Source: a virus
Length of the DNA: 64,000 nucleotides
Strand: one strand, 5' to 3'
UHGV virus genome: UHGV-1550212
The translations under genes and the position numbers were made by a program. How positions within the stretch are numbered: position 1 is the stretch's first letter; the number at the start of each line of letters is the position of its first letter. Shown here in pieces: positions 1-64,000 of the stretch. The notes beneath the pieces are model-generated. The model ran no database searches, had not been told where the DNA came from, and worked only from the letters and a program-made list of their open reading frames with translations.

Positions 1-98
1 TTTCTTGTTTGTACAGCCATAGTATGAAATTGTTTGAAGTTTGTCTGTTATTTGTATTGCAGACAAGCTCGAACAATTTCATCATTCAAGTATGTCTG

Positions 99-506
99 CT
101 ATTTGTAGAAAGCGCGATTAATTAACACCCAACGAGTTGTGTTGCCTGCAATAAGAATTGCATATGACATTGCGCCAGTTGCATTTGCTGATACATCTGA
201 GTAGCCTGCTGCATAGTACAATGGCCCATTATTAAATGCAAATGTTGTTGTCGCATTGCAAACTGTTGCATTGCCTACTCGATTAATAACACATGATTCG
301 CCATATGTTAAGTTTGACAATGCGCATGTTATTGCTGACGATGTCGTTATATTATGCACTGTGTTTGCGACTGCATTAAATGACGCAGATTCAAGCGTCG
401 CATTCGCCATCAACGCACTATCAATGAGGTCGCCAAATTGTGCCGAGGTGGGTTTATCTCCGGTTTCAAAATACGTTTTGAGTACCGAACGTGTTTGAAC
501 TGCCAT
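99..506 (-). CDS. putative tail-fibre-like virion protein
   Basis: 135-aa ORF, ATG confirmed (cat at 504-506 on + strand). N-terminus KTYFETGDKPTSAQFGDLIDS resembles N-termini of phage tail-fibre/structural proteins (recalled, not searched). Confidence 0.4.
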   Translation of the reverse strand: MAVQTRSVLKTYFETGDKPTSAQFGDLIDSALMANATLESASFNAVANTVHNITTSSAITCALSNLTYGESCVINRVGNATVCNATTTFAFNNGPLYYAAGYSDVSANATGAMSYAILIAGNTTRWVLINRAFYK

Positions 507-615
507 ATGTTTCGATGTTTTAAGTTATGCAATGTGACATGAAAGCAACACTGCAAACTTTCCATCGAATGCAATGTCGCCTACGTTATAACAAGAGATT
601 GAGCCAGATATGTGA

Positions 616-629
616 CCCCCCCCCCAGTT
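616..629. repeat. C10 homopolymer, left arm of inverted repeat
   Basis: CCCCCCCCCCAGTT (616-629) is the reverse complement of AACTGGGGGGGGG (920-932); the arms enclose the tandem-repeat cassette. Confidence 0.7.
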
Positions 630-727
630 CAATTTGAATGTCATAAAGCTTATGAGTTTTTCAAAAATTAAATTGTTTGTTTTATATATTTTGACTGCTC
701 ATATGTACATATCAAAACTCAAAAGAT

Positions 728-875
728 TTGCATCTTGCATCAAAACTCAAAAGTTTTGCATTTTGCATCAAAACAACATCTTAGTTGTTTTGCATCTTGC
801 ATCAAAACAACATCTTAGTTGTTTTGCATCTTGCATCAAAACAACATCTTAGTTGTTTTGCATCTTGCATCAAAA
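728..875 (+). repeat. tandem 34-bp direct repeats (about 4 copies) with TTGCAT(C/T)TTGCATC core
   Basis: TTTGCATCTTGCATCAAAACAACATCTTAGTTGT at 789-822 and 823-856, a partial copy at 857-875 and degenerate copies at 728-788; each unit carries the inverted repeat GTTGTTTTG / CAAAACAAC. Confidence 0.7.
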
Positions 876-904
876 ACTCAACTCACTTCAAAAACTCAAT
901 TCAT

Positions 905-1261
905 ATGCAAATCCCTCGTAACTGGGGGGGGGCACAACAAGCCCTCCAACAAAGAAAGCTGTTAAAGCAGTTCACCGTACATATTTATACTCGGTACACT
1001 ATACCAATTAGACTGACATTTCTTGATAGAGAATTGCCACAAGAAGTTGGTCCTATTAAAACAGTGACGCCAATGTTGTATGATAATAGTACAGCTATCA
1101 CAATTTACAAAGGCACGCAAGTGTTCTATGATTTGTACTATGATGAAGTTAAGTTTGCTACGCATATCATAGCAACACAAGGCAACACAAACTATGGTGA
1201 AATTGAATTTGACGCTGATGATATCAAAGCATCAGAATATGCAATATACATTGGTATTTGA
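905..1261 (+). CDS. hypothetical small protein; G9 homopolymer in codons 7-10
   Basis: ATG at 905-907 directly downstream of the tandem repeats; reading frame runs through the G9 tract (924-932) to the stop at 1261. The track's longer 785..1261 ORF starts inside the repeats (MFCILHQNN is repeat translation). Alternative start ATG 1075. Confidence 0.3.
   Translation: MQIPRNWGGAQQALQQRKLLKQFTVHIYTRYTIPIRLTFLDRELPQEVGPIKTVTPMLYDNSTAITIYKGTQVFYDLYYDEVKFATHIIATQGNTNYGEIEFDADDIKASEYAIYIGI
920..932. repeat. G9 homopolymer, right arm of inverted repeat; lies in codons 7-10 of ORF 905..1261
   Basis: AACTGGGGGGGGG; in frame the tract reads tgg ggg ggg gca (W G G A). Confidence 0.7.
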
Positions 1262-1330
1262 TAAGTAAATTTGTAAACATTTCAGACTATATTACACTTA
1301 GACTGTATCAATTAAGCGCGTCACAGTGCA

Positions 1331-1365
1331 CAAAAAAGACTCAGCAATATTGCTGAGTCTTTTTA
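1331..1365. terminator. bidirectional hairpin terminator
   Basis: A-run, stem AAGACTCAGCAA / TTGCTGAGTCTT (1336-1361), T-run; lies between convergent ORFs 905..1261 (+) and 1381..2136 (-). Confidence 0.55.
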
Positions 1366-1380
1366 TGCATTTGCAGTTCA

Positions 1381-2136
1381 TTACAGCATATTCCAGTTTG
1401 TCATGTCATACATGTTGAAGTTGAACGCTGATGTAATATGTTCAAGAGCAGTCAAGATGTCATTACCAACTACTGGGTCATTTGCAATAAGCAAAATACA
1501 GTCAGTGACAGACGTATCGACCATGTTGCCTGCTTGAAAATCATTGAGCATTAGCCATTCAGCAAAGCAGTTGTCATAGTACGCAGGCTTGCCTGCAAAC
1601 ACTTTATCATCTCCAAATGATTCAAATGGGTGCGACAATGTCGATGCAAGCAGTTGAATGTCTTCATCTGTGCAATGAGATTCAATTCCCTCAAGCACAA
1701 TTGCTACACGCCACTCATTTGTCTCTGAATCGCCTCTATGAATTTCGTGAATCCAGGGTAAGCATGCAAGTGTATCACCACATGTCAAATTGACATTATC
1801 AAGTGTCTCACCTTGACCTGCGTAGCAATATAAAGTGGAGCCAGTGCCATAACGTAGACAGTCATTTACACTGACATTATCAAGATACACTGAACAAATT
1901 GACAATGCACCTGCACCAAGCCTGTTTGCGGGAATTGTCAACTTATATGTTGGCACGCCATTTGGCTGCACTGTGATAGGTGAGCCTGCTAAGAATTCAC
2001 CAGTGTCAGCATCATAGCATTCGACTTCTTGCATAGTCGCATATGCAGCTTCAAGCAGTGAACCATCTGCTTTATTGATAGCGCCGCTGATAATAGTGTC
2101 ACGAAGAGCCCCCCGCGATTGACTGCTGGCGTTCAA
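1381..2136 (-). CDS. hypothetical virion protein
   Basis: 251-aa ORF; start codon at 2134-2136 is TTG (no in-frame ATG upstream before a stop); first internal ATG is codon 35. Confidence 0.45.
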   Translation of the reverse strand: MNASSQSRGALRDTIISGAINKADGSLLEAAYATMQEVECYDADTGEFLAGSPITVQPNGVPTYKLTIPANRLGAGALSICSVYLDNVSVNDCLRYGTGSTLYCYAGQGETLDNVNLTCGDTLACLPWIHEIHRGDSETNEWRVAIVLEGIESHCTDEDIQLLASTLSHPFESFGDDKVFAGKPAYYDNCFAEWLMLNDFQAGNMVDTSVTDCILLIANDPVVGNDILTALEHITSAFNFNMYDMTNWNML

Positions 2137-2220
2137 ACCAGAGTTGAGTAGTTTTCATAAGCGAAAAGACTTTTGTATGTGAAATTTATTGACATATTAT
2201 ATATCATGCTGCACTACGCA

Positions 2221-2256
2221 CAAAAAGAAGAGCATCGGTTGATAACCGATGCTCTT
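2221..2256 (-). terminator. rho-independent terminator
   Basis: Perfect 13-bp stem AAGAGCATCGGTT / AACCGATGCTCTT with 3-nt loop, followed on the minus strand by a T-run; 50 nt downstream of the stop of 2305..2919. Confidence 0.5.
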
Positions 2257-2304
2257 TCAAGTTCTGCTGTAAACTGTTCAATAGTGTAATCTCGTTGTAC
2301 TCGA

Positions 2305-2919
2305 TTACGATACAGTCCACGGGCAGTTTGCAGTAACCGTAACCGTAACTGCAGGAGTACCGGCCTGAGGAATCTTGATTTCCTGCTTGTCGAGCACCAG
2401 CGTCGGGTCACCAGCAGCCTGAACGATTGCAATCTGAGCAGTCTGGGCACCGTTGGCAGTTACCAAAATCGATGTCGTACGCTCATCAATCGTCAAGTTG
2501 GCGGGAATGTCAAGCTCAATGCTGAACGCAAACTCAGCGCTAGCACCAGGGTCACCAGTGATTGCCACACCGTTGTTGGTTTCTACACCAGCAACCGCGT
2601 ACTTTTCAGGCAGTTCGATAACGAACTCGCCGCCCTCAACGACGCTGAACGTCAGCTTCAATGAGTTAGATACACCGGTTACGGTAAGAGTACCGCCAGC
2701 CTTAGGAGCTGACATCTCTGAACCGTTGTCAAATGACACGAATTCAGCCTTTGCAGTCTGCTGCACATTGTACGTCGAAGGCGTCGAAATACCGGCACCC
2801 TGAACGGTTACGACACCAGTACGTGCAATACGACCAGTGTGGGCGTCAGCAGAGTTGGAAATTGAACCATTACCCGAACCAGATGTCGGGCTAAGTTTCA
2901 ACCATGCGGGTTTAGCCAT
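2305..2919 (-). CDS. BACON-like N-terminal-domain protein (tail/fibre associated)
   Basis: 204 aa, ATG confirmed. N-terminus MAKPAWLKLSPTSGSGNGSISNSADAHTGRIARTGVVTV fits the BACON pattern (W..SP.sGsGN.....a..HTGR..R.G..tv); paralogous N-terminus with 2976..3575 and 3647..7975. Confidence 0.55.
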   Translation of the reverse strand: MAKPAWLKLSPTSGSGNGSISNSADAHTGRIARTGVVTVQGAGISTPSTYNVQQTAKAEFVSFDNGSEMSAPKAGGTLTVTGVSNSLKLTFSVVEGGEFVIELPEKYAVAGVETNNGVAITGDPGASAEFAFSIELDIPANLTIDERTTSILVTANGAQTAQIAIVQAAGDPTLVLDKQEIKIPQAGTPAVTVTVTANCPWTVS

Positions 2920-2975
2920 TGTTCAAAATTGTTATAAAGTGAGTGTATATGTGTACAAAATTCGATGATTGCTCA

Positions 2976-3575
2976 TCAAAGAATTTTCCAAGAAGCATTT
3001 GATGTCAAGTTCATTGTGATTGTTGTGCCGTCATCATCGACTGTCACAGACTCTGTGCTCAATACAAGAGTTGCTGCCGCAGCTGCTTGAGTAATACTAA
3101 CATTCAATGACTTGCCACCAGGTGTCGTCACTGTCAATACAAATGATTTCTGTTCAATTGTCAAATTTTGCGGTATTGTAACTTCAATTGACCAAGCAAA
3201 CTTTGCAATATATCCAGGGTCATTTGCAATTGCTGTGTCATTTGTTGCAGCGGCGCCATTTGCTGTGTACGCAGTCGGAATGCTAAGATTCGGATTTGTA
3301 GTTGCAAACTTAAGTTTTGCTGCGTTAGACTCACCAGAAACGACAATTTTTGTGGCAGCAGCAATCACATTATATGATGCTGTGCCTGACACAAATTCTG
3401 CAAGAGCAGCTTGGTTAATCGTCGTTTGCTTTGTAACTGTAGGTGTAGTCTTCGTTTGCACAGTCGCAATTGTGCTACGAATGCCTCTACCTGTATGAGC
3501 TCCTGCAGTAAATGCCAGGATATCATTGCCTTCACCAGACATTGGTGAACACTGCGCCCATATAGCTTTTGCCAT
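2976..3575 (-). CDS. BACON-like N-terminal-domain protein (tail/fibre associated)
   Basis: 199 aa, ATG confirmed; N-terminus MAKAIWAQCSPMSGEGNDILAFTAGAHTGRGIRSTIATV paralogous to the two neighbours. Confidence 0.55.
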   Translation of the reverse strand: MAKAIWAQCSPMSGEGNDILAFTAGAHTGRGIRSTIATVQTKTTPTVTKQTTINQAALAEFVSGTASYNVIAAATKIVVSGESNAAKLKFATTNPNLSIPTAYTANGAAATNDTAIANDPGYIAKFAWSIEVTIPQNLTIEQKSFVLTVTTPGGKSLNVSITQAAAAATLVLSTESVTVDDDGTTITMNLTSNASWKIL

Positions 3576-3646
3576 TGTTACTGTGCAATTTTTAATTGTT
3601 TGACATGATATTTATATGCATTGCTTAAGCAATGTTGAATTGACAT

Positions 3647-6600
3647 TTATCGAACAAGGAATGACGTACCAACAACCATATTCGGGATTGCCAAGCCATT
3701 GCCAGACTGGCTTACTGCAACTGTGCCACTTGTGTAACCTGACAATGCTGCAGTAATTGTTGCCGACCTGCTGTTATCTGAACCCCAGTTATTTGCAGCG
3801 GACAATGTCGAACCTCTGATTGTGAATGCGCCATTGTTCGATGAGTACGTTGGAGTAACCGCAGCATCTGATGTTGTAGACTGACCTGTCGTGTACTTTG
3901 TGACAGTTCGACCTGTCGTAGACAATGTTGCAGTGCCACCAGCAGCCCCAAAGCTTGTAACAGTTGAGCTGACAATCAGAGTCTTCGTAGTCGAAGTCAC
4001 ACTGTTGGCTTCCTGTGTAGCAGTGATTGCTTTTGAGCCAGTTTGACCATTCAACGCAACCGTCATATTGACTGTAGCGGTTCTTGCAGAACCAGCAGTT
4101 GTGCCACGATTTGCAGCAGTCAATGAACCGGTTGTACTACTGTTAAGCGTAAAGCCAGTAGTTGTAGCCATACTGTATGAAATTGTACCGCCAGATGTAA
4201 TAGTAGTTTTTGAACCACTTGTGTACGTTGCTGTCTGCGAGTATGCTGGCGTGCCTGTTGGAGTCTTTGTTGCACCTGCTGCAGCAAATGTTGCATATGA
4301 TGTTGCTGTAGTAACTGTGACTGCACTGTATGATACACTGTTAGTTGCTTGATAGACATCAAGTGCTTTTGTAGCAGTCTTAGACCCTTCACCAGTAGCA
4401 GTTGCAGTCAAAGTGCCAATCTTTGTACGAGCTTTAACTGTAGTGCCAAGCGATGATGCGCTGACTTTTGTGCTATACGCAATGCTAACTGAGCCTGCCC
4501 TTGTGCTGCCAGACGTATATGTAATTGTCTGTGATGCACTGATGCCAGACATTGATGCGACTTCACCACCGCCAGCAGGAATATCTGATACAGAACCACC
4601 AGAGATTGTTACTGCGCCATATGTCGTAATTGCATTTGCAGCTTGGTACACATCGACTGCTTTTGTTCCAGATTTGCCATTGACTGTTACAGTAACAGTA
4701 GATGTTGTAATCTTTGTGCGGGCTTTAGCAGTAGTGCCAAGTGAACTACCAGACACTGCGCCAGTAGACGTTGTTACACCAGTACCAGACCATGATTTGC
4801 TGCCGCCAGACGTAACTGTCTGTGTTGAGCCACTTGACCACGTAACTGATTGACTGAATGACACCGTAGGCGTAACTGAGCCGCCTTTTGCAGGAATATC
4901 ACCATAAGTCATCGAAACTGTTGGCATGCCATATGTAGCAGCATTAGCATTTTGAGATGCAGTAGCAGTCTTTGTTCCACTGATAGTCTTTGTGCCTGCT
5001 GCGTTGTATGATGCAGTTGGCGTCCATGTAGCCTTTACAGTCTTTGTGACTGTTGGCGATGTTGTTGCACCACTTGCAGTAGTGCCTTTTGATGATGCGG
5101 TTATAGCACCAGTAGATGCATTGAGTGCAGTGAACAATCCTGATGCGCCTGGCCAGCTATATGATGTTGTAGTTGACAATGAACCATACGTAGATGCTGG
5201 CGCAGTAGTTGAAGTACTGCCACTACTAAAGTGGTATGTTACTGTGTTTGCACCATTTGACGGTGTAGATGTTCCGCCACCTGCAGCAATTGCAGGATAT
5301 GACATCGAACCAACTGCAATATTGAGTGCAGTCACATAGTTGCCTGCCTGATAAATCGTTGCAGACTTGCTGGCAGATTTGCCATTCATTGTGACTTTAA
5401 CAGTCAGTGTACCTGCAGTAGTCTGGTTAGATATTGTAGTGCCCTTTGATTGCACAGTGACTGTCGATGTGTACTCAATTGTTCCGCCGCTTGTCAGTGT
5501 TTCTGTCGTCTTTTCACCAGTAGCATATGTCGTAGTTTTGACTTGCGAATAAGTTACTGTACCAGATTTTACAGAACCGCCGCTTGCTGCAATGATAGTT
5601 GCAGACGGTGTCAAGTTAACTGTGATATCGCTATATGTAACTGTGCCAGCAGATTGAGCTGCTTGATAAACATCTGCAGCTTTTGATGCAGACTTACCGT
5701 TGAGTGCTACTGTGACAGTTAATGTGCCAATCTTTGTTCGTGGCTTAACTGATGTGCCAAGTGATGATGCAGATATACCTGCTGCTGGGCTATATGAAAT
5801 TGTGCCACCAGTAGTAATGTTCTGAGTTGATGTTGATGTGTATGTAGCAGTCTGCGAATATGACACATTGCCACTCTTAATTGTACCACCAGTTGCAGGA
5901 ATATCTGCTACAGTGAAGCTTGAAATTGTAACTGCGCCATATGACACAGTGTTTGCAGCTTGCTTGACTGTGCAAGAACCAGTTTTTGTAACACCGCCCT
6001 CAGTGTATGAGCCAGAAATTGTAATGCTGCGTTCTGCGCCTACGACTGTTGTGCGATTTGCTGCAGTTACTGTAGTAGTCGACAATGTAAAGCCAGTTGC
6101 TGAACCGCTAAGTGTTGCAGATACTGCAGCAGATGACGTTGAGCCTGATGCATATGTGTATGACGCTGTTGAAGTGATTGTAGTTGAACCGCCACCAGCT
6201 GCCAATGTTGCAGCGCCAGGTGTCAATGTCAAGCCATTCAGCGTCTTTGAGTTTGCAGTTTGTGTTGCAGTAGCAGTTTTTGTAGCAGACTTGCCATTGA
6301 TTGCTACCGTAACTGTGACAGCATTTGAAGCATCAGTAGAGCCTACATATGATGTGCCCATTGACGTTACAGTCAATGCGCCACTTGTCGTATTCAATGT
6401 CCAGCGTGACTTAGCAGTCATTGCATAAGACAATGTAGCACCACTTGTCAATGTGCCACCTGAGCCAGCTACGCCATTCCAAGTCCAGACTTGTGAATAT
6501 GAAACAGTTGGGTTTGATGTACCACCAGCAGGAGCAATGTTTGAATATGAGAACGTTCCAATGACAGGCGTTTCATAGACTTTAGCGCCTGCAGCTTGGT

Positions 6601-7975
6601 TAAACGTGATGTCTTTTGATGCAGACTTACCATTTGCGGTGACTGTCAAGGTAACAACAAATCCATTACGTGCAGCAGTAGAATTGTTGTTTGTCACTGC
6701 GACATTCAAGCCAGATAAGCTATAGCCTGTTACAGCAGTTTTGACCGCAGCAGTCCATGTGCCACCTGATGTGTTGCTGTCAGTTGAACCGCTGCTGTAT
6801 GTCATTGACTGCGTAAATGTTGCAGATGCATTGGCTGCAACAGTTTGACCTGCTACTGCAAGAGCAACTGGTGTTGTCTTTGTAATGACTGGCGTGCCAT
6901 ATGTAATGCTGTTAGCAGCTTGTGTAATCGATACAGTAGCAGTTGCATTGCCATATGACGCTGTGCCACTAAATGACCGAGCATCACCGACAGTCTTGCC
7001 ACGATTTGCAGATGTTACAGAATTTGCAGATATCGTAAATCCTGTTGCAGTGCCAGTAATTGTAGGCTTGACATTTGTTTCAGTAGATGTAACAACACCA
7101 TTCCATGTTACAGTGTAAGTGCCTGTGATTGTTGATGTTCCACCTGCTGCAGTATGACTTGTTGAATATGCGTTCAGAGCAAGTTTGTATACGACTGAGC
7201 CTGCTGCTTGTGAACATTTAACAGTCTTCGATAAGTCATGACCACTTACAGTCAGTGTTGGTGTAACTGCTGCAGTTGATGCATTGTTCGGTGTATTGAC
7301 AGTGATTGTTACAGGGCCTGTGCCAGATGCTTTTGAGACTGACCAACCTGCAGGTACGCCTGAAATTGTCCATGCAAAGTCAGGGTTACAAGAAATTGCG
7401 AATGTTTTCGATTCACCCTTTGCAACAAATGACAGAGTTTCTGGTGATACTGCCAATGTTGCACTTGCACCAGCTTGATTTACAGTAAATGCTGCAGACT
7501 CGCCACCAGGCGTTGACAATGTAAAAGTGAACGCCTTTGCAGCGATTGCAGTATGTGCATCAATCTGCACTCGTACAATCACTTCAAATTCAGCATTGAC
7601 ACCAGGGTCATTGTCAAAGTTTGTGTTGAGCTCGTAGTTTTTGCCTGCAACAGTCACGCCAAGCACTGTGCCGCTTGCAGTACCACCAGTACTGCCAAGC
7701 ACAAGTTTTTGTGCATTTGTGACGCATTTCAATGTTGCAATAGTGCCACCATTTGACGCAATGTTTGTAGATGCAACTGTAGCTCGTATAGTTTCACCAG
7801 GAGACTCTTGCAATACTGCACAGTTTTCAGTTACTACTGGTGAACCTGTAGTTGTTTGCGCAGTAAAGCTGCCAGACCTGTTATTTCGACCAGTATGCAC
7901 AGATGCTTTGACAGACAACTGTGAGTTGCCTGTGCCAACATCAGGTGTAACTGTCAACCAAGTAGGCTTTGCCAT
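3647..7975 (-). CDS. large tail fibre/adhesin-like protein with BACON-like N-terminus and tandem Ig-like repeats
   Basis: 1442 aa, ATG confirmed; BACON-like N-terminus, then very Thr/Ser/Gly/Ala/Val-rich repetitive beta-rich sequence with recurring GGT.SG, LNGKSASK and VYQA motifs typical of Ig-like repeat arrays. Confidence 0.6.
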   Translation of the reverse strand: MAKPTWLTVTPDVGTGNSQLSVKASVHTGRNNRSGSFTAQTTTGSPVVTENCAVLQESPGETIRATVASTNIASNGGTIATLKCVTNAQKLVLGSTGGTASGTVLGVTVAGKNYELNTNFDNDPGVNAEFEVIVRVQIDAHTAIAAKAFTFTLSTPGGESAAFTVNQAGASATLAVSPETLSFVAKGESKTFAISCNPDFAWTISGVPAGWSVSKASGTGPVTITVNTPNNASTAAVTPTLTVSGHDLSKTVKCSQAAGSVVYKLALNAYSTSHTAAGGTSTITGTYTVTWNGVVTSTETNVKPTITGTATGFTISANSVTSANRGKTVGDARSFSGTASYGNATATVSITQAANSITYGTPVITKTTPVALAVAGQTVAANASATFTQSMTYSSGSTDSNTSGGTWTAAVKTAVTGYSLSGLNVAVTNNNSTAARNGFVVTLTVTANGKSASKDITFNQAAGAKVYETPVIGTFSYSNIAPAGGTSNPTVSYSQVWTWNGVAGSGGTLTSGATLSYAMTAKSRWTLNTTSGALTVTSMGTSYVGSTDASNAVTVTVAINGKSATKTATATQTANSKTLNGLTLTPGAATLAAGGGSTTITSTASYTYASGSTSSAAVSATLSGSATGFTLSTTTVTAANRTTVVGAERSITISGSYTEGGVTKTGSCTVKQAANTVSYGAVTISSFTVADIPATGGTIKSGNVSYSQTATYTSTSTQNITTGGTISYSPAAGISASSLGTSVKPRTKIGTLTVTVALNGKSASKAADVYQAAQSAGTVTYSDITVNLTPSATIIAASGGSVKSGTVTYSQVKTTTYATGEKTTETLTSGGTIEYTSTVTVQSKGTTISNQTTAGTLTVKVTMNGKSASKSATIYQAGNYVTALNIAVGSMSYPAIAAGGGTSTPSNGANTVTYHFSSGSTSTTAPASTYGSLSTTTSYSWPGASGLFTALNASTGAITASSKGTTASGATTSPTVTKTVKATWTPTASYNAAGTKTISGTKTATASQNANAATYGMPTVSMTYGDIPAKGGSVTPTVSFSQSVTWSSGSTQTVTSGGSKSWSGTGVTTSTGAVSGSSLGTTAKARTKITTSTVTVTVNGKSGTKAVDVYQAANAITTYGAVTISGGSVSDIPAGGGEVASMSGISASQTITYTSGSTRAGSVSIAYSTKVSASSLGTTVKARTKIGTLTATATGEGSKTATKALDVYQATNSVSYSAVTVTTATSYATFAAAGATKTPTGTPAYSQTATYTSGSKTTITSGGTISYSMATTTGFTLNSSTTGSLTAANRGTTAGSARTATVNMTVALNGQTGSKAITATQEANSVTSTTKTLIVSSTVTSFGAAGGTATLSTTGRTVTKYTTGQSTTSDAAVTPTYSSNNGAFTIRGSTLSAANNWGSDNSRSATITAALSGYTSGTVAVSQSGNGLAIPNMVVGTSFLVR

Positions 7976-8030
7976 TTTATGTCGTTTTGTTATTTTCTGT
8001 GATATTTACACACACAATGTAACTTGCATT

Positions 8031-9959
8031 TTATCGAACATGCCAAAGAGTGTTCGACTTCACATTGACAGAGCTCTTAAAGTTATTATGACTGCACAGC
8101 CAAACATGCGACTTGTCAAGTTCTGCATAAGCATCTGACTTTAAGAATGCTTCAGAAGATTTGCTTGTCTGTTGCTTTGTCATTGACGCATCACCTACAA
8201 GCATTGCAGTCGAACCTTTATACACTTGTTGCGCATCATCTGCAATTAACGTAGCTTCAAATGGCTGTTGTTGCATAAGCAATGCAAGCGTAGACCGACA
8301 TGAATCTTTGTCTACTCTTATATGTGTAATTTTGCCGGCAAAACCATACAGCTGAACAATGTCTGAGTCATTTGACCAGTCATGCAAAATTGATGTAGAC
8401 TTAACAACTTCTGTCAAGATTTGCATGTCATTGACTGTGGTCGATGTTGACAAACTCAGTACAAGTTCAACGTCACCATTGTTAAGATTGCGTTGTCTAA
8501 TGACTACGCCGTTCCAGCTCTTGCAAATCTTATCATCTACGCTTGCTAAGCTTTCGCCAGTTTTGACATCAAGCACATGTAACAAGCCAGATGACACTGC
8601 AAGCATCAATCTGCCAAGTCGCATCAGTTGCCATGATGCTGCTTGAGCTTTTGCATTGTCTTCAAGCATAAACAAGCAACATGCAGACCAATCTGACGTA
8701 TCAAGTGATTTGACATACTCAACTGCAATGTCATTGCCAACTGCATTCATATCATAATATGCAGCAGACACTGGCACATATTTGAACGACAGCGGTGATT
8801 CATTTACACTGACTGCTTTATGAATGAATCTACGATTATTTTCGTACATGCTCAAGTCGACATGCATGTCATTAACAAACATATTGAGAGCAATGTCTTC
8901 GACTTGTTCAGTTGCAACTTTGTCTGCATCAAAAGTATCAAATGTTTTTGTGAGCTCGTCCAAATTAAGTATCTCTTTCACATCATCAGCAACTTGCATT
9001 TTAGACTCGTCACGGTATTCAGGTCGGTGCTCATATGACTTCAATGTCAGCTCATAATATGGCGTTGATAACATAATGCCATCTGGATGTTGCACAGATG
9101 CAACTTCAAGCATTCGATTTGCTATTGGTACATAGCAATAGTCAAATTGCTGTGGCTGCTTGCCAATGCCAAACACTCGTTCGTATTCTGCTTTTGGCAC
9201 ATGAGCCGTTATACCTTGTTCAAAGTCAATGTCAAATGCGTCATATGTGACTTTGTTCGTGCTAAATTCATTGTCAACAACCATCAGCTTCAGCCACTTA
9301 ACTGCACCAGTATGAATCAAGTCATATGCACGTAATGATGCAACACGATGTTCATCTGACACTTCATGACTAAACCAGATAACAACATGACCAAGCTGAC
9401 GATTCACAGCATTTACAATGTTATCTTGCAATACTATAGCATCTTGCATGTGCGTGTATGGATTGTACAGATGATTGTCTGATTCAATGACAATTGATGC
9501 TTGTTTTGCTGGTGCAAGAATCTCATCAGCGTATGTGACATTGTCAACAGATTCTTCGTTGACTTTGATATCTTCGAGTACGTATGAGTCATGACGAACG
9601 TTTGCTGCATCTGTCCATTGCTTGCGCCATGCAACATCAACAATCATAATGAACTTGACATGTACAGGCTCATCTGCAGTTGCATATGCAAGTACAAACT
9701 CATTCAAATGTGTCGCAGCGTCATACACAGAACCAGGCTCAGACCATGTCTTGCCTGCATCTACAGACCATTTGAATTGCACATTGAGCATTGCATAACA
9801 TTGCTCAGCGTTATCAACAAGCTCAATGTTATTCAATGAGCCTTTGATATCTACAGCAAATTCAAGATACAGTGTAGAATCTTGTCTTACGATGATGCAA
9901 TCGTCATCAGCCCTTTGTGACACTGACTGCTTTGTTGATTCGTTTGATGACTTTGCCAT
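8031..9959 (-). CDS. hypothetical structural protein (baseplate/tail module)
   Basis: 642-aa ORF, ATG confirmed; position within the structural gene block; no recognisable catalytic motif. Confidence 0.5.
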   Translation of the reverse strand: MAKSSNESTKQSVSQRADDDCIIVRQDSTLYLEFAVDIKGSLNNIELVDNAEQCYAMLNVQFKWSVDAGKTWSEPGSVYDAATHLNEFVLAYATADEPVHVKFIMIVDVAWRKQWTDAANVRHDSYVLEDIKVNEESVDNVTYADEILAPAKQASIVIESDNHLYNPYTHMQDAIVLQDNIVNAVNRQLGHVVIWFSHEVSDEHRVASLRAYDLIHTGAVKWLKLMVVDNEFSTNKVTYDAFDIDFEQGITAHVPKAEYERVFGIGKQPQQFDYCYVPIANRMLEVASVQHPDGIMLSTPYYELTLKSYEHRPEYRDESKMQVADDVKEILNLDELTKTFDTFDADKVATEQVEDIALNMFVNDMHVDLSMYENNRRFIHKAVSVNESPLSFKYVPVSAAYYDMNAVGNDIAVEYVKSLDTSDWSACCLFMLEDNAKAQAASWQLMRLGRLMLAVSSGLLHVLDVKTGESLASVDDKICKSWNGVVIRQRNLNNGDVELVLSLSTSTTVNDMQILTEVVKSTSILHDWSNDSDIVQLYGFAGKITHIRVDKDSCRSTLALLMQQQPFEATLIADDAQQVYKGSTAMLVGDASMTKQQTSKSSEAFLKSDAYAELDKSHVWLCSHNNFKSSVNVKSNTLWHVR

Positions 9960-11457
9960 TGCGAGGATTTATGATTGCAAGTTCAATATCATAGTCGCCG
10001 ATATGACGAAAATGATGTCTAAAAAGATATTTGTCAGATGTAGCTTCAATGACACCACCAGATATTGCATTACGATATGCGCATGTCCATTTGATGTCAT
10101 GCGGAGCATAAGCATATGACAGCTCATCTGGGAAGCAGCACACTTGACTCCCAACTGTCACAGTTGCGCCATTGTCAATCTTGCAGAACCTTGTGTCATT
10201 TGGTCTACGTTGCACTGCATAGTGATGCTGACATTCAAACATGTCTGATTTGATTAACAGAGTTTGCCAAGGCGATTCAATGAGATATCGAGGCTTTTGA
10301 GACTCTTCACTTACAAGTTTACAATGCAGTCCAAGATTTTCAAGCTCTTCAACAAGTTGAGTATTTGCAATGTGTTGGGTGTAGTGTTTGTCATTTGTGT
10401 GTATTTCCACATCATGCTCAGTAGTGTCAACGACATCTGCAATAATTGTCGCAGGCCAGTTGCCAGTCAGCTCAAAATCATCAAATGCAAAATGCAAGTC
10501 GGTGTTAACATGCAATTGTGCTCTGCTCATAGGCTCTTTGCTGTACGCATACAATGCCCATTGCATTGAATTGTCAAGCATCTGAATTTCTTGCACAGAC
10601 CATGTAAACTTTGCAAATTGTGAATCTGCATGCAATTCACAGTAGTCATTGATTTGCTTAAGCAAGTCTTTAACATCTGCGTATGCAATGTTGACTTCAT
10701 CTGCATCAACTTGAATGCCATTGACATCGACAAACTCAGACATCGACATTGCAAATGTGTCAGCATCTTCAATATCAATTTGCATGTTCAGATATGTTGA
10801 GCCGTACTGCAACAATCGCATGCAATCAGAATCAACAAGTTTGATGTCATTCAAATGGTCAAGCCATAGAACATTTGATTGCGCCTTGTCAAGATTGTAG
10901 AGCCATTTTATGATTGAGTCGTCTTTTTTGACATTTTCTGGGTCAAACACATTTGGGTCTGGGTAGCTCATGAAATCTGGCACACCCAATGCTTTTCGTG
11001 TGCTATAGTACAATGTAGCATTGTTCATGCCTGCAATGTCAATTGACTCATCAGGCTCTTGAAGCTTTGCAGCAATTTGAGACAACGAATTGCCTGCATA
11101 TATCTGCTCAAGTGAATGTCGTTTGTTGTCTGCAATAGCAATGACAAAGTTTGCTTGCAATTCTACGATGTTCAGTGTGCGTTTGAATGCTTGTACTTGA
11201 CCATAACAATCTTTGATAGTCAACACAAGTTCATACACACCTGCAGTTGTTATGCCAAGCTTAAGATGCTGTTGAACATCAAGATACGTTCTGTCAAACA
11301 CAAGCTTGCCAGAATCATCATAGATTTCATACGTAGCTTCTCTACAATTTTGTATGAGCGCAGATAAGTCTGCGTCTTTTGATGACCATGCTGCAATTGA
11401 AATGTCTATAATTGCTACATTGTCTCTGTAAAAAAGCCCTATAGGTTGTGGATTCAT
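9907..11457 (-). CDS. hypothetical structural protein
   Basis: 516-aa ORF, ATG confirmed; 53-nt overlap with the downstream gene. Confidence 0.5.
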   Translation of the reverse strand: MNPQPIGLFYRDNVAIIDISIAAWSSKDADLSALIQNCREATYEIYDDSGKLVFDRTYLDVQQHLKLGITTAGVYELVLTIKDCYGQVQAFKRTLNIVELQANFVIAIADNKRHSLEQIYAGNSLSQIAAKLQEPDESIDIAGMNNATLYYSTRKALGVPDFMSYPDPNVFDPENVKKDDSIIKWLYNLDKAQSNVLWLDHLNDIKLVDSDCMRLLQYGSTYLNMQIDIEDADTFAMSMSEFVDVNGIQVDADEVNIAYADVKDLLKQINDYCELHADSQFAKFTWSVQEIQMLDNSMQWALYAYSKEPMSRAQLHVNTDLHFAFDDFELTGNWPATIIADVVDTTEHDVEIHTNDKHYTQHIANTQLVEELENLGLHCKLVSEESQKPRYLIESPWQTLLIKSDMFECQHHYAVQRRPNDTRFCKIDNGATVTVGSQVCCFPDELSYAYAPHDIKWTCAYRNAISGGVIEATSDKYLFRHHFRHIGDYDIELAIINPRNGKVIKRINKAVSVTKG

Positions 11458-11468
11458 TGTATTGCAGT

Positions 11469-11918
11469 CTATTGATGATTGTTGTTATCGCACTTATTGA
11501 GCAACTGGTCATAATACGTTTGCTCTGTCTTACGTTGCTGCTCTATCAAAATAATAATTTGTTCCATTTGAATTTCAAATGCAGCGTTTTTGCGAACAAG
11601 TGCTTTATGTTGCTCAGTAGTTAATGCTGCGTCAAGAATATCCAACATATCTGCATGATATGCAGCAATAATTTTGTTGTATTGCTGCATAGCAGTTTGC
11701 AAAGACTCAAATGACTGGTCAGATAGTGTTGACAAAATTTGAACATGCATTTTGTCTGTCAAGCCAATTTTTGCTTGCAGCAAATCACGTTCTGCCGAAT
11801 GCTTTCTGTCAATGTTGATGATAAACATCATCAAAATCATCAATACAAAAGCTATAACAGTCTTGTAGTTCTTGTCATCAATGAATCGCAGCAAAAATAT
11901 GTCTAAAAACTTTTCCAT
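11469..11918 (-). CDS. hypothetical membrane-anchored coiled-coil protein
   Basis: 149 aa, ATG confirmed; hydrophobic segment VIAFVLMILMMFIINI near the N-terminus followed by a predicted helical/coiled region. Confidence 0.45.
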   Translation of the reverse strand: MEKFLDIFLLRFIDDKNYKTVIAFVLMILMMFIINIDRKHSAERDLLQAKIGLTDKMHVQILSTLSDQSFESLQTAMQQYNKIIAAYHADMLDILDAALTTEQHKALVRKNAAFEIQMEQIIILIEQQRKTEQTYYDQLLNKCDNNNHQ

Positions 11919-11935
11919 TGCTTATTCTGCATTGT

Positions 11936-13261
11936 TCATTCTGCGATTTCCCAGATTCGTGTTCGTTTATTTGCTATGCTTCGTACTACAGCACTGTCAC
12001 CTATGCGAACATCCCATGCTCGATTTGATGTCAATGTGATGTTCTTTGTGCCACCAGGCTGCTCAAATGATAAGTTTGCTTTGTCAAGTTCAAGCAATGG
12101 GGCCAAGTCCATGCTTTGGTCAATAAGCCAGTCAAAGTACTCAGCGTCAATTTGCGATGTATCAATGTCTGCTTCTGTGACTACAAAAATGTCATTAAGC
12201 TTGTTTGGTCTAACAGTGTCACCAATTGGCTCAAATGCAGTGCTTGGCAGAAGCATTGTATGTGGACGAATGTAAATGATGTCTTCATCTACAAATGCAT
12301 TCATATCTTTAACTATAATTTGCGCTGCTGGCGTGTATGGTTTTGATGTTACAATTTCTGCATTGTCTGAGCCATACAAATATCGAGCCATGTATGATGC
12401 AAAAACATCAATGCTGACATCTGCAAAATGAATGTGCTCTGGCAAAAAGACGTCTTCAAGAATCATGACAAGATACTGCAGCTTCAGCAACAAATCTTGA
12501 TTGTCTGCCATGTTCTTGACAAATTCAGGCATGCCACAATTCAGATATTTGCCAGACGCTTCATTGTATTCATAGGTCAATTGCAGCAAATTTGTGCGTT
12601 TGTACATGCCTGCGTATGGCGAAATGTCATCTTGCAATGGCAGCAATGTTCTGTTGTTGCCATCAAGTGATTTGAGCACTTCATAGATGCGAACAGCTTC
12701 ACTGTAGCCAAGCCAGTCTAATGCAGCATGCAACCCATTGTATGTGCCAAGCTTGCTGTCAATATCATCTCGTCGTATAAGCCACTCTCTTGCTTTGCTA
12801 TTCTGCAATATGAAGTCAACGACATCTTGTCGAATGTCATTCAGCATCAATGCTTTGTTGTAGTACTCAAGATAGTCATGACCCATATTAGACATCATGA
12901 CAAGCAAACGTTCATCAGCATCAACTACTGTAGCAGTCACATTGATATGCAATGCAATGTCATCAACGACAACTTCAATTGCACAAACGTTGTTGCCAAC
13001 ATCGACAGCATTGAATATGATGTTTGCAGTCATGTCGTCATTGACAAGATGCCGAGTAGTCTTATCTACAAGCAGCAATTCATTATTCTCATTAACTGCA
13101 AAGAAACTCAATGCAGACGATAGCAATCTAACTGTGCATTCAACATTGTCTGAAAACAATGATGCAATGTTATATGTGCCCTTTGACACATTGCCAAGCT
13201 CTATGTTAGCGCCGTCATAGATGCGCTTGCCGAATCTGTCAAAAATGTTTATTGCAGCCAT
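11936..13261 (-). CDS. hypothetical structural protein
   Basis: Track ORF 11936..13285 begins with TTG; first ATG is codon 9 (cat at 13259-13261), used here. Confidence 0.5.
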   Translation of the reverse strand: MAAINIFDRFGKRIYDGANIELGNVSKGTYNIASLFSDNVECTVRLLSSALSFFAVNENNELLLVDKTTRHLVNDDMTANIIFNAVDVGNNVCAIEVVVDDIALHINVTATVVDADERLLVMMSNMGHDYLEYYNKALMLNDIRQDVVDFILQNSKAREWLIRRDDIDSKLGTYNGLHAALDWLGYSEAVRIYEVLKSLDGNNRTLLPLQDDISPYAGMYKRTNLLQLTYEYNEASGKYLNCGMPEFVKNMADNQDLLLKLQYLVMILEDVFLPEHIHFADVSIDVFASYMARYLYGSDNAEIVTSKPYTPAAQIIVKDMNAFVDEDIIYIRPHTMLLPSTAFEPIGDTVRPNKLNDIFVVTEADIDTSQIDAEYFDWLIDQSMDLAPLLELDKANLSFEQPGGTKNITLTSNRAWDVRIGDSAVVRSIANKRTRIWEIAE

Positions 13262-13524
13262 GTTACAGTTTCTTATCAATGTCAAAGTTTCTTGTCAATA
13301 TCAAAATATGACGTAAAGCGATTCACAAATTCAACAAACAAAATCGATAGTGCGTCACACATGCCAATGAGAGTTGACACGCCAAAATACGCTGCAACTC
13401 TTGTGCTCTTATTGAACACTACTCTACTATACACACCACTCTGCCATGATGGCTTTGCAGTGACAAGCATTGATTGCTTGATTTTGTCTCTTGTAGTGAA
13501 ATTCGATTGCATATTTGTGAATCA

Positions 13525-15135
13525 TCAACATTCTACATACGAGCCATCAGTGTTTTCAACAAGCACTTTGATACTCAAGCTTACATCTGTGCCTTGTTGA
13601 CTTCTTATCAATGGCACAATGTCTTTTGCTTGCGGTGCAATATTGCCCATATTGTCAATGTGCTTGTCATTGCCAATGAACTGCACATCTACTGATTTGA
13701 TGACATCAAGCTCTTCAAGTTTTGCAATTGCAGCAGAACGACTAACGAATGTCGATGCATTTGACCAGGAGTCTTCTACAAACGCTTTTGCGGCATCAAG
13801 CAGTTGTTGTTTGACGTCTTCTATGTTTTGCAGTACTGCAGTCTTTTTGACAAGAATGAGCATTTGATAAAATTCAAGTTGCACAGTGTCAAATTGCACA
13901 TCAGTTAGCAGCACATAGTCACCAGTGTTTTCGATAGCATTGTTCAGATATTGTCTATCTGTAGAGTCAATCGTAAATTCTGCTATTGGCAATGACCAGT
14001 AGTCATACACTATTGAGCTCGCTTTGACATACTTGTCTGCAATGTTGGGCACCAGTACAACATGAATTGTCTGAGTCTCTGTATTTGACCAGACATCAAG
14101 TATCTTGTACTGACCAAAACGTGACATAAACGCCCTGATTGAATCTGCTGAGTGCAATACAAGCGCCCTGTTAATTGAACCTGCATGTGAACGTATTGAT
14201 TCGATGTCTTCACCATTGTAGCCGCCGACAATATCTGTCAGCTGTTCAATGACTAATACACCCTTTGGGCTTACAGCAGTAGTGTTTGCATCATACATGC
14301 CATTGACCCATTCAAATGTTGCGTCATTGTCAATCAAAATGTTTCCTGCATAGCCCTCACATGCAGTGTATTCTACATTGACAACTGCATTTTGTGCAGG
14401 AATTTGACCAGCAGTGCCATTGCCAAACACAATCTGTAGTTTGCCATCATATGACCAGCGTTCAATATACCCCTTGCTGTATCTGTCCATTTCATCAAAC
14501 CCTGCATAGCGAGTCCACAGCTCATTGCCAACTGTGACAGTCAATGAATCTTCAGATACAATCAAGTTGCGTTCTTCGATAGTGAATGTTGTCATTGACT
14601 CGCCATCAGAAATGTATTGCTGAGACTTGCGTTCACCTTGTCTGACTGCGAATTCATATCGTACACCCGTCAACTCATTGTTGATGTTGAGTTGCGCAAA
14701 GTCTTGATGCATATCGATGTAGTACATCAATGAGTTCTCTTTGCATTTAATTGCTGCATATCGTTTAATGAACACAGTTGGACCAAGCTCTTTGACTGCA
14801 TCATATGAAAAACTCAATGCAATTTTGCCTGATGCTGCAATGCCACCAACACATTTGTAACATGCAAGCTGTGCAAGTCCTCGTACAGATGCGGTCTGTT
14901 CTGCAGTAAGCAAGTTGTTTTCTTTTGTGCCTACTACAATTTGCGTAAAGATGAGTGACGCAAGTTCTCTGAAACTCTGAACAAGAATTCCAAAAATTGT
15001 GTACTTACCATATTGTTTCTTTGTAGAGTTCAGCAAATTCTGCAGCCAAGTATCTATAGACTGTGACACACCTGAATATGACATTTGCATTTTCTGCATC
15101 CACGTCATATTGTCACGAGTGTTATTTGTGCGCAT
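13525..15135 (-). CDS. hypothetical structural protein
   Basis: Track ORF 13525..15237; its first ~34 codons translate the 30-bp tandem repeats, so the start is placed at ATG 15135 (MRTNNTRDNMTWMQ); ATGs at 15108 and 15099 are also possible. Confidence 0.5.
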   Translation of the reverse strand: MRTNNTRDNMTWMQKMQMSYSGVSQSIDTWLQNLLNSTKKQYGKYTIFGILVQSFRELASLIFTQIVVGTKENNLLTAEQTASVRGLAQLACYKCVGGIAASGKIALSFSYDAVKELGPTVFIKRYAAIKCKENSLMYYIDMHQDFAQLNINNELTGVRYEFAVRQGERKSQQYISDGESMTTFTIEERNLIVSEDSLTVTVGNELWTRYAGFDEMDRYSKGYIERWSYDGKLQIVFGNGTAGQIPAQNAVVNVEYTACEGYAGNILIDNDATFEWVNGMYDANTTAVSPKGVLVIEQLTDIVGGYNGEDIESIRSHAGSINRALVLHSADSIRAFMSRFGQYKILDVWSNTETQTIHVVLVPNIADKYVKASSIVYDYWSLPIAEFTIDSTDRQYLNNAIENTGDYVLLTDVQFDTVQLEFYQMLILVKKTAVLQNIEDVKQQLLDAAKAFVEDSWSNASTFVSRSAAIAKLEELDVIKSVDVQFIGNDKHIDNMGNIAPQAKDIVPLIRSQQGTDVSLSIKVLVENTDGSYVEC

Positions 15136-15160
15136 ATCAGTTAATTTGTTTGTATATGTA

Positions 15161-15232
15161 TTCGAATGTGCACACATGAGAATAGGTCTCTTCGAATGTG
15201 CACATATGAGAATAAGTCTCTTCGAATATGTA
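15161..15232 (-). repeat. tandem ~30-bp direct repeats (2.4 copies) with TGTGCACA palindromic core
   Basis: TTCGAATGTGCACACATGAGAATAGGTCTC (15161-15190), TTCGAATGTGCACATATGAGAATAAGTCTC (15191-15220), then a partial copy TTCGAATATGTACACA; sits between a terminator and the gene start. Confidence 0.6.
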
Positions 15233-15266
15233 CACAAAAAGAAGAGCTTGCATATGCAAGCTCTTC
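15233..15266 (-). terminator. rho-independent terminator
   Basis: Perfect palindrome GAAGAGCTTGCATATGCAAGCTCTTC (15241-15266) followed on the minus strand by TTTTTG; 43 nt downstream of the stop of 15309..15692. Confidence 0.55.
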
Positions 15267-15308
15267 CATCACCAAAACCTATCTAATTATGGAAACACCT
15301 CTGAAAGG

Positions 15309-15692
15309 TCAAATGATGAATCGTTTTGTGATTGGTCTAAAGTCTTCTGGTAAATCATAGCGTTTTGTAATTGTCACATCGCAAACAAGCAAATCATTCA
15401 TTTGCGTAGCAGACTTTGTAATGAAGCAATTGACTGTCCATTCAAACAAATGCTGCGTAACACTATAATTTTTGAGTGCTGTGATGATATGCGATTGAAT
15501 TGTTGCTGTTGAAATGCTTCTGTGATAAAGCGCAGCATCAATCTTCTCAACATCAAACATAATGTCAATTTCATTCAAAAAGACACGCAATGAATCTGTT
15601 GTTTGCAATTCGTCGTCTTCTTGAGTTTCTACAAAGTCAATGCCTTGCAGCTCTTGCGACATTTGTGATGTATCGAAACGATTATCTGACAT
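15309..15692 (-). CDS. hypothetical protein
   Basis: 127-aa ORF, ATG confirmed. Confidence 0.45.
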   Translation of the reverse strand: MSDNRFDTSQMSQELQGIDFVETQEDDELQTTDSLRVFLNEIDIMFDVEKIDAALYHRSISTATIQSHIITALKNYSVTQHLFEWTVNCFITKSATQMNDLLVCDVTITKRYDLPEDFRPITKRFII

Positions 15693-15698
15693 GATATG

Positions 15699-17009
15699 CT
15701 ATGCTGTTTGTTGAACATTGACAGTCACAAGTACCTGTTTGCCAGGCTCCTGTGATTTCATTTGACGCGAGACTTCAATGAAAGCATCAAGCAATTGAGC
15801 AGGTGAAACTGTCATGCCTTGCTCCATAAGCTGCTTACGTAATGCTGCGATTTGCTGACTTGCATTTTGGTCATTGCCAATTGACAGCAGCAATGCATCA
15901 AGTCTGCGCTCAAGCTCTGCAACTTTAAGCTGAATTGACTGCAATTGTGATGCTGAATCTGCAAGTTGACTGATGGCTTGCATGTACAAATCAAGCGATA
16001 CGCCATCAATATTCGATACTTCAATGGGCGCAAGCCCAACATTACATGAGCTTACTCGAGTGCAAATGCGAAATGCGATTGCATTTGCAGAGCCGTCATC
16101 AGACATTGCTTTCTTAACAAAGCGTTGCATGCTGTAGCCTCTGCCACCTGATTCTTCATATCGATTGACAAAGAACAATGAGTGCAAGCATCGTGTTTTG
16201 ATAGATGGATTTGACTGCAGCCAAACATCACAATACAATGCAATGCAATTGAATTCAATGTCTTCATTGAATGCTTCATAATCTGAGAACTGCAGCTTCA
16301 ATCTGTCAACTGCACGACTCAGACTGTATCGACTTGCAGGTTCTACAATATCTGCATTGTCATAGATAGCTTTTGTGAATGTTGTGTCGCCATCTTCAAG
16401 ACCCTGAGCATTTTCTTGAAATGCTTCTGGCACATAGCCAACTTCAATGCCTGGATATGTTGCAGCAGACCACTTTGCATTGCATCGCTTTGCATTTGCA
16501 GGTATGTACAGATACTGTTCTGTGTACGACATGCCATTAAGCTCAACTACACCAAAATCTATCGCATTGCCAATGTATGTAACAAGCGGCTGCCAATCTG
16601 AACGTTGCACGAATGCTGCGCCATCTGCAGTAGACTCAAGTTCAAGAGCAGAAGCTTTTTGAAGCATCTTCCACAACGCAGATTCTGCAAATGTTTCATT
16701 AGCAGACTCAAGCAATGAAGTTGCAAGCAATGAGCAGTTGTCAAGGTAATTTTGACACAATGCAGGCACAAGAGCATTTGCGTCTTCAACCATCGTAGTG
16801 TCATTGAACTCTGATGGATGCACAAAGAACTTTTGCCCATTATGCTCAGCGTCGTTGTACCAGTCTGGAATGTTCAAACAAGCAAACACAGACGGCGATA
16901 CGACAATGTCATGATTCAATGTTGCATTTGTCAACAATGTATTTGTGTCAGTGAACACAAGTACAGTGCCTTGTGTTAACTTTAATGGGTCGAAAACGGA
17001 AACTCTCAT
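15699..17009 (-). CDS. hypothetical structural protein with C-terminal coiled coil
   Basis: 436-aa ORF, ATG confirmed; C-terminal heptad-like region LQSIQLKVAELERRLDALLLSIG. Confidence 0.5.
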   Translation of the reverse strand: MRVSVFDPLKLTQGTVLVFTDTNTLLTNATLNHDIVVSPSVFACLNIPDWYNDAEHNGQKFFVHPSEFNDTTMVEDANALVPALCQNYLDNCSLLATSLLESANETFAESALWKMLQKASALELESTADGAAFVQRSDWQPLVTYIGNAIDFGVVELNGMSYTEQYLYIPANAKRCNAKWSAATYPGIEVGYVPEAFQENAQGLEDGDTTFTKAIYDNADIVEPASRYSLSRAVDRLKLQFSDYEAFNEDIEFNCIALYCDVWLQSNPSIKTRCLHSLFFVNRYEESGGRGYSMQRFVKKAMSDDGSANAIAFRICTRVSSCNVGLAPIEVSNIDGVSLDLYMQAISQLADSASQLQSIQLKVAELERRLDALLLSIGNDQNASQQIAALRKQLMEQGMTVSPAQLLDAFIEVSRQMKSQEPGKQVLVTVNVQQTA

Positions 17010-17011
17010 TG

Positions 17012-17446
17012 TTATGAAATTGTCAATCGATGTTCTGCATCAGTTTGCTCACTACTGAATGTCACTGTTACTGAGTGCTCAGTGTCATTGAAACTTGCAA
17101 TGCACTCATGCTCAATGCCGGCGATTCGCAAATGCACATCAGCAAAAGTCTTGTCAATTGTCGATTTGATGACATACACATATTGCGGTGACTGTGATTC
17201 AAGTCGAGTAACAGTCACATACTGATTGTCTACTTGCTCTTCACTATTTACAAGCTCAGTCAATGTTGGCTTTACTACACTGACATGTGCAAACTGCAAT
17301 GCTTTAAGTACTGCTTTGCTTCTTGAATCTACTTGTTGCTGATTTGACACCAGCAGTTTGATTGCAGAGTATGGCGTCTCTACATTAGCATCAATAGTAT
17401 TGAGTGCAATAGGCTTTACAGTAGCCAAAAATTCTGCAAGTGTCAT
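17012..17446 (-). CDS. hypothetical protein
   Basis: 144-aa ORF, ATG confirmed; tightly packed (2-nt gaps) with neighbours. Confidence 0.45.
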   Translation of the reverse strand: MTLAEFLATVKPIALNTIDANVETPYSAIKLLVSNQQQVDSRSKAVLKALQFAHVSVVKPTLTELVNSEEQVDNQYVTVTRLESQSPQYVYVIKSTIDKTFADVHLRIAGIEHECIASFNDTEHSVTVTFSSEQTDAEHRLTIS

Positions 17447-17447
17447 A

Positions 17448-17948
17448 TTATGAAAGCTGAGCTGTAGTGTACCAAGTTAAGTCAGATTCATTGTACGTCA
17501 ATGCAATTGTAAGAGCTTGACCAAGTTGCTGTGACAATTGCTTACATGAATCAATGAATGCTTGCATATCTGCATATGACTTTGTGTAGAACATGCACCA
17601 TTCTGTTGTATTGACTGCGACATTATGAACATCTGCAAGATGACAGACTTCTACAGATGATACATTAAAGTCTGAGCCATCTTCATCAACATGATGCACA
17701 TTGTTTGCGCACCAATACTGATACAAACGAGCTTTGTCTGATGCAGTCATGTCAAACTGCATGCATTGAGCAATTGATTCATCGACATTATCAATGAATT
17801 GCTTTGCTGATTTTGACTCAAGCATCGCATGATGCAGTGTATAATTTGCATGCCAGTCTGGAGTGCCGATTGCTACGCTAAGCTGATTTTCAAACACAAA
17901 CTGCTGTGCTTGAGCTTCTTCGTAGCATTGTGTCCATGTCTTTGTCAT
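17448..17948 (-). CDS. hypothetical protein
   Basis: Track ORF 17448..17978 begins with TTG; first ATG at 17946-17948 (MTKTWTQCYEE) used. Confidence 0.45.
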   Translation of the reverse strand: MTKTWTQCYEEAQAQQFVFENQLSVAIGTPDWHANYTLHHAMLESKSAKQFIDNVDESIAQCMQFDMTASDKARLYQYWCANNVHHVDEDGSDFNVSSVEVCHLADVHNVAVNTTEWCMFYTKSYADMQAFIDSCKQLSQQLGQALTIALTYNESDLTWYTTAQLS

Positions 17949-18006
17949 GTTGTTTATCTTAAGTTTGTATATGTACAAATACTGTTGATGTTGTATTGAA
18001 GCATCG

Positions 18007-18046
18007 CAAAATAAGGCCAGACTACTCGGTTGAGCTTGTCTGGCCT
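18007..18046 (-). terminator. rho-independent terminator
   Basis: Stem AGGCCAGAC / GTCTGGCCT (18014-18046) followed on the minus strand by TTATTTTG; 20 nt downstream of the sigma-factor stop. Confidence 0.5.
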
Positions 18047-18065
18047 TTCAAATGCATTTTGCTTA

Positions 18066-18962
18066 TTACAATGTTCCGCAAAGCAATTCACGTAAATCCA
18101 TGCCAGCTTGTGTACTATACTGAGCAATAAGATTACGTTCTGAATCAGACATGCTCCAATAAATCTTATGCTGAGCTCTACGAATAATAGTATGAATGCC
18201 AGATGTGCTACAATTGAACTTCTTTGCAAGTTCTGCATGAGTTAACAAATCCGCATCGCCAAGGCCATACACATGTGTGAGTACAAGCTTTTCATTTTGA
18301 GTGAGTTGTTCAAATGCTCTTTGCAGAATCTTTGTGTTGCGTTTGTGAGCATCCTCGATTTCAAGAACTTCTTGGCCTGTTTTGAAGTCTGACCTCAAAT
18401 CATTCTGAACTGGTGACCATGCATCACCATCTTTATCAAGTGTAGTGTCATCCTTACTGGTGAATTGTTTGCCTTCAAGAGCTCTTTCATATGCTCCACG
18501 AATACCAGTAGATAATTGTTGACTTGTCAGATTGAGTTCGTCAAGCACATATTTCTTAATCCAAGGATATGCATATGTGCTAAACTTTGCTTCACGAACT
18601 CCTGCAGGCAATACGCCTTCTACGTAATTCTTGGCTGCTATTGACAATCCAAGATTGCCTGCTTGAATGACGTCATCCAATGGAACCGAGCGTTTGCCAG
18701 ATGCGAACCATAAGCTTCGTGCAACTGATATGACCAATCTTAAACAAGATTTGATAAGAGCTTCACGATTTTCTTGAGTCTTCTTGAATCGAGTAACATC
18801 ACAATATCGCTTTGCAGTAGCCAGCGATTTGACTTCTTCAGGAGTAAGCTCATTCTCCATCCTCATTTGCTTGAGCTCCTCCTTTGTGTATAGACGTTCT
18901 CTTGTGATTCTACCTACGTCCTTTACGTAGCCTTGATTGATTTGTGAATTTGAACCTGCCAT
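18066..18962 (-). CDS. sigma-70-family RNA polymerase sigma factor
   Basis: 298 aa, ATG confirmed. DDVIQAGNLGLSIAAKNYV...KFSTYAYPWIKKYVLDEL matches sigma-70 region 2 (DLIQEGNIGLMKAV...RFSTYATWWIRQAI); C-terminal HAELAKKFNCSTSGIHTIIRRAQHKI is a region-4-like helix-turn-helix. Confidence 0.6.
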   Translation of the reverse strand: MAGSNSQINQGYVKDVGRITRERLYTKEELKQMRMENELTPEEVKSLATAKRYCDVTRFKKTQENREALIKSCLRLVISVARSLWFASGKRSVPLDDVIQAGNLGLSIAAKNYVEGVLPAGVREAKFSTYAYPWIKKYVLDELNLTSQQLSTGIRGAYERALEGKQFTSKDDTTLDKDGDAWSPVQNDLRSDFKTGQEVLEIEDAHKRNTKILQRAFEQLTQNEKLVLTHVYGLGDADLLTHAELAKKFNCSTSGIHTIIRRAQHKIYWSMSDSERNLIAQYSTQAGMDLRELLCGTL

Positions 18963-19064
18963 GGTTGTGTAACTTATTTAGTTTTAATTTGTTATATAAA
19001 TTTAATCATTTTTTGTCACATGTGAAACGTTTTGCACATTATTTTCACATAAAGTGTAAAAAAG
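18963..19064 (-). promoter_or_regulatory. AT-rich upstream region of sigma-factor gene with sigma-70-like hexamers
   Basis: On the minus strand GTGACA, 18-nt spacer, TATAAC lies about 30-60 nt upstream of the ATG; hexamer match only. Confidence 0.3.
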
Positions 19065-20123
19065 TTATGAACGTCTTGTTAACAATGCATGACCACAATC
19101 ATAAACTGCAACATAGCCAGTGTTAAGCATCTCTTGCTCATCTTGGCCGGCGTCTACAATATGTTCTTTGCTGTTAAGTTTGACCCAGTGCTTGCAGATT
19201 GTTGATTTATCATCTGACAATTTAGGGTTAATGCAGAAGTCTGTTGAGTTTATTGTGTTGTCGAGATGTTGTTTGATGACATCGACAACTTGCTCTGGTG
19301 TCATCCAATCAAACACTGTTATGCAAGTGTAGCCATATTTGAGAGCAAGTTGAGCTTTGTTGAAGTGATAGTCGAATGGAATTGGATGATTGTGTTTTGA
19401 TTTGCCAATTGCATATGCATAGCCATATGTAGAGTTGTGACTGATTGTTGGGCAAATTTCAATCAGCAAATGCTTATAATGCAGGTCATATGACTGGCGT
19501 TCAATATTGACGTCATCACAGTCAAATGCAAGCCCAAGTTCTTGTAACAGCAAAGTTTGCCATCGTTTGTTTGTAGCTGATATGACATTTTTGTGAGCAT
19601 TGCGACATTTTTGATGCATACAAAAGAATGGGACACCATATTTTTGCTGCATCAATTTAGTGTCAATGCCTGCTGCATTGCCATAACGTTCAAGCTTCGT
19701 TGCTCTAATTTTGTCAGCATCACCCCAAATGTTGCCATATCGTTTGCGCTTTGTGTCTTGAGACTTCTTAATGTTGCCACTGCGGTTGCCATAAATAAGT
19801 TCCTTTGATTGACACGCATGTTCAGCAGCATCTGGCCCATATATGTGACCGTATTTTTGAAGCTTAATTTCATTGATACGTTCTACTGGGCCATTTGGAT
19901 GACCATAGCGTTCTTGTTTGATGCGTTTTGTGTGCTCAATTGTTGACTTTAATGCAAGCTTTGACGTGACGCCAAATTTGCGCAAACAGCCTATTCTAAT
20001 ATTGAAACTACGTTTAATATGTGATGCTTCTATTTTTGTAACAGCCAATTGCAATGCATCATCACGTTCAGTTTCAAGCATGCAAATTTGTTCATCAATT
20101 GTCATAGCATCAAACCATTTCAT
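19065..20123 (-). CDS. homing-endonuclease-like protein, paralogue 1 (tandem R/K-YG repeats plus C-terminal putative nuclease domain)
   Basis: 352 aa, ATG confirmed. Five repeats of the type K.ERYGHPNGP / KLQKYGHIYGP / RKRYGNIWGD / LERYGNAAG / QQKYGVP, then a conserved C-terminal block (YDLHYKHLLIEICPTISHNS ... VYDCGH) shared with 35290..36585 and 48845..49876; free-standing between conserved genes. Confidence 0.4.
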   Translation of the reverse strand: MKWFDAMTIDEQICMLETERDDALQLAVTKIEASHIKRSFNIRIGCLRKFGVTSKLALKSTIEHTKRIKQERYGHPNGPVERINEIKLQKYGHIYGPDAAEHACQSKELIYGNRSGNIKKSQDTKRKRYGNIWGDADKIRATKLERYGNAAGIDTKLMQQKYGVPFFCMHQKCRNAHKNVISATNKRWQTLLLQELGLAFDCDDVNIERQSYDLHYKHLLIEICPTISHNSTYGYAYAIGKSKHNHPIPFDYHFNKAQLALKYGYTCITVFDWMTPEQVVDVIKQHLDNTINSTDFCINPKLSDDKSTICKHWVKLNSKEHIVDAGQDEQEMLNTGYVAVYDCGHALLTRRS

Positions 20124-21693
20124 TCAACTTGTCAACATTCTTTTTGGCATCTGCACTTTGTACAAATGCATAGACGTTGTCATAGACTTTGCTAATTGCT
20201 GCATCTGTATAGTCATAGAAGTTGTGTCGAGTTCTTGAAGTTCTACCACCTTTGATGCCGAGTGATGTTTTGTCAGAATCTGATGGTTTCCAATATGTTC
20301 GCCCAAACCCAGTAGATAAAATCATACTTTCCACACCAGACCTATCTCGAGGCATAGCATGCTTCAAATGGCAAGTTACAATGAAGTCAGTTGGAAAGTC
20401 ATCATAGCCAAGCTCACTTGATGCAGGTTGAATGTCAGTTTTCGTCAAGATAAGATTGCCAATGCATGCAATTGGGCGAAGGGGATTTCCTAATAGCAAG
20501 TGCCATTCGCCGATGGCGTCGCCCTTCAACAAGCTATTCATAACAGGGATTGCTGGTCGACCAATAGTGTTCAAGAATTTTGCAACAGCAAAACGTTGAA
20601 ATGCAAGTTTAGCAATCTGCTGCAATTTTTGTTTTGCTGCTTCTTTTCCACCACCGCTTGCATTCATAATGTTTTGGGCAATACCTTTGAAGAAGTCTGT
20701 GATTGAGTTGAATGAACCATCAAGTGCATCTTGAATAACTGCAGATTCAAGTTCAAGCGCTTTGTTCCAGAATATTGAAGGCTGACCGCCGACCCAATAT
20801 CGGCCCCCACCCCAAAACTTTGCATCATTGTATGTGCATTGCATCACATTGCTCAACAAGTCAAGCATTGCTGTTTTGGGATTGATTCCATCAATCGACT
20901 TCAATGAATAAAAGAATTTGACAGTCAATTCATGTTCGAAGTTCAAACCAACATCACGAATATGAGTCTGCGTAATTGAATCAATCGGGCCATAAACTTT
21001 GTTATGGTCATGTGTAGGGTCTATTGACAGTCGTGCTTTGCCACGCATTTGGTCTTTTGCATACACTGGGTCCATCAATTTTGCCACTCGACCCATCCAG
21101 CCACTAATGCCATAATTACCTCCACTGTCACCACGCATTTCGCCTTGCTCCAATGCAGCAGATAATTCTTTCCAACGCATGCCAAAACTGAAGCTTAGCA
21201 AATCTTCAAGTTTGTTGTTTTCACCATCAAACCACGTAATCATATGGGCGATTTCTGGTGTTTGCTGAACTGTTGTGTTGAAGATGTCATCTTGACATGG
21301 CTCAGCAAATCTACGCAATGTGATGAGTCTGTTGTTCGGGATTTGGCCAAGAAATCTGCAATATGCAAAGTCTTGCCAATCATATGTTGATGCACCAATG
21401 GGGTTGTTGATGATATTTGCTGCAGTAGGCGTCAAGTATTGCAGGCCTTGCAAGTCTTGGTCAAAGTACACAGTTTTGCCATCAGGCAATTGCGGTGCTG
21501 CAAATAGATTCCATGCATTGAACAAAGACTGCACACCTTGTTTTGATGCATCTTCTGCACCACGAGGCATATCAGCATTGAGCTTCTTTTCATAAAAACC
21601 ATGCTCATAATCTGTTTCTTGTGCAAATGCGCCAGTCAGTGTGCTACTATCTGCATTAAGCTTATTGTCTTTTGGCGGAGCTATTGTAGCCAT
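20110..21693 (-). CDS. hypothetical virion protein
   Basis: Track ORF 20110..21723 begins with TTG; first ATG at 21691-21693 (MATIAPPKDNKL) used; 527 aa. Confidence 0.5.
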   Translation of the reverse strand: MATIAPPKDNKLNADSSTLTGAFAQETDYEHGFYEKKLNADMPRGAEDASKQGVQSLFNAWNLFAAPQLPDGKTVYFDQDLQGLQYLTPTAANIINNPIGASTYDWQDFAYCRFLGQIPNNRLITLRRFAEPCQDDIFNTTVQQTPEIAHMITWFDGENNKLEDLLSFSFGMRWKELSAALEQGEMRGDSGGNYGISGWMGRVAKLMDPVYAKDQMRGKARLSIDPTHDHNKVYGPIDSITQTHIRDVGLNFEHELTVKFFYSLKSIDGINPKTAMLDLLSNVMQCTYNDAKFWGGGRYWVGGQPSIFWNKALELESAVIQDALDGSFNSITDFFKGIAQNIMNASGGGKEAAKQKLQQIAKLAFQRFAVAKFLNTIGRPAIPVMNSLLKGDAIGEWHLLLGNPLRPIACIGNLILTKTDIQPASSELGYDDFPTDFIVTCHLKHAMPRDRSGVESMILSTGFGRTYWKPSDSDKTSLGIKGGRTSRTRHNFYDYTDAAISKVYDNVYAFVQSADAKKNVDKLNEMV

Positions 21694-21720
21694 ATCTTCA
21701 AATGTATTTAGGATATGTAC

Positions 21721-21758
21721 CAAACAAACAAAAAGCTTGACTTATTCAGTCAAGCTTT
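21721..21758 (-). terminator. rho-independent terminator
   Basis: Stem AAAGCTTGACT / AGTCAAGCTTT followed on the minus strand by TTTTGTTTGTTTG; overlaps the last codons of 21742..22233. Confidence 0.45.
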
Positions 21759-22233
21759 GTTCAGAAAGTTCAATAATTTGTGTTTCGTATAGTCGTCGTA
21801 GTTCATCAAATCTTACACAGTTTTTGTCATACAGTGTAGCAAGGCCTTGCAATGCTTGTTGTTTGCTTGTCCATATGATGTCAGCAGTCAAATCCCATAG
21901 CCACTTTTGTGCATAATAAAACTTCCAGTCATGCCAAAATGTCTGTGCAGTGATTTGCTGTTCTTTATCATCAATGTAGATAAAGTGATGTGTTGGATTG
22001 CCGCTTTCAAGGTCTATGAATCTGAATGTTTTGTTTGCTACATGCTTAGCAATCCATTCGTCAGACGCAATGACTTCTTGTAACGCACATTGATAATAGT
22101 AGCGTTTTGCAATATCAAAGTGTCGAACTACTACGCCACGAAACAATGTCCATAGCCAGGGCTCTTCTTCTGAACTTCTAATCCAATAAACTTCTTGATT
22201 TACTGGTAGAAAATCGTAGTGAACGAGGTCCAT
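21742..22233 (-). CDS. hypothetical protein
   Basis: 163-aa ORF, ATG confirmed. Confidence 0.45.
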   Translation of the reverse strand: MDLVHYDFLPVNQEVYWIRSSEEEPWLWTLFRGVVVRHFDIAKRYYYQCALQEVIASDEWIAKHVANKTFRFIDLESGNPTHHFIYIDDKEQQITAQTFWHDWKFYYAQKWLWDLTADIIWTSKQQALQGLATLYDKNCVRFDELRRLYETQIIELSEQSLTE

Positions 22234-22236
22234 CGC

Positions 22237-22827
22237 TTACAGATGCACATTTACACTTGTCACAAGGTCGCAATCAATCAATGCTTTGAGCGTGTCAATT
22301 TCATTGTAGCCAAATGCACTTGTAGCAGCAAGCACATGATTGACATCAACTGCAGCAGTAATGTCAACCACAACAGTTTTGTCATCTTCAAGTGGCTGCA
22401 AACGTTTAATGAGTTGATGCAGCATATCATCTGCCGGTATGCTTGGCTGTTGTGCAGATTCAGCAACATAAGTGGTTTTGACTGGCTGTTGCGCAGGATA
22501 TGCAGGCACTGGTGACACTGGTTCAACTGAGCGCTCAGTTTGTAGCGCAGCAACTGGCTGCGTTGGCAAAATTGTCTCTGACACAGTACTGCCATCTGCA
22601 GCAGTTGTAGTTACGCTTGGAATCACAATTGGCTGAGAGAACACGTCGTCTTGAGGACGATTCCAGGTTTCAATTTCAGACAATGCATAAAGACGATTTT
22701 GGTCATCCCATGCCTTATCAGCTTCTTCGTCAATTGCAACAATTGTTCGAATTTCTGCTGTTGCTGGCCTATCGCCATTTTCAAGTTGTTCAATGACTCT
22801 GATAGGCGCTATTGATGTTCGTGACAT
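22237..22827 (-). CDS. hypothetical protein with Pro/Ala/Gln-rich linker
   Basis: Track ORF 22237..22866; the first 13 codons overlap a TTGTACAATATAAAAAAAACC promoter-like motif, so the start is placed at ATG 22825-22827 (MSRTSIAPIR). Confidence 0.45.
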   Translation of the reverse strand: MSRTSIAPIRVIEQLENGDRPATAEIRTIVAIDEEADKAWDDQNRLYALSEIETWNRPQDDVFSQPIVIPSVTTTAADGSTVSETILPTQPVAALQTERSVEPVSPVPAYPAQQPVKTTYVAESAQQPSIPADDMLHQLIKRLQPLEDDKTVVVDITAAVDVNHVLAATSAFGYNEIDTLKALIDCDLVTSVNVHL

Positions 22828-22837
22828 ATTTGGATGG

Positions 22838-22860
22838 TTTTTTTTATATTGTACAACGTA
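22838..22860 (-). promoter_or_regulatory. promoter-like element (CGTTGTACAATATA...)
   Basis: Minus strand reads ACGTTGTACAATATAAAAAAAACC immediately upstream of ATG 22827; same TTGTAC+TATA element as at six other loci. Confidence 0.4.
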
Positions 22861-22956
22861 AAGCATGCATTTGCATCTGTGTACGTTATTTTTATGCTGA
22901 GCACTCTGCGTAAAATAGCAAAATGCTTATTTTACGCAGGGTACTACAAATTAACT

Positions 22957-25900
22957 TTATCGTACGATGAATGGCTTGTTAGAGTCTTCAATAATCATTG
23001 AGCCGATGCCATGCAGCTCTTGAGTAACCTCGACAGATACATCTTGTGCAGTGTTGTATGAGCACTTGAATGCTGCAACTCGACTAAATGCGTCAATGTC
23101 TGAATAACTGAGTTCATCAACTTGTATTGAGATTTCACCAATTGCTGGCGCAGTCTTTGATGGTGTAATTGTGATGTCATGCAGCCAGCCCGGATTGCCA
23201 ACAATGACTGCAGTCAATGATTCACCATCAATTGGATTGACAACTTCATAATTGAAGCTCAAAGTCTTTGATGAGTCATCAGTTGTTGCTGACGCAGGCG
23301 TAATGTTGATTGTTGTTACGCCTTTCGCAGCCTGAACAATTTGTGCAGTAACATCTTGAGCATTGATGTGAGAGAACTTAACTGAGCAGCTACGTTGTTC
23401 TGTCGTTAAGTTGCGGTCACATTCAATAGTCAAGTAGCCTTTGCCTGTGTTATCATCATATTCGAAATTTGTGTCAGTGAATACGCCAGCTCCATTAAGA
23501 ACTTCATATGACAACTGCTGACCTGCAATTGGATTGCCAACAGTGACCTCAAAGACTGCTTGAGTATCTGTTGACTTCAATTGAGCAATAATCGGCTCAA
23601 CAGTTATTGTCGACACGCCTTGAGCTGCTTGTGTAATGTTGACTGTTACGTTGTCAGCAGTCATATATGACAGTCTCAAGTATAAGTTACGAGTAGCTGT
23701 TGCAGTGTTGATGTCAAGCGCAAATTGTATTGTGCCAGCTGACATATTTACTACAGGTTCGCCAACAAAGCCAGAGCCCTCTGCAGCAACTGTCAGTGTT
23801 TCGTCTTCAATAGGATTGGTGATGCTAAAGTTAACTGTAAACGAACCACCATTAGCTGCTGCGTTGATTGTCAGCGGTTCAGCATTGATGACTGTAGCTT
23901 CTTTAGCAGCCTGAGCAAGCGATACTGCTACATTGTCTGCAGTTGGATATTGTAGTACAATGTTTGCTGTACGAGTGCTTGTTTGCAATGTCTTGTCATA
24001 ATCAAATGTAATCTTGCCATCAGCAACTTGAACATTGTGAATCCAGCTTTTTGTTGCATATGCAGTGACTGCAGCACCAGCATAGCCATTACGAATTTGA
24101 TATGTAATTTCAGATGAACCGCCAGCAGCATTAAGTGACATAGAACTTGTGACAATGATTTCAGGCCTTGTTGATGCACTTGTGCTGTATTGAACTACAG
24201 ATGCAATTACACGAGGCTCAAATATGACAGCATTTGCAGAGCCGCCAAATGTCGGTGTTGCAATCACATAGATTGGCCAAACTCCACTTGATGCGACATT
24301 GCGTAAGATTGCTCGATAGTGCAGTTCATTGCATGCATCTTGCAATTCACTCCATGTTTTTGCAGTGTCAATTGTTGTCAAGCATGCAGGCAACACCGCA
24401 CATGTTGATGGCTTATCGGCGTCAATAGGTGTTGCATTGCCACTTGCTATTGGTTTGTAGCTCAAGTCGACTTTGACTGATGCATAACCATTGCCATACA
24501 CAATGAATGGCACAGTGATATCAAGCAAAATATCGACAGTTGCAGGCATGTTCAGATATGCTGGCAGCGGTACAAGCGTTTGCATTGCAGTAGCACCTGG
24601 CACATTGTCATCGAATGATTCAACATACACAGGTGGCGTCAAATCATCTTTGTGAGCATATTCTGCATGAGTGTGGTCTGAATGTGACACTGTGCTTGCA
24701 TAACCAGACCCAGCAAAGTCTTTATTGAATGCAGACTTCTTTGCTTCTTCAGTCAATCTGCCAGAGCCATCATATGCCAGCACAGTATTTGATGCGCCGA
24801 CACCTGCTGCAAGATGATTTGAGCCATCAATGAAGACATGTTTATATTGACGTTCAAACAAATGAGCATCAAAATTGTCAAATATCGAATTGAACAGCTT
24901 TTTGACTGCGGATGCTGTAGGCAGATGCTTGTTTGCATTTGCGCCATCAATGATGATACTTGCCCAATTGTCTGAGCTCTTGAAGATGCCAAGAAGCATA
25001 TCGATGACTTTGCCAGTAGCGTCTGTGCCAAGAACACTTGCACCAGGCAGTTTCATCAATTGTAAGTCGACTGTTGCAGCAAGTTTAAGCAACTGCTTTG
25101 TCAATGTCAGAATGTCTGTGACAACTCCAGCATCTGACAATGCTGCAATGCGATATGACTGATTGATGAGTTGCGCAAACTTATATGCACGAATGAATGA
25201 CTCTCGCTTTGCTTCTGCATCCAAGCCTTTTGCCAAGAACAACTCATCATATTTCAGATTTGCATATGACAATATGTCAAGCTCATTGACTGCAGATGTA
25301 AAATGATTGCGAAGTCTAATGCCCTCATATGATTGCCACAATGCAGCCAAATCAGCAAATGACTTGACATGTGAATCATCTGATGCAAAGCCAAACACAA
25401 GACCGCTGTTAAAGTCGTTTTGCAACAGCATATGTGGAAAAGCATCAATGCCTGGCAACTGATTCTTTTTGTCTGCATCAAGACGATTCAGTGTTCGTTG
25501 TGTGAGGTCGTAATAGTAATATGGATTGCCCAATATCTGCACAACTGGCTTTGCTGCTTTGTTGTTTGCATTGCCAAGACCATCAATTTGTGTATCACTC
25601 GGTGCAAGCAGAATAACTGAGCTGTCAACGTTATTGTATCGAGGCACACTTTCAAGCCCTATTGACAATGCGCCTGTATGCTTGTTTGAGTAGCTGTTGT
25701 CGATTTCTGCACCAGGCTGGCCATCTGCTGCAATGTTGAACATTGCTGCGTATGACTTGATTGTACCGCCGTACTTTGTTTTGATGAGCTCTTCAATGAT
25801 TTGCGTAATGATGACATTCAAGTTATCATTGTCACTTGTCAGCAATTGCAAGCCCGTAAATTGCCACCATTGCGCATCATCTGATGACGCGTCATACCAG

Positions 25901-26295
25901 TACACTTTGCCATCTGGTGCAATGACCCAGTCTGCGTATGACAAAGCATCTGTATGCAAAATGTTGCAAAACGCGGGTTTGTTTGCATCTGAACAGAACT
26001 CATTGAATGCTGCAGCATCGACAACTTTTGCAGTACCTGCGTCATTTTGCGTAGCTGACCAATCACTGCCAAATGTTGCATTGATATCAGCAAGTGATGC
26101 ATACATAATGCGGTTGCCTCGATAGCCATCGAAGCCAGGCAAACCGCGGTCACCAGTTTCACCAATACGACCCTTAAATAGGGGGGAATTCACAATTCTA
26201 CTGAAATTGTAATTCAAAATTTCACACAACTCTGCATAAGATGTGACTTGAAGTTTTTTCAGTACAATTGGCTGTGCTTTATGTTCTGCAGACAT
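22957..26295 (-). CDS. tail fibre/spike-like protein with short collagen-like motif and C-terminal Ig-like repeats
   Basis: 1112 aa, ATG confirmed. N-terminal GRIGETGDRGLPGFDGYRGN is a Gly-X-Y run; the C-terminal third contains repeated Ig-like blocks (VT.TQA..V.TI). Confidence 0.5.
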   Translation of the reverse strand: MSAEHKAQPIVLKKLQVTSYAELCEILNYNFSRIVNSPLFKGRIGETGDRGLPGFDGYRGNRIMYASLADINATFGSDWSATQNDAGTAKVVDAAAFNEFCSDANKPAFCNILHTDALSYADWVIAPDGKVYWYDASSDDAQWWQFTGLQLLTSDNDNLNVIITQIIEELIKTKYGGTIKSYAAMFNIAADGQPGAEIDNSYSNKHTGALSIGLESVPRYNNVDSSVILLAPSDTQIDGLGNANNKAAKPVVQILGNPYYYYDLTQRTLNRLDADKKNQLPGIDAFPHMLLQNDFNSGLVFGFASDDSHVKSFADLAALWQSYEGIRLRNHFTSAVNELDILSYANLKYDELFLAKGLDAEAKRESFIRAYKFAQLINQSYRIAALSDAGVVTDILTLTKQLLKLAATVDLQLMKLPGASVLGTDATGKVIDMLLGIFKSSDNWASIIIDGANANKHLPTASAVKKLFNSIFDNFDAHLFERQYKHVFIDGSNHLAAGVGASNTVLAYDGSGRLTEEAKKSAFNKDFAGSGYASTVSHSDHTHAEYAHKDDLTPPVYVESFDDNVPGATAMQTLVPLPAYLNMPATVDILLDITVPFIVYGNGYASVKVDLSYKPIASGNATPIDADKPSTCAVLPACLTTIDTAKTWSELQDACNELHYRAILRNVASSGVWPIYVIATPTFGGSANAVIFEPRVIASVVQYSTSASTRPEIIVTSSMSLNAAGGSSEITYQIRNGYAGAAVTAYATKSWIHNVQVADGKITFDYDKTLQTSTRTANIVLQYPTADNVAVSLAQAAKEATVINAEPLTINAAANGGSFTVNFSITNPIEDETLTVAAEGSGFVGEPVVNMSAGTIQFALDINTATATRNLYLRLSYMTADNVTVNITQAAQGVSTITVEPIIAQLKSTDTQAVFEVTVGNPIAGQQLSYEVLNGAGVFTDTNFEYDDNTGKGYLTIECDRNLTTEQRSCSVKFSHINAQDVTAQIVQAAKGVTTINITPASATTDDSSKTLSFNYEVVNPIDGESLTAVIVGNPGWLHDITITPSKTAPAIGEISIQVDELSYSDIDAFSRVAAFKCSYNTAQDVSVEVTQELHGIGSMIIEDSNKPFIVR

Positions 26296-26357
26296 ATTGT
26301 TCAGATGTTTTGCTTTGTATATGTATCGAATCTCATTGCATTTGATTATGTATCACT

Positions 26358-26397
26358 GTGTGCATTTTGCATCACGAAGTGCATTTTGCATATCATC
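26358..26397. promoter_or_regulatory. two copies of TGCATTTTGCAT operator-like core
   Basis: GTGCATTTTGCATCAC (26360-26375) and GTGCATTTTGCATATC (26379-26394) in the 100-bp gap upstream of the fibre gene 22957..26295. Confidence 0.4.
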
Positions 26398-29300
26398 ATT
26401 GCCACTCTACAATGCACCTTGCTGCGCCTTGTTGAGCTTCAAATTGCACTGTGACATATGAATTTGAGCTGTCCCTGTTCAATGCAATTGGCATGATGAG
26501 CTGACCTGTAAAGACATCATAGAATGTCAATGTTGGTTGTGGCAGTTTTGCAATCAAGTAATTTGCATATTGCATTGATTTTGCATTGTCGCCAAGCAAT
26601 TTTGCAAGTACTGCTACAAGCGATAAGCGTTGTTCTGCACCAGCAACATCAGGTAATTGCAGTTCTGCTGTTTTTGTTGTTGCAATAGACATAATTGCTG
26701 CGAACATGCAAAGTTCAAACACTGTAGGGCCTGCAATATGCTCAAATGTGCCATCAAGCCAAACTCTTGACAATTGTGTTGACAATGGGCTAATGACTTG
26801 TTCTACTGTAAGAACTTCATTGTCAATCAATGCCCACAAATGAACTGAACTTGACTGAGCAAACGCTACTTTGTGCTGCAAAGACTCATCATCATTTGCA
26901 AGCGCAGACCATTGCGTAACTTGAGTCAATTCAGGCAGACAATATGTGCCATATCGAGTCAAATTGACAAGCAGCTTATTTGTTGGACTTGCATTTGCAG
27001 GGTCTGCATCAATGATTTGCTGCTGCATAAACTTTTGCATTACTGCAATTCCATCAAGAGCATTGATTGCATCACGTTGATTGTAGAATGCTATTGGCGC
27101 GAATCTATGAATCATTGTCTGCATTGTTGGCATAACTTGCATCACAATGCTTGTCATCATTGACTCAAGAATTCGTGGTTTAACAGAGCCCTCGATAAAT
27201 GCATCGACGTCATTGTCAAATGTCACAGCAAGCTCTGTTTGTATCATATGTCGAGGCCAACTGTATGTTTCACCAGACTCGTATTCAATTGATGGAATGA
27301 TGTCTTTGACCCAGATGATTGCTTCTGTGTCATTCAGCAAGTTCACTTCAATTACATCGAACAGTTGTACAACTGCAGTCTTATATGCTACTGCACTTGT
27401 CCAGTTTGTTATGTCAAGTTTGACATTTGTGCCTACAATGAAGATGTCCTTAATTGAGAACAAGTTTTGCAATGCAATAACTTTGATTGCAATGTCAATT
27501 GAGCCGTCATCATTTATGACGATTGGCTTGTCTACTGTAGTGCCTTTGTATGGAAAGCTTGCAACAGTTTTGCTAAGCGGATAACAGTTGAATGCTACAT
27601 CTACTTGTGCAATTTTATTGTCATCAAGAGCAACGATGCTTGAATTGTCATAGTAGATGCTTTTGTCAATTGCAGATGTTTGCAAAACGCCATCAAGATT
27701 GACAAGAGACTGGTCAATAACTTTGAATGGCAATACAACTGTCAATGTTTTGAACTTGTTATTGATGATAAGCTGCGGTTTGCATTCAAATATGCTGTCA
27801 CCATCTACTCTGACTACTGCAAAACGCCAGCCAACATACGATGATGACACACTGTATTCAACACCCTTAAACAATGCAAATGCTGTGATATGGTCTGGCT
27901 TGGCGTAGCAATATGTGTAGCATGGCACTTCAAGAACAGCCTTGTCAGTTACAGCAAATTTATGTGTCAGTTTTGTGTCAAATACATCGATAGTAGTGTC
28001 AGCAAACTCTTTTATGTCAATTGCTTCTGTGGCATATGACTTGCAAAGCAGTTTTGCATGCTGATGCTGCAGCACATAGTCAGGACAACCAGACCCTTCA
28101 ACAAACCAGCTATAGTTAAATGAATCCAGCGCAATTCCTGTCAAGCGCTCATATGGCGCAAAGCCAGTACAGTTGAATGCTATTGAATTATTTGCTCTGT
28201 ATTGCTTGTTCAGCGCATCAGTAGCTTCAATTGCAGCAAAATGACATTGACGAATATTAGGCTTATTGTCCTTGTCATTAACTGCAAGGTCGTCAAATCT
28301 GTCATAGACAGAATCAGAAAATATCAATGCAGAGTCTTTTGACTCAAGAGTCTTAATTGCGTTTGGCTGTGAGTTGCCTTGCAATTGCTTAACATGCTGA
28401 GCTATTGCATCAACATATTGCATACGTTTTGACTTTTCTGCTGTAGCAGTCATGCTAGTAGCCCATGCATCAATATCGAATTCTGTGTTTGCTGTCAGTC
28501 TCAATTCAGACTCATAGAAGCCTGACCAGTCATACACATCATGCAATTTACAAAGTCGAGCTTGCGCAGCTTGAATTTGCAGCATGTCAAATGCAATTTT
28601 GACTGCAATGTCTGGTAGTACATCATCTACAAGTACTACAAGCGAATCAATAGATGTCAATGACTCATCAATTTCTGCAAGAGTCATCAATTGACGAATT
28701 CGTACTTTGATTGCATCGGTGTCATTAAGATGCAGCAACAATGCATTTGCAGTTTGCAAGTATTGTCGCATTGTAGCACTAATGACAAGTGAATTATTGA
28801 CAGTAACTGCTGCATCAAATTGCACTGTTTGACTGCTGTATGTACTTTTCTTGTACATCGACCACGGCAGCAAAACTTCAATGTTGACGTCATTTGAGTT
28901 GCAATTTGTCTCAATTCGCAGTCTTGGATTGCTTTCTGCACTATACTTTGACGATGGCAACACTGTTACAGTATAGTCATATGTAGACTTTGCTGATGCA
29001 TTTTTGAATGCTTCAATGAATCTGTCAATGCTTTCTTGCCAGTTTAGACCAAACAAGAATTGATTGTCATCAACTGTTCGGCCATATTCCCATGCATATA
29101 GACGTTCACCATCGATGCCAGCATCTTTCATTTGGCAAATAACTTGCACATCGACTTTGCCATCTACAATGATTTCGAATTTTTCACCAGGCGTCATTTT
29201 GCCTGTCAATTCCAAATCAAGTGTTCGCTTTCGTGTAAACGTGTTTGGCTTAAGACCATCATTTGCAGAAAATGATGCTACAACAGTTTCTGCGTACAGC

Positions 29301-30199
29301 TTAGATGAATCAAGCAATGCCGGCAATTTGACAGTATCGCCATCAATGTATGTCAGCAAGCCAAGCGCATCACCAGATACATATGCATCAATGAATGGCA
29401 AATGTGACAATGACATCGTTGGTGCCCACTCTGTCATTTGAGCATCTGACACATACAAGCCGACATATCGATGCTCACCTGGAGTGACATCTTCAAATTC
29501 AAATGACAAGTTGACAATTTGCGAGCATATCAGACCATTGTCTCGCCAAGCTTCTGACAACGCAGCATCAAAGTCATATGGCGACAATTCTGCGTCATCA
29601 ATGTTTGGCACACCAAGTGTAGCATCTTTATATTGCGCAGTGACTGCATCAAAGCCCCATACACGACTTTGCTGATTGCTGCTATGCGACACAAAACATG
29701 TTGCTTCAGACATTGATGCTTGATGTTTTGTCAACTCAGCAATGTCTTTCAATCGCCATTGATGCACAAGCACAGCATCTTTAATAAGTTCTTGCCAATT
29801 TGTCGCCATCAAATTATCTGAACGCAATACAACAAAGTATTGTGGCATAGACGTCTTTGACAGCAACAATGGTGCAAAATATCTGAACACATTGAGTCGC
29901 TTCGTATATCTGCAACCACATACATATGTCATGTCAAATTGTTTTGCAAGCTCATTGTTTTGCTGCATACCAACGAGTGTGCTTTGTTGCACATTGCAAA
30001 TCTTTGATATGCCCCACTTAAGACGAGACCACATTGCAGCAGCATTGTCTGCATATGAGCCTGCATTCGAGTCAAACTCAAGTGAACTTGAATTTGTAAG
30101 TGGCGCAAACTTGACTTTGCTATACATGTCTACAATGCATTGTACATCGCCAGACAGCAATGTATTTGTGCGAAACAGTGCTTTTGATTCGTGTATCAT
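26396..30199 (-). CDS. large structural protein (possible baseplate/hub component)
   Basis: 1267-aa ORF, ATG confirmed; immediately follows the tape-measure gene in transcription order; no recognisable enzymatic motif. Confidence 0.5.
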   Translation of the reverse strand: MIHESKALFRTNTLLSGDVQCIVDMYSKVKFAPLTNSSSLEFDSNAGSYADNAAAMWSRLKWGISKICNVQQSTLVGMQQNNELAKQFDMTYVCGCRYTKRLNVFRYFAPLLLSKTSMPQYFVVLRSDNLMATNWQELIKDAVLVHQWRLKDIAELTKHQASMSEATCFVSHSSNQQSRVWGFDAVTAQYKDATLGVPNIDDAELSPYDFDAALSEAWRDNGLICSQIVNLSFEFEDVTPGEHRYVGLYVSDAQMTEWAPTMSLSHLPFIDAYVSGDALGLLTYIDGDTVKLPALLDSSKLYAETVVASFSANDGLKPNTFTRKRTLDLELTGKMTPGEKFEIIVDGKVDVQVICQMKDAGIDGERLYAWEYGRTVDDNQFLFGLNWQESIDRFIEAFKNASAKSTYDYTVTVLPSSKYSAESNPRLRIETNCNSNDVNIEVLLPWSMYKKSTYSSQTVQFDAAVTVNNSLVISATMRQYLQTANALLLHLNDTDAIKVRIRQLMTLAEIDESLTSIDSLVVLVDDVLPDIAVKIAFDMLQIQAAQARLCKLHDVYDWSGFYESELRLTANTEFDIDAWATSMTATAEKSKRMQYVDAIAQHVKQLQGNSQPNAIKTLESKDSALIFSDSVYDRFDDLAVNDKDNKPNIRQCHFAAIEATDALNKQYRANNSIAFNCTGFAPYERLTGIALDSFNYSWFVEGSGCPDYVLQHQHAKLLCKSYATEAIDIKEFADTTIDVFDTKLTHKFAVTDKAVLEVPCYTYCYAKPDHITAFALFKGVEYSVSSSYVGWRFAVVRVDGDSIFECKPQLIINNKFKTLTVVLPFKVIDQSLVNLDGVLQTSAIDKSIYYDNSSIVALDDNKIAQVDVAFNCYPLSKTVASFPYKGTTVDKPIVINDDGSIDIAIKVIALQNLFSIKDIFIVGTNVKLDITNWTSAVAYKTAVVQLFDVIEVNLLNDTEAIIWVKDIIPSIEYESGETYSWPRHMIQTELAVTFDNDVDAFIEGSVKPRILESMMTSIVMQVMPTMQTMIHRFAPIAFYNQRDAINALDGIAVMQKFMQQQIIDADPANASPTNKLLVNLTRYGTYCLPELTQVTQWSALANDDESLQHKVAFAQSSSVHLWALIDNEVLTVEQVISPLSTQLSRVWLDGTFEHIAGPTVFELCMFAAIMSIATTKTAELQLPDVAGAEQRLSLVAVLAKLLGDNAKSMQYANYLIAKLPQPTLTFYDVFTGQLIMPIALNRDSSNSYVTVQFEAQQGAARCIVEWQ

Positions 30200-30204
30200 G
30201 TCTC

Positions 30205-33200
30205 TTATTTGTGTACTTTTATGCCTGCGCCTTCAAGCAATTCGAAGATGTCAATCAATATCGACATTACAGGATTGTCTGGGTCATCTGCAAATTCTGC
30301 ATATTTATCAGCGCCTTCTATAGGATTGTCTGCTGTGCCAAGTTTAAGCATTGGTTGATTTGCAATAGATGGCGTAGGCATTGCATTCATTGAACTGAAC
30401 TCATTCTGTTCATAGTTCTTTTTCAAGAATGTATCAAGAGTATCAAACAGTTTCTTAAGCGACTGCACCAGCGGCCCTTCAATGGTTGCTGCAACTTGTT
30501 TGAGTCCTGCAATCATTTCTTGTGATTGCAATGATTTATATTGAATGTCGAGCTTTGTCAGTTTTTCGAAGTTGAGTGAATTGATTGCAGTTTGAATGTT
30601 CTCAATGTTTGTTGCAGTAGATTGCAGTTCTTTATTGCGCTTGTCAAGGTTGCCATCAGCAAGAACATCAAAGAATGCGTCAAGAGATTTACCAACTGTT
30701 TGCACTCTATATGTGTTAATGCCTTGCATGCCATCAAACATTGATACGATAGCGCCTACTGCAGCTTTTGCTGTTGGTGCAAATGTCTTTTCAATGTAAT
30801 TGACATCAAGTTTTTGTTGCGAGAAGCCTGTTATGAGATTGACAAGTGGGTCAAGTATTGTGCCAATTCCATCAAAGCCAGCTTTTGCTTGTCGCATACG
30901 CTTCTTGAAATCTTCACGTTCAGCTGCGTTTATGCAAGCATTTACAAGAGAATCAATGACTGATTCAAGGCCTACACCAACTTTTGGCAATGCTTCAGAC
31001 AAATCAATTGTGCCGACAACTACGAGTTCACCATTTCGAGCTTCATATTTTGGGAACACAAGAGTCGCCATGCCCTTAATGCCCTCTGACAATTGATATA
31101 TGAGATTGCCAAGACCTGACAGCGCGTTGATTGCTTTCTTAGCGCCCTTTGCTTTGTCTTCAACGCCATCAAGAGCATTGACCATGACCTCAATGAATGT
31201 CGCAAGATTATTGCCAATGCTTACAAGTTCAGCGTCAGTCAAATTAACTTCTGACATTGTTTTGATTGTCTTTGCAAAGCTAAGCATCGACAAGCCAACA
31301 GCGCCAAGTGCTGCAGCGCCAGCAAGCGTAAATGGTAATGTGAATGGGTTGCCTGTCACAGTAGCAACGCCTACAAGAGCTGCAACAGTGCCAGCAATTG
31401 ATGCAACATCAAGGTCTTTGACTGCCTGCATCTTTTCAAGTGCAGCCGCAAAAACATATGTTGCTGCACCAGTAGCAGCCATTGCAGCTGCACCAAGCAA
31501 TGCAAGTGGACCAACCAAGCCAAGCGCAGTTGCTGCAGCAGTTACAGTAACTACAAATGCACCAAGTGCAAGCATTGTAGTGCCATCAACAGATTGAGCT
31601 TTGACAAGAGCGTTTGCATACATTGTAGTGCCGACTGCAGATAATACAAGTGCAGCGCCACCAAGCAATGCAGTCGCGCCCATATTGCCCAGAATTGCGA
31701 TTGCGCCAACATTTGCTGCAATAAACAAGCCCATCATGACAGCAGTCTCACCATCAACAGCATTTGCAATCAACAATGCGCCAGCAAGCAATGCAACGCC
31801 AACTGAGGTAATTATAAGCGCACCAGCAGCCATAAGCGGCGAGCCCTTGCTTGATAGAGCCATCAATGCTGCAAGTGCACCAGTTACAACTGCAAGCGCT
31901 GCACCAGCTTTACCCATGTCTTCCCAATCAAGCAGTTTGTAGGGCAACATTGCAATGCCAAGAATGCCAACTGCTGCAGCCATCACAATAACACCAGTAG
32001 CAATTGATAGCACTTGTTTGCTATCTTTTGCTACTCTTGTCATAACTGCAAATATCGTAGCAAGCACACCAATCCCAAGTGCAGCCTTGCCCATGTCTTC
32101 CCACTCAACAATTCGCCAAGCAAATATGCCAAGTGCAAGTGCACCAACCGCTGCAGCCATAGCAAGCACGCCTACACCAAGCTTTTGCATATCGCCATCT
32201 TTGCCAGCAAGACGATTTGCACCAGCCATTGCCAATGCAAGTGTAGTAATTGTTATTGCAGGCGCAAATGCATATGTGTAATCAGGTATGAGTTCATGCC
32301 AAGCCCAAATTGACAATGCAAGCACCGCTATTGAACCTGCAATCATCATCATTTGAGCACCGATGCCACCCTTAAGATTTGAGCCCTCTGTCTGCATTTT
32401 GCTGAATGCATCAGCATTGCCAGATAGCTTCATACCAAGGCCTGCACCTGCAGATGATATGCCATTTGCAAAGCCGATTGCAAGACCCAATGCAACAATG
32501 ACACCAAAGATTAAGCCAACAGATTCCCAGCTTGCTTCCATCAATTCACCTGCAGCAACCACTGCAAGCACAAACAGAGCAATTGAGCCTGATAGCATCA
32601 GCATTTCTTTGCCCACTGCATTCTGCTGTCCTTTCTTGCCGCCTGAACCAAACAGCGATTCACCAGACAATGCTTTGCCAAGCACCCATATTGCTCCACT
32701 GACAGCAAGCAAAGCAACTGAACCCATAACAACACCACTCCATGATACATTGCTAAATAGCATCATTGACAATGCGACCATGCTAAGCGCGCCTGCAATC
32801 ATCATGACATTCTTTGCACCAGCTGATGCATCTTTGTCAGTGATTTTGCCAATTGCCCAATATGCTGCAATGAATGTCAATGTGCCAAGCGTGAACATTC
32901 CAAGAGCTTCAAATGTCACAAGTTGACCAAATGACCATATTGTAAGACCCACAAGAGCAATTGCTGCAGCAGCTTTCATGACAACCTCTGTCGTTCTATC
33001 AAGAGATGCCACAAGTGATTCAACTTGGCTGACCATGTCAGCCACTGCAGTCATTGACTCTTTATGAGATTTCAGAGTTTCAGCAGCTTTCAAATACGAA
33101 TCGACAAGCTTATTCAAGGCAGCCTCAAATCTTGGAGCAGCCTTTTCAAGCCTGTCGACAATCAAATCGATAGCTTCAAGACCGCTTTCAAGCTGCAATC

Positions 33201-33918
33201 GTTTGACAGGCGACATATTTGTCAAAGAGTCAATGATTGTTGCAAAAGCAGTAGCTATCGTGCCCATTTTTGGGTCAATGTTGGGCGCATTGCTTGCATT
33301 GGCCTTGCTGTTTGCGATTGAGTCTTTTTCTTGACGTTCTGCAATGACGTCTGCAAATGTTGTCAGGTCATCAAGTTTTGATGACATCAATGCAAAGATG
33401 TTGCGTTGATTTTCCTCGATAACTTCAAGATAGACTCTTACAAGGTCACAATGTTGTGTAAATTCAGTATGTTGTGATTCAACATGCTCTGCAATCACAT
33501 CAAGCAAAACAGAAGCATCTGATATGTTTGTTGCAGCAGCTTTGTTTTCAATATGCTCTGCAATGATTTCAAGCAATGCGTTTGTGTCAGACAATAATGC
33601 AGATACTGATGTTGCTGAAGATGATTCGTCTGTTTGCAGTTCAGATATGATTTGAGCAAGACCTGCAAACATATTTGTTTCTGCACTCGAATCTTTTTCT
33701 TTCCATGATTGATACAAAACTGCACCAACAGTTGAGCACAATGACGCAACAATAGTGTCGTTGCCAACAATTGACATGAAAGTGTTTTCAAGCTTTGTCA
33801 GCTCATCATCACTGACATCAGTCGAAGATGCTGACGACGTGTCAGCATCTTCGAACTCTTGCCAGTTTGTTGGCTTGTCGCCTGTAGAATCGTAGACGTT
33901 TGTTTTGTCTTCAGCCAT
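30205..33918 (-). CDS. tail tape-measure protein
   Basis: 1237 aa, ATG confirmed. N-terminal coiled coil, then a long run of Ala/Gly-rich hydrophobic segments with a recurring WEDMGKA motif, then a helical C-terminal part: the usual TMP architecture and position upstream of baseplate/fibre genes. Confidence 0.6.
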   Translation of the reverse strand: MAEDKTNVYDSTGDKPTNWQEFEDADTSSASSTDVSDDELTKLENTFMSIVGNDTIVASLCSTVGAVLYQSWKEKDSSAETNMFAGLAQIISELQTDESSSATSVSALLSDTNALLEIIAEHIENKAAATNISDASVLLDVIAEHVESQHTEFTQHCDLVRVYLEVIEENQRNIFALMSSKLDDLTTFADVIAERQEKDSIANSKANASNAPNIDPKMGTIATAFATIIDSLTNMSPVKRLQLESGLEAIDLIVDRLEKAAPRFEAALNKLVDSYLKAAETLKSHKESMTAVADMVSQVESLVASLDRTTEVVMKAAAAIALVGLTIWSFGQLVTFEALGMFTLGTLTFIAAYWAIGKITDKDASAGAKNVMMIAGALSMVALSMMLFSNVSWSGVVMGSVALLAVSGAIWVLGKALSGESLFGSGGKKGQQNAVGKEMLMLSGSIALFVLAVVAAGELMEASWESVGLIFGVIVALGLAIGFANGISSAGAGLGMKLSGNADAFSKMQTEGSNLKGGIGAQMMMIAGSIAVLALSIWAWHELIPDYTYAFAPAITITTLALAMAGANRLAGKDGDMQKLGVGVLAMAAAVGALALGIFAWRIVEWEDMGKAALGIGVLATIFAVMTRVAKDSKQVLSIATGVIVMAAAVGILGIAMLPYKLLDWEDMGKAGAALAVVTGALAALMALSSKGSPLMAAGALIITSVGVALLAGALLIANAVDGETAVMMGLFIAANVGAIAILGNMGATALLGGAALVLSAVGTTMYANALVKAQSVDGTTMLALGAFVVTVTAAATALGLVGPLALLGAAAMAATGAATYVFAAALEKMQAVKDLDVASIAGTVAALVGVATVTGNPFTLPFTLAGAAALGAVGLSMLSFAKTIKTMSEVNLTDAELVSIGNNLATFIEVMVNALDGVEDKAKGAKKAINALSGLGNLIYQLSEGIKGMATLVFPKYEARNGELVVVGTIDLSEALPKVGVGLESVIDSLVNACINAAEREDFKKRMRQAKAGFDGIGTILDPLVNLITGFSQQKLDVNYIEKTFAPTAKAAVGAIVSMFDGMQGINTYRVQTVGKSLDAFFDVLADGNLDKRNKELQSTATNIENIQTAINSLNFEKLTKLDIQYKSLQSQEMIAGLKQVAATIEGPLVQSLKKLFDTLDTFLKKNYEQNEFSSMNAMPTPSIANQPMLKLGTADNPIEGADKYAEFADDPDNPVMSILIDIFELLEGAGIKVHK

Positions 33919-33927
33919 AGTGTATCA

Positions 33928-34182
33928 TCAGAACTTTGGCAGTTCAAAATTATTGTTGAACTTTGGCATTGGCAGACTTGTCGGCATCATTGACTTTGCT
34001 TTGCGCATATATGCATCTTGTTGAGCCTTGATGCTTTTATGAGTACCGCTTTGTGAATCAGCATCGCCTTTTCGAGCTTCTTCTTCAGTTTTGATAAGCT
34101 CAAGAACATCATCCAGCAGCCATTGATATTCATAGTATGGCAATGCGTCCAATTCAGAAAACTGAAGAGGACATTTTTGCAT
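33928..34182 (-). CDS. hypothetical small protein
   Basis: Track ORF 33928..34326; first 48 codons overlap the upstream gene, so ATG 34180-34182 (MQKCPLQF), 17 nt after the upstream stop, is used; 84 aa. Confidence 0.35.
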   Translation of the reverse strand: MQKCPLQFSELDALPYYEYQWLLDDVLELIKTEEEARKGDADSQSGTHKSIKAQQDAYMRKAKSMMPTSLPMPKFNNNFELPKF

Positions 34183-34198
34183 GATGTATATGCGATTC

Positions 34199-35221
34199 TT
34201 ACAAAAGTTCCGATTCGAGATTTTGAACTGGTTGAAAAATCTGCTTGATTCCCTCTGGAAATCGAAACGGGGCTTCACCCTCCATGTGACACTTCGGGCA
34301 AGTGAACTTGATATTGTTAGATGCAAGAATCATGCACTTAGACAGAATCTTCAGCTTAAGCGGCAATTCTTTGAATGCATCCATTGCTTGGAACGACTGA
34401 CAAATTTGCTCAGCTTTCTTGACATTAAGACCTCGCCAATCAGGTGTAAGCCACTGAGCTGCAAGAATGTATGTCTTTGCGTTCATCAATGTGTCTTTGT
34501 CAAGTGTTCGCATGTACTCTGCAAAAACTTTGCCAACGCCGATTGTCGATGGCTTGAGTACAAGTTCGCCATACGAACGAGTTTGAACTCGATAGCAGCC
34601 GGTTTCAGAATCAATGTATTTGTCCATTGATTCATCGGGCTCATCCCAAGTCATATTGTCAGCAGTTAAGTCAAGCTTAAAATTATGCTTGCAAGTGCCT
34701 GATGAAATTTCCAGCGTAATCGGGTTTGTCAGCTCAGAGTTCTCAGGGAATGTGAGGTCGTGAATCAACATTATCAGGTACCACTTGTCGTGTTCGTATA
34801 TATCATCAACTGACCAATGATTCATGCCAGACTTGCTGACGCATCGAACGCATACCTTAACAATGTCGTTCAAATATGTTGCTGCTTCAGCTGGATTTGC
34901 ATTGTCATCAAGATTCGACCAGTGACGAATTTCACCTGCTCGACATGCTCGATAGATAATTTGCAAATCACTTGGGTACAGTCGACCTTGCTTAGCAAGC
35001 TTCGTCATGTCAACATTGAACCAGCCAGTGTCTGTAACTTCTGATTGACGTGCTCTTTCTGCAATACGCTCTTGAGCTACTTCAGTTGCAGCATCAATTG
35101 CGCTATCATTGACTCTTGTAGCTGCTTCAGCTTCTTCTACTACAGATGCAAGCGGATTGTTTCTACCCGCATTCTCACCGCCATCTGCTGGAATGACGAG
35201 ACGTTTCTTTTCTTGTGGCAT
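34199..35221 (-). CDS. hypothetical protein (tail module, upstream of tape measure)
   Basis: Track ORF 34199..35284; start placed at ATG 35219-35221 (MPQEKKRLVIP); 340 aa. Confidence 0.45.
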   Translation of the reverse strand: MPQEKKRLVIPADGGENAGRNNPLASVVEEAEAATRVNDSAIDAATEVAQERIAERARQSEVTDTGWFNVDMTKLAKQGRLYPSDLQIIYRACRAGEIRHWSNLDDNANPAEAATYLNDIVKVCVRCVSKSGMNHWSVDDIYEHDKWYLIMLIHDLTFPENSELTNPITLEISSGTCKHNFKLDLTADNMTWDEPDESMDKYIDSETGCYRVQTRSYGELVLKPSTIGVGKVFAEYMRTLDKDTLMNAKTYILAAQWLTPDWRGLNVKKAEQICQSFQAMDAFKELPLKLKILSKCMILASNNIKFTCPKCHMEGEAPFRFPEGIKQIFQPVQNLESELL

Positions 35222-35289
35222 ATTGTAATGTATTTGAATGGTTTTGAATATGTATTTGAGATGTGCACACATTGAAAATATCACACAAA

Positions 35290-36585
35290 CTATTGTTTGC
35301 GTTGTAATGTCAGTAGTCCACAGTCATATACAGGTAAAAATCCTGCAGCATTGTAGTCTTCTGCATGTGATATGTCATTGTCTATAAAATGCTCACCAGT
35401 TCGCATATTATGCCAATGACATTGTATAACATTGCTTACTAATTTATAGTCATCTACATATTTTGTAGGGTCTTCTTTTGACAAGTCTATTGTAATAACG
35501 TCGGCAGTTTTCAATTGTTCTGTGTCATCGATGATTGACTTTAGCAATGCGACAATTGTATCAGCGTCATCCCAATCCCAAATTGTGACGCATCGATAGC
35601 CTTGCGACATTGCTTTGCAACATTTGTCTGCATGACTATTTGCATGTCTATGCCAATTTGCTGCAGAGCGGCCTGTCATATACTCAAAGCTATACGCACT
35701 ATTATGCGTAAACGTTGGATTGATTTCAATTGCTATGTTCTCATAGCGTAAGTCATATGTAAATGATTCTATTTGCGGTTGCTCAAACTCAAATTGAACG
35801 TTAAGCGATTCTAACAAGTATCGTTGCCACCATTGATTTTGCTTAGATATGATGTGACCTTGCGCAAGTTTACAATGTGTAGTCATGCAATAATATGGCA
35901 CACCATAACGCATCATATTTGTACGTACAACTGCTTGTGTGCGTCGTTTTAAGTCACCGCCCCACTTGTTGCCATACCGTTCAAGCTTTGTTTGCGTTGC
36001 CAGTTGTATATTCACACATCCATTTGCTTTGCCATATCGTTCAAGTTTGACTTGCGTAATTTTGTCCATAGGCCCAAATGCATTACCAAATTGTGCAATC
36101 TTTGTAGCTTTCATTTTGTCAATATTGCCAACACCTTTGCTGCCAAATCGAACAAGCTTAGTGTCGCCAACTTTGCATTTAACATCATGCAATTGTGATA
36201 TGAATTCTACACCGTATTTGAGCAAGTTATTGATGCGACCATTATAACGCTGTTTAATGATGCCATGCGATGTTTTGCGTGGTGCATAACGAACAAATGG
36301 TGTATTAGCAAGTTCAGCATCTCGCAATTCTTCAAGTTCTTTTATTCGAGCTGCATGTTCAGATGCGTTATCATATTGCAACGCGCCAGCATGACGTTCA
36401 TATGGCAATCTTCCATGCTTACGTATGAAAGCAATTTTGTTTGCATATTGCACACGTATCTTACTATGTGTAGATACTCTTGCGCTTAATTTTGCATATG
36501 GCGTTTCTGCAATCAATTTATCACGTTCAGCTTCAAGTTCTTTTATTCGAGCTTCAAGAGCATCACCAGTTAGTCGTTCAGCCAT
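35290..36585 (-). CDS. homing-endonuclease-like protein, paralogue 2 (with internal N-terminal module duplication)
   Basis: Track ORF 35290..36633; start placed at ATG 36583-36585 (MAERLTGDALEARIKELE). Coiled-coil N-terminal module present twice (nt 36300-36360 and 36500-36560 share CTTCAAGTTCTTTTATTCGAGC), R/K-YG repeats, C-terminal block IEINPTFTHNS ... VYDCG. Divergently adjacent to the terminase start. Confidence 0.4.
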   Translation of the reverse strand: MAERLTGDALEARIKELEAERDKLIAETPYAKLSARVSTHSKIRVQYANKIAFIRKHGRLPYERHAGALQYDNASEHAARIKELEELRDAELANTPFVRYAPRKTSHGIIKQRYNGRINNLLKYGVEFISQLHDVKCKVGDTKLVRFGSKGVGNIDKMKATKIAQFGNAFGPMDKITQVKLERYGKANGCVNIQLATQTKLERYGNKWGGDLKRRTQAVVRTNMMRYGVPYYCMTTHCKLAQGHIISKQNQWWQRYLLESLNVQFEFEQPQIESFTYDLRYENIAIEINPTFTHNSAYSFEYMTGRSAANWHRHANSHADKCCKAMSQGYRCVTIWDWDDADTIVALLKSIIDDTEQLKTADVITIDLSKEDPTKYVDDYKLVSNVIQCHWHNMRTGEHFIDNDISHAEDYNAAGFLPVYDCGLLTLQRKQ

Positions 36586-36652
36586 TGTGCATGAATGTTC
36601 AATATGTAAATTCACTATATGTACATATAACACGAATATTCAAGTTAGATGC

Positions 36653-38644
36653 ATGGCTGAAGTCAAGAATCAAGTGTTTAATCCAGTAGCACAATTCAAA
36701 TCTGCTGAAGAAAAAGAAGCTGCGAAAGTTATATGGTGCAGTGAATCAGTCGCAATGGCATATGATGCAGTTGACCAAGGCTTGCCACTTAGAGCAAATC
36801 CGTGGTTCTTTGGCAATATTGCACTGCGTAAGCCCGGATTGCTATACAGATACACTGACATAGAATTGCGTGAATGGCTTAGATGCAAGTATGACATATT
36901 ATATTTTGCTGACACATGGTGTCAGATTTTAACTCCAGATGGCACAAGAAAGCATTTTAATTTGAGACCATATCAACGCAAAATGCTGCGTGCATATCAA
37001 CGACAAAAGTATACGATAGTTCTTACTGGGCGACAAGTAGGCAAAACGGTCGTTACATCAGTATTTCTCGCTTGGGCAGTCATTTTCAATCGTGAGCTTA
37101 ACATAGCAGTACTTGGCGACCGCTTGGCAACATCAAGTGAAAACCTGAACAAAACAAAAGACATCATAAACAATCTGCCGTTCTTTATGAAGCCTGGTGT
37201 GTTTGTTTGGAATGGCGGAATGGTCGCATTTGACAATGGTTGCAAAATTATCACAGGTACTGCTCAAAAGTCATCACTTGTCGGTAAGACAATTCACATC
37301 TTATATCTTGATGAGCTCGCAATTCCACCTGCTCAGCAATCAAAGACTCTTGTAGATTATGCATTGCCAACAATTGCGTCATTGCCAACTGGCAAAGTTA
37401 TCGTAACATCTACGCCATCTGGTGATAATGTGTTCAAGACTTTGTGGCTTGGTGCAATTAACAAAACAAATGGCTTCTTTCCAATTCAAGTAAACTGGTG
37501 GGATATTCCTGGCCGTGATGAAAAGTGGAAAGCTGAGCAAATCGCAATTCTTGGTGAAGATGCTTTCAATGAGCAATACAACTGCGTGTTCTTGTCAGGT
37601 GCAACGTCAATTTTCAATTCAAGAGCAATTGATGATATTGCAAGACGACAGCAAAAGTATGAATTTGTTGCTGATGAGCGTCTTGAATCACTACTCAGAT
37701 TCTTCATTGCTGATTCAGATGTCGGCACTGAACCCGAGCCGCACTCATTTATGACTTGGCGTGCAGATATTGACCCAGCAACACTCAAAAATGAAACATG
37801 TATCATCAATATTGACATTGCTGAAGGTTTATCTGGCGACTTTTCTGTCATACATGTGCATCGTATAGTTGACATTACAAAAGATGTTGAACTTGAACTT
37901 GATGCAAGCAATCTGTATGATATGTTTGACGATGACAAAAAATCATTGTTTGCAAAAGCAGTTGAAATGCAACGTCAAATGTCAGCAACACAAGCTCAAG
38001 ATGATGACGATGATGACGATGACGACTGGTTTGGCGCAGACGATGATGTCGCTCAAGGCGTTGATGCATATCAAGATTATGCGAATGCTGCAGTAGAAGA
38101 GATTGGCTTATGGCGTTCAAATGTGACATCAATCAAAGTCATGGCTCTGTATTTGCAGTTCTTAATGACGTATGTGTTTGATGCAAACAAAACAAAGATT
38201 ATCTATGAACGCAACAAATATGGTGGAGAGTTTCGTTCATATTGTTTGTCTGAACGTGCACGCAATATTGCAATTGATGAAGAGAGCTTCGTAAGCTTCC
38301 AACGAACTCTTGGTTCAGAACAACTTGCACCAGGCTGTTCAATTACGCCTGGCACCAAACCAGTGTACGTAAGACAGCTCAAAGACCTTATTGAAACTGG
38401 CAAGATTCTTGAAAACAATGCAGATACGCAAAGAGAGCTTACATATTTTGGCGGTGTCAAAGGCAAGAATGGTCACGTGTCATATCAGGCGTCACCTGGC
38501 TTCCATGATGACATTGCAATGACTCTTGTATCTCTTGCAGCATTTATGGACACTCGATGCAATGACTGGCTTGAACTGCTTGATGTGTTCTACAATGGCA
38601 GCAGTCAAACAAGTTCTGATGATGACGATGATGACTGGATTTGA
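36653..38644 (+). CDS. terminase large subunit
   Basis: ATG at 36653 (MAEVKNQV); the track's 36425 start overlaps the neighbouring minus-strand gene. ATPase motifs LTGRQVGKT (Walker A) and ILYLDELA (Walker B), followed by a nuclease-type C-terminal half. Contains an internal D9-W-F tract (38000-38029) and ends DDDDDDWI. Confidence 0.7.
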   Translation: MAEVKNQVFNPVAQFKSAEEKEAAKVIWCSESVAMAYDAVDQGLPLRANPWFFGNIALRKPGLLYRYTDIELREWLRCKYDILYFADTWCQILTPDGTRKHFNLRPYQRKMLRAYQRQKYTIVLTGRQVGKTVVTSVFLAWAVIFNRELNIAVLGDRLATSSENLNKTKDIINNLPFFMKPGVFVWNGGMVAFDNGCKIITGTAQKSSLVGKTIHILYLDELAIPPAQQSKTLVDYALPTIASLPTGKVIVTSTPSGDNVFKTLWLGAINKTNGFFPIQVNWWDIPGRDEKWKAEQIAILGEDAFNEQYNCVFLSGATSIFNSRAIDDIARRQQKYEFVADERLESLLRFFIADSDVGTEPEPHSFMTWRADIDPATLKNETCIINIDIAEGLSGDFSVIHVHRIVDITKDVELELDASNLYDMFDDDKKSLFAKAVEMQRQMSATQAQDDDDDDDDDWFGADDDVAQGVDAYQDYANAAVEEIGLWRSNVTSIKVMALYLQFLMTYVFDANKTKIIYERNKYGGEFRSYCLSERARNIAIDEESFVSFQRTLGSEQLAPGCSITPGTKPVYVRQLKDLIETGKILENNADTQRELTYFGGVKGKNGHVSYQASPGFHDDIAMTLVSLAAFMDTRCNDWLELLDVFYNGSSQTSSDDDDDDWI

Positions 38645-38651
38645 TTTGTGA

Positions 38652-38709
38652 CACATCATCACAAAACAAGCCAGCAGAATTGTCTGCTGGCTTGTTTTGT
38701 GATGATGTG
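38652..38709. terminator. long perfect hairpin between convergent genes (bidirectional terminator)
   Basis: 27-bp arms CACATCATCACAAAACAAGCCAGCAGA / TCTGCTGGCTTGTTTTGTGATGATGTG with a 4-nt loop; between the terminase stop (38644) and the DHFR stop (38713). Confidence 0.6.
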
Positions 38710-38712
38710 CTG

Positions 38713-39216
38713 TCATCGTTTTCGATGGAAGACTTTGAATTTGTATCGTAACGTTCTGTCATTATCTGTGCATGTGTATAGTGCAGACTCAGATTTTTTA
38801 GTCCACATTCGCCAATTGACTGCAGGAAATCGAACGTCGCCTTCAGCATAATTGTCAATCATCGTCAAGTACATTCTGTCTGCATAAATCATTGCTTCTT
38901 CAAACAACTTAGAACCGCCGATGATAAACATGTTAGACGCAAATGCAGACTTGCAATATGCTATTGCATTGGCTAGCGTGCTAAATACGAAATAGTCGCT
39001 TGTTGGCTGCAATGTAGAGCTTATAACAATGTTAATTCTGTCGGGCAAGGGCTTGCAATTCATCGACTCAAAAGTCTTACGACCCATGATGACAATGTGA
39101 TTCTTTGTGAGTTTCTTGAAGTGCTGCAAGTCATGTGGAATATGCCAGGGCAAATCACCATTGCGACCTATGACATTGTTATTTGATACTGCTGCTATGA
39201 TATTGATGTATTGCAT
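38713..39216 (-). CDS. folA: dihydrofolate reductase
   Basis: 167 aa, ATG confirmed. IIAAVSNNNVIGRNGDLPWHIP...IVIMGRKTFESM...FIIGGSKLFEEAM aligns motif-for-motif with bacterial/T4 DHFR (IAALAVDRVIGMENAMPW...VIMGRHTWESIG...MVIGGGRVYEQFL). Confidence 0.8.
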   Translation of the reverse strand: MQYINIIAAVSNNNVIGRNGDLPWHIPHDLQHFKKLTKNHIVIMGRKTFESMNCKPLPDRINIVISSTLQPTSDYFVFSTLANAIAYCKSAFASNMFIIGGSKLFEEAMIYADRMYLTMIDNYAEGDVRFPAVNWRMWTKKSESALYTCTDNDRTLRYKFKVFHRKR

Positions 39217-39231
39217 TGTTGATGAAGTTGT

Positions 39232-39537
39232 TTATAATGAGTCAGACACTACAGATGCATATTGCAAGACCTGTTTGCGAATATCACTGCCAATCAGTCG
39301 TTCATACTGCAGACGCAGTTTTGTAACTGTCATATTATCTGGCAGTTCTTTGATTTTGATGAACACACCAGCTCTATGACCTTTATCGATGTAGCCGCAT
39401 TTTTCACACATATTGCGCAAATTGTCGACGTATGACTCTTTGTCATTGACTGCAGATAGCATTTGCTGTCTGCTAAATGAATCGCCAATTGCAATTGATG
39501 CTATGAATTGTTTGAATGAATCCCAAGCAGTCATCAC
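39232..39537 (-). CDS. hypothetical protein
   Basis: 101-aa ORF abutting the DHFR gene. Confidence 0.4.
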   Translation of the reverse strand: MMTAWDSFKQFIASIAIGDSFSRQQMLSAVNDKESYVDNLRNMCEKCGYIDKGHRAGVFIKIKELPDNMTVTKLRLQYERLIGSDIRKQVLQYASVVSDSL

Positions 39538-39989
39538 ATATTTGACTTATAAGTTTCACAGCGTTTCCAATCTGTTGCAGACTTCAAGCCCTTCAAGTAT
39601 TCTACATACATTGGGTGCTCCCATGCAGGGTCATCAGTCACAGCAACATAGCCTTTGCTATGCTTATCTTTGTCAATAAGCATCTCTGCGTATTTTGGTG
39701 CAAGCAGTCGTTTGTTTGCAGCCCAAGCAAAATGACATTTGACAAAGTGCCGCGTAATTCTTGTGTATGCTGCTTTGACAGACTTTAGCATATCAGGGTC
39801 TGCAATGACATCTGACAAATTCTGTGGTGCTGCAGCAATGAAAACTGCTTCACAGTCTTTGTGCTTTGCCGCAATTTGCTGCAGCAAGTCTTCATGTGAA
39901 TTGAGATGCAGAATCGTCGAACAGATGACCACGATATCTGTTGCAGGTTCGATTCGCTTTGCTTGTTCTTTAAGAGATGGTTGTTCCAT
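39534..39989 (-). CDS. hypothetical protein
   Basis: 151-aa ORF, ATG confirmed. Confidence 0.45.
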   Translation of the reverse strand: MEQPSLKEQAKRIEPATDIVVICSTILHLNSHEDLLQQIAAKHKDCEAVFIAAAPQNLSDVIADPDMLKSVKAAYTRITRHFVKCHFAWAANKRLLAPKYAEMLIDKDKHSKGYVAVTDDPAWEHPMYVEYLKGLKSATDWKRCETYKSNM

Positions 39990-39995
39990 GTTGTG

Positions 39996-40250
39996 TCAGA
40001 TTTTGATATGTCGTAGCAAAATTTTATGCAAATTCAACAATGATTGCGCTGCATATGCTGTATTTGGTTGAAGCTCTTTGCAGTTGTCGCATTTCAATGA
40101 CAGTTCAGTTATTTGAGCATCTGTGTCAATGTCAATTGCAGTTTGGCAAACTACACATTGCCATTTAAGTGTATGTGTATGCAAGTTGTTTACGAACAAC
40201 GTAGAGCCAAACTTGTCTTGCCAGTCTTCTGCGCATTTTGGATGAAACAT
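39996..40250 (-). CDS. small zinc-ribbon-like protein
   Basis: Track start 40256 is TTG; ATG at 40248-40250. Two C-x2-C pairs (CVVCQ ... CDNCK). Confidence 0.4.
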   Translation of the reverse strand: MFHPKCAEDWQDKFGSTLFVNNLHTHTLKWQCVVCQTAIDIDTDAQITELSLKCDNCKELQPNTAYAAQSLLNLHKILLRHIKI

Positions 40251-40252
40251 TG

Positions 40253-41254
40253 TCAATGAGCCCAGTTAAGCCATACGTCATCAATTGATTGCGTAGTATA
40301 TTCACAATCATACAAAAAATCTACAAGAGCATCATAATTGCGTCTGCCCCATAATTTGTGCTTCAGACTGCCGATTTCTTCGTCTTTCTTGTAATTGTTG
40401 TAGATTCGTTCAAGCATTGCTGAAGAACCTGCTTTTGTGTCATATTCTGCCTCAAACAAACAGCCACAACTTGCTTTCTTTACAATTATGCGGTCATACA
40501 TTGACACTACTGCTCTCAAAATGCTCTTTGACTGCAATCGTAGCGTGTCAAGTTTATTGCATTGAGACTCCCATTTTTTGTACAACGTGTTGAATGATGG
40601 ATTGTCAAGTAGCTTGTCTGCAATTGCATACGCAAATGACATTGCATGCCAATCATCTGTTCTGAAGTCCTCTGTGTTATGCTTGTTGTAATAGGCGCCA
40701 GTCGGTGCACAGCCAATAAACGCTTCAAGCTGTCCAGCATCATTTCGCAATATACGCAATGAATGCTTGTTAAAGAATGACACCCATATGCGATTGTGCG
40801 CAACTATCACAGAATACTTGTTTTCGCATTTTGCAGCAGCATCACTTATTGAACGACAATCAATTTGCTTGCAAATTGATGTTATGAATGCTGCAAACTC
40901 TTCATGCTTCTTGAGCTTGTTTTGCGTGACGTCATACAGATGTAGCAGTCCATTGACAACAGAGTCAAGCTTAGCTTCGTCAGATTCAAAACTGCCAAAT
41001 GTTTCAAAGACTCGCATCTCTTTGTCAACAAGTGTTTCTACAATTGCATCAATATCTTTGCTAAGTAGTGTTTTGGGTTCTAACGTTGCATGCATAAATG
41101 TCAATTGAAGCAATGCATTTGCAGTTTGCTCAGACAACACATCATTTGCACGTGCAATGTCGATTGCAGCTTTAAGTTCTGTTCGTTTGACTTCAAAATA
41201 TCGTTGCAGCTGTAGTTTAAGTTGCTGAGAGTAGACGTTATTTGGTCTGAGCAT
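40253..41254 (-). CDS. hypothetical protein
   Basis: 333-aa ORF, ATG confirmed. Confidence 0.45.
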   Translation of the reverse strand: MLRPNNVYSQQLKLQLQRYFEVKRTELKAAIDIARANDVLSEQTANALLQLTFMHATLEPKTLLSKDIDAIVETLVDKEMRVFETFGSFESDEAKLDSVVNGLLHLYDVTQNKLKKHEEFAAFITSICKQIDCRSISDAAAKCENKYSVIVAHNRIWVSFFNKHSLRILRNDAGQLEAFIGCAPTGAYYNKHNTEDFRTDDWHAMSFAYAIADKLLDNPSFNTLYKKWESQCNKLDTLRLQSKSILRAVVSMYDRIIVKKASCGCLFEAEYDTKAGSSAMLERIYNNYKKDEEIGSLKHKLWGRRNYDALVDFLYDCEYTTQSIDDVWLNWAH

Positions 41255-41294
41255 ATTTGGGACGGATTCTTGTCTTTACTTTACTATATGAAAA

Positions 41295-41340
41295 TTGTAC
41301 CACAAGTTGTCAAGTTTTGCTAACTTTGACGACTTGTGGT
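41295..41340 (-). terminator. hairpin downstream of Cys-rich gene (terminator-like)
   Basis: 11-bp arms GTACCACAAGT / ACTTGTGGTAC enclosing a second imperfect inverted repeat; weak T-run on the minus strand. Confidence 0.35.
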
Positions 41341-41363
41341 ACGTCTGTTTTGTACATATGCAG

Positions 41364-41732
41364 TTATTTGATTGCACGTTCAAACATTCTGCAGCACCAG
41401 TCTTTATATGCAGGATTGCCCTTGACATCTGCTCGGAATGCGCAGTTGATAAGAGTCTTCTCCTCATTAACAAAGCATGCATAACGGCAGTTTGCGCAAC
41501 AACGAGCATCTTCTTGTTTTGTGCAAAATGCTGCACATGTCATGTCATCTTCTGTGTTGCGAATTGTTTTTGTTGGCGTGTACTCATAAGTGCACTGACA
41601 AATGCCATTATGCTCACGATGAAAGAAGCAATTTTTGCAAATATGTGCAACTTCTTCAACTGGTGCTGATGCTGCATATGTTTGTTCTTGCTCTACTGCA
41701 GACTGTGCAGCAACTTTAGTCTTTTTTGCCAT
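41364..41732 (-). CDS. cysteine-rich protein (probable metal-binding)
   Basis: Track ORF 41364..41816 starts inside the tandem repeats; start placed at ATG 41730-41732 (MAKKTKVAAQ). 122 aa with 14 Cys including CKNCFF, CQC, CCANCRYAC, CC. Confidence 0.45.
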   Translation of the reverse strand: MAKKTKVAAQSAVEQEQTYAASAPVEEVAHICKNCFFHREHNGICQCTYEYTPTKTIRNTEDDMTCAAFCTKQEDARCCANCRYACFVNEEKTLINCAFRADVKGNPAYKDWCCRMFERAIK

Positions 41733-41757
41733 TGTATCAAATATTTGTATTTGTAAG

Positions 41758-41832
41758 TTGTTTTGATGCAAAATGCAAAACAATATAAAATTGTTTTGAT
41801 GCAAAATGCAAAACAATATAAAATTGTTTTGA
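41758..41832 (-). repeat. tandem 33-bp repeats (2.3 copies) carrying the TGCATTTTGCATC core
   Basis: GTTTTGATGCAAAATGCAAAACAATATAAAATT x2 plus a partial copy; 26 nt upstream of the Cys-rich gene and just downstream of the ligase stop. Reverse complement of the motif in the 728-875 array. Confidence 0.6.
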
Positions 41833-41835
41833 TAT

Positions 41836-43740
41836 CTACAAAGATTTGAACAATTCCTCGTATGTTACAATTTTCTTGCCTTTTGCAAGTGCTGCTTTCA
41901 TTTTGTTCGACAGCTTGTTGACATCATTTGTGACAACATAGTCACATGCATCAATGTTTGCACCGACATCTTCAAGCTTACCATTTGCTGCATCAATAAA
42001 TGCGCCTTTTGTAGCCCAAGTAGGCTTAGGCGAGCCCGTCATGACAACTTTGATTGCTGCATCATTTGTAGACGTCTCTTTATGCATTTCATTAAACATT
42101 ACGAAGCATTGCGGAAAATGCTTGAGCAATCTTTGTATGACATTCAGCTTTATGAGCTTGTCAATTGGCTCCATGCTCAAGCCCTTAAAGTCATACTGAC
42201 AATTGCTGAAGTATGCAGATAACTGATACGCTGCTTTGCTGCCAAGACCAGGAATCTGCATGCATTCAATGAAATGCGATAAGTAAATGCTACTGAAGCG
42301 TTCACGTAAGCCTGCAATGACTGTACGGTCATTTTTGCTGTTTGTGTCAAACTGCAGCAGCTCAAACAGTCGTTCATTGTCAACTTCTTGCACAATGCAG
42401 AACAAGTCTTCAATTGTGGGCGCATCAGAGAATGTCAACATGACATCAAGATTGTCTTGTGCAATAAGCAAAGCCTCGCAAATTTTCGTAGCATAAACCC
42501 AACCAAGCCCATCGATGTTAAGCTTGCAAACGCCTTTGATAAACCTCGTGCATCTTGCAAATTCCTCAGGCATCATCAAGTGAATGCCATCGACATATGC
42601 ATGTACAGGAATGTCAGCTTTGCTGATATCACCAGGTTCAATACATTCTTGAATGTCTGGAATAATGTCGCCGCCCTTTTCAATACGAACAAGAGCGCCA
42701 GGCCAAATGTCATTTGCATGCAAAAAGCCATAGTGAAATGCTGAAGCTGCTTTTACTGTAGTGCCATCAAGCTCAACAGGCTCAAGTTCAACTCTCGGAA
42801 AAAGCTCACCATTGATTCGCTGACGCCAATCAATTCTAGTCACTCGAGTTACAGCAGACATTGCATCAAGCTTCAATGCAACCATGTTTGCGTATTCTGC
42901 TGCATTTGCAAACTGCTGCTCAATCCACAAGTCATCTGCAAAAGGCTTGACTACAATGCCATCAATGCGATATTTGAATTCTGGGCGTTCATTAGCAATT
43001 TTTGTGCAAGTTTCTGCAAACTCATTGTAATCAGTGACTTCAAAGACTTCTGCAATGAATTCTGCAGGCCAGCCAACTTTAGCAAGAGCATCTGCAGGAT
43101 TGGTTTGCTCATATGTTTTGCCATCAAGTGTGTCAGTCAACATGTATGCCATAGGGTCAATGTCTTCCATGCCACACATATCTAATGACTTCACAAATGC
43201 CGCAGCAGTATTACGCTCATTTTTGTATTTAACTGAGCCATCAGAGTTGAAGTGATACTTTTGTGCAAAAATGTCTTTTGCAATGACAGCTTCAAAGCGA
43301 ATCTGATATGGCTGTTCTGCTGCAGCAAGCTGCATCGGCACTTTGCCTGCTACAACAAATTTGCGCGTGACATCATAGCCCGTATAGCCATCACCACGAG
43401 TAACAACTTTTAGCAATCTGCCATCAGTGTCGTAATGTGCTTCACAGCCCATGCCGTCATACTTGTGCATAAGTAACATTTTATAACCAACAATGTTGCA
43501 CACAATATCATGCAATGTGGTTGTAAACTGTGACTTTGTGTGAATTGCAGCAAGACTTAATGCAGGTGTAAGATGCTTAACTTCTTGCTTGTTTGACTCT
43601 TCAAAACGAATCTTATGTTTAATGTCATCATTTGCAAGAAGCTGCTGTTCAAGAGCATCAAATGCATCATCAGACATTATCGGATTGCCCGCATAATATG
43701 CAGCTATAGCGTCATGGTACGTATTGAGCATGTCAGTCAT
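41836..43740 (-). CDS. ligA: NAD-dependent DNA ligase
   Basis: 634 aa, ATG confirmed. Adenylation motif HKYDG (KxDG) and VTRGDGYTGYDVT (LigA motif TRGDGxxGEDVT). Confidence 0.7.
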   Translation of the reverse strand: MTDMLNTYHDAIAAYYAGNPIMSDDAFDALEQQLLANDDIKHKIRFEESNKQEVKHLTPALSLAAIHTKSQFTTTLHDIVCNIVGYKMLLMHKYDGMGCEAHYDTDGRLLKVVTRGDGYTGYDVTRKFVVAGKVPMQLAAAEQPYQIRFEAVIAKDIFAQKYHFNSDGSVKYKNERNTAAAFVKSLDMCGMEDIDPMAYMLTDTLDGKTYEQTNPADALAKVGWPAEFIAEVFEVTDYNEFAETCTKIANERPEFKYRIDGIVVKPFADDLWIEQQFANAAEYANMVALKLDAMSAVTRVTRIDWRQRINGELFPRVELEPVELDGTTVKAASAFHYGFLHANDIWPGALVRIEKGGDIIPDIQECIEPGDISKADIPVHAYVDGIHLMMPEEFARCTRFIKGVCKLNIDGLGWVYATKICEALLIAQDNLDVMLTFSDAPTIEDLFCIVQEVDNERLFELLQFDTNSKNDRTVIAGLRERFSSIYLSHFIECMQIPGLGSKAAYQLSAYFSNCQYDFKGLSMEPIDKLIKLNVIQRLLKHFPQCFVMFNEMHKETSTNDAAIKVVMTGSPKPTWATKGAFIDAANGKLEDVGANIDACDYVVTNDVNKLSNKMKAALAKGKKIVTYEELFKSL

Positions 43741-43972
43741 CGTCTTCTTCTGTTAAATCATTTTCTTCTACCAATGTGTCGGTTGTGTCAATATCTGGAA
43801 ATTCGTAGTTGTTAGGTCGTTTTACGCTAATGTCATGCAAATGCTTCATAAGTTTATCACGAGTCATAAAGAACGTGTTATTATTATCATTTGCATACAT
43901 TAAGGGTTTTGCTGTAGATTCATATGTAGTTGCCGTGCATACATACAACGGCGAGCCATTCAGTGTTGGCAT
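43733..43972 (-). CDS. hypothetical small protein, acidic C-terminus
   Basis: 79-aa ORF, ATG confirmed; ends LTEEDDD; overlaps the ligase start by 8 nt. Confidence 0.35.
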   Translation of the reverse strand: MPTLNGSPLYVCTATTYESTAKPLMYANDNNNTFFMTRDKLMKHLHDISVKRPNNYEFPDIDTTDTLVEENDLTEEDDD

Positions 43973-43973
43973 T

Positions 43974-44417
43974 TCATTGCAATTGTTTTTGATACGCTAT
44001 CAATTCATTAAGCAATTCATCTGCATGACATTGAACAAGCAGTTGCCACGTTTTTGAATCAATGCCCTCAGTTTGCATATACAAGTCTACTACTCGTTTG
44101 TCAAACTTGTTTATTGCATCTACAGTAGCATTACTTGCAGGTTTGTCAACTTTCTTACCGCTGATAAAAGACCATTTTGGCTGTCTTGCATTACCAAGTT
44201 CTCTATGATAAGCATTCATAACTTGTGTCATGTCCATACCGAGTTTGTTGAATGCTTGAGCAATCTGCGGAAAGGCTATGGCAACATTGCGATTTGTCAT
44301 GAATGCATTGTCTGCTTTTTGTTTTGCAGTCAACTTATCATAATCGCTATCACGAACATACAATAGCTCCTTGAATTTGAAGAAGTCTACTTTTTGTGTG
44401 ATGAATTGTTCTGCCAT
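43974..44417 (-). CDS. hypothetical protein
   Basis: 147-aa ORF, ATG confirmed (cat 44415-44417); first gene downstream of promoter-like element 44433-44478. Confidence 0.45.
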   Translation of the reverse strand: MAEQFITQKVDFFKFKELLYVRDSDYDKLTAKQKADNAFMTNRNVAIAFPQIAQAFNKLGMDMTQVMNAYHRELGNARQPKWSFISGKKVDKPASNATVDAINKFDKRVVDLYMQTEGIDSKTWQLLVQCHADELLNELIAYQKQLQ

Positions 44418-44432
44418 TGAAGTTTATTGTTA

Positions 44433-44478
44433 TATAGTGATATAGTACAACAAAAATCTCAAATTTGCACACTATGAT
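44433..44478 (-). promoter_or_regulatory. composite promoter-like element
   Basis: Minus strand: ATCATAGTGTGCAAATTTGAGATTTTTGTTGTACTATATCACTATA, 15-60 nt upstream of ATG 44417; near-identical copies at 59956-60000 and 62388-62428. Confidence 0.5.
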
Positions 44479-44996
44479 GGCTTTTTGTCATCAAATTTGA
44501 AAATGACTGGCATTGCAGAATCAGGCTTTATGTCGCCTTTGCTAACTGCGTCATTTAAGCATTCTACAATCTTTTTGCCAAAGTCTTTTACTTCTGCAGG
44601 AATTTTCTCATATGGCACATTTGATGACAATTGGGGCTCGTTTTGTTGATGCTCATTTTGTTGAAGCTCTGCTGTTTCAGATAGCTGCTTGTCAATTCGA
44701 GTACACATCAATTCATCACGTGCATCAATAAATTCTTGAATTGCTTGCAGCTGCTCAATGCTGCATATGACAACACATTGCAATAAGTTTGATGCATCAT
44801 AGAATGACATGCCAACAATTCGTGTAGTGTCATAATCGAATGCACATGAAGATTGCGCATAATCGATGTCTTTCAATGTATCCATAAACGACATTGATAA
44901 GTCTTCAATACCTGATACATCTGCAATGCTGAACACAAATTGTGTGCTGCCAACGCATTCATGCTTATCTGAAAATATGAGCTTATCTACTGTCAT
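44472..44996 (-). CDS. hypothetical protein
   Basis: 174-aa ORF, ATG confirmed. Confidence 0.45.
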   Translation of the reverse strand: MTVDKLIFSDKHECVGSTQFVFSIADVSGIEDLSMSFMDTLKDIDYAQSSCAFDYDTTRIVGMSFYDASNLLQCVVICSIEQLQAIQEFIDARDELMCTRIDKQLSETAELQQNEHQQNEPQLSSNVPYEKIPAEVKDFGKKIVECLNDAVSKGDIKPDSAMPVIFKFDDKKPS

Positions 44997-45208
44997 TTCG
45001 TAGTTACTTTTGTGATGATGCCCTTTGCAAGCATCTTTTTGTATGTGTCATAGCCGATAATGTCAATTGTTGTGTCGTTTACTCGCCGAACAATCAACTC
45101 TGCTTTATCTGCAGCAGACATGATGTTATCTGCAGCTTCTTTGTTTGCAGTGATAGCAGACCACTTACCATTACCGAGCTTAGTTATGTTTGCTTTGATT
45201 GATGTCAT
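44993..45208 (-). CDS. hypothetical small protein
   Basis: 71-aa ORF, ATG confirmed; 4-nt overlap with the downstream gene. Confidence 0.4.
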   Translation of the reverse strand: MTSIKANITKLGNGKWSAITANKEAADNIMSAADKAELIVRRVNDTTIDIIGYDTYKKMLAKGIITKVTTK

Positions 45209-45213
45209 TGTTG

Positions 45214-46557
45214 TCAGAATTGAAACATGTTGTTGATAAACGTATCGCCAAACTGCGCATCTGCAGCTTTTGACGTTATGTCATACGTTGCTGCATTGAT
45301 GCCGAGTGCAGTTATTGTTGATTGCGCATCTACAAGTTCATACACTTTGCAGCTTGGCTTTGTAATGTCTGTAAACGACATTGTGTACATGAAGTTTTCA
45401 AAGATATGTCTTGGTACTTCACGTGCATTCAAACATGCAAGTTGTCTATTTTCTGCAAATCGCGCCTTGAGCCATTCAAAGTCATCTGCAGGTACTGAGT
45501 CAACATTCATGAATGTCTTATATGCTGCAGTCAAAAACATTGCAATGACTTCGTCATCATACAAATCTTCACCAAGCATATATCGCATGCCAGGTTCCAA
45601 CTGTTTTGCATTGTCAGTTTCAATACCAAGAGACTTCAATGCATCGTAGATTTGGCCTACAGATAAATGCGACCAATTGTTGCCACGTTTCTTGAGCTTG
45701 CCAAACAATTCTGGGATGTTGTCACCAGCATCACCAAGCACAATCTTGTAAAACAAGAAACTTGGCACATGTTCATGAATCTCTGCATCAACATACTCAA
45801 GCAATGCTGCATATGGGTTGTCAAGAATGCGTGTTTTAACTTGAGCACCAGCAAAGCTGTCGAAGATGCTGCCGCCGACATTCTGCGACTTTTCACCAGC
45901 AAGTTCTTTGATGTGTTCAAGCACAAACTTGTCGCCCATCAGTACTCGAGACTTCTGCCACCCATTTGCTTTGCAGCCATTTTTGATGATTGCATATGCT
46001 GAACATGCGCCAGTGTATGTGTCAACACAAACACATTGAGTCAAGTCTTTGTCAGTGCCTTGATACAACACATTGCGGCCTTTTGACGTTGCATATCTGC
46101 TAAGCATGAAGATGACATCATCAGCTTCTGCTTCAGAAAGCTTAATGTGACGAATGCCATGCACTTCTTGCATCAACTTCAACCAGTCAAAGTATACACC
46201 ATAAACTTTGAGCCAGTTGATTGTCTGGTCATATGTTCGAGTGCCTTTGTAACCAGCATCTTCACCTTGTTCAAAGCCCTCTCTTGTCAAGTATTGATGC
46301 TTTGAGCGCCACAAATTCGACTTTTTGTCATCGACCGCAATGATGACATCATCAACAACATCTTCAAGTCTACGAAGCTCATTACAAAGGTCGAGCGTTA
46401 ACTTGGATATCAAAGACAGTCTTGATGCATTCTCATTCTTTTCGAATGACAAGTCTGTGCCTGATTTTGCTAATACTGGCACTCTGCTCTTCAACCACCA
46501 GCTTCCATCAATTACGTAGATGAACTTGTGATTATGAGTATTGTCAAGCTTTGTCAT
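45214..46557 (-). CDS. 5'-3' exonuclease / flap endonuclease (T4 RNase H-like)
   Basis: 447 aa, ATG confirmed. FIYVIDGSWW (N-terminal metal-site I.D motif), VIIAVDDKKS, LSEAEADDVIFML and GTDKDLTQCV match the FEN/T4 rnh acidic motifs. Confidence 0.55.
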   Translation of the reverse strand: MTKLDNTHNHKFIYVIDGSWWLKSRVPVLAKSGTDLSFEKNENASRLSLISKLTLDLCNELRRLEDVVDDVIIAVDDKKSNLWRSKHQYLTREGFEQGEDAGYKGTRTYDQTINWLKVYGVYFDWLKLMQEVHGIRHIKLSEAEADDVIFMLSRYATSKGRNVLYQGTDKDLTQCVCVDTYTGACSAYAIIKNGCKANGWQKSRVLMGDKFVLEHIKELAGEKSQNVGGSIFDSFAGAQVKTRILDNPYAALLEYVDAEIHEHVPSFLFYKIVLGDAGDNIPELFGKLKKRGNNWSHLSVGQIYDALKSLGIETDNAKQLEPGMRYMLGEDLYDDEVIAMFLTAAYKTFMNVDSVPADDFEWLKARFAENRQLACLNAREVPRHIFENFMYTMSFTDITKPSCKVYELVDAQSTITALGINAATYDITSKAADAQFGDTFINNMFQF

Positions 46558-46805
46558 TGTCTGAATGCTTTTGCAATTGCTGATGTTGAGAGCATTGGCA
46601 CACTACCATTTTTGAAGCGAGGCTTTTTGTTTGACAACGACCACTTTTGCTTATGCCACTTTGAGCAGTTTGTGCCACGATTTGTTACATCTGCGCCGGA
46701 CCTTGAGCACTTGAGTCGGAAATCTTGTGCAGATGTGCAGTGCTTCTTTATTGAATGCTGACAATTATAGCAGCATTTATCTTGTGGTGTCACTGGATAT
46801 CTCAT
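46554..46805 (-). CDS. small basic Cys-rich protein (putative)
   Basis: Track ORF 46554..46913 overlaps the upstream gene; an internal ATG at 46805 gives an 83-aa basic protein with CCYNC ... C ... C. Confidence 0.3.
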   Translation of the reverse strand: MRYPVTPQDKCCYNCQHSIKKHCTSAQDFRLKCSRSGADVTNRGTNCSKWHKQKWSLSNKKPRFKNGSVPMLSTSAIAKAFRQ

Positions 46806-46806
46806 G

Positions 46807-47274
46807 TCATTCAATGATAAGCGTATGACCAACTTCTTTCGCAAATGACACAATGCAGCCAAACAATTGCGGGTCACACCAAGGCTTGATGAACTGCTGC
46901 CACCAGTGAACATCAGATGACACCATCATTTCTTTGACAAGGTCTTCCTTTTCCCTGTCAAGATATGCAATATCACCCAATGCAAACATTGACTTCAAGA
47001 TGTTATCATCACTCATGTCAAACTTGCCAAGCCCTTGTTCGTCAACTTTTCGTGCAACTTTTATTGCATCAGGCAGCTTGCATGCCCCATTTGCGCATAA
47101 ACATGCTGCAAGAATTACAAATGCAGGCTTCTTATCCTGTGCAAGTCTGTATGCCCAATTGCGTGTTGCAGGAAAGTTTGGTACCCTGATGTCTACACCT
47201 TGAGGCAGATTTGATTCTTTAACTGCTTTGAGCTTGGCATCACTGCCAACCATGCCCATCTTTATTTGTGTCAT
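46807..47274 (-). CDS. hypothetical protein
   Basis: 155-aa ORF, ATG confirmed. Confidence 0.45.
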   Translation of the reverse strand: MTQIKMGMVGSDAKLKAVKESNLPQGVDIRVPNFPATRNWAYRLAQDKKPAFVILAACLCANGACKLPDAIKVARKVDEQGLGKFDMSDDNILKSMFALGDIAYLDREKEDLVKEMMVSSDVHWWQQFIKPWCDPQLFGCIVSFAKEVGHTLIIE

Positions 47275-47401
47275 ATATCAATCTTGGTCAAGAAATTGTT
47301 CTTCGTCATTTGACTGTTTCTTTGTCGACTCATCGACATTGTCTGCATCAAGCCATTTGTCATCTTGCTTGACTGTTCCAGTATCTGGTGCGTTCATATT
47401 G

Positions 47402-47797
47402 TCATCGGTTCTTTGAAAATGAAACTTGTGTTGATTGCTGTGGTCGTATATCGACAAACACTGAATCTACTGCGTCAAACTTAAGTGTCGCAAGTGAATC
47501 AATTGTCTGTCTTGCTTTTTGCAACTTGCGTGCTTTGATGCCTGATACTGTTGCAGACTTTTCAAGCAGATATGCATCACGAGGCGTCCAGTAACGAGCT
47601 TGCCAACGCATATGCATAGAGTCAACAATCAGATTTTCTGCTGCAGCGTCAATAATTGCCGCAGTTGATTGCTGAGTTGCATCAAGTCGTTGCTGCAACA
47701 CTGCTAATTGTTTTGTGTGCTGTTGCTGATGTTTGAATACTATGCTGATTGCTCCAAATAAGAGAAACCATGCAATAAACTGCAAAAATGACTTCAT
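47402..47797 (-). CDS. hypothetical membrane-anchored protein
   Basis: 131 aa, ATG confirmed; N-terminal hydrophobic segment FLQFIAWFLLFGAISIVF. Confidence 0.4.
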   Translation of the reverse strand: MKSFLQFIAWFLLFGAISIVFKHQQQHTKQLAVLQQRLDATQQSTAAIIDAAAENLIVDSMHMRWQARYWTPRDAYLLEKSATVSGIKARKLQKARQTIDSLATLKFDAVDSVFVDIRPQQSTQVSFSKNR

Positions 47798-48768
47798 GAT
47801 TGCTGCACGAATTTTGAGAGCTCGAATGATAATGCGAGCATTGTTATGAATTGGTCAATTGATTGTTTCGACTCTACACCGTATTTGTGAGCTGCAATGA
47901 CAATGTCTCCAAGTCGTGCAACAAAACCGGGTGTGTTCTTTGAGAGCTTTGCATAGCACCAATTTGCAAAGTCAGTTGAGAGAGCATTGATGACTTCGGT
48001 TTCACGACCTTTGTATTGTGACAGTGTTTTGTAAAATTCACGTGGGTCTTTGCATGCAACAATGAAATCATACAGTTCTTCAAACTTTGCTGACATGCCC
48101 TTTGTGACATGCTCAAGCGTTATATGACGCTCGCCTTGATTGAAGACAAAGTAGCAAATGTTCAGAATTTTGCGGAAGTCTGGGTAGTTATCTTGAATTA
48201 GCTTGATGAGCGCTTCTTTTTCAATTGTGCATTCATTTTCCTTCAAGATATTGTAGACGCGAACCATGCATTTCTTCATCAACTGTTCTGCGACATCATC
48301 AGAAAAGTCGAATGATAGCATTTTGAGACGAGATTGAGCAATTGATGCATCAATGCGGTCTGGATAGTTGCAAGTTGCAATGAAAAACGCGATGCCTGCA
48401 AACTCTTCAATGGTGCCTCTTAAAGCCATCTGACTTTGCACAGATAAAAAATCCATTTCATCAAGCAGCACAACCTTTACGCCACTTGACGACAATGACA
48501 TATGCTGACAGAATTCTGAAATTGTGTTGCGAACTGTGTCAATGCCAGAATTCTTTGAGCAGTTAATTTGCAAAATTGAACGCCTATCAGTCCACTTCAA
48601 TGCCAATGCTCTTGCTGCGGTTGTTTTTCCACTTCCTGGTGCTCCTGCGAACAAATAATTTTGCGGCTGACCATTAAATGCTGCAGCATAATCATCAGGC
48701 ACAATTAACTCTTCGACTTTTGTTGGCCTGTAGCGTTCTAACCAAGTTTTATCTTTAAGGGATGCCAT
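47794..48768 (-). CDS. sliding-clamp loader ATPase (T4 gp44-like AAA+)
   Basis: Track start 48801 is TTG; ATG at 48766-48768 used. WLERYRPTKVEELIVP, FAGAPGSGKTT (Walker A), VVLLDEMD (Walker B) and NYPDFRKIL parallel T4 gp44 (KYRPSTIDECILP, SPGTGKTT, VIVIDEFD, NFPDFRKTI). Confidence 0.75.
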   Translation of the reverse strand: MASLKDKTWLERYRPTKVEELIVPDDYAAAFNGQPQNYLFAGAPGSGKTTAARALALKWTDRRSILQINCSKNSGIDTVRNTISEFCQHMSLSSSGVKVVLLDEMDFLSVQSQMALRGTIEEFAGIAFFIATCNYPDRIDASIAQSRLKMLSFDFSDDVAEQLMKKCMVRVYNILKENECTIEKEALIKLIQDNYPDFRKILNICYFVFNQGERHITLEHVTKGMSAKFEELYDFIVACKDPREFYKTLSQYKGRETEVINALSTDFANWCYAKLSKNTPGFVARLGDIVIAAHKYGVESKQSIDQFITMLALSFELSKFVQQS

Positions 48769-48775
48769 TTGTTGT

Positions 48776-48844
48776 TTGTTGTGATATGTGATATGATGCA
48801 AAATGCATATTCATATTGTATATGAATATGATACAACAAACGTG
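48776..48844 (-). promoter_or_regulatory. promoter-like region upstream of clamp loader
   Basis: Minus strand: CGTTTGTTGTATCATATTCATATACAATATGAATATGCATTTTGCATCATATCAC; combines the TTGTA+ATAT element with one TGCATTTTGCATC core. Confidence 0.45.
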
Positions 48845-49876
48845 TCAATTTTGCACAGCATGACCGCAATCGTACACAGGCAAAAAGCCTGCGTCAAGCA
48901 TCTCTTGTGTATCTTGTCCACAATCTTTAACATATTGTCGTGTTTTGAAATTATGCCAATGCTTATGAATTGTTGACTTGTCATCTGACAGCTGTGGATT
49001 GAGCGCGAAGTCAGTCGAGTCTACTGGTTCACCTGCAAGATGCTTTCTAATGGCATCAATGACTTCATTGTCATCCATCCATTCGAATATTGTAATGCAA
49101 GTGTAGCCATGCTTGAGAGCAAGCTGAGTTTTGTTGAAGTGATAGTCGAATGCAAGTGGATGATTATGCGTTGATTTGCCCATTGCATATGCAAATCCAT
49201 ATGCTGCATTGTGTGAAAACGTTGGGTTAATTTCAATGAGCAATTTGCAATGTTCATTGCTGTAGTTCAAATCAAATGAAAATCTATGCAATGAAATTTC
49301 ATCATAGCCACAATTGATGCAAAGTTCTTGCTGCAGTTTATCATGCCAATATTTGTTTATCGCTGAAATTGGGCGACCATTTGCATCTCTGCATCTCTTT
49401 GTCATGCAAAACCATGGCACACCATATCGTTGCAGCGTTGTTGCATTGATTTTTTGTTTAGGCCCAAATGCATTGCCATACAAGCGTTGTTTTGTTTCAA
49501 GCATTTTGTTAATGTTGCTTAGAGAGTCACCCCACTTTGCTCGTTTTGTTTCAATTGATTTTGCGACGTTGCCCCATGCATTGCCGTAGCGCTCTAAATT
49601 TGTTTGTCGTTGTTTAGCGACATTGCCCATGCCATTGCCATATTTTGCACGTTTTGATGCAACCATTTTCGCAGCAACATCTTTGCATTGATTGCTATGT
49701 TCTACACCATATTTGTGCAAACATGCTATTTTTCGATTGTACTTTGTTTTAATTGCGCCATGCGATGTTTTACGTGGCGCATATCTCACAAATGGCGTTT
49801 CTGCAAGCAATTTGTCTCTTTCCTCTTCAAGTTCTTTTATGCGAGCTTCAAGAGCTTCTCCTGTCAATTTTTCCAT
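48845..49876 (-). CDS. homing-endonuclease-like protein, paralogue 3
   Basis: 343 aa, ATG confirmed. N-terminus MEKLTGEALEARIKELEEERDKLLAETPFVRYAPRKTSHG nearly identical to paralogue 2; R/K-YG repeats; C-terminal IEINPTFSHNAAYGFAYAMGKS ... VYDCGH. Sits between the helicase terminator and the clamp-loader promoter. Confidence 0.4.
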   Translation of the reverse strand: MEKLTGEALEARIKELEEERDKLLAETPFVRYAPRKTSHGAIKTKYNRKIACLHKYGVEHSNQCKDVAAKMVASKRAKYGNGMGNVAKQRQTNLERYGNAWGNVAKSIETKRAKWGDSLSNINKMLETKQRLYGNAFGPKQKINATTLQRYGVPWFCMTKRCRDANGRPISAINKYWHDKLQQELCINCGYDEISLHRFSFDLNYSNEHCKLLIEINPTFSHNAAYGFAYAMGKSTHNHPLAFDYHFNKTQLALKHGYTCITIFEWMDDNEVIDAIRKHLAGEPVDSTDFALNPQLSDDKSTIHKHWHNFKTRQYVKDCGQDTQEMLDAGFLPVYDCGHAVQN

Positions 49877-49898
49877 ATGTCATTTGTGTAAATGTCAA

Positions 49899-49942
49899 CA
49901 AAAATAGCGCAGCAGTGTAATCTCACGACTAACTGCTGCGCT
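49899..49942 (-). terminator. rho-independent terminator
   Basis: Stem AGCGCAGCAG / CTGCTGCGCT with a 17-nt loop, followed on the minus strand by TATTTTTGTTG; downstream of the helicase gene. Confidence 0.5.
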
Positions 49943-50110
49943 TGAACATTGTGCTATGAAAGAATGACCATCCCAAACACCCAAACAAGCACAAATGTTC
50001 CGACACAAGAAAACGGAAGAACCCGAAAGAAGCGAGGAGCACGCTTTGTTTGTGACTGGATTGTTATCAATGTATGTACTTATAGGGTGTTTGTTCGTGG
50101 GTTCTTGTCA

Positions 50111-53100
50111 TCAAAAGCTTCGATTCATCAGTTCATCAGCAAGTCGTTCAAGTTCAGTAGCAGCTTTTTGTCGCTTGGCTTCTCTTTCTGCTTCAACATC
50201 TGCTTTGCTTACTGGCGATTCCAAGTCTTTTGCAGGTGCATCTTCAATAACAGTCAAATTGCTGTCATCAAACTTGTTGTCAATGTCAACTCGTTTGAAT
50301 GATATGATGCCTGATGACACCTGAGCTTCTGCTTGTTGTTTGTCAAATACAAGGCTGCTAATTGTTGATTGCAGTTTTGTAGATGCCAGCAATCGTTCTG
50401 TGTTATCTGCAAAAATGTCATCAGTAAACAATACATGCAGCATTTGAGCAATCGAATCACGACTTCTGCTGCAGCCACTGTCAAATGCAGGCAACTGCTT
50501 AATTGCATAGATGTCGCCATCATGTACAGTAATTGCATTGAACATGCGTCTTGCAATTGATGCCACCGAATCAAGTACATCTGGTGATTGCGGCGTGTAG
50601 CCTCGTGAATCGAAGTATATGAGTGCAGAGTTCTTAACAATTTGGTCGACTACTTCTGATGCAATTGAGACTGCATCTTTGCTGTTATTGAAGACATCAT
50701 TTAGCATATATGACACAATCTTGATGTTCGACTCATGCATTGTGCCACTTGAACCCGCATCAAATATTGACACTGCATCTTTGATTGATTTGAGTCTTGC
50801 AAGTCGATACATGTCTTTGTTGTCAATGACATACATATCGATAGTCTTCATGATGGTGTCAAACAAGTAATGATGCGATAGTGTTCGCAATGCATGTCGC
50901 CAATCATCAAACACTCGTCTGTCTTCTACAAGATATGTAAGCTTGCCATTTTTCTTGACAAGTTCAAATCTGTCTGATTCTTGAACTTGCTCTGCTGGCA
51001 AATTCATGATAACTTCGAATGTAGCCTGATTGACAAATGATGCAAACATTTTGCCAATCTTGCTGTTCTTTTCTTGACGGTACTCTGCTCGAGCTTCTTT
51101 TGCAGCATTGAGAACTTGAGCAATCATCATGTCATCTGCAACAACATCTTGCACGACTTTGCATTCATAGCCATACGATGACAATGTGTTCTGAATGATG
51201 ACAAGCTGAGTAGCCCATTGTCGCCATTTCTGCTCAAACATATTGAGCTTATACGCAGTCAAGTGAATCTTGATTTCACCTGTGTACGGGTCACGATAAA
51301 AGTACGGTGCATTGAATGCCCATTCAAAGAAATCAAAGAGACTTCTTGAGTCATTGCGCTTTGTCTGCATTTGCAAAATGTCCCAGAATGACAGCTTTTC
51401 AACATTTGTTAATGTCAAGTCAAGCTCGTCATATGCAGTAATGTTTCGTGGGTCGCCATTTGATTTTGTCATACTGAAATACACATATGACTGAATGGAT
51501 ATTTTGCGAAGCCGTGAGTTAAATTGTTCGATTTCTTGACCTGTAAATGCCTCGTCATAAATGACATCAAATTCATAGCTGTCATTGATATCAATGCCAA
51601 CTGACAAGTAATTTGTGCAGAACAGCAGTTCAATATCACCAATTGTGCCAGATTCATTGATTGATTGAACAAAGTCATGCATTGCATTGTCACGCTTGTA
51701 GTACTTGACTTTTGGATTTCTGCCAAGCATCATTCGAACTGCGCCTACAATTGCATGAGTAAATGCGTCGCCTTTGTTTGTTGGGAACAGAATTCGTTTG
51801 CCTGCTTTAATTGCTGTTGAGATATGTGATGCAAGTTTTGTAATCTTGTCGCCGTCATGTTTGCAGCAGACAAATCTGACACCTTTGTTGTAATTAAGCG
51901 GCTTGTCGCAGAATATGACAGTGTCAAAATGACAGAACATGTGTTCAGCTACAGGTGTGCCTGTCATCAAAATGACTTTTGTCTGCAACTTTGTTAAGTT
52001 GTCAATCACATTTGCAGGTACAACATCACGATATGCAGACATTGTCAACAAGTGCGATTCGTCGACGACAACATAGTCATATAAAATTGACACTTCCTCT
52101 GGGTCAGCTAATGTAAATTTATCGAATGTCAAAGCTACATTGACATGCTTAGACAATTCAAGACCTCGTTGACCAAATGAGCAATACATGCCAAGGTCTG
52201 ACATCTCAATCTTTGATTGCAAGATTGATGTGTATGGTTCAATCAGCATGACTCGTTTTCCATCACGAGTAAGCTGCTTGATAAATTCTGTCTTGCCTGA
52301 GCCTGGCCGTGCAATCAAGTAATTGATGCCAGTTACAAATACTTCTTCAAGTTCATGCTTGTATGTTGACAAGTACTCATTTTCTGCAAGTTTGAAGACA
52401 TGCGTATGTCGAAGTTCAAAGTCTTTTTGCTGTGCAACTTTCGACATAATGTACTGACTGATTGCATCTTCTGTATTGTGTTCAGCAATCAGTTCATTGA
52501 CAGTTACAGATGACTTGTTAGCAAACTTGAATTTGAAGCCGTGCTTTTCACGAAGTTCTTTGACAGATGACCATACGCACGGACAAGTGCCTGCTGCATT
52601 ACGTTCAACTGCAGACCTGAATGAGTTTGCCCAGCTGTTATGCTCTGCATTGAACTTTGGATTACCCGAACACATTTGCAAGAACATTTGCAACACATGT
52701 TCATATTGACCACCTGTAGTTGACTTCAAATCATATAGCCATGCAAGTGTATAGGCCAAGCGATATCTACCAGTGTTGTCGTAGTTTTGTGGAGTGATTG
52801 TGAGCATTGTGCCCTCTTCAATCATTGTGATGTCATCACGTTGAGTGAAGACTTGCTCGCCGTCAGTCATTGCAGTCATATGAGACTTCGGCGCATAATC
52901 AAAACGACCTCGAAGTCTATCAAACATTGTCTTCAGTTTGTCGATGCAAAATTTTGCATCAACTGAAGCATAGATGCTAACATCAAACTCTGGTTGCTCA
53001 ATGAATTGCGCGTTTTGATTGATGATGACATCTTTATCACGTGCAACAAACAACGGCTGACTAATTTTGCAAACAGATGCATCAACTACTCGAGATTCAG

Positions 53101-53710
53101 ACATTTGACCTGACTTTTCAAGTCGTCTTGACAATGTATTGTTGACAGGATGCACTTCTCGAGCCATGTCATGATTGCCCTCTGATTCAAGCTGGTCACT
53201 CAGCAACACAAGGCATTTCCAAATGACATACAATTTTGCCTCATATGCATCAAGATATGCTTTCTTTGCTGCAGAAGCATTTTCAGATGACACAAATACA
53301 GCATCTTCAGTTTGAATTGACAGAGGCTTTGAGATTGTGTAGACGTGCAAGCCTGAACCAGAAGTCGACTTAAGCACAGCAACACACCACGGATATTTGC
53401 AAAGCATTGCAGCCAAACGTGGTTTGATGACTTCTACAAGTTCTTTTGAGTGAAAGTCCAAATCGACTGGCTGCAGACCTGACCAAGTCAAGTAGTCATG
53501 AACTTGTTGTTTTGGTCGAGCAAACATTGTCGATTGCGACACAAAGGGACGATGTGCTTTATCTACTGTGTCAAGTGACTCATCATTTGCAACTTTCATG
53601 ATGAGGTCATACAATGAAATTTGTTGCTTATTGACAGTGTCTTCTGTTTTACGAACACTGTCGCCCATCATGAACTTTATGCCACTGAGCAAATCTTTGA
53701 CGTTTGACAT
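50111..53710 (-). CDS. superfamily-2 DNA helicase (large replication/recombination helicase)
   Basis: 1199 aa, ATG confirmed. Walker A ARPGSGKTEF, DExH box VVVDESHLL, motif III-like LMTGTP; long N- and C-terminal extensions of unknown function. Confidence 0.6.
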   Translation of the reverse strand: MSNVKDLLSGIKFMMGDSVRKTEDTVNKQQISLYDLIMKVANDESLDTVDKAHRPFVSQSTMFARPKQQVHDYLTWSGLQPVDLDFHSKELVEVIKPRLAAMLCKYPWCVAVLKSTSGSGLHVYTISKPLSIQTEDAVFVSSENASAAKKAYLDAYEAKLYVIWKCLVLLSDQLESEGNHDMAREVHPVNNTLSRRLEKSGQMSESRVVDASVCKISQPLFVARDKDVIINQNAQFIEQPEFDVSIYASVDAKFCIDKLKTMFDRLRGRFDYAPKSHMTAMTDGEQVFTQRDDITMIEEGTMLTITPQNYDNTGRYRLAYTLAWLYDLKSTTGGQYEHVLQMFLQMCSGNPKFNAEHNSWANSFRSAVERNAAGTCPCVWSSVKELREKHGFKFKFANKSSVTVNELIAEHNTEDAISQYIMSKVAQQKDFELRHTHVFKLAENEYLSTYKHELEEVFVTGINYLIARPGSGKTEFIKQLTRDGKRVMLIEPYTSILQSKIEMSDLGMYCSFGQRGLELSKHVNVALTFDKFTLADPEEVSILYDYVVVDESHLLTMSAYRDVVPANVIDNLTKLQTKVILMTGTPVAEHMFCHFDTVIFCDKPLNYNKGVRFVCCKHDGDKITKLASHISTAIKAGKRILFPTNKGDAFTHAIVGAVRMMLGRNPKVKYYKRDNAMHDFVQSINESGTIGDIELLFCTNYLSVGIDINDSYEFDVIYDEAFTGQEIEQFNSRLRKISIQSYVYFSMTKSNGDPRNITAYDELDLTLTNVEKLSFWDILQMQTKRNDSRSLFDFFEWAFNAPYFYRDPYTGEIKIHLTAYKLNMFEQKWRQWATQLVIIQNTLSSYGYECKVVQDVVADDMMIAQVLNAAKEARAEYRQEKNSKIGKMFASFVNQATFEVIMNLPAEQVQESDRFELVKKNGKLTYLVEDRRVFDDWRHALRTLSHHYLFDTIMKTIDMYVIDNKDMYRLARLKSIKDAVSIFDAGSSGTMHESNIKIVSYMLNDVFNNSKDAVSIASEVVDQIVKNSALIYFDSRGYTPQSPDVLDSVASIARRMFNAITVHDGDIYAIKQLPAFDSGCSRSRDSIAQMLHVLFTDDIFADNTERLLASTKLQSTISSLVFDKQQAEAQVSSGIISFKRVDIDNKFDDSNLTVIEDAPAKDLESPVSKADVEAEREAKRQKAATELERLADELMNRSF

Positions 53711-53740
53711 ATTTTGTTGATGCTTTTTGTTTGGTCAAAA

Positions 53741-53767
53741 TTATATTGAATATGATACAACACTTGT
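53741..53767 (-). promoter_or_regulatory. promoter-like element upstream of helicase gene
   Basis: Minus strand: GTGTTGTATCATATTCAATATAA, 30-55 nt upstream of ATG 53710. Confidence 0.45.
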
Positions 53768-53778
53768 GACATTTTTGC

Positions 53779-54420
53779 TTAGAATGCGACACCGACATGT
53801 GCGCCAATCATAGCAGCTTTTGAGTCAACTTTCTTCATGCAGCCTGCATCAAGACCTATACGCCATTGTAAACTACTCTTACCAAATTGACGAGTGTATG
53901 ATAGCCAATACATGTCAATTGATTGCTTGTTAAATGTGCCAAATGCATAGTGAAAGTCTACATTATTTCGTGGTGCATCATGGTCAATGACTTTGATTGT
54001 CGTAGTTTGCACTTCACGAATAACTGTGTCTGCTTTGAACATCAAAACGTCCCAATCACGTTGCTTGATTGTGTTTTGCGTAATGTAGTCTTTTATTGCT
54101 ATTTGCAGTTTGTCTGACTTCAATGTGTCTGCATACTCATACTGTGCAAAGTAGTCATTAACATACTGCATAAGCTTTGTAGTGTCTATGTCAACTACAA
54201 GAGTCGTGTCACGATACACTGGCACTGGTATTGTCTTGCCAGGCATATGAACTGTGTCGTGTTTAATAACAGTGTCAGCTTTGACAATTGGCTCTGCATT
54301 TATAGCATCTTGATATGTTTGCCAGTCTTTTGGGCTGACAAAATGCCAATCTTTGAAAATCATGACAGCAGTCAATACAATGACTGCTGTCATGACTATG
54401 ATTTTGAGTGTCTTCAACAT
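53779..54420 (-). CDS. hypothetical membrane-anchored protein
   Basis: Track start 54426 is GTG; ATG at 54418-54420. N-terminal transmembrane segment LKIIVMTAVIVLTAVMIF. Confidence 0.45.
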   Translation of the reverse strand: MLKTLKIIVMTAVIVLTAVMIFKDWHFVSPKDWQTYQDAINAEPIVKADTVIKHDTVHMPGKTIPVPVYRDTTLVVDIDTTKLMQYVNDYFAQYEYADTLKSDKLQIAIKDYITQNTIKQRDWDVLMFKADTVIREVQTTTIKVIDHDAPRNNVDFHYAFGTFNKQSIDMYWLSYTRQFGKSSLQWRIGLDAGCMKKVDSKAAMIGAHVGVAF

Positions 54421-54426
54421 ATTCAC

Positions 54427-56022
54427 TTATGCTTTTGCAGTTACAGATGATAAGACAATTCGTTGCAGGAAATTGCCTGCAGTGTCCATAATGTCCCAAG
54501 TAGTACTTGAGCCCTCATTGTTTGACAATGTAAATCTGATGTAATTCGATGTTCTTGTCAATTCATCGCGAATGATATTGTTGCCTGAACGTGCAATGTA
54601 ACTGCCAAATTTTTGCAATGCTATCTGAGCATTGTCTGTGTCAAGCAATGCAATTGATATGTCTACAGAAGAGCCCTTTGGGCAGTTGATTGTCTTGACA
54701 ACGAACAATGATTGAGCATCATCATTTATCACAAGCTTGCTGATAAGCGTAGGCACAGGTCTGTCAATCTGCAAGACTCTATCTACGCCCGCTTTTGCAT
54801 TGCCAATGACTGTCTTTTGATTGATGACTTTATGCACAATGTCATATGATTCAAATTTGACTTGAGGTTTACGATGCCAGCAAAGCATTGCAATGTCATC
54901 TTCAGACAGAATCAATTGCATTGAACGACTTATGCGTACTTGTCCAAGAGTTGACACGTAATCAAGCACAGCAGTAACATACACAAGAGCCATTTTTGGC
55001 TTGTTATCTGGATTGTCATCGTCTACAATGATAGGCGACCATTCAACTGCTTGTGTCGCGTTGTCAACATTTGCAAATTGCATATGTCGTATGCTTGAAT
55101 CTATGAGAACGCCTTCTGCATTGTATGCTTGCAAGATGACGTCATACGTGACATTCGCATCATCAATCAACTCAAGTCTTGAAATCCAATCTGACAGTTG
55201 CATTGTACGATGCTTCATCTGCATTTCAATGCATGCAGGCGCAAATTCGGATTCTTGTCGCAGTACTACATCTGCATACAAAGTCTCATCTTCATTGCCG
55301 GTCAACAGCAATGCTTGTTTGATTTCTCGAAGAGCAAACTGAGTAAATGTTCTGACTGCCCCAGATACAAGTGACTGCTCAAATGAGTAAACTTTGTCAT
55401 CATACACAAGTCCAATCTCAACATTGATATTTGATTGCAATGCTCGTCTTGTAGATGTGCCAAACACGAACTCACGAACTTTAGACATTTCATCACTGTT
55501 CATTGAACACAAGAAGTCAATATCGACAATCTTGAATTCAATTTCAGTAGTGAACTGCTCATTGTCAATGACGACAATCTTGTTTTTGACAGGTGTAAAC
55601 AATGAACGTGCTTTGATGTCAAGCAATGACATCAAACTGTATTTGACATCATCAATGTCAATTGACAGTCTAAGCCAAACGCCAATGACATTTGATGCAT
55701 AACGAAATCCACTGACTGCGTATAATCTGCATGTCAGATATTGCAGTTTGTCAAGCGATGTCGTCTTATATGCCGAATCTGCAAAATTTGCGACAATTGT
55801 GTCTGTGTATGAGTCTGGTGTCAGATATGTCGGCACCTGATATGTAGTGTTTTGTGCAACTGAACTGTATTCACGAACATTGTGTGTTTCTGCACCATCG
55901 GCATTCAATAGATGCACAACACCGCCACTTGCAATCTTATGCAAGGGCACGTCTGTCATGTCGTAGACACTTGAATCACCAATCTCAAGTGCAAAGTCTT
56001 CAGTCAGTCTCAGTCGTTGCAT
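54427..56022 (-). CDS. hypothetical protein
   Basis: 531-aa ORF, ATG confirmed. Confidence 0.5.
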   Translation of the reverse strand: MQRLRLTEDFALEIGDSSVYDMTDVPLHKIASGGVVHLLNADGAETHNVREYSSVAQNTTYQVPTYLTPDSYTDTIVANFADSAYKTTSLDKLQYLTCRLYAVSGFRYASNVIGVWLRLSIDIDDVKYSLMSLLDIKARSLFTPVKNKIVVIDNEQFTTEIEFKIVDIDFLCSMNSDEMSKVREFVFGTSTRRALQSNINVEIGLVYDDKVYSFEQSLVSGAVRTFTQFALREIKQALLLTGNEDETLYADVVLRQESEFAPACIEMQMKHRTMQLSDWISRLELIDDANVTYDVILQAYNAEGVLIDSSIRHMQFANVDNATQAVEWSPIIVDDDNPDNKPKMALVYVTAVLDYVSTLGQVRISRSMQLILSEDDIAMLCWHRKPQVKFESYDIVHKVINQKTVIGNAKAGVDRVLQIDRPVPTLISKLVINDDAQSLFVVKTINCPKGSSVDISIALLDTDNAQIALQKFGSYIARSGNNIIRDELTRTSNYIRFTLSNNEGSSTTWDIMDTAGNFLQRIVLSSVTAKA

Positions 56023-56089
56023 ATTGTCGAAATCTTGTTTGTGTTATATGTACACAAAACTGCACCAGCAATTTTGCTGGTGCAGCTGG

Positions 56090-56347
56090 TTAATTGTTGA
56101 GATACTGCTGAAGCTCAACTTCTGTTGCAAGTCTACATTGCTTAATATTGAACACTGTCATAATATGACAACTCTTGCATTTATGCCAAATTTCAGCAAC
56201 AGCAGTTTGTGTGTTCTTTGGCAATGAGCGTCTGTACTTGACAATGTCTGTAGTGCCGCAGCATTTACATGTGCCAAGCACTACATACAATTTTGAGTTA
56301 GTCGCGCTCAATTGTGACATGTCTAACTTCTGCTTCTTCATAGCCAT
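56090..56347 (-). CDS. small zinc-ribbon protein
   Basis: 85 aa, ATG confirmed; CKCCG ... CKSCH. Confidence 0.4.
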   Translation of the reverse strand: MAMKKQKLDMSQLSATNSKLYVVLGTCKCCGTTDIVKYRRSLPKNTQTAVAEIWHKCKSCHIMTVFNIKQCRLATEVELQQYLNN

Positions 56348-57719
56348 GCTCTCTTAGCTTTTCAATGAGTGCTTCAACATCTGCTCGATAAGTGTCACGA
56401 TTGTCAGAACGTTCAACTACTTTGTACTCTTTCTTAAGTTCTACAATCTTTGCTTTTAGTTTTTTCTGCTCATCTTGAGTCAATCTGCTGACTGCAATTT
56501 CAAGAACTTTGTGATTGATTGAATGCTCATCAAGAATAGACTTGACTTGTTTAGTAGTCATCTTATGCAGTACAATGACTTCGTCAAGCACAAGTTGAAT
56601 GAACTTCATGATGTCTTCATACCACTGAATTGTAGTACGAATGTCTTCAAGTCGTTTTTGCTTGCGAATTTCATAGAATTGCAAACGCCACTCGACAAAT
56701 CGCATAATGAGTGAACCGACTGTTTTGTATCGACGAATCTTGTCATCGAAGTCAATGACAGTCAAGTTGTCACGTTCAATTCTGCAGAACATTGCAAGAG
56801 TCCAGTACAATGAGTCTTTTGCAAGCAACTCAACAAGTTTTGCTTTCGTAAACTTTATCTCATACAGAATCTTGTCTTTGTGAGAGTAATTTGTCCATGC
56901 TTCAATAATGTCACGGTCAAGCAGCATATTGAGATGGTTTTCATAGCCATCGAATGTGTTATTGTATGGGATTGCAGTTACATTGACTGTAGTGTCATCA
57001 ACAACTTCCATTCGACCATGATGCTCATATACACCATTGACAAGTCGCCATTCTCCTTGCAAGCCTTTGACATACGGCGTAATTTTGCGTTCAGAAATAT
57101 CTTCGCCATCAAGAGCATCAATAACAGCATTGCAAACTTCAATTGGATTACGATTGATAATTGTGCTTGAATAGCCAACCGCGATGCCCATAATTGAGTT
57201 TAGCAAAATTGTGGGCACAATTGGCAGATAAAATTGCGGCTCAACTTCAATGCCCTCTTGCCAACGATTTGTCAGCAACTCATTGTCTTTCATGAGCAAC
57301 TCAAATGCATCTGACAATCGAACAAAGATGTATCGAGGCGCACCTGCATATGGGCTGTAGAATGTACCAAACTGACCCTCACCAATGAAGTATGGAATGT
57401 TCTGCTTAAAGTCCTGAGACATGATTGTGATATTGCCCTCAAGACTTGTCTGGCCGTGTTCGTAACCACCCTCTGCTTTTACATAGCCCGCAAATGCACC
57501 TACAGTTTGCTTAACACCACCTTTAAGACGCTTGAGCGCAACATACATGATTTTTCGTGCAGTAGGCTTAAAGCCATCACGAACATCAGGTATTGCACGT
57601 TCAAATGCAGTGTGTAACGCATACTCTTTATATCGAGTATTCAAAAATTCCGCAATGGAAATTTGAATATCTTGTTCTGTCAATGGTTCTGTGTAAACTT
57701 CTTGTTTTCGTCGTGCCAT
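56298..57719 (-). CDS. DNA topoisomerase II subunit (T4 gp52-like, GyrA N-terminal homologue)
   Basis: Track start 57758 is TTG; ATG at 57719 (MARRKQEVYT) used. ERAIPDVRDGFKPTARKIMYVAL, GQFGTFYSPYAGAPRYIFVRLS and PQFYLPIVPTILLNSIMGIAVGYSS match the GyrA/gp52 breakage-reunion motifs. Confidence 0.8.
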   Translation of the reverse strand: MARRKQEVYTEPLTEQDIQISIAEFLNTRYKEYALHTAFERAIPDVRDGFKPTARKIMYVALKRLKGGVKQTVGAFAGYVKAEGGYEHGQTSLEGNITIMSQDFKQNIPYFIGEGQFGTFYSPYAGAPRYIFVRLSDAFELLMKDNELLTNRWQEGIEVEPQFYLPIVPTILLNSIMGIAVGYSSTIINRNPIEVCNAVIDALDGEDISERKITPYVKGLQGEWRLVNGVYEHHGRMEVVDDTTVNVTAIPYNNTFDGYENHLNMLLDRDIIEAWTNYSHKDKILYEIKFTKAKLVELLAKDSLYWTLAMFCRIERDNLTVIDFDDKIRRYKTVGSLIMRFVEWRLQFYEIRKQKRLEDIRTTIQWYEDIMKFIQLVLDEVIVLHKMTTKQVKSILDEHSINHKVLEIAVSRLTQDEQKKLKAKIVELKKEYKVVERSDNRDTYRADVEALIEKLREHGYEEAEVRHVTIERD

Positions 57720-57740
57720 TGTAGCTAATTTGATTTTATT

Positions 57741-57760
57741 TCCTATATTATTGTACAACG
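57741..57760 (-). promoter_or_regulatory. promoter-like element upstream of topoisomerase gene
   Basis: Minus strand: CGTTGTACAATAATATAGGA; contains the palindromic TTGTACAA core. Confidence 0.4.
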
Positions 57761-57766
57761 ATGTTG

Positions 57767-57940
57767 TTAGATTTGCATCATTTGAATATCTTCAAATCTG
57801 CAAAGCTGCGCAGTAGACTGAATACGGAATACTAAGAATACACCAGAATCAGTGACGCATTTAACAAGTGCATCTTCATTTGTGGGCGTGTACAATACGA
57901 CATCCCAAGGTTCAAGTTGTTTTGCTTCTTCTGCTGTCAT
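57767..57940 (-). CDS. hypothetical small protein (57 aa, not in ORF track)
   Basis: ATG at 57938-57940 (MTAEEAKQLEPWDVVLYTPTNEDALVKCVTDSGVF...), stop at 57767-57769; fills an otherwise uncoded gap. Confidence 0.25.
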   Translation of the reverse strand: MTAEEAKQLEPWDVVLYTPTNEDALVKCVTDSGVFLVFRIQSTAQLCRFEDIQMMQI

Positions 57941-57951
57941 ATGCGTAGTGT

Positions 57952-58920
57952 TTAATCAAGCCAATGCAACATATTCTCATCATCAAAACGAGATTCAAGC
58001 TCTGCTGTCGTAATGAATGCAAGTTTGTTCAGCATATACTGCTGCAATTCACGTTTGCGAATTGATTCAAATCTGACAAATGTTTCAGGCACTTCAAGTT
58101 CACCATCAGCATCATATGTTGCAACAGACGTGTCAACATTGATGTTATGAATCTTTTCACATGACACTCTGTACTTTGTCAAGTCAAAGCCTGGCATGCC
58201 ATCATTACGAGGCAGCAAACTCCACATAGCAAAGTTTTCTACAGCTTCAGCAACAAATGCAAGAGCTTCATGCATGTCAACACTATAGTCTTCTATAAGA
58301 TTTGCATACAATGTAGCTACAATGTTTTGGTGTGTTGCAAGGTCAAGCTTATTACTAATTGCATGCTCAAAAATGTCTTTGAAGTTCTCATACATAGTAA
58401 AGTTCTTCAAGACAAGTCGCTGTAATGCTGTGCGATCTTCAAGAGCTGCAAATGCTGCGTCATCATGCATTGCAGAAGCTGCTGCTTGCTGAGCATTCAG
58501 TACAACTGACACATCATGAATGACAAATTTTGAGTCAATCAATACTGACACTGCAATAAATGGTGCAACAGACTTTGAGTCTTTTTGAGCAAAGTCAATC
58601 TTAATGTGAAATGAATTGCCTTGTCGTGATTGCACTGAATGATAAATGTCGTAGTCGTTGACATACAGCTTAAAGTGCTGCTTGATTGCATCATTGACTG
58701 CATTGATGCCCGCATCATAAATGTTGCCAATCACTTCAAGTGCACGAGTGTTAAGCGTATGTGCAAGAAATGCTACGTTTTGATAGTTGACGAGTTTGTG
58801 AGACAAGTCAGTCGTGCTGTTAAGTTGTCTCATCAAATCATGCAGTGCATCGTATGACAATTTGATGTCATCTAATGTGTTGCACTCATGTATTGCGTTA
58901 ATTTGCTGTGCCAGAGTCAT
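57952..58920 (-). CDS. hypothetical protein
   Basis: 322-aa ORF, ATG confirmed. Confidence 0.5.
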   Translation of the reverse strand: MTLAQQINAIHECNTLDDIKLSYDALHDLMRQLNSTTDLSHKLVNYQNVAFLAHTLNTRALEVIGNIYDAGINAVNDAIKQHFKLYVNDYDIYHSVQSRQGNSFHIKIDFAQKDSKSVAPFIAVSVLIDSKFVIHDVSVVLNAQQAAASAMHDDAAFAALEDRTALQRLVLKNFTMYENFKDIFEHAISNKLDLATHQNIVATLYANLIEDYSVDMHEALAFVAEAVENFAMWSLLPRNDGMPGFDLTKYRVSCEKIHNINVDTSVATYDADGELEVPETFVRFESIRKRELQQYMLNKLAFITTAELESRFDDENMLHWLD

Positions 58921-59164
58921 TTTGTGTATGTTCTTGATTTGCTTGTTCTGCTAAGTTGTTTATGAATGCTTTGAGCAATGTAATGATTGTTGTTAGCAAC
59001 TGAATTTGAAACAATACAATGCTAAACACGACAATTGCTACAACGCAAAATGAAATGAAGAGCATATTGATGTCAAATTTGTTTGCTATCAATGTTTGCA
59101 GCCAAGTTATGACTGCAAACATTGAAATCAGTATGAATGCTTTGTGCTGTGATAACGATTTCAT
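58898..59164 (-). CDS. small two-transmembrane-segment protein (holin-like topology)
   Basis: 88 aa, ATG confirmed; two hydrophobic segments (FILISMFAVITWL and FISFCVVAIVVFSIVLF) and a polar C-terminus. Confidence 0.35.
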   Translation of the reverse strand: MKSLSQHKAFILISMFAVITWLQTLIANKFDINMLFISFCVVAIVVFSIVLFQIQLLTTIITLLKAFINNLAEQANQEHTQNDSGTAN

Positions 59165-59880
59165 TTGAAATGTGTGGATGTTGGATTAGTGTCGGTCATT
59201 CTAACATGCCAATCATAAATGAACCATCTTGCGAGGTCATCATTTTTGATGTTATGAGTTTTGACATACTGTTCAGGACCTAATGCCTCACCAGTTTCAG
59301 GATTGACTGCGAAATGAGATTCATCTACATTAGTAGACTTGTTTTTGATGTTTGAGATTCGGAGCTTTGTATGCAGTTCAGTGCCATCAGATTGCAGTGT
59401 TTTGACATAGAATGCAGTTTTTGTCGTTGCTTCATTGTCAAGCCATACTCCAAACTTAACTCCGTGCGATTTCCAGTATGCATTGTCAGCATCCCTGATT
59501 GCTTTGAAGTTCGGGTCATCCAACCAAGGTTTGAAGACGTATACAGCATGTTGTTCTTTTCGAGTGATTTCGCCTTTGCCTTCACAAACTGTATGATACA
59601 GCCGCATTGCAGTTTCTTCATCAAAATAGTAAGTCAGATTGCCTGGCTTATCAAATGTGCCAAGCTGTTGACCATCGATTACAAGAATGAATGTGTACCG
59701 CGAATCCTTAAAGAATTCTACTTGTACAGGCTGTTTGTGCTGTTTGCTGTTAAGCAGTCTGTCAATTGTAATGACTGCCCAGTTGGTGCCTGTCTTTGTT
59801 TTGTTGCCGTGAAACAGTTCAGGATATGAAACTGTGTAAGGCAATGCTTTGTACTTCCAATGTTCATTAAAGCTTTTCAT
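59161..59880 (-). CDS. hypothetical protein
   Basis: 239-aa ORF, ATG confirmed. Confidence 0.5.
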   Translation of the reverse strand: MKSFNEHWKYKALPYTVSYPELFHGNKTKTGTNWAVITIDRLLNSKQHKQPVQVEFFKDSRYTFILVIDGQQLGTFDKPGNLTYYFDEETAMRLYHTVCEGKGEITRKEQHAVYVFKPWLDDPNFKAIRDADNAYWKSHGVKFGVWLDNEATTKTAFYVKTLQSDGTELHTKLRISNIKNKSTNVDESHFAVNPETGEALGPEQYVKTHNIKNDDLARWFIYDWHVRMTDTNPTSTHFK

Positions 59881-59955
59881 ATGTAGAGATTTTTGTAGTT
59901 TGTATCAATTGCATTCTATATCAATTGTATCTTGTATCAAATACATTATATTGAT

Positions 59956-60000
59956 ATATGATAATTGTACTACAAAAATCCCAAATTTGCACACTTTGAT
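59956..60000 (-). promoter_or_regulatory. composite promoter-like element
   Basis: Minus strand: ATCAAAGTGTGCAAATTTGGGATTTTTGTAGTACAATTATCATAT, about 75-120 nt upstream of ATG 59880. Confidence 0.5.
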
Positions 60001-60039
60001 AATCAAAAGTGCAAACAAAATTCAAAGTTATATTGTACA

Positions 60040-60069
60040 TCACAAAGTGCAAATTTGCACTTTGTGATG
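60040..60069. promoter_or_regulatory. perfect 30-bp palindrome (candidate operator)
   Basis: ATCACAAAGTGCAAATTTGCACTTTGTGAT is its own reverse complement; core GTGCAAATTTGCAC is shared with the composite promoter-like elements. Confidence 0.55.
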
Positions 60070-60215
60070 TTAAAATGCCCCATTGTACAATATTTTGTGC
60101 TATTTTGCACAAAGCAGCATGTTAAAATGTAACCATTTATAACGCTGCAAAATGTCTGCATAAAATAAGCAGCTTAGCAATCTAAGCTGCTGTCATTGTA
60201 TGCATGCAGTCACTG

Positions 60216-60701
60216 TCATTTGTAGTGCTCAGTTATGTATGCTGAGCATAGCAATACAACTGATATGCAAATGACAATGTATGTTGGTGTAATCAGTGTC
60301 ACATTAAATAGCAATGCAGTCAATGCGCATACTGTTACTGATATAAGTGTTGAAATGAATACTGCATATGTACTAAACTTGCTTTTGAATAGACGCTCAA
60401 TGATGTACGTTGTTACAATAGATAGCAAGACTATGCATACAAATAACAGCAACCAAGTTGAGTTTGACGTTGTCGGCTCTTCAATAAATTGCAATGTTGC
60501 AGATGATACTTCAATGTTGTTTGGCGCTTGTAAAGTGCCACTTGCTGCATCTGCGTACATCACAGTTAAGTAGTGTCGTTGAATTTCTGCTGCGTCTACT
60601 TTATAGATTCTATGCCATGCAACATCTGATATGATGTATGTTGCAGCCATAAATGCAGCAATGCATAGCATATAAGAGCCAAACTTTGCAATCGGTTTCA
60701 T
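60216..60701 (-). CDS. integral membrane protein (about 4 transmembrane segments)
   Basis: Track start 60749 is TTG; ATG at 60699-60701 (MKPIAKFGSYM); multiple long hydrophobic stretches. Confidence 0.45.
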   Translation of the reverse strand: MKPIAKFGSYMLCIAAFMAATYIISDVAWHRIYKVDAAEIQRHYLTVMYADAASGTLQAPNNIEVSSATLQFIEEPTTSNSTWLLLFVCIVLLSIVTTYIIERLFKSKFSTYAVFISTLISVTVCALTALLFNVTLITPTYIVICISVVLLCSAYITEHYK

Positions 60702-61079
60702 GCAAATATATTTTTGTTTGTATATGTACATAAAAGAGCAAGTTCTCAATGTGGAGAACTTGCTCAGCTGACCTGTTGCCAGGTGAAAGCGTGGTGCAGC
60801 ACCTTGTGCTGCAATGGCTATGCTGCCATCGCCATAACGGGCTGAGCATTGCCCAGCATCATTACACGACCAGCTGCATTAAGCGTACGCTTTGCTTTGT
60901 TGAAAAATTTGCCAGTTATCTGGTATCTGCACATCTATTCAAGCGACCTACTATGCAATCAAATGCCTGTCGAGCCCAATGTTTGAGCAGTTGTTTGTCA
61001 GATGCTCAGCTGACTGCAGTCTTTCTGAGTGTATCAAGTTCAGCGATTCTGCATCTTTGCTAAATGGCAATAGTTCAGG

Positions 61080-61155
61080 TGGACTCGCCGAGAATCGAAC
61101 TCGGGTCTTACATAGCGCATCCTTGACTTGGTCCTGTAAACAGGGTTGTCAACAT
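61080..61155 (-). pseudogene. tRNA-like 3' fragment (T-arm plus acceptor 3' strand only)
   Basis: Minus strand: CCGAG-TTCGATT-CTCGG followed by CGAGTCC-A, but no matching 5' acceptor strand, D-arm or anticodon arm within 80 nt upstream. Confidence 0.3.
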
Positions 61156-61160
61156 GCATT

Positions 61161-61231
61161 GCAATACGACAGGACTCGAACCTGCGACCTCGGATTGGAC
61201 GTCCGCGCTCTTACCGCTGAGCTACGTATTC
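61161..61231 (-). tRNA. tRNA, probably tRNA-Gly (anticodon TCC); Trp (CCA) not excluded
   Basis: Minus strand: GAATACG-TA-GCTC-AGCGGTAA-GAGC-GCGGA-CGTCCAA-TCCGA-GGTC-GCAGG-TTCGAGT-CCTGT-CGTATTG-C. Canonical D- and T-arms; anticodon stem has a G-A pair and position 33 is G, so the register is uncertain. Hand fold. Confidence 0.5.
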
Positions 61232-61321
61232 TTATCAATTGACTGCACTGCAATGCAATCAATCGTGCCAATGATATTTGACGCATAATTGCAGTTATGC
61301 GTAACAATTCAAATGTCATTG

Positions 61322-61394
61322 AGCCAACTGCAGGAGTCGAACCTGTAACCTGCTGATTACAAATCAGCTGCTCTGCCAATTGAGCTAAGTTGGC
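61322..61394 (-). tRNA. tRNA-Thr (anticodon TGT)
   Basis: Minus strand: GCCAACT-TA-GCTC-AATTGGCA-GAGC-A-GCTGA-TTTGTAA-TCAGC-AGGTT-ACAGG-TTCGACT-CCTGC-AGTTGGC-T; perfect 7-bp acceptor and 5-bp anticodon stem. Confidence 0.8.
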
Positions 61395-61476
61395 ATAAAG
61401 TCGTTGGGCCATTGCAACCCAAACCTATCATCTTTGTCTAACCAAAGATGCAAGTGTTCTCTTACACCACGACTTG

Positions 61477-61548
61477 TAGCCGAACTTGGAGTCGAACCAA
61501 GCTTTCGAGAATGAAAATCTCGCGTCCTAACCGATAGACGAAACGGCC
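61477..61548 (-). tRNA. tRNA-Glu (anticodon TTC), acceptor stem imperfect
   Basis: Minus strand: GGCCGTT-TC-GTCT-ATCGGTTA-GGAC-G-CGAGA-TTTTCAT-TCTCG-AAAG-CTTGG-TTCGACT-CCAAG-TTCGGCT-A; D-arm identical in form to E. coli tRNA-Glu, but acceptor pairs 6-67 and 7-66 are T-T. Confidence 0.5.
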
Positions 61549-61635
61549 AAGAGCAGTTCAAGTCTGCAGCATTGAACTGCGGAAACAATGCCTGTACGGG
61601 CAGCAAATTGTGCAGATACAGCGACATTGCAAAAT

Positions 61636-61728
61636 CACACCGAACCAAGTTTGTGGCTCTTCTGTCTCATAAAAACAAGTAATCATTACACTTGGCACCA
61701 ATGATTCTGATGTAAAAATCGGTGTGTT
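61636..61728. ncRNA. structured RNA-like element with 8-bp terminal inverted repeat (not a canonical tRNA)
   Basis: CACACCGA (61636-61643) pairs with TCGGTGTG (61721-61728); internal hairpin CAAGT-AATCATTAC-ACTTG; no T-loop consensus. Lies between tRNA-Glu and tRNA-Ser. Confidence 0.25.
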
Positions 61729-61731
61729 ATG

Positions 61732-61816
61732 CGGAGAGTAAGGGATTCGAACCCCTGGTACGTTGCCGTACAGTGGTTTTCAAGACCACCGCCATCGACC
61801 GCTCGGCCAACTCTCC
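61732..61816 (-). tRNA. tRNA-Ser (anticodon TGA), long variable arm
   Basis: Minus strand: GGAGAGT-TG-GCCG-AGCGGTCGAT-GGC-G-GTGGT-CTTGAAA-ACCAC-TGTACGGCAACGTACC-AGGGG-TTCGAAT-CCCTT-ACTCTCC-G. Confidence 0.8.
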
Positions 61817-62010
61817 ATAAAACATTGCATAAGCATTCTTATCTCTTGATGAGACCAAGTAGCTAATTTGGCAAGTTTGTTATATCTATCGTGACTGTTG
61901 CAGTTTGTTTGTCACTCAATACACAAAACTTTCGAACATTCATTGACAGCACTGCAATATCGCTTTTTAAGCTTAGCCATCAATGTATTTATGCAATGTA
62001 TAACAATTCG

Positions 62011-62092
62011 TAGCCAAACCGGGACTTGAACCCAGACTCCTAATGGAACAACATTTTGAGTGTTGCGTGTCTACCAATTCCACCATTTGGCC
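62011..62092 (-). tRNA. tRNA-Leu (anticodon CAA), long variable arm
   Basis: Minus strand: GGCCAAA-TG-GTG-GAATTGGTAGA-CAC-G-CAACA-CTCAAAA-TGTTG-TTCCATTAGGAGTC-TGGGT-TCAAGTC-CCGG-TTTGGCT-A. Confidence 0.75.
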
Positions 62093-62182
62093 ATTTACAA
62101 ATGCAATCTATTTCACAACTGTTTGCATTTGCATTGTTTAACACTAAAAATATGATTCATCTAATCAAAAACCAGAGAATTG

Positions 62183-62256
62183 TAGGGTAGACAGGACTCA
62201 AACCTGCGACCACGTGGTCCCAAACCACGCATTCTAATCAACTGAACTACTACCCT
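62183..62256 (-). tRNA. tRNA-Pro (anticodon TGG)
   Basis: Minus strand: AGGGTAG-TA-GTTC-AGTTGATTA-GAAT-G-CGTGG-TTTGGGA-CCACG-TGGTC-GCAGG-TTTGAGT-CCTGT-CTACCCT-A; all stems pair. Confidence 0.8.
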
Positions 62257-62262
62257 AAGTAG

Positions 62263-62334
62263 TTGAACCGTCTGGACTCGAACCAGAAATGGCTGAACCA
62301 AAATCAGCTGTGTTACCGATTACACCACGATTCA
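62263..62334 (-). tRNA. tRNA-Gln (anticodon TTG)
   Basis: Minus strand: TGAATCG-TG-GTG-TAATCGGTAA-CAC-A-GCTGA-TTTTGGT-TCAGC-CATT-TCTGG-TTCGAGT-CCAGA-CGGTTCA-A; U1-A72 as in bacterial tRNA-Gln. Confidence 0.75.
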
Positions 62335-62387
62335 ATCAAATGCAAATCTTTGTAAGGCGTTTGCAATCCTGTAATTTGTTTATGTAT

Positions 62388-62428
62388 TTTATAGTGATAT
62401 AATACTACAAACATTTATGATTTGCACC
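62388..62428 (-). promoter_or_regulatory. composite promoter-like element upstream of the tRNA cluster
   Basis: Minus strand: GGTGCAAATCATAAATGTTTGTAGTATTATATCACTATAAAATAC, about 55-95 nt upstream of tRNA-Gln (first tRNA in transcription order). Confidence 0.45.
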
Positions 62429-62450
62429 ATATACTGTAACTTTGTATCAC

Positions 62451-62813
62451 TTAATTGTACAATATGACTCTGTCTTTAAGTTTGTGCATGTGTAGCACGC
62501 TTGTAATATCTACTGGCAACTTATATGACCCATCAGATATTGCAAATGCAGCAAGTTGCATAATCAAATCTGCATTGTCTGTAAGAACTTCTGCAAATTT
62601 ACTGGCATCACAACATGCATAATACTTGCGAATTGTTGTTGCTTGTTTTTGTATGATGACGCGCACGTAAACAGTTTGAGCAATGATTGCGCGTCGTAAA
62701 TCAACTTTGACAATACACATAGTGTCATCGTGGTCATTTATGACATGTCGCCATACACCGTCATTGCAAATGCCGTGCTGTGCTATAAGTATTTTCGTGA
62801 TATCAGACATCAT
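62451..62813 (-). CDS. hypothetical protein
   Basis: 120-aa ORF, ATG confirmed. Confidence 0.45.
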   Translation of the reverse strand: MMSDITKILIAQHGICNDGVWRHVINDHDDTMCIVKVDLRRAIIAQTVYVRVIIQKQATTIRKYYACCDASKFAEVLTDNADLIMQLAAFAISDGSYKLPVDITSVLHMHKLKDRVILYN

Positions 62814-62858
62814 CTCTGTTCAAATATAATTTTTTGATAATAAAATTCCATACAAATA

Positions 62859-63356
62859 TCATTCGATGTTACCAGATAATATCCGAATGGCATCCAATGC
62901 ATTTTCTCGTATTAAGCCAAACTTACCTATAACTTGAACAAAATGTTTGTCATTTTCAAATGTTGAGTCGTCAAGAATGACATATTGTTTGATGTTATGT
63001 TTATCAACAAGCGCAGGCACTGCAGCAAATCTGTCATAAAAGCCCTCAGCATAAATTGATGGCAACAAATAGCCCGGCATATTGCGCTTAAGCCACATTG
63101 TCTTGCAGTCATCAAGAATAGCCCAACTACTTATCAAGCAAATTGCGCCAACATCTGACATCTGACAAATGTATCTCAACCAGCCAACACAACGTTCGTC
63201 AAATAATTGACCAAACTCATCTCTCGACTGCACATCCATGTTTGCACGATGTTTTGACATGTGCAACATATTGAGATTATCTTGGCTATTCAAAACGCCA
63301 TCAATATCCAAGAAAATTACTTTGTCAGGCCAAATCACTTTGCTTGCTGCGTTCAT
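62859..63356 (-). CDS. HAD-superfamily phosphatase-like protein
   Basis: 165 aa, ATG confirmed; N-terminal KVIFLDIDGVLNS matches HAD motif I (DxDG[T/V]); later VILDDS is a candidate motif IV. Confidence 0.45.
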   Translation of the reverse strand: MNAASKVIWPDKVIFLDIDGVLNSQDNLNMLHMSKHRANMDVQSRDEFGQLFDERCVGWLRYICQMSDVGAICLISSWAILDDCKTMWLKRNMPGYLLPSIYAEGFYDRFAAVPALVDKHNIKQYVILDDSTFENDKHFVQVIGKFGLIRENALDAIRILSGNIE

Positions 63357-63951
63357 AACGATGCTTTATTATGTCTTCTATTGTTAGATTGAGCGCAGGC
63401 CACGTGTCAAACACTTTTTGTAATTGCTCATCTGACTTATTAAGAAGCTTCTTATATGTTGTGCTCAATGATTGATAATGAGCGTCAAGAGCTTTGCTGA
63501 TGTGCGCAAGTGGTATTTGCAAATGCACAATACAATGCAGCACAAATGCTTGTTTGCGAAGTCTTTGAACGCCACCATCCAAACGCCAAATTTGCAGCAT
63601 ATTGCATTTTAACGCATCTTCATACAATGACTGCACAACTTGTATGTTATGCTCTGCTGTAGTACGTCTGCTATCGCGTTTTGTTGCTGCAAGCGACCTG
63701 CGTGAATCTGGGCGTTGTCTTGTGTGCTTAATAGTCTGTGCTGTGACATCATTGATATGAATATGAGTTTTCTCAATGTCAATGAATTCAGTACGATGTT
63801 CTTTTGCTGCAGTTTTTCGTCTGCCAAGTACACGTTTGTCATATACTTGTTCTTGCAGTCGTTCAGACAACTCTGCTTGCAAATCTGCGACTTGTTTGCG
63901 CAATATTGCATTTTGCGCAGATTGTTGTGCTGCAATATCTGCAACAGACAT
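63325..63951 (-). CDS. hypothetical protein with N-terminal coiled coil
   Basis: 208-aa ORF, ATG confirmed. Confidence 0.45.
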   Translation of the reverse strand: MSVADIAAQQSAQNAILRKQVADLQAELSERLQEQVYDKRVLGRRKTAAKEHRTEFIDIEKTHIHINDVTAQTIKHTRQRPDSRRSLAATKRDSRRTTAEHNIQVVQSLYEDALKCNMLQIWRLDGGVQRLRKQAFVLHCIVHLQIPLAHISKALDAHYQSLSTTYKKLLNKSDEQLQKVFDTWPALNLTIEDIIKHRYERSKQSDLA

Positions 63952-64000
63952 AATGTCAAAGACTGTGTTGAGCTGCAGCCATACATTATATGCGCATTCT

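Follow-up and report, generated by a model that had tools for sequence, protein, structure and literature searches.

The region between positions 611 and 1261 of the stretch of DNA analysed here (64,000 nucleotides of the virus genome UHGV-1550212, hereafter the window) is a divergent control region together with a small accessory gene, ORF 905, situated in a host-recognition module. As judged from sequence comparisons, this region is probably part of a multi-locus poly-G contingency system in which ORF 905 would be phase-variable and its reading frame switched by slippage; at the level of sequence, the locus displays every defining feature of phage contingency loci that can be examined in silico. 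We infer that slipped-strand mispairing during replication of the phage DNA alters the length of the homopolymeric tract at the start of the gene and, likewise, that such changes are reversible within a population and that the proteins under this control act in the virion or in host range. A plus-strand tract of 9 or 12 nt would turn ORF 905 ON, and any other length would lead to an early stop. The same leader, or a second leader referred to below as type A, placed in front of further genes would then create a set of stochastic switches around the tail-fibre region, and the copy number of the repeats located between the divergent genes, most likely a promoter/operator, varies as well.

The phage from which the window derives is an uncultured, ~175-kb T4-like myovirus of the human gut whose host probably belongs to the Bacteroidota. 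Its assignment as a large gut myovirus with a probable Bacteroidota host is based on the gene content of the window (including a T4-type large terminase, a gp44-like clamp loader, topoisomerase II, an NAD-dependent ligase, a sigma-70-like factor, a baseplate wedge protein and BACON-domain proteins), on the terminase, whose nearest relatives are found in Chryseobacterium and Tenacibaculum phages (32-47% identity), and on related contigs, which derive from assemblies of human-gut cohorts. A comparison with 50,697 GenBank phages at the DNA level returned no match. In one relative (149023; 175,564 bp), the syntenic locus lies inside the sequence, between flanks that correspond to the two ends of the contig carrying the window. 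The locus is also internal in L068, L069, L064 and L004, synteny crosses the contig junction, and position 1 of the window corresponds to position 1271 of L068. The possibility raised in an earlier note on this DNA, that the homopolymers are artefacts of a sequence end, is refuted by the internal location of the locus in these other contigs. The features discussed below are listed in Table 1.

Table 1. Features of the divergent region and of its neighbourhood, in window coordinates
Feature	Position	Strand	Basis or remark
Small, hypervariable tail-fibre/collar-like gene of 135 aa that points away from the cassette	99..506	-	ORF and homologues
Leader short ORF, 39 aa at G10 (MTFKLNWGGGHISG...)	525..644	-	Ends 18 nt before ATG 506
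Poly-G tract of the minus-strand leader module (C10 on the plus strand)	616..625	-	Sequence
Upstream element TTGAAAAACTCA of the minus-strand leader, mirror of 887-898	653..664	-	Inverted repeat and leader alignment
Perfect 12-bp palindrome ATATGTACATAT, centre of the divergent region, kept in all assemblies	701..712	.	Sequence and comparison
Tandem array, 28 bp x 2.3 and 34 bp x 3.6, probable promoter/operator of ORF 905	711..875	+	Sequence
Upstream element TTCAAAAACTCA of the plus-strand leader	887..898	+	Inverted repeat and leader alignment
ORF 905 (118 aa): disordered leader peptide MQIPRNWGG, then small beta-sandwich domain	905..1261	+	
Poly-G tract G9, putative frame switch of ORF 905, codons 7-10	924..932	+	Sequence
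Hairpin with flanking A/T runs, probable bidirectional terminator	1333..1364	.	Read from sequence; missed by consensus scan
Type-A leader: ATG 2158, MKTTQLWFERQQSIAGG, poly-G tract (C6 at 2109-2114)	2096..2204	-	Heads gene 1381-2136

Two rare homopolymers and the reading frame of ORF 905

ORF 905 stands alone on the plus strand, nearly all other genes of the window being carried by the minus strand, and the hairpin listed in Table 1 separates it from the convergent gene 1381-2136. Scans of Pfam and PHROG assigned no family to ORF 905, to gene 99-506 or to the other switched genes. The fold of ORF 905 is a generic beta-sandwich.

The C10 and G9 tracts reported in the earlier note are both present in the window, and its statement that homopolymers of this length occur nowhere else in the 64 kb was borne out, these two being the sole runs of nine or more bases. 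G/C runs of five or more bases number only five in the whole window, three of which fall within the first 2.2 kb. The expectation from base composition is 0.008 for runs of at least ten C and 0.025 for runs of at least nine G, and a homopolymer that long is expected ~0.03 times per 64 kb. Both tracts lie 3' of an ATG, at a spacing of 12 nt that is identical for the two of them and for two further copies in the genome. Also confirmed was the placement of G9 within codons 7-10 of a short plus-strand ORF starting at ATG 905, i.e. near the 5' end of the coding sequence, as is characteristic of contingency loci. With a tract of 9 or 12 nt, this ATG is in frame with the 118-aa protein; with other lengths, translation stops after ~20 codons. 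It is on these grounds that we consider ORF 905 a putative phase-variable (contingency) gene.

Tract length differs between assemblies of the phage lineage

A protein search of ENA, Logan and JGI assemblies yielded 22 variants of the ORF 905 protein, and 11 DNA loci of the phage lineage, the window among them, were compared from different public samples or assemblies. The ORF 905 tract is G9 in the window, G10 in five loci (L064, L067, L068, L069 and L071), G11 in L072, G12 in L066 and AAC followed by G13 in L065; in the two others it is interrupted and reads GGTG7 (L070) or GGTG6 (L073). Four of the 11 DNA loci and 7 of the 22 protein variants have a tract that is in frame with the ATG. The 22 variants comprise seven proteins that begin MQIPRNWGG(G)A, seven in which translation crosses the tract in the +1 frame (...SLVTGG(G)AQQ) and eight that start from internal ATGs. 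The downstream 109 codons are intact throughout, with no stop in any of the 11 loci and with indels that are multiples of three, and the pN/pS of the body (0.3-0.6 over the 11 loci) is indicative of an intact body under selection. The frameshift switch proposed earlier is thus supported by the comparison of assemblies, in which tracts of 9-13 nt and interrupted tracts move the ATG in and out of frame while the body remains intact. We note that about two thirds of the assemblies are out of frame, a proportion that fits a contingency locus at mutational equilibrium and also a dispensable gene.

The closest assemblies differ at little else. Over 7,260 nt aligned with MAFFT, the window and L068 show no substitution and are distinguished only by G9 to G10 at 924-932 and by C6 to C7 at 2109-2114; in the MAFFT alignment with L067, which likewise shows no substitution, the only differences are the loss of two 34-bp units and, again, G9 to G10. 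These three same-strain assemblies may be non-independent, as L067 starts at the same base as the contig of the window. Differences of this type could in principle reflect sequencing or assembly errors in a genome that is in truth invariant. Long G runs and tandem repeats are classic sites of disagreement, Illumina sequencing and assemblers being error-prone at long G, and that two same-strain assemblies should differ only at tracts and repeats, with a common start base that may point to shared reads, is in keeping with such a technical origin. We nevertheless regard it as very unlikely given that tract lengths range from 6 to 13 nt over more than 10 samples and several assemblers; that stable interrupted forms (GGTG6-7 in L070 and L073) are found in different samples and base changes flank the tract; that frame-preserving differences of 3 nt exist (G10 versus G7, G9 versus G12); and that the tracts are located at internal positions of long contigs.

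Length differences are also found at the other tracts. At the minus-strand tract, four loci have G10 and four have G9, while G8-T-G (10 nt in total), G8 and G7 are each seen in a single locus. The type-A tract is G6, G7 or G8 depending on the assembly and, in L071, G8 results in in-frame proteins of 259 aa and 233 aa. A paralogue of ORF 905 with which it shares a 68-bp leader has an out-of-frame G5TG4 or G5AG4 tract in two IMG/VR phages and an in-frame G12 tract in a third metagenome. Some interrupted tracts are 'locked' out of frame ahead of intact bodies (L063, L002), suggesting that expression may depend on more than the length of the tract in the DNA.

The tracts might be hypermutable and yet not act as a true on/off switch. 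The genes might be dispensable, with tract length drifting neutrally, or their expression might be rescued at any tract length by slippage of RNA polymerase along the G run, by ribosomal frameshifting or by TTG codons of the repeats used as alternative starts. The finding that each frame holds about one third of the assemblies is compatible with this view, as are the interrupted out-of-frame tracts beside intact bodies, the presence in G10 strains of a repeat-unit TTG in frame with the body (a start used by gene callers), and the fact that gene 1381-2136 of the window, at G6, is in frame with a TTG start. Long tracts are, however, kept in every strain and at several paralogous loci, where unselected homopolymers would decay, and the bodies are under purifying selection; moreover, a programmed-frameshift site should hold a constant length, which this tract does not. 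On balance, we find the absence of a true switch unlikely. A programmed frameshift or transcriptional slippage site of fixed length was considered as a candidate and rejected on account of the 6 to 13 nt seen among relatives.

The arms of the inverted repeat as leader modules

The earlier note described the two homopolymers as parts of an inverted repeat enclosing about 290 bp. The repeat is real, with 290 nt between its arms, though short: perfect complementarity extends over 13 nt (CCCCCCCCCAGTT / AACTGGGGGGGGG), 9 of which are homopolymer, with TGTG/CACA in addition, and AACT, the homopolymer and CACA are all that the arms have in common. In the direction of the gene that it precedes, each arm consists of AAAAACTCA, 6-9 nt, ATG, 12 nt and AAC-TG(n), and encodes M-x4-N-W-G-G; the minus-strand leader peptide is MTFKLNWGGG, the counterpart of the plus-strand MQIPRNWGG. 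Single copies of the leader are found elsewhere in the genome, one ahead of a gene for a 165-aa protein close to the end of the contig, the other ahead of the ORF 905 paralogue at ~104.6 kb, and an alignment of the leaders shows the ATG and AACTGGGGGGG to be invariant and at fixed spacing in all four copies. By this comparison, the 'inverted repeat' is a pair of divergent copies of one leader module, ATG-N12-AACTG(n), and not a pair of recombination sites.

If the arms did serve as recombination sites, the locus would be an invertible DNA switch, in which a site-specific recombinase turns round the ~300 bp enclosed by the C10 and G9 arms and so points a promoter at either the tail-fibre-like gene or ORF 905. 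Mu and P1 have invertible tail-fibre segments, and promoters that invert are frequent among gut Bacteroidota. The locus has the corresponding layout, a 13-nt perfect inverted repeat with 4-nt extensions around a repeat-rich segment between divergent genes; as in an inverton, inverted repeats flank the segment, but this pair is not a conserved one. In the relative 149023, the C arm and the repeats are retained, the G arm and ORF 905 are missing, and the 3' remnant of a different gene stands where ORF 905 would be. The arms are also better read as copies of the leader module, which occurs singly elsewhere; the interior has the same orientation in all cassette-bearing assemblies; and a chimeric N-terminus (MTFKLNWGG+AQQALQ) is seen in none of the 22 protein variants. 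These observations run counter to the inversion proposal, which we now hold to be extremely improbable. Inversion would join ATGACATTCAAATTGAACTG(n) to CACAACAAGCC and, likewise, give ATGACATTCAAATTGAAYTG(n)CACAACAAGCC; a pattern for the inverted junction had no match in metagenome contigs, a search of low power as a single contig in that set has the normal arm. The search for an invertase suggested in the earlier note, run on 29 proteins of the window (64 kb of the ~175-kb genome), found no recombinase, none of these proteins having a Resolvase or Phage_integrase domain.

Leaders and gene bodies occur in more than one combination. The type-A leader (MKTTQLWFERQQSIAGG, G6-G8 tract) is found ahead of gene 1381-2136 as well as of three or more further gene bodies, and one gene body has differing leaders in the two phages compared. 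A paralogous type-A leader, MKTPQFWFERQQGLAGG, shows four changes, all of them synonymous, which argues that this leader is translated.

The repeats of the divergent control region

Four tandem 34-bp repeats had been described between the divergent genes. A tandem 34-bp array is indeed present, but in 3.6 copies (753-875) rather than four, and is accompanied by 2.3 copies of a related 28-bp unit (711-774). Each repeat unit is made up of a 9-bp palindrome (GTTGTTTTG-N10-CAAAACAAC) around two TTGCATC heptamers, and strains have between 1 and 5 copies of the TTGCATCAAAA motif. For the motif TTGCATCAAAAC, the window contains 9 matches where 2.6 would be expected, and 7 of the 9 fall into two arrays, one of which ends 28 nt before ATG 905 and the other of which (41758-41833) ends 27 nt before the ATG (41732) of a small Cys-rich gene. 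Given this like array at 27-28 nt from the ATG of another gene, the palindromic tandem repeats most likely represent the promoter/operator of ORF 905, a role proposed from their sequence and placement. More speculatively, the repeats might be read by the sigma-like factor that the phage itself encodes (18066-18962). A sigma-70 scan returned 9 sites against 5.9 expected (sd 2.5), none of them usefully placed. In promoter-spacer homopolymer switches, e.g. Bordetella fim and Neisseria porA, the tract separates the -35 from the -10 element; here, no sigma-70-type hexamer pair spans either tract, the consensus used being one that leaves out Bacteroidota and phage-sigma promoters. An Rfam scan of positions 1-2500 gave nothing near gathering scores.

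Alternatively, the cassette may mainly be a replication origin or a recombination hot spot in which the units are iterons, the leaders provide homology for swapping and the homopolymers are incidental. Several palindromic tandem units in an AT-rich divergent region would suit such a role, as would the joining of the same leader to different bodies (the 68-bp block on two, the type-A leader on at least four) and the replacement of ORF 905 by the remnant of another gene in the relative. An origin is at odds with a number of units that goes from 1 to 5 between strains, with the equivalent array upstream of the Cys-rich gene, whose position better suits a promoter/operator, and with the lack of an adjoining replication-initiator gene; exchange of cassettes, for its part, is compatible with the contingency reading but leaves the polymorphism of the tracts unexplained. 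We accordingly attach little probability to this interpretation of the cassette.

The minus-strand leader and the tail-fibre-like gene

Gene 99-506, which faces away from the cassette, has 64 homologues at 43-100% identity forming a diverse set of proteins of 134-152 aa, and its N-terminal motif is common to 54 viral loci. The resemblance to many phage proteins is confined to the N-terminal ~30-45 residues, and a few of these proteins carry the tail-collar domain PF07484, which is found in distant homologues of the gene. The label 'tail-fibre-like' given to it in the earlier note is thus plausible by way of the N-terminal motif and the PF07484 proteins, and weak in that the gene itself matches no entry of Pfam or PHROG.

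The short ORF that precedes it was considered as a protein in its own right and rejected. The frame 3' of the minus-strand tract is not conserved between strains (G10, G9, G8, G7) and three of the four substitutions found after the tract are non-synonymous, so that the body of the peptide is, from these comparisons, probably not a conserved protein. A frameshift fusion of the 39-aa ORF to gene 99-506 was also rejected, all three frames being closed before ATG 506. The minus-sense leader RNA (660-470) has a predicted fold of -49.7 kcal/mol (z = -4.0) that engages the tail-fibre AUG and codons 2-4 in base pairs with sequence lying 5' of them, UUGAACUG beside the tract included; nine leader sequences differ at only ~5 positions. 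The C10 tract may thus influence gene 99-506, and a testable idea derived from this one predicted fold is that tract length gates the gene through translational coupling via the short upstream ORF, as the G10/G7 frame is the only one in which ribosomes would traverse the inner helices and come as close as 18 nt to the AUG.

A broader scheme, possible but doubtful, would see in these elements a 'phasome' of at least seven portable poly-G leader cassettes that recombination could move before any small host-recognition gene, with the C10 tract additionally gating the tail-fibre-like operon. According to this scheme, tracts of 7 or 10 (in principle 13) would alone let the short upstream ORF be read through, and translation through the stable leader RNA would free the paired start codon of the tail-fibre gene and turn the gene on. 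Should the scheme hold true, the phage would be capable of a combinatorial, heritable and reversible reprogramming of its adsorption apparatus against the phase variation of capsules in Bacteroidota.

Relation to known systems and significance

The proposed poly-G contingency system has its nearest counterpart in the Campylobacter Fletchervirus phages, in which poly-G tracts make receptor-binding genes phase-variable (Sorensen et al. 2021, Cell Rep 35:109214, as described in PMC11959909 and cited in PMC10877375), and which a review terms 'an exceptional case' of phage-encoded phase variation (PMC11959909). Both cases involve a virulent myovirus with poly-G tracts inside several genes of the host-recognition region, whose changes in length shift the frame and create, or here would create, subpopulations. 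The present phage differs in its lineage and in the phylum of its presumed host (a Bacteroidota-type gut phage); in that its tracts lie in short, portable N-terminal leaders of unrelated bodies, 15 nt after the ATG; and in that two modules are set back to back around a variable repeat array.

A preprint by Gomez, Barrick and Waters (2025, bioRxiv 10.1101/2025.10.21.683753) describes contingency loci in the coliphages T2/T4 as well as in further phages. These too are simple-sequence repeats in phage genes, and those of T2/T4 mutate reversibly by slippage and act as bet-hedging devices, but they are mostly poly-A runs of 6-9 nt in genes of every class, e.g. agt, and are seen as rare read variants, whereas the G runs considered here measure 9-13 nt, cluster at the 5' end of a small number of genes and differ in the consensus of different assemblies. 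The opa genes of Neisseria form a multi-copy family with a conserved 5' leader that contains a slippery repeat, variable bodies and independent switching. The arrangement of a slippery repeat in a conserved 5' leader ahead of variable bodies is shared with the phage locus; opa, however, is bacterial and relies on pentamer CTCTT repeats within the signal peptide of homologous bodies, whereas the leaders described here precede unrelated small phage proteins. The locus resembles the G/Gin and C/Cin systems of Mu and P1 and the invertible promoters of Bacteroidales in that an inverted repeat flanks a short segment close to host-recognition genes; it is unlike them in that one orientation only was seen, the repeat pair is not conserved and no recombinase was found among 29 proteins of the window.

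Gut Bacteroidota evade phages by stochastic switching of their surface structures and, to our knowledge, how their phages keep up is largely unknown, diversity-generating retroelements aside. Poly-G switching itself is known so far from a few phages; the present case differs from them in lineage, in habitat and in having its tracts packaged in portable leaders common to unrelated genes. The exact loci, the sample accessions and the predicted ON and OFF lengths make the proposed switching testable on existing read sets. Samples in which the phage is present are SAMEA3664939, SAMEA3664609, SAMN13278780, SAMN14445766, SRR25933610 and SRR27381121, together with the runs underlying ERZ27261301, ERZ19289353, ERZ27258720 and ERZ27279839. 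In an uncultured, ~175-kb and abundant lineage of gut phages, the consensus length of poly-G tracts differs between human samples at several small genes of the host-recognition region, and these data would extend phage-encoded phase variation to the human gut virome.

Poly-G leaders and their possible exchange

ORF 905, the plus-strand gene whose leader carries a G9 tract shortly after the ATG, in codons 7-10, shares a 68-bp leader with a paralogue found both in the phage's own contig (locus L063) and in that of a related phage (L002) [Table]. In these two copies the tract is broken at the identical position by differing bases, reading G5TG4 in one phage and G5AG4 in the other, and both interrupted tracts are 10 nt long and out of frame. 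The bodies of these "locked-off" copies are intact despite the out-of-frame tract, and are divergent. In a third metagenome (locus L074) the paralogue has a G12 tract and is in frame.

A second leader type, type A, consists of an AT-rich promoter-like part, an ATG at 2158, MKTTQLWFERQQSIAGG and poly-G. Across this genome and its relative the block recurs, at 97-99% identity, ahead of four or more distinct gene bodies, with a tract of G6, G7 or G8. The reading frame of the body at 1381-2136 is that of a TTG start when the tract is G6, and that of the leader ATG when it is G8.

Leaders also differ on one and the same body: a 165-aa gene carries different leaders in the two phages (L004 5925-6020 versus L052 4388-4440), MNITMNWGG in frame as against MKTPQFWFERQQGLAGG out of frame. 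Since the point at which the two sequences switch leader is exactly the poly-G tract, their comparison suggests that leaders have been swapped through recombination at or near it.

Coordinates of the features described
Feature	Location	Strand	Details
Paralogue of ORF 905, leader/tract	L063 2112-2150 (contig 152288, ~104.6 kb); L002 5001-5040 (contig 149023)		
Type A leader block	window 2096-2204	minus	~110 bp; tract C6 at 2109-2114
Tail-fibre N-terminal coding segment	L052 4950-5110		two partial copies, close to end of window's own contig
BACON-type proteins	window 2305-7975		three in succession; 204, 199 and 1442 aa
Tandem repeat	window 15161-15236		30 bp, 2.5 copies, 89% matches
Sigma-70-like protein, phage-encoded	window 18066-18962		Pfam regions 2 and 4 matched
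Second palindromic tandem array	window 41758-41833		33 bp x2.3, 100% matches; TTGCATCAAAAC core as in array upstream of ORF 905
tRNA cluster	window 60727-62334		seven: Gly-UCC, Thr, Glu, Ser, Leu, Pro, Gln

Other repeats, tRNAs and candidate promoters

Another public assembly, L068, has an inverted duplicate of the tail-fibre-like gene's 3' end (187-402 versus 1271-1495; ~225 bp, 87% identity). Together with the partial copies in L052, such repeats probably account for where assemblers broke the circle. The BACON-type proteins share the N-terminal motif MAKPxWL...SG.GN, the largest also containing internal repeats of ~110 nt (74-77% identity), and the 30-bp repeat lies at the beginning of a baseplate-wedge-like gene region. 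ARAGORN added a tmRNA-like call to the tRNA cluster. GGG codons, which arise from the poly-G tracts, can be decoded by the tRNA-Gly(UCC) of this cluster.

The second palindromic array has the ligase gene on one side and, on the other, a small Cys-rich ORF (41364-41732); it ends 27 nt upstream of the ATG of this ORF. The sigma-70-like protein could direct phage-specific promoters, and the TTGCAT-containing arrays are possibly among those that it would read.

Follow-up and report, generated by a model that had tools for sequence, protein, structure and literature searches.

A repeated intergenic motif adjoins promoter-like elements at four loci of an uncultured gut phage

Results

A recurring motif in intergenic DNA

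The stretch of 64,000 nucleotides analyzed here (hereafter, the window) comes from the virus genome UHGV-1550212, a phage of an uncultured gut lineage with a genome of ~176 kb, T4-like replication and packaging genes, and BACON-domain proteins. A first-pass annotation had described a short motif recurring at four loci, and named as neighbors a gene for a 1112-aa protein, a Cys-rich ORF, and a clamp loader gene, all of which are as stated. Nine exact matches to TGCATYTTGCATC were found in the window, against 0.09 expected and a maximum of one in dinucleotide shuffles, and the recurrence is thus borne out. These matches are at 729, 757, 791, 825, 859, and 26361 on the plus strand and at 41765, 41798, and 48795 on the minus strand. 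Together with a tenth copy, a 12-mer without the final C (26380-26391, plus strand), they are spread over four intergenic loci.

Scanning the window revealed an intergenic bias as well as enrichment. All nine copies of CATYTTGCATC are non-coding according to the ORF map made in this analysis, as are 10 of the 11 copies of the 12-mer form, the sole coding copy being at 10485. The copies at the four loci fall in the 7.3% of the window that is non-coding. The single heptamer TTTGCAT was not enriched outside the four loci in the window. The peptide MFCILHQNN, previously considered a spurious extension translated from the arrays, is indeed such an artifact, and begins the ORFs 785-1261 (plus), 819-965 (plus), and 41364-41816 (minus).

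Locus 1 sits between divergent ORFs in an AT-rich non-coding stretch of 874 bp. Its array (711-875, plus strand) had been counted as about four tandem copies; the tandem arrangement holds, but there are five cores in units of two lengths, with a period of 28 bp over 711-774 and of 34 bp over 753-875. The unit can be written as [CAAAAC-spacer-GTTTTG][CATYTTGCAT]. The array begins at the base right after a palindromic element, CATATGTACATATC (699-712, both strands), within which GTACATAT is read at 705-712 on the plus strand and at 701-708 on the minus strand.

At locus 2 (26361-26391, plus strand), two cores 19 bp apart (26361-26373 and the 12-mer copy) are antisense to the flanking genes and begin 4 nt past the stop codon of ORF 26396-30199. 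Downstream of these cores, in the direction of the gene for the 1112-aa BACON-domain protein (22957-26295, minus strand), the element ATACATAT (26319-26326, minus strand) lies 23 nt upstream of the ATG; it is kept in the relative L166.

Locus 3 (41758-41833, minus strand) comprises 2.3 units of 33 bp, as described earlier, with cores at 41765-41777 and 41798-41810. It lies in the sense direction before the Cys-rich ORF (41364-41732, minus strand), at the edge of a block of replication genes (ligase, exonuclease, clamp loader, and topoisomerase). The element GTAGATAT (41832-41839, minus strand) overlaps the ligase stop codon; its junction with the array, GTAGATAT-CAAAAC, matches the corresponding junction of locus 1, and the equivalent place in L169 carries GTACATAT.

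The single core of locus 4 (48795-48807, minus strand) reads in sense and precedes the ATG of a gp44-like clamp loader gene (47794-48768, minus strand) by 26 nt. It abuts a perfect 11-bp palindrome, CATATTCATAT-ACA-ATATGAATATG (48806-48830, minus strand), and is placed between the ATG and a further element, TGCAAAA-N14-GTATCATAT (48826-48855, minus strand), that is kept in the near-identical strain L035.

Promoter-like elements beside the motif

The elements adjoining the motif belong to two classes. Class A (TGCAAAW-N14-GTAYNAT) has 8 sites in the window (0.04 expected), all 8 with a strict spacing of 14 nt, and class B (GTACATAT) has 12 (1.9 expected). We infer from their enrichment and position that both classes are promoters; both are conserved across the phage family. 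No motif locus is farther than ~100 bp from an element of class A or B: the arrays of loci 1 and 3 directly follow a class B or class-B-like site, the two inverted copies of locus 2 are upstream of a class-B-like site, and the element at locus 4 is of class A. The motif itself is not a core promoter, in support of the earlier reading, given that the promoter-like signals are these two other motifs. For an uncultured lineage, the two classes and the strain-variable motif provide three testable cis-elements.

Orientation relative to the downstream gene does differ between loci, being sense at loci 3 and 4 and antisense at locus 2. This had been used to argue for a regulator binding site, for which it carries little weight, because the core is nearly symmetric (TGCA-N3-TGCA) and three of the four loci are sense and downstream of a promoter-like site.

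Tandem arrays unrelated to the motif also adjoin promoter-like sites in the phage family (15161-15236 and 59900-59940 in the window, and 9874-9960 in L168).

Architecture of the repeat unit

The repeat unit is longer than first described. G-C closes a 10-nt core, CATYTTGCAT, that has inverted arms on both sides, 8-9 bp long at loci 1 and 3 and 5 bp long at locus 4; at locus 2 the arms are absent or only 3 bp. Among 120 random occurrences of the core in IMG/VR, none had stems of ≥5 bp. The arm sequence differs from locus to locus, and pairing is kept despite the changes (TTGTTTTG/CAAAACAA, ATATG/CATAT, and GTG/CAC). Arm covariation scored 0.348 compared with 0.172 in shuffles (0 of 500 as high) and ≤0.223 in slid controls, a score inflated by the non-independence of units within one array, there being only three independent arm types. 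Compensating pairs also lengthen the spacer helices (AAT/ATT vs AAC/GTT), and the loops differ between strains (TTTAT, TTTAC, CATA, and TATA). In predicted RNA folds the core is unpaired between helices, with a z-score of -4.6 for locus 1. An Rfam search gave no match, and the core overlaps no start codon.

Conservation is nested, being highest in the core, then the arms, then the spacer. Loci 1 and 3, 41 kb apart, share the identical 22-mer GTTTTGCATYTTGCATCAAAAC with different spacers (AACATCTTAGTT vs AATTTTATATT), and the 13-mer at loci 2 and 4 is set in unrelated flanks, which together argue that the core is constrained, and against simple local duplication. Core spacings, measured center to center, are 19, 28, 33, and 34 bp, and thus keep no constant helical phase. 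A CRISPR array was considered and rejected, as the spacers are identical within each array.

Turnover between strains and relatives

Among strains that are 93-99% identical, the motif has 2-5 copies at locus 1, 1-2 at locus 2, and 2-3 at locus 3, and locus 4 is empty. Five cores are present at locus 1 in the window and in L292, three in L293, two in L002, and at least three in L170; in strain OGNF the array is followed after ~50 nt by a terminator, with no ORF. L166 has one copy at locus 2. Locus 3 has three cores in L001 and two, with loop variants, in L039 and L171, and its array is absent in L037, L038, and L169, although the Cys-rich gene is kept in L037 and L169. The locus 4 core is missing in the near-identical strains L035, L039, and L041, relative to which the window has ~36 extra nt that include the 11-bp palindrome. 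The motif sites are thus not retained with the neighboring genes at loci 3 and 4. The motif is absent in relatives at 54-63% protein identity, and no cores were detected in the intergenic DNA of L167-L169. This gain, loss, and expansion between close strains, with absence from distant relatives, indicates that the sites are dispensable.

The four loci differ in their surroundings when close strains are compared. Locus 1 is an 87%-identical island with replaced cassettes on both sides, and a replaced gene segment lies 165 bp away from locus 4. Loci 2 and 3 sit within uninterrupted 94%-identical DNA.

Search for a binding partner

The Cys-rich protein had no match in Pfam, PHROGs, or the PDB, and its structure model was not usable (pLDDT 39). 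Neither a sigma factor nor a DNA-binding domain was detected among 40 window ORFs compared with Pfam or PHROGs, and PDB sequence searches with ORF 43974-44417 and the Cys-rich ORF found nothing. No RNA-binding or antiterminator protein was found among the phage proteins tested. No Rep-like domain or initiator gene was recognized, the neighbors being a fiber-like ORF, small ORFs, the ligase, and the Cys-rich ORF. The first-pass annotation had proposed that the motif binds a phage-encoded regulator, possibly the Cys-rich protein or a sigma factor. Its non-random, intergenic distribution is supported, and a trans-acting regulator is plausible; neither named candidate gained support.

Discussion

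A candidate operator-type site

We tentatively favor an explanation in which a single sequence-specific factor recognizes the motif, most likely on double-stranded DNA, so that the loci would be operator-type sites beside the phage's own promoters. At loci 3 and 4, where the sites separate the promoter-like element from the start codon, a bound protein would hinder or stop transcription. The five sites of locus 1 fill the space on one side of a late-type element that is palindromic and apparently bidirectional, and the two of locus 2 lie upstream of the fiber-gene element. Tandem copies would increase occupancy, and replication slippage would tune the strength by changing the copy number. Both protein binding and DNA rather than RNA as the target are inferred. 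Speaking for this explanation are the enrichment and intergenic bias of the motif, its nested conservation, and the nearness of all four loci to promoter-like elements. The antisense and essentially armless locus 2 fits a DNA site and not an RNA element, and a dedicated regulator is suited by the finding of the full armed unit at only two loci in a 175-kb relative. In the window, as for known operator arrays, specific repeated sites are found in promoter-proximal DNA away from coding DNA, the promoters here being predicted. The inverted arms count against an operator, as a factor binding duplex DNA would not need them. Core spacings without a constant helical phase, the dispensability of the sites, and the failure to recognize a binding protein among the ORFs tested also count against it. 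Should the motif prove to be an operator or a leader RNA site, the first regulator of this phage lineage could be sought through it, and strains would differ in regulatory strength by way of repeat copy number.

A weak lead to the binder comes from the reverse complement of the core, GA-TGCAAAA-TGCAAAA-C, which amounts to two overlapping class A upstream boxes (TGCAAAW), and the factor that reads this box may thus also bind the motif. The class A site at 22848-22875 includes GATGCAAATGCAT, which equals the core with one A missing, and the distant relative L169 has three tandem copies of TTGCAAAAT upstream of a class A site. The likeness is not statistically strong: with a weight matrix of the box, the cores came no higher than 23rd and 44th in the window, in a ranking that includes many coding sites.

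Alternative explanations

The fast turnover, the inverted arms, and the fixed junction of promoter-like site and array may also be accommodated by action at the RNA level or by repeat turnover. A close rival, possible if somewhat doubtful, is a leader module in which a helix and an unpaired CAUYUUGCAU(C) at the 5' end of the mRNA act through an RNA-binding protein, or by affecting stability or elongation, as nut or put sites or a 5' stabilizer do; locus 1 would then be a multi-site leader or a short non-coding RNA. The arrays of loci 1 and 3 start at the base after GTA(C/G)ATAT, the core of locus 4 lies between the class A site and the ATG, and all three loci are sense to the predicted promoters. 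The arms that change sequence and keep pairing, the lack of stems of ≥5 bp among the IMG/VR controls, the compensating spacer-helix pairs with variable loops, the folds that leave the core unpaired, and the terminator after the OGNF array all argue for it, and variable core spacing would be harmless for RNA. However, the antisense, helix-free locus 2 would require a putative antisense promoter, the promoters and start sites are themselves predictions, and a start 6-8 nt past the elements would leave most of the locus 4 palindrome, and the first arm of both arrays (loci 1 and 3), out of the transcript. The inflated covariation score, the lack of an Rfam match or a recognized RNA-binding protein, and a core that overlaps no start codon further weaken it. 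A more speculative and quite improbable extension is that locus 1 encodes a decoy RNA, in which 2-5 repeats of the helix and CAUYUUGCAUC, made from a late-type promoter, titrate an RNA-binding protein in a CsrB-like sponge circuit. In some strains the transcript would stop at a terminator and contain no ORF, and the titrated protein would also dock on the Cys-rich gene leader and, for this strain, on that of the clamp loader gene. If true, a CsrB-like circuit would exist in a Bacteroidota phage; the phylum is not known to have Hfq or CsrA.

It is unlikely that the repeats have no dedicated factor and are slippage- or recombination-prone PeSL- or REP-like sequences, tolerated between genes and perhaps helping cassette exchange. 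Copy number and presence do differ among near-identical strains, other arrays of unrelated sequence accompany promoter-like sites, loci 1 and 4 are in or near replaced segments, and the PeSLs of T4-like phages mark cassette junctions (PMC4122927). Such repeats would not readily account for an exact 13-mer shared in unrelated flanks (loci 2 and 4 vs 1 and 3), a 22-mer identical despite diverged spacers, loci 2 and 3 in uninterrupted DNA, or merely four loci in about 75 kb instead of dozens. Even a slippage product would mark cassette-exchange hot spots beside tail-fiber-like genes. Iteron-type replication origins, in which locus 1 and perhaps locus 3 bind an initiator beside AT-rich DNA, are improbable. 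Locus 1 does have five regularly spaced direct repeats in a long AT-rich non-coding stretch next to a promoter-like site, locus 3 borders replication genes, and the nearby promoter could give a primer transcript. Primer transcripts from a nearby promoter serve the T4 origins oriE, oriF, and oriG. Yet all intergenic DNA here is AT-rich, the window has no skew signal, L002 is down to two copies, the single sites at loci 2 and 4 are unexplained, no initiator gene was recognized, and the arrays are missing from relatives that retain the neighboring genes. We consider it very improbable that the units are themselves promoters, either tandem class A upstream boxes or host-type Bacteroidota promoters (TTTG ... 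TAnnTTTG). The proximal box of locus 1, when read leftwards, is 17 nt from GTACATAT, TGCAAA-N15-CATAAT is readable at locus 2, and each unit of loci 1 and 3 contains YTTG-N18/19-TTGTTTTG. At locus 1, however, box and element are separated by 17 nt in the window and by 23 nt in L002, compared with the strict 14 nt of class A; most units have no -10-like partner, the boxes of loci 3 and 4 face away from the gene, and intergenic DNA shows no enrichment of the host-type consensus.

Comparison with known systems

The favored operator-type site resembles the heptad operator arrays of the omega repressor of pSM19035, in which two contiguous 7-bp repeats are the minimal site. Here, too, two contiguous heptads (TTTGCAT and YTTGCAT) form the unit, in either orientation, clustered at several promoters and in variable copy number. 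Unlike the contiguous omega arrays, the phage diheptads are 19-34 bp apart, the inverted arms have no counterpart, and neither a ribbon-helix-helix nor another DNA-binding protein was found. Iterons of plasmid and phage origins, including T4 oriE, are direct repeats with regular spacing in AT-rich non-coding DNA. The motif resembles them in this and in having further copies near a second locus, and differs in its unstable copy number, in its isolated single copies at unrelated promoters, and in that no initiator gene was found.

The nut sites of lambda and put sites of HK022 are leader RNA elements that combine a helix with an unpaired conserved sequence downstream of a promoter. At three of the four loci the motif would similarly be just downstream of a predicted promoter, in sense, with a helix and a conserved unpaired sequence that is lineage-specific. 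A helix with compensating changes beside a conserved unpaired sequence gives moderate support to this likeness, with three independent arm types. Neither an antiterminator protein nor a long terminator-studded operon downstream of the motif was found, nut and put are not tandemly repeated 2-5 times, and locus 2 does not fit.

PeSL and PmSL are composite promoter-stem-loop motifs of T4-like phages (PMC2839356, PMC4122927). This phage is also T4-related, and likewise has composites of a short conserved stem-loop and a promoter in intergenic DNA, two of the four loci (locus 1 and, by proximity, locus 4, but not loci 2 and 3) being tied to insertions or replacements between close strains. A PeSL composite was nevertheless rejected, as a PeSL has a terminator stem-loop and then an early promoter (PMC4122927), whereas here the promoter-like site precedes the AU-rich helix and core. 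PeSL copies are also numerous and single, whereas the motif occurs in tandem arrays at only four loci per about 75 kb.

The repeat core is enriched between genes

The core pattern TGCATYTTGCATC occurred nine times in the window against 0.09 expected, with one further copy lacking the last C, and so does recur at four loci, as the first-pass annotation had proposed. Five core copies lie at locus 1 (729-871, plus strand), two at locus 2 (26361-26391, plus), two at locus 3 (41765-41810, minus) and one at locus 4 (48795-48807, minus). The neighboring genes had been named correctly, i.e., those for a 1112-aa BACON-domain fibre protein (locus 2), a Cys-rich protein (locus 3) and the clamp loader (locus 4). 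The tandem structure was as described at locus 3, whereas locus 1 holds five cores in two unit lengths rather than about four copies. The N-terminal extension MFCILHQNN is a genuine artefact of translating the arrays in the ORF track.

The proposed motif scan revealed a strong intergenic bias: all nine copies of CATYTTGCATC were non-coding, in a window whose non-coding share is 7.3% by our ORF map, and only one copy of the 12-mer, at 10485, was coding. As a lone heptamer, TTTGCAT was equally common within and between genes, so only the double unit is special.

Units carry inverted arms

Loci 1 and 3 share a conserved unit, the 22-mer GTTTTG-CATYTTGCAT-CAAAAC, which is often lengthened to TTGTTTTG...CAAAACAA, and their spacers are wholly different (locus 1, AACATCTTAGTT or TCAAAA; locus 3, AATTTTATATT). 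The arms are inverted repeats, thus each has two ways to pair, spanning either the core or the spacer. Compensating pairs (AAT/ATT versus AAC/GTT) extend the spacer helices, whose loops differ by strain (TTTAT, TTTAC, CATA and TATA), and in predicted RNA folds the core remains single-stranded between helices. In an alignment of 14 units, 70% of the cells of the across-core helix were paired versus 59% in shuffles (1 of 500 as high), and the covariation score was 0.348 versus 0.172 (0 of 500 as high; maximum of 0.223 in slid controls). Given that the units of one array are related, this covariation is moderate evidence suggesting a helix, not proof. The closing stem was shorter than 5 bp in all of 120 random IMG/VR occurrences of TTGCATYTTGCATCA used as a control. 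At locus 4 other arms (ATATG/CATAT) flank the core, which adjoins an 11-bp perfect palindrome; at locus 2, GTG/CAC and one G-T pair surround the first copy and the second has no arms. At the gathering threshold, Rfam searches returned only tRNAs; locus 1 gave no meaningful match.

The core always lies beside promoter-like sites

Two other motifs dominate the intergenic DNA of the window. Class A is rTGCAAAW-N14-GTAYNATAT, and the pattern TGCAAAW-N14-GTAYNAT occurred 8 times (0.04 expected), always on the gene strand (minus), before replication and tRNA genes (22848-22875, 44442-44469, 48828-48855, 57750-57777, 59964-59991, 60032-60059, 60082-60109 and 62399-62426). It was also detected in a near-identical strain whose locus reaches 9.4 kb past the window (L294), and in two relatives with 54-60% terminase identity (L168 and L169). 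Class B, GTACATAT, had 12 sites against 1.9 expected (including 701-712, 977-984, 15226-15233, 17969-17976, 21713-21720, 36617-36628, 41352-41359, 56046-56053 and 60722-60729), located 20-35 nt ahead of the initiation codons of structural and terminase genes, often right after a terminator hairpin, and palindromic between divergent genes at 36617-36628 and 701-712. Based on position and enrichment, class A and class B would represent middle-type and late-type promoters, respectively. The host-type Bacteroidota promoter consensus was not enriched in the intergenic DNA of the window.

The core is neither class A nor class B, yet it is always beside one. The first base of the array directly follows the palindromic CATATGTACATATC at locus 1 and GTAGATAT at locus 3, with the same junction, ATATC-AAAAC, and at locus 4 the core has a class A site upstream and the ATG downstream; thus, at three of the four loci it is in sense orientation downstream of a promoter-like site. 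At locus 2, ATACATAT precedes the ATG of the 1112-aa gene by 23 nt, and the two inverted copies are located ~35-70 nt upstream of that element.

Tandem arrays unrelated to the core were also found next to promoter-like sites, at 15161-15236 (a 30-bp unit ×2.5, repeating a GTGCACAT copy of the class B site), at 59900-59940 (a 16-bp unit ×2.6 in the leader downstream of a class A site), and in the relative L168 at 9874-9960 (a 17-bp unit ×4.8, upstream of the terminase site). A 32-bp perfect palindrome at 60038-60070 is centred on a class A box (TGCAAATTTGCA).

Strain turnover and distribution

Strains 93-99% identical to the window differed at all four loci. Locus 1 has five cores in the window and in L292, three in L293, two in L002 and at least three in L170; locus 2 has two in the window and one in L166; locus 3 has two in the window, three in L001, and two with variants in L039-L045 and L171; and the single core of locus 4, along with ~36 extra nt, was absent from L035, L039 and L041. 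The sequence after the locus 1 array is a variable cassette, which is an ORF in the window, 240 unrelated nt that include a terminator of their own in an IMG/VR strain, and nothing at all before a bidirectional terminator in strain OGNF. The more distant L037, L038 and L169 kept the ligase followed by the Cys-rich gene, as well as a class B site, without an array there. In L167, L168 and L169, intergenic DNA up to 10 kb from the terminase contained no core.

The armed 22-mer occurred only at loci 1 and 3 of a 175-kb relative, and within the JGI metagenome collection it was confined to this same phage. Broader scans were dominated by other matches: chance matches among the at least 120 listed for the 15-mer core in IMG/VR, which did not extend to the relative's contig, mostly (TTTGCAT)n microsatellites in the IMG/VR array scan, and (TGCATCT)n microsatellites of a few MAGs in the scan of bacterial genomes. 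Many loci in a few MAGs of Bacteroidota and Anaerolineae (L172-L251), as well as giant-virus contigs (L003-L034), carry these heptamer microsatellites. A literature search for the 12-mer returned unrelated primer sequences only, and the motif has no sequence match in cultured phages or the literature.

A 216-kb phage contig from the same sample as the relative IMG/VR contig (L028, IMGVR_UViG_3300045988_164638) has, at 6760-6940, six 33-36-bp units of AAAGTnnG-TGCRTTTTRCAY-ACACTT with the same core and arm layout. We treated this look-alike (AAAGTGT-G-TGCATTTTGCAT-ACACTTT) as coincidence, as no homology between the contig and the window could be detected and the two share no promoter class.

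Possible modes of action

A sequence-specific function is favoured over pure slippage, because an identical 13-mer stands in unrelated flanks at loci 2 and 4, and two loci separated by 41 kb have the same 22-mer despite diverged spacers; these patterns make it unlikely that the arrays are factor-free repeats. Whether the motif would act as DNA or as RNA is a close call. Operators are frequent in phage intergenic DNA, and we tentatively place a DNA operator ahead of the other readings, at rather less than even chance. Locus 2 argues for it, being on the wrong strand for an RNA element and having no helix. On its complementary strand the core can be read as two class A boxes that overlap; the class A site at 22848-22875 contains the core with one A missing, and in L169 tandem boxes precede a class A site. 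This link is only a lead, since cores scored no better than many coding sites of the window with a class A box weight matrix. A leader RNA module is possible, though slightly more doubtful than an operator. That same locus 2 counts against it; in its favour are the covarying arms, the sole armless locus being the sole antisense one, a fixed promoter-array junction, variable spacing, and the strain in which promoter, array and terminator occur without an ORF. We regard iterons of a replication origin as improbable, and promoter activity of the units themselves as very improbable given the lack of intergenic enrichment of the host-type consensus. CRISPR, intrinsic terminator and IHF-site readings were ruled out on sequence.

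None of the proteins proposed as the binding partner gained support. A search of 5.8 billion sequences yielded just three homologues of the Cys-rich protein (41364-41732, minus), which matched no family and no PDB entry and gave an unusable AlphaFold model (pLDDT 39). Pfam, PHROGs and a PDB sequence search detected no sigma factor in the ORFs tested.

Among known systems, the element seems to behave most like a promoter-side operator array, its diheptad recalling omega-type heptad operators. It would share position and shape with nut/put elements if it acted in RNA, and shares its setting with the PeSL composites of T4-like phages (PMC4122927). As it misses defining features of each of these, we did not file it in any named family. 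We rate the motif as a putative lineage-specific cis-regulatory repeat of a phage.

Genomic setting of the repeats

Nearly all long ORFs of the window are on the minus strand, including those for an NAD-dependent ligase (41836-43740), a 5'-3' exonuclease (45214-46557), a gp44-like clamp loader (47794-48768) and the topoisomerase II A subunit (56298-57758); the T4-type large terminase (36653-38644) is on the plus strand. Dihydrofolate reductase and several BACON-domain proteins are also encoded. Start codons in the window lack Shine-Dalgarno sequences, which together with the BACON domains suggests a Bacteroidota host. The nearest isolates by terminase similarity were Chryseobacterium phages MA9V-1 and MA9V-2 (40-47% identity), Sphingomonas phage PAU and Tenacibaculum phage PTm1, all T4-related jumbo phages (PMC7824862), and megablast and blastn against INPHARED phages gave no match. 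Gut metagenomes yielded near-identical contigs of 175.6-176.9 kb that are mutually circular permutations with different break points. Samples with this phage include ERZ27261301, ERZ28666419 and ERZ28563486; at least 23 strain contigs exist, and full genomes of 176 kb are ENA k119_106340, COST17-2 scaffold_37 and IMG/VR 3300045988_149023.

Inverted repeats GTGAC(10)AGTT (612-629) and AACTG(9)CAC (920-935) flank the 290-bp promoter-plus-array segment of locus 1. Both homopolymers are just after an ATG, in ORFs 525-644 (minus) and 905-1261 (plus) that both start M-x4-N-W-G-G, and tract length is strain-dependent (C7 in L002; G10 in L292, which is otherwise 99.98% identical). They could form a phase-variable or invertible switch beside tail-fibre-like genes. 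The 39-aa ORF 525-644 is in frame with the fibre-like gene 99-506 (minus), with one TAA and six codons between them, and L292 has, immediately downstream of the latter, a 68%-identical paralogue of it, as well as a partial copy in inverted orientation.

Gene 48845-49876, immediately upstream of locus 4, has a middle part (48971-49751) that is exchanged in other strains, and belongs to a paralogous trio with 19065-20123 and 35290-36633 (all minus; DNA segments 80-82% identical). Two of the three match DUF7487, and such paralogues are possibly mobile, endonuclease-like genes. ARAGORN called a permuted tmRNA with a 31-residue tag peptide at 60727-61169 (minus), adjoining seven tRNA genes (61161-62334); a local search matched Rfam tmRNA_permuted at 60818-61138 (30.8 bits, gathering score 47, E = 2e-4), and the region may encode a phage tmRNA. 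A 27-bp perfect inverted repeat (38652-38709) between the convergent terminase and dihydrofolate reductase genes is probably a bidirectional terminator.

What the first reader, a model, noticed from the sequence alone, without database searches (positions are those of the whole stretch)
2305..7975. Three consecutive genes sharing a BACON-like N-terminal module, one expanded into a 1442-aa Ig-repeat fibre
The N-termini MAKPAWLKLSPTSGSGNGSIS...HTGRIARTGVVTV, MAKAIWAQCSPMSGEGNDIL...HTGRGIRSTIATV and MAKPTWLTVTPDVGTGNSQLS...HTGRNNRSGSFTA are clear paralogues fitting the BACON pattern, while the downstream parts differ in length and sequence. This looks like a shared attachment/anchor module fused to alternative distal domains, a layout expected for interchangeable receptor-binding proteins, and it points to a Bacteroidetes-associated, glycan-rich host surface.
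Basis: partly seen in the sequence, partly recalled or inferred. Interest (0 to 1): 0.5.

Follow-up and report, generated by a model that had tools for sequence, protein, structure and literature searches.

The report
Split BACON domain joins phage fibre proteins
Three neighbouring phage genes each begin with the back half of a BACON (immunoglobulin-like) fold, and in about 80 gut-phage loci the gene just upstream ends with the missing front half, so the fold is probably rebuilt from two separate proteins as a snap-together joint that hangs fibres on the virus particle.

Summary
The three minus-strand genes are real: gA 3647-7975 (1442 aa), gB 2976-3575 (199 aa), gC 2305-2919 (204 aa). They are intact and under purifying selection in two relatives.

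The similarity covers the whole ~200-aa unit (28-36% identity, E 1e-36 to 2e-17), not just the N-terminus. The N-terminal "BACON module" is only the second half of a BACON domain. The first half sits at the C-terminus of gB and gC.

The main finding is that a BACON domain is split across gene boundaries. The upstream 642-aa neck-protein-like gene ends in a first-half "tag" 55 nt before gA. In 81 loci from other gut phages, an ORF ending 8-40 nt upstream of the gC-like gene ends in a first-half-like sequence. A tail HMM scores 80 of 86 such ORFs at 5 bits or more, against 14 of 4251 other ORFs. These upstream proteins have several dissimilar N-terminal parts. Naturally fused relatives show a full-length BACON across the junction. 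Stop codons and variable spacers argue against translational fusion.

Best reading: the two half-domains complement each other and dock the fibre proteins onto an anchor, possibly in chains. No physical contact has been shown. I found no published description of this arrangement.

The parts
8031..9959 (-). Anchor gene (642 aa), T4 gp14 / head-closure-like neck protein candidate
   Evidence: PF11649 T4_neck-protein is hit by 8 of 10 family members (best E 8.7e-6; the window protein scores 16.4 bits, below the cut-off of 25). phrog_679 'head closure Hc2' E 5.9e-5. dN/dS 0.05-0.07.
8034..8132 (-). C-terminal adaptor-type tag of the anchor (about the last 33 aa, ...HVWLCSHNNFKSSVNVKSNTLWHVR*), read as a BACON first half
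   Evidence: An HMM built only from adaptor C-termini of other phages hits it at E 5.4e-9, 33.5 bits. The module-tail HMM gives 15.1 bits. Concatenating it with the gA N-terminus extends the BACON_2 alignment from positions 42-83 to 20-83 and raises the score from 20.7 to 25.5 bits. It is kept in anchor homologues P0271 and P0276-P0279.
7811..7975 (-). gA head: BACON second half (aa 1-55, MAKPTWLTVTPDVGTGN...HTGRNNRSGSFTAQ...)
   Evidence: BACON 28.3 bits at model positions 8-57 of 61; BACON_2 at positions 42-83 of 94. Head HMM 86 bits.
7466..7810 (-). gA middle domain M (aa 56-170), a beta-rich domain that reads as BACON-like by eye
   Evidence: Aligns with the middle of gB and gC. AlphaFold2 strands 63-167. 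No significant Pfam hit of its own.
7199..7465 (-). gA contiguous BACON domain (aa 171-259): first half and second half in one chain
3698..7195 (-). gA array of 11 repeats of about 100 aa (aa 261-1426), Thr/Ser/Ala/Gly-rich, most ending Q(A/T)AN
   Evidence: Repeat HMM E 1e-18 to 1e-35 per copy; 22 repeat pairs with BLASTP E<=1e-3. DNA-level repeats. No Pfam family.
3650..3697 (-). gA conserved C-terminal peptide (GLAIPNMVVGTSFLVR*), function unknown
   Evidence: Similar ends in the long fibres of related phages...GEMIVESNFFVR* (807 aa) and ...GSMVVGSTFQVF* (2524 aa). It matches neither tail HMM.
2976..3575 (-). gB (199 aa): head (nt 3411-3575) + M + module-type tail (nt 2979-3074, ...TLVLSTESVTVDDDGTTITMNLTSNASWKIL*)
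   Evidence: Tail 28.5 bits with the module-tail HMM. dN/dS 0.06-0.10.
2305..2919 (-). gC (204 aa): head (nt 2755-2919) + M + module-type tail (nt 2308-2406, ...TLVLDKQEIKIPQAGTPAVTVTVTANCPWTVS*); member of the widespread ~200-aa module family
   Evidence: Pfam BACON 37.6 bits. 456 homologues; the 120 best listed are 201-205 aa. AF2 pLDDT 95.8, pTM 0.82. gB tail + gC head gives BACON_2 positions 7-93 of 94 at 28.9 bits.
2228..2256 (-). Intrinsic-terminator-like hairpin (13-bp stem, then a T-run) that closes the gene series
12008..12094 (-). Possible extra first-half element near the C-terminus of the 449-aa ORF (11936-13285): ...LSFEQPGGTKNITLTSNRAWDVR, followed by 22 aa
   Evidence: Tail HMM E 5.8e-5 within the window; 9.9 bits. 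The L093 homologue (454 aa) ends ...IGIESNTGWNLQD*. Weak; its role is unknown.

Best explanation
A BACON (Ig-like, eight-strand) fold is encoded in two pieces on separate proteins. I propose it is re-formed non-covalently, as a docking joint for virion appendages.

The unit is a ~200-aa module: head (BACON strands 5-8), then a middle beta-domain, then tail (BACON strands 1-4). An anchor protein carries only a C-terminal first-half tag. Here the anchor is the 642-aa neck-protein-like product; elsewhere it is a small adaptor. The tag is proposed to pair with the head of the next protein to complete one BACON domain.

A module's own tail can then accept another head. On that logic the anchor starts a chain, the short modules gB and gC extend it, and the long fibre gA, which has a head but no tail, ends it. 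In this window the counts balance: three first halves (anchor, gB, gC) and three free heads (gA, gB, gC).

Shown: the half-domain anatomy, the conserved adjacency of tag and head across a gene boundary, separate translation, and the fused natural relatives.
Inferred: the physical pairing, the chain order, and attachment at the neck.

The likely role of the assembled fibres is weak, multivalent adhesion to surface glycans of a Bacteroidota host or of mucus. That rests on the family's name and habitat, not on any data here.

For: (2) Conserved split. In 81 loci from IMG/VR and other assemblies, an ORF ending 8-40 nt upstream of the module's ATG ends in L.V.P.YIWL.P.NNF.D.V.V.SN..W-type sequence. 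A module-tail HMM scores >=5 bits in 80 of 86 ORFs ending within 80 nt upstream of a head-bearing ORF, against 14 of 4251 other ORFs. Several of those 14 are modules or adaptors that my pattern missed.

(3) Portable tag. The upstream proteins have dissimilar N-terminal parts: 63, 70, 72-83, 84, 126, 137, 201 and 642 aa. An HMM of their tails hits the window anchor at E 5e-9 and three tags in P0276.

(4) Rosetta-stone fusions. In P0127, P0151, P0162 and P0125, Pfam calls full-length BACON_2 (positions 2-92, 30-40 bits) exactly across the tail-head junctions. P0189 has an adaptor-type tag (aa 223-254, E 1.6e-10) running straight into a module head (257-309, E 1e-19).

(5) Separate polypeptides. 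Stop codons close the module frame before it reaches the adaptor ORF in 75 of 81 loci, and the gaps fall in all three frames. 1-2-nt indels in the spacers between strains change the relative frames while every ORF stays intact at dN/dS 0.05-0.29.

(6) Same grammar in related myophages: 683(tag) > 209 > 2524 > 206, and 613 > 201 > 807 > 210 > 210.
Against: - No physical evidence.
- AlphaFold2 folds gC alone with very high confidence, both termini included (pLDDT 95.8, pTM 0.82). That fits the head and its own tail closing within one chain. The upstream tag would then be unpaired, or would have to displace the tail.
- In phages with a single module there are two first halves for one head, so something stays unpaired unless modules polymerise.
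- The Pfam score gains on concatenation are modest (5-7 bits).
- The head of gA keeps pLDDT 81-91 without a partner.
- One genome, csAssE-Sib, has a solitary module with no ORF upstream on the same strand. The L093 anchor has no recognisable tag.
- A distance-correlation test gave no specific tag-head covariation beyond shared ancestry.
- The neck assignment rests on sub-threshold hits.
Confidence: 0.6

Rival explanations
1. Self-closing circular permutant. Each ~200-aa module folds on its own, with its N-terminal second half and C-terminal first half meeting to form one BACON domain beside the middle domain. The proteins act as free-standing decoration or adhesin proteins, and the upstream tags are not partners. 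A softer version makes the closed form a pre-assembly state that is opened by exchange with the tag, which is compatible with the best explanation.
For: - AF2 monomer of gC: pLDDT 95.8, pTM 0.82, no low-confidence termini.
- The family's fixed length (201-205 aa in the 120 best hits) and fixed phase.
- The module occurs as a single copy in many phages.
- One genome has a solitary module without an adaptor.
Against: - It does not explain why proteins with dissimilar N-terminal parts end in a conserved first-half tag right before the module in about 80 loci.
- It does not explain why fused relatives place tag or tail and head contiguously.
- In the gC monomer model only 6 of the last 32 residues are in strands, against 21 of 32 in the contiguous domain of gA.
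- gA has a head but no free tail.
Confidence: 0.2
2. Interchangeable receptor-binding proteins. gA, gB and gC are alternative occupants of one attachment site through a shared N-terminal anchor, each giving a different host specificity.
For: - There are three heads but only one adaptor-type tag in the window.
- Number, order and length of the head-bearing genes differ between related phages.
- The genes sit at the end of the tail/neck gene block.
Against: - gB and gC have no distinct distal domain. They are the same unit as gA residues 1-205.
- gC-like proteins stay 57-67% identical across unrelated phage backbones, which is unlike fast-evolving receptor-binding tips.
- No receptor-binding or depolymerase family was hit.
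Confidence: 0.12
3. Translational joining. Frameshifting, read-through or ribosomal bypassing fuses the upstream protein to the module, so the BACON domain is made as one chain.
For: - Short gaps (8-72 nt) between the stop and the ATG.
- Precedents from general knowledge: Ig-like domains added to phage structural proteins by programmed frameshifts, and the 50-nt bypass in T4 gene 60.
Against: - In-frame stops upstream of the module ATG in 75 of 81 loci, and gaps in all three relative frames.
- Spacer indels between strains.
- A nearly invariant Met-Ala-Lys-Pro start with an A-rich leader.
Confidence: 0.04
4. Debris or artefact. The small genes are fragments of a decaying long BACON-repeat gene, or result from assembly or sequencing errors.
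For: The units look as if cut out of phase from a tandem array.
Against: - Identical gene structure in two independently assembled relatives, with dN/dS 0.06-0.29.
- Hundreds of homologues of the same length from many samples.
Confidence: 0.02

Closest known systems
BACON domain (Pfam PF13004; viral PF19190), e.g. the N-terminal domain of Bacteroides ovatus GH5 xyloglucanase, PDB 3ZMR
   Different: Known BACON domains are contiguous. Here the domain is cut between strands 4 and 5, and the halves lie at opposite ends of a protein and on neighbouring proteins.
BACON-domain proteins of crAss-like and other gut phages (de Jonge et al. 2019, PMC6949934)
   Same: Gut-phage BACON proteins: some as tandem arrays near tail genes, some as single-domain ORFs near head or structural genes, with horizontal spread between lineages. 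The module here also occurs in Crassvirales genomes.
   Different: In the results section read here, that study counts domains per ORF and describes no split across ORFs or out-of-phase unit. It notes a shortened, variable N-terminus in the crAss-BACON profile. I suggest, without having tested it, that half-domains may contribute to this. gA has one contiguous BACON plus 11 repeats of another kind, not a BACON array.
Donor-strand complementation in chaperone-usher pili and strand exchange in Bacteroidota type V pili (general knowledge)
   Different: Half a domain (four strands) is supplied rather than one strand. No chaperone, usher or protease partner was found among the neighbouring genes scanned. 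The proteins lack signal peptides by inspection, which suggests they assemble in the cytoplasm on a virion.
Anchor-adaptor attachment of phage receptor-binding proteins (T4 gp10-like docking domains in CBA120, G7C and Klebsiella phages) and T4 whiskers (fibritin on the gp13/gp14 neck) (general knowledge)
   Same: A conserved N-terminal element docks variable appendages onto a structural protein. Gene number varies between relatives. The anchor resembles the T4 gp14 neck protein.
   Different: The docking surface is not a folded adaptor domain that binds a peptide. It is the missing half of the same fold. No sequence similarity to those systems was found.
Ig-like decoration domains on phage structural proteins (T4 Hoc; Fraser et al. 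2006) (general knowledge)
   Same: Promiscuous, horizontally spread Ig-like modules with a presumed weak glycan-adhesion role.
   Different: Those domains are fused in one chain or added by frameshift. Here the link is proposed to be non-covalent, through a split domain.

Membership tests
BACON domain (PF13004 / PF19190) | Profile-HMM score above the curated cut-off | tested here: inconclusive
   gC 37.6 bits (cut-off 25): met. gA as a whole protein 20.2 bits, its first 60 aa alone 28.3 bits. gB has no hit.
BACON domain (PF13004 / PF19190) | A complete, contiguous domain in one polypeptide | tested here: not met
   The N-termini cover only BACON_2 positions 42-93 of 94. Full coverage (7-93) appears only when the upstream C-terminus is joined on. 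Exception: gA aa 171-259 is contiguous.
BACON domain (PF13004 / PF19190) | Conserved W, N, R and Q residues (as listed in PMC6949934) | tested here: met
   W6, N17, R30/R33 and Q54-56 are invariant or nearly invariant in 66 sequences and in the three window paralogues.
BACON domain (PF13004 / PF19190) | Beta-sandwich fold matching solved BACON domains | tested here: met
BACON domain (PF13004 / PF19190) | Carbohydrate or cell-surface association | not testable with these tools
The family's function is itself debated: PMC6949934 cites structural work describing bacterial BACON domains as linkers.
crAssphage-type BACON tandem-repeat tail protein | Several BACON domains in tandem within one ORF | tested here: not met
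   gA has one contiguous BACON plus half a domain. Its 11 repeats hit no BACON profile significantly (1 of 11 at E 0.056).
Donor-strand-complemented pili (chaperone-usher or type V) | Subunit with an incomplete Ig-like fold | tested here: met
   Half-domains at the termini, shown by profile alignment.
Donor-strand-complemented pili (chaperone-usher or type V) | The fold is completed by the neighbouring subunit | not testable with these tools
   Inferred from conserved tag-head adjacency and natural fusions. No multimer modelling or structure was available.
Donor-strand-complemented pili (chaperone-usher or type V) | Dedicated chaperone and usher, or a processing protease, and secretion signals | tested here: not met
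   No such family appeared among the 18 neighbouring window proteins scanned. The N-termini (MAKPxW...) show no signal peptide by inspection. So this is not a member; it only works like one.
T4 gp14-type neck / head-closure protein (PF11649, phrog_679), for the 642-aa anchor | Profile-HMM match | tested here: inconclusive
   The window protein scores 16.4 bits (cut-off 25). 8 of 10 family members hit, best E 8.7e-6. phrog_679 E 5.9e-5. No PDB sequence match, even with a family profile.
Phage receptor-binding protein / tail fibre | Recognisable receptor-binding or enzymatic distal domain, attached at the baseplate | tested here: not met
   No such Pfam or PHROG hit for gA, gB or gC. The genes follow a neck-like gene rather than the baseplate wedge gene (13525-15237). 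Actual binding is not testable here.

The most novel reading that the evidence does not exclude
Gut phages of several unrelated lineages (myophages, siphophage-like, Crassvirales) share a pilus-like, snap-together appendage system. Anchors with a first-half BACON tag start a chain. ~200-aa modules with complementary half-domains at both ends extend it as an open-ended non-covalent chain. Long head-only fibres cap it. This would be a natural split-domain assembly code that lets phages swap, lengthen or multiply virion fibres by shuffling whole genes. It could also be borrowed as a protein-ligation tag.
Probability: 0.3. Interest if true: 0.85.

Novelty: new variant of a known kind. Interest (0 to 1): 0.7.

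Why it matters
If the halves do pair, this is a simple and widespread way for phages to hang and exchange surface fibres, without covalent fusion and without a dedicated adaptor domain.

- It would explain why BACON or Ig-like genes move so freely between unrelated gut phages.
- It would give a rule for predicting which virion proteins connect: one that ends with a tag connects to one that starts with a head.
- It would correct current annotations of these genes ('lipocalin-like protein', 'glycosyl hydrolase family 5 protein').
- It would offer a natural split-domain pair for protein engineering.
- It makes the architecture of uncultured Bacteroidota-phage appendages testable with a few co-expression or cryo-EM experiments.

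Tried and rejected
- Near-identical DNA search of the phage collection: no match. Close relatives came only from IMG/VR and raw assemblies.
- 'Mini-tail' idea, that the conserved C-terminal peptide of the long fibres (..NMVVGTSFLVR*) is a truncated first half: rejected. It scores 1.6 and -2.1 bits with the two tail HMMs.
- T4-type late promoter in the spacers: TATAAATA occurs twice in 64 kb (1.5 expected), and TAAATATCA is not enriched (29 against 25.5). Dropped.
- Exact 671-nt spacing: this is the spacing of the stop codons, not the starts. It is not conserved in relatives because of spacer indels, so I treat it as coincidence.
- Tag-head covariation by distance correlation: all segment pairs correlate at 0.86-0.94, so the test cannot discriminate. 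It shows only that adaptor and module are inherited together.
- AF2 of gA(1-262), to see which second half would be left orphan: every part came out moderately confident, so it was not decisive.
- Foldseek against PDB with gC: only generic tandem Ig-like hits.
- PDB sequence searches for the anchor (single sequence and profile) and the 516-aa neighbour: nothing.
- PHROG scan of seven adaptors: no informative family.
- gA repeats against Pfam and against the module profile: no significant family; only the last ~22 columns resemble the end of the M domain (hhalign probability 5%).
- Homologue search with gA(1-262): only three weak hits.
- Literature searches for a split or permuted BACON, or for donor-strand-type assembly in phage fibres: nothing found. 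Subscription journals are not covered.
Full report
OBSERVATION. A hairpin with a 13-bp stem and a T-run (2228-2256) follows gC. The window is part of a large contractile-tailed phage. A 175-kb IMG/VR contig is about 96% identical over this region. Tape-measure-like and baseplate-wedge genes lie upstream on the same strand. The three proteins are paralogues well beyond chance (BLASTP E 1e-36, 9e-19, 2e-17). An HMM of their first 40 residues finds only these three among 705 stop-to-stop ORFs of the window. Two relatives about 95% identical in DNA keep all genes intact and the same length, with dN/dS 0.05-0.29. They are real, selected genes.

First, the similarity is not confined to the N-terminus. 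gB and gC align over their full length with gA residues 1-205 (28-36% identity), and significance survives removal of the first 55 residues (E 2e-25 to 4e-7). Second, the N-terminal element is only half a BACON domain. gC passes Pfam BACON (37.6 bits). However, against the 94-position viral BACON_2 model, the N-termini of gA and gC align only to positions 42-93 and 42-83. gB has no Pfam hit. The other half is at the C-termini: gB ends ...TLVLSTESVTVDDDGTTITMNLTSNASWKIL* and gC ends ...TLVLDKQEIKIPQAGTPAVTVTVTANCPWTVS*. Joining the gB tail to the gC head gives a BACON_2 match over positions 7-93 (28.9 against 22.0 bits). The unit is therefore head (strands 5-8), a middle beta-domain, then tail (strands 1-4), as if cut half a domain out of phase from a BACON array.

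THE SPLIT IS ACROSS GENES AND IS CONSERVED. The 642-aa protein encoded just upstream of gA ends ...HVWLCSHNNFKSSVNVKSNTLWHVR*, 55 nt before gA's ATG. Joining it to the gA head extends the BACON_2 alignment from 42-83 to 20-83. gC belongs to a large family: 456 hits, of which the 120 best listed are 201-205 aa at 57-94% identity. A profile search of 1.84 billion representatives returns many diverged free-standing 198-226-aa members, nearly all matching from head to tail. This module occurs as a single copy in unrelated backbones: a P22-portal type, an SPP1-portal type with a contractile-tail tube, a siphovirus-like contig, and Crassvirales genomes. In the latter it is annotated 'lipocalin-like protein' or 'glycosyl hydrolase family 5 protein'.

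In these loci, the ORF that ends 8-40 nt upstream of the module's start ends in a first-half sequence of the type L.V.P.YIWL.P.NNF.D.V.V.SN..W. There are 81 such pairs, with 37 distinct upstream proteins. As a control, I built an HMM from module tails only. It scores >=5 bits in 80 of 86 ORFs that end within 80 nt upstream of a head-bearing ORF, against 14 of 4251 other ORFs. The best of those 14 are modules and adaptors that my pattern had missed.

The upstream proteins have dissimilar N-terminal parts: an 'MGC...' type of 72-83 aa, and types of 63, 70, 84, 126, 137, 201 and 642 aa. The half-domain therefore behaves as a portable C-terminal tag. An HMM of those tags, built without the window, hits the window's 642-aa C-terminus at E 5e-9. 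It also hits the L094 anchor homologue (E 4e-6) and three separate tags in the 761-aa homologue P0276 (E 2e-10 to 5e-8).

SEPARATE PROTEINS, NOT A TRANSLATIONAL TRICK. The module's reading frame is closed by stop codons before it reaches the upstream ORF in 75 of 81 loci, and the gaps fall in all three relative frames. In the window's relatives, 1-2-nt indels in the spacers shift the relative frames without harm. The Met-Ala-Lys-Pro start is nearly invariant. The leaders are A-rich and lack Shine-Dalgarno cores, as in all 45 genes checked. From general knowledge this is the Bacteroidota style of initiation.

ROSETTA-STONE FUSIONS. Some relatives are natural fusions. Two modules are fused in P0127, P0151 and P0162 (411-433 aa), and four in P0125 (807 aa). 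In each, Pfam calls a full-length BACON_2 (positions 2-92, 30-40 bits, above the cut-off) exactly across the tail-head junction. P0189 has an unrelated N-terminal domain, then an adaptor-type tag (aa 223-254, E 1.6e-10) running straight into a module head (257-309, E 1e-19). By the usual gene-fusion logic, pieces that are contiguous in some genomes and separate in others are expected to interact.

CONTEXT IN RELATED PHAGES. The anchor family (10 members at 34-97% identity) hits Pfam T4_neck-protein in 8 of 10 members (best E 8.7e-6) and PHROG 'head closure Hc2'. All of these hits are modest. Downstream of the anchor, the array differs by phage:
- window: 1442 / 199 / 204 aa;
- L094: 209 / 2524 / 206 aa;
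- L093: 201 / 807 / 210 / 210 aa.
All of these begin with a head. The short ones end with a tail. The long ones end instead with a conserved peptide..NMVVGTSFLVR*..GSMVVGSTFQVF*..GEMIVESNFFVR*. In the window and in L094 the counts balance, with three first halves (anchor plus two short modules) and three free heads.

MECHANISM PROPOSED. The tag of an anchor and the head of the next protein re-form one BACON domain non-covalently. Modules, having a tail as well, can pass the connection on, and long head-only fibres end the chain. This works like donor-strand complementation in pili, but with half a domain and without chaperone or usher. The steps shown are the anatomy, the conserved adjacency, separate translation and the fusions. 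The steps inferred are the pairing itself, the chain order, the neck location and an adhesive role.

THE MAIN RIVAL. The module may close on itself. AlphaFold2 folds gC alone at pLDDT 95.8 and pTM 0.82, termini included. I could not inspect coordinates. The tail has only 6 of 32 residues in strands in that model, against 21 of 32 in gA's contiguous domain, which is suggestive but not decisive. A closed monomer could also be the pre-assembly state. In single-module phages one first half must remain unpaired unless modules polymerise, and this is unexplained. The exceptions seen are a solitary module in csAssE-Sib and an anchor without a recognisable tag in L093.

COMPARISON AND NOVELTY. Phage BACON proteins and their horizontal spread are known (PMC6949934). 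In the parts of that study read here, domains are counted per ORF and no split or out-of-phase unit is reported. PhicrAss001 head fibres anchor through short N-terminal segments in capsid pockets (PMC10172136), which may be an analogy for the small adaptors. Six literature searches found no description of a split or permuted BACON, or of fold complementation in phage fibres; subscription journals are not covered. I class it as a new variant of a known kind: non-covalent fold complementation applied to a BACON domain as a phage docking joint.

Noticed in passing
window 60727-62334 (minus strand): A cluster of seven tRNA genes (Gly, Thr, Glu, Ser, Leu, Pro, Gln), plus an ARAGORN 'tmRNA*' call with tag peptide GKFFNKAKRTLNAAGRVMMLGNAQPVMAMAA. 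The tmRNA call was not verified.
   Followed up: no
window 18066-18962 (minus strand); also L093 145-1041, L094 514-1407, L095 526-1428: A sigma-factor-like gene (phrog_351, E 5e-25; Sigma70_r2/r4 in relatives) sits inside the structural gene block and is conserved in position in related phages.
   Followed up: no
window 3650-3697; L093 12539-14962; L094 12901-20475: The long head-bearing fibres (1442, 807 and 2524 aa) all end in a conserved peptide G.M.V..S.F.V[RF]* that matches neither tail HMM. Its function is unknown.
   Followed up: partly
proteins P0276-P0278 (761-771 aa anchor homologues): These anchor homologues carry three adaptor-type first-half tags, two adjacent internal ones and one C-terminal (E 2e-10 to 5e-8). 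This suggests up to three docking sites per subunit.
   Followed up: partly
window 11936-13285 (minus strand); L093 6357-7721: The 449-aa ORF downstream (in the direction of transcription) of the baseplate-wedge gene has a first-half BACON-like stretch near its C-terminus (...LSFEQPGGTKNITLTSNRAWDVR, then 22 aa). Its L093 homologue ends ...IGIESNTGWNLQD*. This may be a further docking site.
   Followed up: partly
window, 45 minus-strand gene starts: No gene has a Shine-Dalgarno-like core in the 20 nt upstream, and the leaders are 44% A. This is consistent with a Bacteroidota host.
   Followed up: partly
window 35290-36633 and 36425-38644: A homing-endonuclease-like ORF (phrog_3339, E 2.7e-7) lies next to the only long plus-strand ORF (739 aa) in an otherwise minus-strand window.
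   Followed up: no
L095 about 12150-12270: Downstream of the anchor gene in this relative there is a hairpin and then tandem repeats of about 27 nt (CATATGCAATCCTCATTGCATTCGG...) running to the contig end. No module gene is visible there.
   Followed up: no
window 2137-2204; L001 20826-20892: A 68-nt stretch just downstream of the terminator after gC has a 97% identical inverted copy about 3 kb further on in the IMG/VR relative, beyond the start of this window.
   Followed up: no
L010 (phage csAssE-Sib, OR575929.1) 5004-5660: A solitary module gene on the opposite strand to its neighbours, which are replication and nucleotide-metabolism genes, with no adaptor upstream. It is annotated 'glycosyl hydrolase family 5 protein', although the protein is only 218 aa and aligns to gC over residues 3-204. 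In cr111_1 and cr127_1 the same family is annotated 'lipocalin-like protein'.
   Followed up: partly

Follow-up and report, generated by a model that had tools for sequence, protein, structure and literature searches.

The DNA analysed here (64,000 nucleotides, referred to below as the window) comes from a large tailed phage in which, according to the list of open reading frames, almost every gene lies on the minus strand; its genes include those for a terminase, an NAD-dependent ligase, a clamp loader, a tape-measure-like protein, a sigma-70-type sigma factor, and a gp6-like baseplate wedge subunit. The wedge subunit gene (13525..15135, minus strand, 536 aa) is the first gene downstream of the spacer described in this report, and the gene upstream of the spacer (15309..15692, minus strand, 127 aa; taken from the same list) is the last gene of the preceding transcription unit. 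Read in the direction of transcription, the spacer contains a 3' UTR, an intrinsic terminator, an array of tandem repeats, and a 13-nt box, and its layout can be written as hairpin-TTTTTGTG-TACATAT-(TCGAAGAGAC...CACAT)x2-TCGAA-TACATATACAAAC; the canonical junction at other loci is hairpin-TTTT(G/A)TG-TACATATAC.

A megablast search of the INPHARED phages with positions 13000-17500 returned no match, and we found no close GenBank phage. A tblastn search with the terminase identified the Chryseobacterium phages MA9V-1/-2 (40-47% amino acid identity), Tenacibaculum phage PTm1, and Sphingomonas phage PAU as distant cultured relatives. A ∼95% identical relative of 175.6 kb (L001) is present in IMG/VR, and many further ones were found in ENA and Logan assemblies; gene order is identical across all relatives examined. 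Shine-Dalgarno motifs are absent before the start codons in the sequences inspected, which fits a Bacteroidota host, and the phage probably infects a member of this phylum. In our best reading, the phage is a large myovirus distantly related to T4 and the locus is an operon boundary within its block of structural genes. A search of the literature on this phage group and on repeat arrays at phage late promoters yielded nothing specific.

Some features of the window at large are recorded here in their own right. GATC occurs once in the 64 kb (at 58434; about 207-232 copies expected) and CTAG four times (2540, 28455, 38973, and 42836; about 103-232 expected), and this extreme avoidance suggests selection by a GATC-specific host restriction system; TGCA is present in 1124 copies against 232 expected from base composition. 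ARAGORN called a permuted tmRNA at 60727-61169 (minus strand; tag peptide GKFFNKAKRTLNAAGRVMMLGNAQPVMAMAA) that adjoins seven tRNA genes at 61161-62334. No tmRNA was found there at the Rfam gathering score, and the call may be either false or a divergent phage tmRNA-like RNA.

Flanking genes, terminator, and candidate promoter box

The 127-aa protein has positional orthologues of 42-51% identity in distant relatives, and a word-index homologue search returned near-identical proteins only. Searches of Pfam, PHROG, and PDB gave no match, and no family matched even at E = 1; a single-sequence AlphaFold model was weak (pLDDT 62), and Foldseek found nothing in PDB below E = 0.1. We considered this protein as a regulator and set the idea aside on the lack of any family, PDB sequence, or Foldseek match. 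Searches of the genes neighbouring the array did not reveal a helix-turn-helix or any other DNA-binding domain.

The 536-aa protein matches PHROG 219 "baseplate wedge subunit" (E = 2.4e-22), and its homologues span 54-99% identity. Its start at ATG 15135 is backed by an N-terminus, MRTNxTxD, that is conserved in relatives of 54-81% identity. The first-pass annotation, which had been made from the sequence alone, placed a structural gene at 13525..15135, and the family match together with the conserved N-terminus bears this out. In public gene calls (P0001-P0005 and P0016-P0025) the wedge protein measures 550-580 aa, with starts at ATGs inside or before the terminator hairpin and a reading frame that runs through the repeat. 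These N-terminal extensions are, on comparison of the sequences, artefacts, and they record the repeat allele of each assembly.

The spacer begins with 41 nt of 3' UTR (15268..15308, minus strand), between the upstream stop codon and the terminator, where 10 strains differ at 5 of 41 columns (pi = 0.033). The predicted intrinsic terminator follows (15236..15267, minus strand; 12-bp stem, 4-nt loop) and was recognized by pattern scan and by folding. Its core is the perfect 26-nt palindrome GAAGAGCTTGCATATGCAAGCTCTTC at 15241-15266, which the first-pass annotation had already singled out as a terminator and which sequence, pattern scan, and fold confirmed; the run TTTTT (15240..15236), which gives the U5 tract, comes next on the minus strand. 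The predicted fold has an energy of -19.8 kcal/mol (z = -5.4), and none of 200 shuffled sequences was equally stable. The terminator is nearly invariant among the 10 strains, which are ∼95% identical (1 of 33 columns variable, pi = 0.005). A hairpin with a U-tract also occupies the corresponding spacer of four more distant relatives, L003 (81%), L004 (56%), L006 (56%), and L007 (54%); the stem of L003 is almost the same in sequence, and those of the other three are unrelated to it. The element thus combines a stem-loop and U-tract with a same-strand stop codon upstream and a position conserved in relatives, as is expected of an intrinsic terminator. A 15-nt sequence at the junction of the 3' arm and the T-run, GCTCTTCTTTTTGTG, is common to this terminator (15233-15247, minus strand) and the one at 2219-2233 (0.01 occurrences expected), and the remaining parts of the two stems differ; the shared junction hints that such sequence has been exchanged between loci.

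The box TACATATACAAAC (15148..15160, minus strand, 13 nt) lies 12 nt before the wedge ATG and is the putative promoter of the wedge unit. Further exact copies are found at 17963-17975 and 60716-60728, and a copy with a single mismatch at 26313-26325; all four are on the minus strand and precede start codons by 12-17 nt. When as many as two mismatches are allowed, the window holds 10 copies against 2.5 expected, a number that none of 100 shuffles reached, and TACATATA shows a strand bias of eight minus to one plus. The variants GTGTACATATAACAC, ACACATATACAC, GCATATAAATATC, and TGTACATATAG precede other genes, and variants of the box were located near 56051, 36622, 35254, 3618, and 2952. At 60.7, 56.05, and 17.97 kb the box directly follows a hairpin and U-tract, and the orthologous spacers of relatives carry the boxes ATACATATATCAAAA (L004), GCATATAAATATC (L006), and GTACATATAAAAAG (L007). 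No upstream element is common to the copies of the box before structural genes.

Because it recurs before start codons, several times just past terminators, we read TACATATACAAAC as a promoter; it is probably a phage promoter at which transcription of structural genes restarts (late-type), and it would belong to the same broad type as the late box of T4, TATAAATA. The sigma factor gene of the window (18066-18962, minus strand) belongs to the sigma-70 family (Pfam regions 2 and 4; nearest solved structures, SigA and RpoS; no gp55-like match) and lies just upstream of a terminator, a box, and the block of structural genes; its product is a candidate reader of one phage promoter class. The first-pass annotation had missed the box between the array and the ATG, which is a likelier control element of the downstream genes than the array is.

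Two further observations were made. A minus-strand open reading frame at 35290-36633, with a weak "homing endonuclease" PHROG match, overlaps the start of the plus-strand terminase reading frame (36425-38644) by ∼200 nt, and the box-like TGTACATATAG at 36622 suggests that the real start of the minus-strand gene lies near 36580 and hence that the two genes are transcribed divergently. A second family of motifs, the near-palindrome ATGCAAAATGCAT (the TGCATTTTGCATC family; eight matches with at most one mismatch against 2.2 expected), often forms intergenic tandem arrays. Its sites are at 711-875, 10485-10497, 18052-18064, 26360-26391, 41758-41833, and 48796-48808, one array lying upstream of the 26.3-kb box, and it looks like the operator of a dimeric regulator. 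The first-pass annotation had called the repeats of the present locus distinct from the TGCATTTTGCA family; consistent with this, the array contains no copy of ATGCAAAATGCAT.

Structure and variation of the repeat array

The first-pass annotation described 30-bp tandem repeats after the terminator, and Tandem Repeats Finder detected them at 15161-15236 with a period of 30, 2.5 copies, 89% matches, and a score of 124. On the minus strand, a distal partial unit (15221..15236, TGTGTACATATTCGAA) directly abuts the U-tract, a middle 30-bp unit (15191..15220, GAGACTTATTCTCATATGTGCACATTCGAA) is missing in strains with 1.5 copies, and a promoter-proximal 30-bp unit (15161..15190, GAGACCTATTCTCATGTGTGCACATTCGAA) completes the array, the end of which is 25 nt from the wedge ATG. 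Each unit ends in TTCGAA, the sequence that also abuts the box, and carries a purine-pyrimidine tract, CATRTGTGCACAT, that resembles the 5' flank of the box, TGTGTACATAT. The 30-mer, with up to three mismatches, occurs twice in the window against 0.00 expected, and no unit was found elsewhere in the 64-kb window or in the 175.6-kb close relative. The unit pattern TTCGAAGAGAC(N)TATTCTCAT gave one match in IMG/VR (in the 175.6-kb relative), one in the JGI metagenomes (L015), and none among 185,579 prokaryotic genomes. In these collections the unit is restricted to one phage lineage and one locus.

The palindromes of sequence TGTGCACA emphasized in the first-pass annotation are present in the repeats, but the window as a whole holds no excess of this word (3 copies, where dinucleotide shuffles predict 10.6 and a maximal-order Markov model predicts 1.5), and they are the least conserved part of the unit. 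The sole other copy in the window (35262-35269) is 7 nt upstream of a box-like site. We rejected TGTGCACA as a fixed upstream promoter element, given that the octamer mutates freely in the array and that the cassette at 35262-35269 is absent from a close relative. Sequence ATGTGTGCACAT followed 6-7 nt later by TACATAT is found both in the promoter-proximal unit and upstream of the gene starting at 35221. In that second promoter region (35221-35290, minus strand), the window strain has ATGTGTGCACAT and TACATATTCAAAAC, and the IMG/VR relative (L016, 740-875) has another box-like sequence, CAAATATATAAAACAAAC; the pattern looks as if promoter cassettes had been exchanged or replaced between strains, and not as if the element were required.

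In the window strain the distal unit has a sequence similar to the box's 5' half (TTTTGTGTACATAT, also found at 56.05 kb), and this unit is the most variable segment among strains, which carry TGTACATA, TGCGCATA, TGCGCGCA, TGTGCACA, or TGCGCATG there. An insertion with a 7-bp target duplication (TACATAT ... TACATAT) was considered and rejected, as it fits the window strain only and most strains have GCGCATAT distally. Within the array, neither a sigma-70 consensus scan nor inspection of both strands by eye revealed a promoter, and no Bacteroidota TTTG / TAnnTTTG pattern was seen. A permissive Rfam search of 14900-15500 gave chance-level microRNA-like matches only and no riboswitch or leader family.

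The first-pass annotation had proposed that repeat copy number be compared among related phages, and this comparison revealed variation between 1.5 and 2.5 units. Alleles of 1.5 units are carried by L008, L010, L011, P0016 (37 contigs), P0018, and P0020 and alleles of 2.5 units by the window, L001, L009, L012-L015, P0021, P0023, and P0025; no close strain has fewer than 1.5 units, and a total of two sizes were seen. T6-GCGCGCA is the distal haplotype of both L008 (1.5 units) and L015 (2.5 units), the remaining 1.5-unit strains carry another, and the flanking distances are mosaic; the haplotype common to L008 and L015 indicates that gain or loss of a unit happened more than once. Beyond the loss or gain of one whole unit, the strains differ by 1-nt indels that make units of 29 or 30 nt.

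Substitutions were compared in an alignment of ten independent assemblies that are ∼95% identical over 3 kb. The segment from box to ATG has no variable column (0 of 28, pi = 0), the array has 10 of 74 (pi = 0.048), and at third codon positions 28-31% of columns vary (pi = 0.10-0.12); the array is less variable than third codon positions (10/74 versus 281/940 columns, Fisher p = 0.002). All variable columns of the array fall in the octamer (TGTGCACA, TTTGCACA, TGTGCATA, TGCGCGCA, TGCGCATA, or TGTACATA) or at the base after GAGAC, and TTCGAA, GAGAC, and TATTCTCAT (46 columns) do not vary across the 10 strains. The associated test of invariant segments (p = 2e-5) is optimistic because the classes were picked after the data had been inspected.

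More distant relatives do not share the array. L003 (wedge protein 81% identical) has an almost identical terminator and no array; L006 (56%) also lacks an array, and its ATG is preceded at ∼45 nt by another hairpin terminator; and L004 (56%) and L007 (54%) carry arrays of unrelated sequence (19 bp x 5 and 14 bp x 3, respectively) upstream of their terminators. With neighbouring spacers included, the unrelated arrays of these two relatives lie at L004 2722-2815 and 2211-2256 and at L007 4-39 (19 bp x 4.9, 15 bp x 3.1, and 14 bp x 2.6). Several Logan contigs, those behind L005 and L007 among them, start at or inside arrays, an indication that repeats break short-read assemblies. On this comparison of sequences, the conserved features of the spacer are the terminator and the box, and the repeat is a recent and labile addition.

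Interpretation of the spacer as a probable operon boundary

The feature is an ordinary operon boundary with a lineage-specific, copy-variable repeat. The reading that we favour, and hold to be somewhat more probable than all others together, is that of a boundary at which transcription terminates and restarts and at which the array is a duplication, variable in copy number, of the DNA upstream of the promoter and acts as a modulator at most. The Rho-independent terminator (15267..15236) would end the transcript of the upstream four-gene unit, and transcription of the wedge unit would restart at a phage promoter with TACATATACAAAC (15160..15148) as its core, yielding a short leader without a Shine-Dalgarno motif. 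The 29/30-bp repeats would represent a lineage-specific tandem duplication of the DNA immediately upstream of the box; the TTCGAA at the unit ends and the likeness of CATRTGTGCACAT to the box flank fit such an origin. Units would be gained and lost by slippage or unequal recombination between GCACATTCGAA repeats, giving the 1.5- and 2.5-unit alleles in the population. The array would be dispensable for termination and for the promoter core and, we infer, functionally weak or neutral; at most, each unit would shift the distance between terminator and promoter by about three helical turns and add or remove a copy of the TTCGAAGAGAC...TATTCTCAT module. The invariance of TTCGAA, GAGAC, and TATTCTCAT speaks against this reading and makes a sequence-specific constraint such as a binding site possible; the plain spacer between stop codon and terminator is similarly constrained. 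The lower variability of the array relative to third codon positions and the lack of alleles below 1.5 units in close strains also count against it.

The first-pass annotation had interpreted the repeats either as a second regulator-binding array or as an anti-termination or attenuation device. Its terminator, array, downstream gene, and separation from the other repeat family all stand, attenuation does not, and the regulator-binding array is weakened to a minority possibility. In that reading, the array would consist of binding sites for a phage or host protein (an activator, a repressor, or an architectural protein) that tunes the wedge promoter, with the number of units setting its strength or timing. 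Substitutions in all units of the 10 strains are confined to positions outside the three invariant segments, the array is less diverse than third codon positions, and at least 1.5 units are retained in every close strain, all as expected of binding sites, and the 29-30 bp spacing comes close to three helical turns. Moreover, direct repeats, of a different family, also lie upstream of the second "ATTCGA-TACATATACAAA" promoter (26.3 kb). However, the window and the 175.6-kb relative each have the unit at one locus only, so that any regulator of it would have just one target, and both the number (1.5/2.5) and the length (29/30 nt) of units vary between near-identical strains. The natural site for a dimer, TGTGCACA, is not conserved, with TTTGCACA, TGTGCATA, and TGCGCGCA also present; the 81% relative keeps terminator and gene order without an array, and the neighbouring genes yielded no DNA-binding domain. 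We regard binding sites as possible but doubtful.

A related idea, which we consider improbable, is that the array acts as a contingency-type tuner in which gain or loss of a unit switches the wedge promoter between two settings, either through TTCGAAGAGAC...TATTCTCAT modules bound by a putative factor or through the change in distance between terminator and promoter. If it were true, the dosage of baseplate proteins would be adjusted relative to the products of the upstream genes.

Less likely again is that the units are extra weak promoters or decoys with a degenerate 5' half of the box, which would provide tandem starts or titrate polymerase. Two parts of the distal unit of the window, TTTTTGTGTACATATTC, do recur at such sites, TTTTGTGTACATAT in the 56.05-kb box and TACATATTC in the box-like sequence of 35.25 kb, and all units contain CATRTG or ACAT tracts similar to the flank of the box. 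Yet the conserved 3' half of the box, ACAAAC, is absent from every unit (at least three mismatches to the 13-mer), the distal unit in most strains is GCGCATATTC or GCGCGCATTC and not box-like, and a transcript from the array would have a structured leader, unlike the short leaders at other boxes.

An anti-termination or attenuation device governing read-through into the structural genes is very unlikely. The array adjoins a strong terminator, and RNA made by read-through could fold into additional hairpins that pair one TGTGCACA tract with the next, but these hairpins are without U-tracts and the octamers are not conserved. Because the array lies wholly 3' of the U-tract, it would be transcribed after the decision to terminate, and on this ground we reject the proposal; no conserved alternative pairing with the stem is offered by the 41 nt that precede the terminator, no covarying pairing was found, the array-less relatives retain the terminator, and no Rfam riboswitch or leader family matched. 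A long-range pairing of ATAGGT (15283..15278) with ACCTAT of the unit was examined and discarded, the unit position varying (C, T, or gap) with no upstream compensation.

A reading in which the repeats code for extra N-terminal residues of the baseplate protein, as the public calls of 550-580 aa imply and as a frame open through the array in several strains (in which gene callers began at ATGs in or before the terminator) might allow, is scarcely credible, as 1-nt indels between strains shift the frame inside the array, the window frame from the terminator ATG meets TGA before 15135, relatives of 54-81% identity begin at the MRTN ATG, and the supposed start codons lie inside the terminator hairpin.

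Returning to the reading of a terminate-and-restart boundary with a duplicated promoter-upstream segment, its practical value would lie in marking where one operon gives way to the next and in offering a candidate promoter box, TACATATACAAAC, for uncultivated phages of ∼175 kb whose nearest cultured relatives infect Bacteroidota. In addition, public wedge gene calls wrongly span the terminator and the repeat, and the difference between 1.5 and 2.5 units offers a simple strain marker. Should the array modulate the promoter, this would be a minor phage case of structural-gene expression tuned by repeat number; no result here calls for that.

Comparison with known systems

Arrays of operators or iterons resemble the present one in that direct repeats with short palindromes adjoin a (putative) promoter. 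Here, in contrast, no cognate protein was found, there is one locus per genome, the palindrome is unconserved, and unit number and length are variable; neither a fixed number and phasing of sites nor a nearby DNA-binding gene or reuse of the motif was observed. An attenuator would have its element 5' of, or overlapping, the terminator, with an alternative structure, and the array has neither this position nor such a structure.

The nearest described example is provided by the PeSLs, composite terminator/promoter cassettes of T4-like phages (Arbiol et al. 2010, PMC2839356; Comeau et al. 2014, PMC4122927), which the latter paper describes as cassettes of an early promoter and a stem-loop that lie in hyperplastic regions and mediate the swapping of genes. 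Like PeSLs, a small composite stop/start module recurs between genes in the window (at 60.7, 56.05, 17.97, and 15.2 kb), the GCTCTTCTTTTTGTG junction is shared with the terminator at 2219-2233, and the module is linked to indels and cassette replacement between close strains. Unlike PeSLs as so described, the modules precede structural genes in a conserved block, and it is the tandem repeat that varies, not a gene. The locus does not fit an early-type promoter in a hyperplastic region that mediates gene indels; conserved structural genes follow, and gene order is constant in all relatives examined. The stems, moreover, are not conserved in sequence, and the common parts are the 13-nt box and one 15-nt junction only.

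The box itself invites comparison with the promoters of late genes in T4. T4 late promoters have a TATAAATA box at -10 and no -35 element, and they are served by gp55/gp33 and the sliding clamp. The present box is likewise short and AT-rich, is found ∼20-30 nt before structural start codons and in varied upstream contexts, even directly against a terminator, and has TATAAATA-like versions in relatives, for example GCATATAAATATC. The consensus differs, being TACATATACAAAC here with CATATAAA- and TATAAATA-like variants, and the box would be of similar kind with another consensus; the sigma gene of the window is sigma-70-like (regions 2 and 4), and a clamp-loader gene is present.

The array behaves like the variable-number tandem repeats (minisatellites) of bacterial and phage intergenic regions. 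As in these, the units of 29-30 bp are arranged head to tail and are non-coding, copy number is polymorphic in independent assemblies with recurrent gain and loss between near-identical strains, and 1-nt indels that would shift a reading frame occur. Unlike such repeats, the array has two allele sizes only, and parts of its unit are invariant, which gives a hint of constraint.
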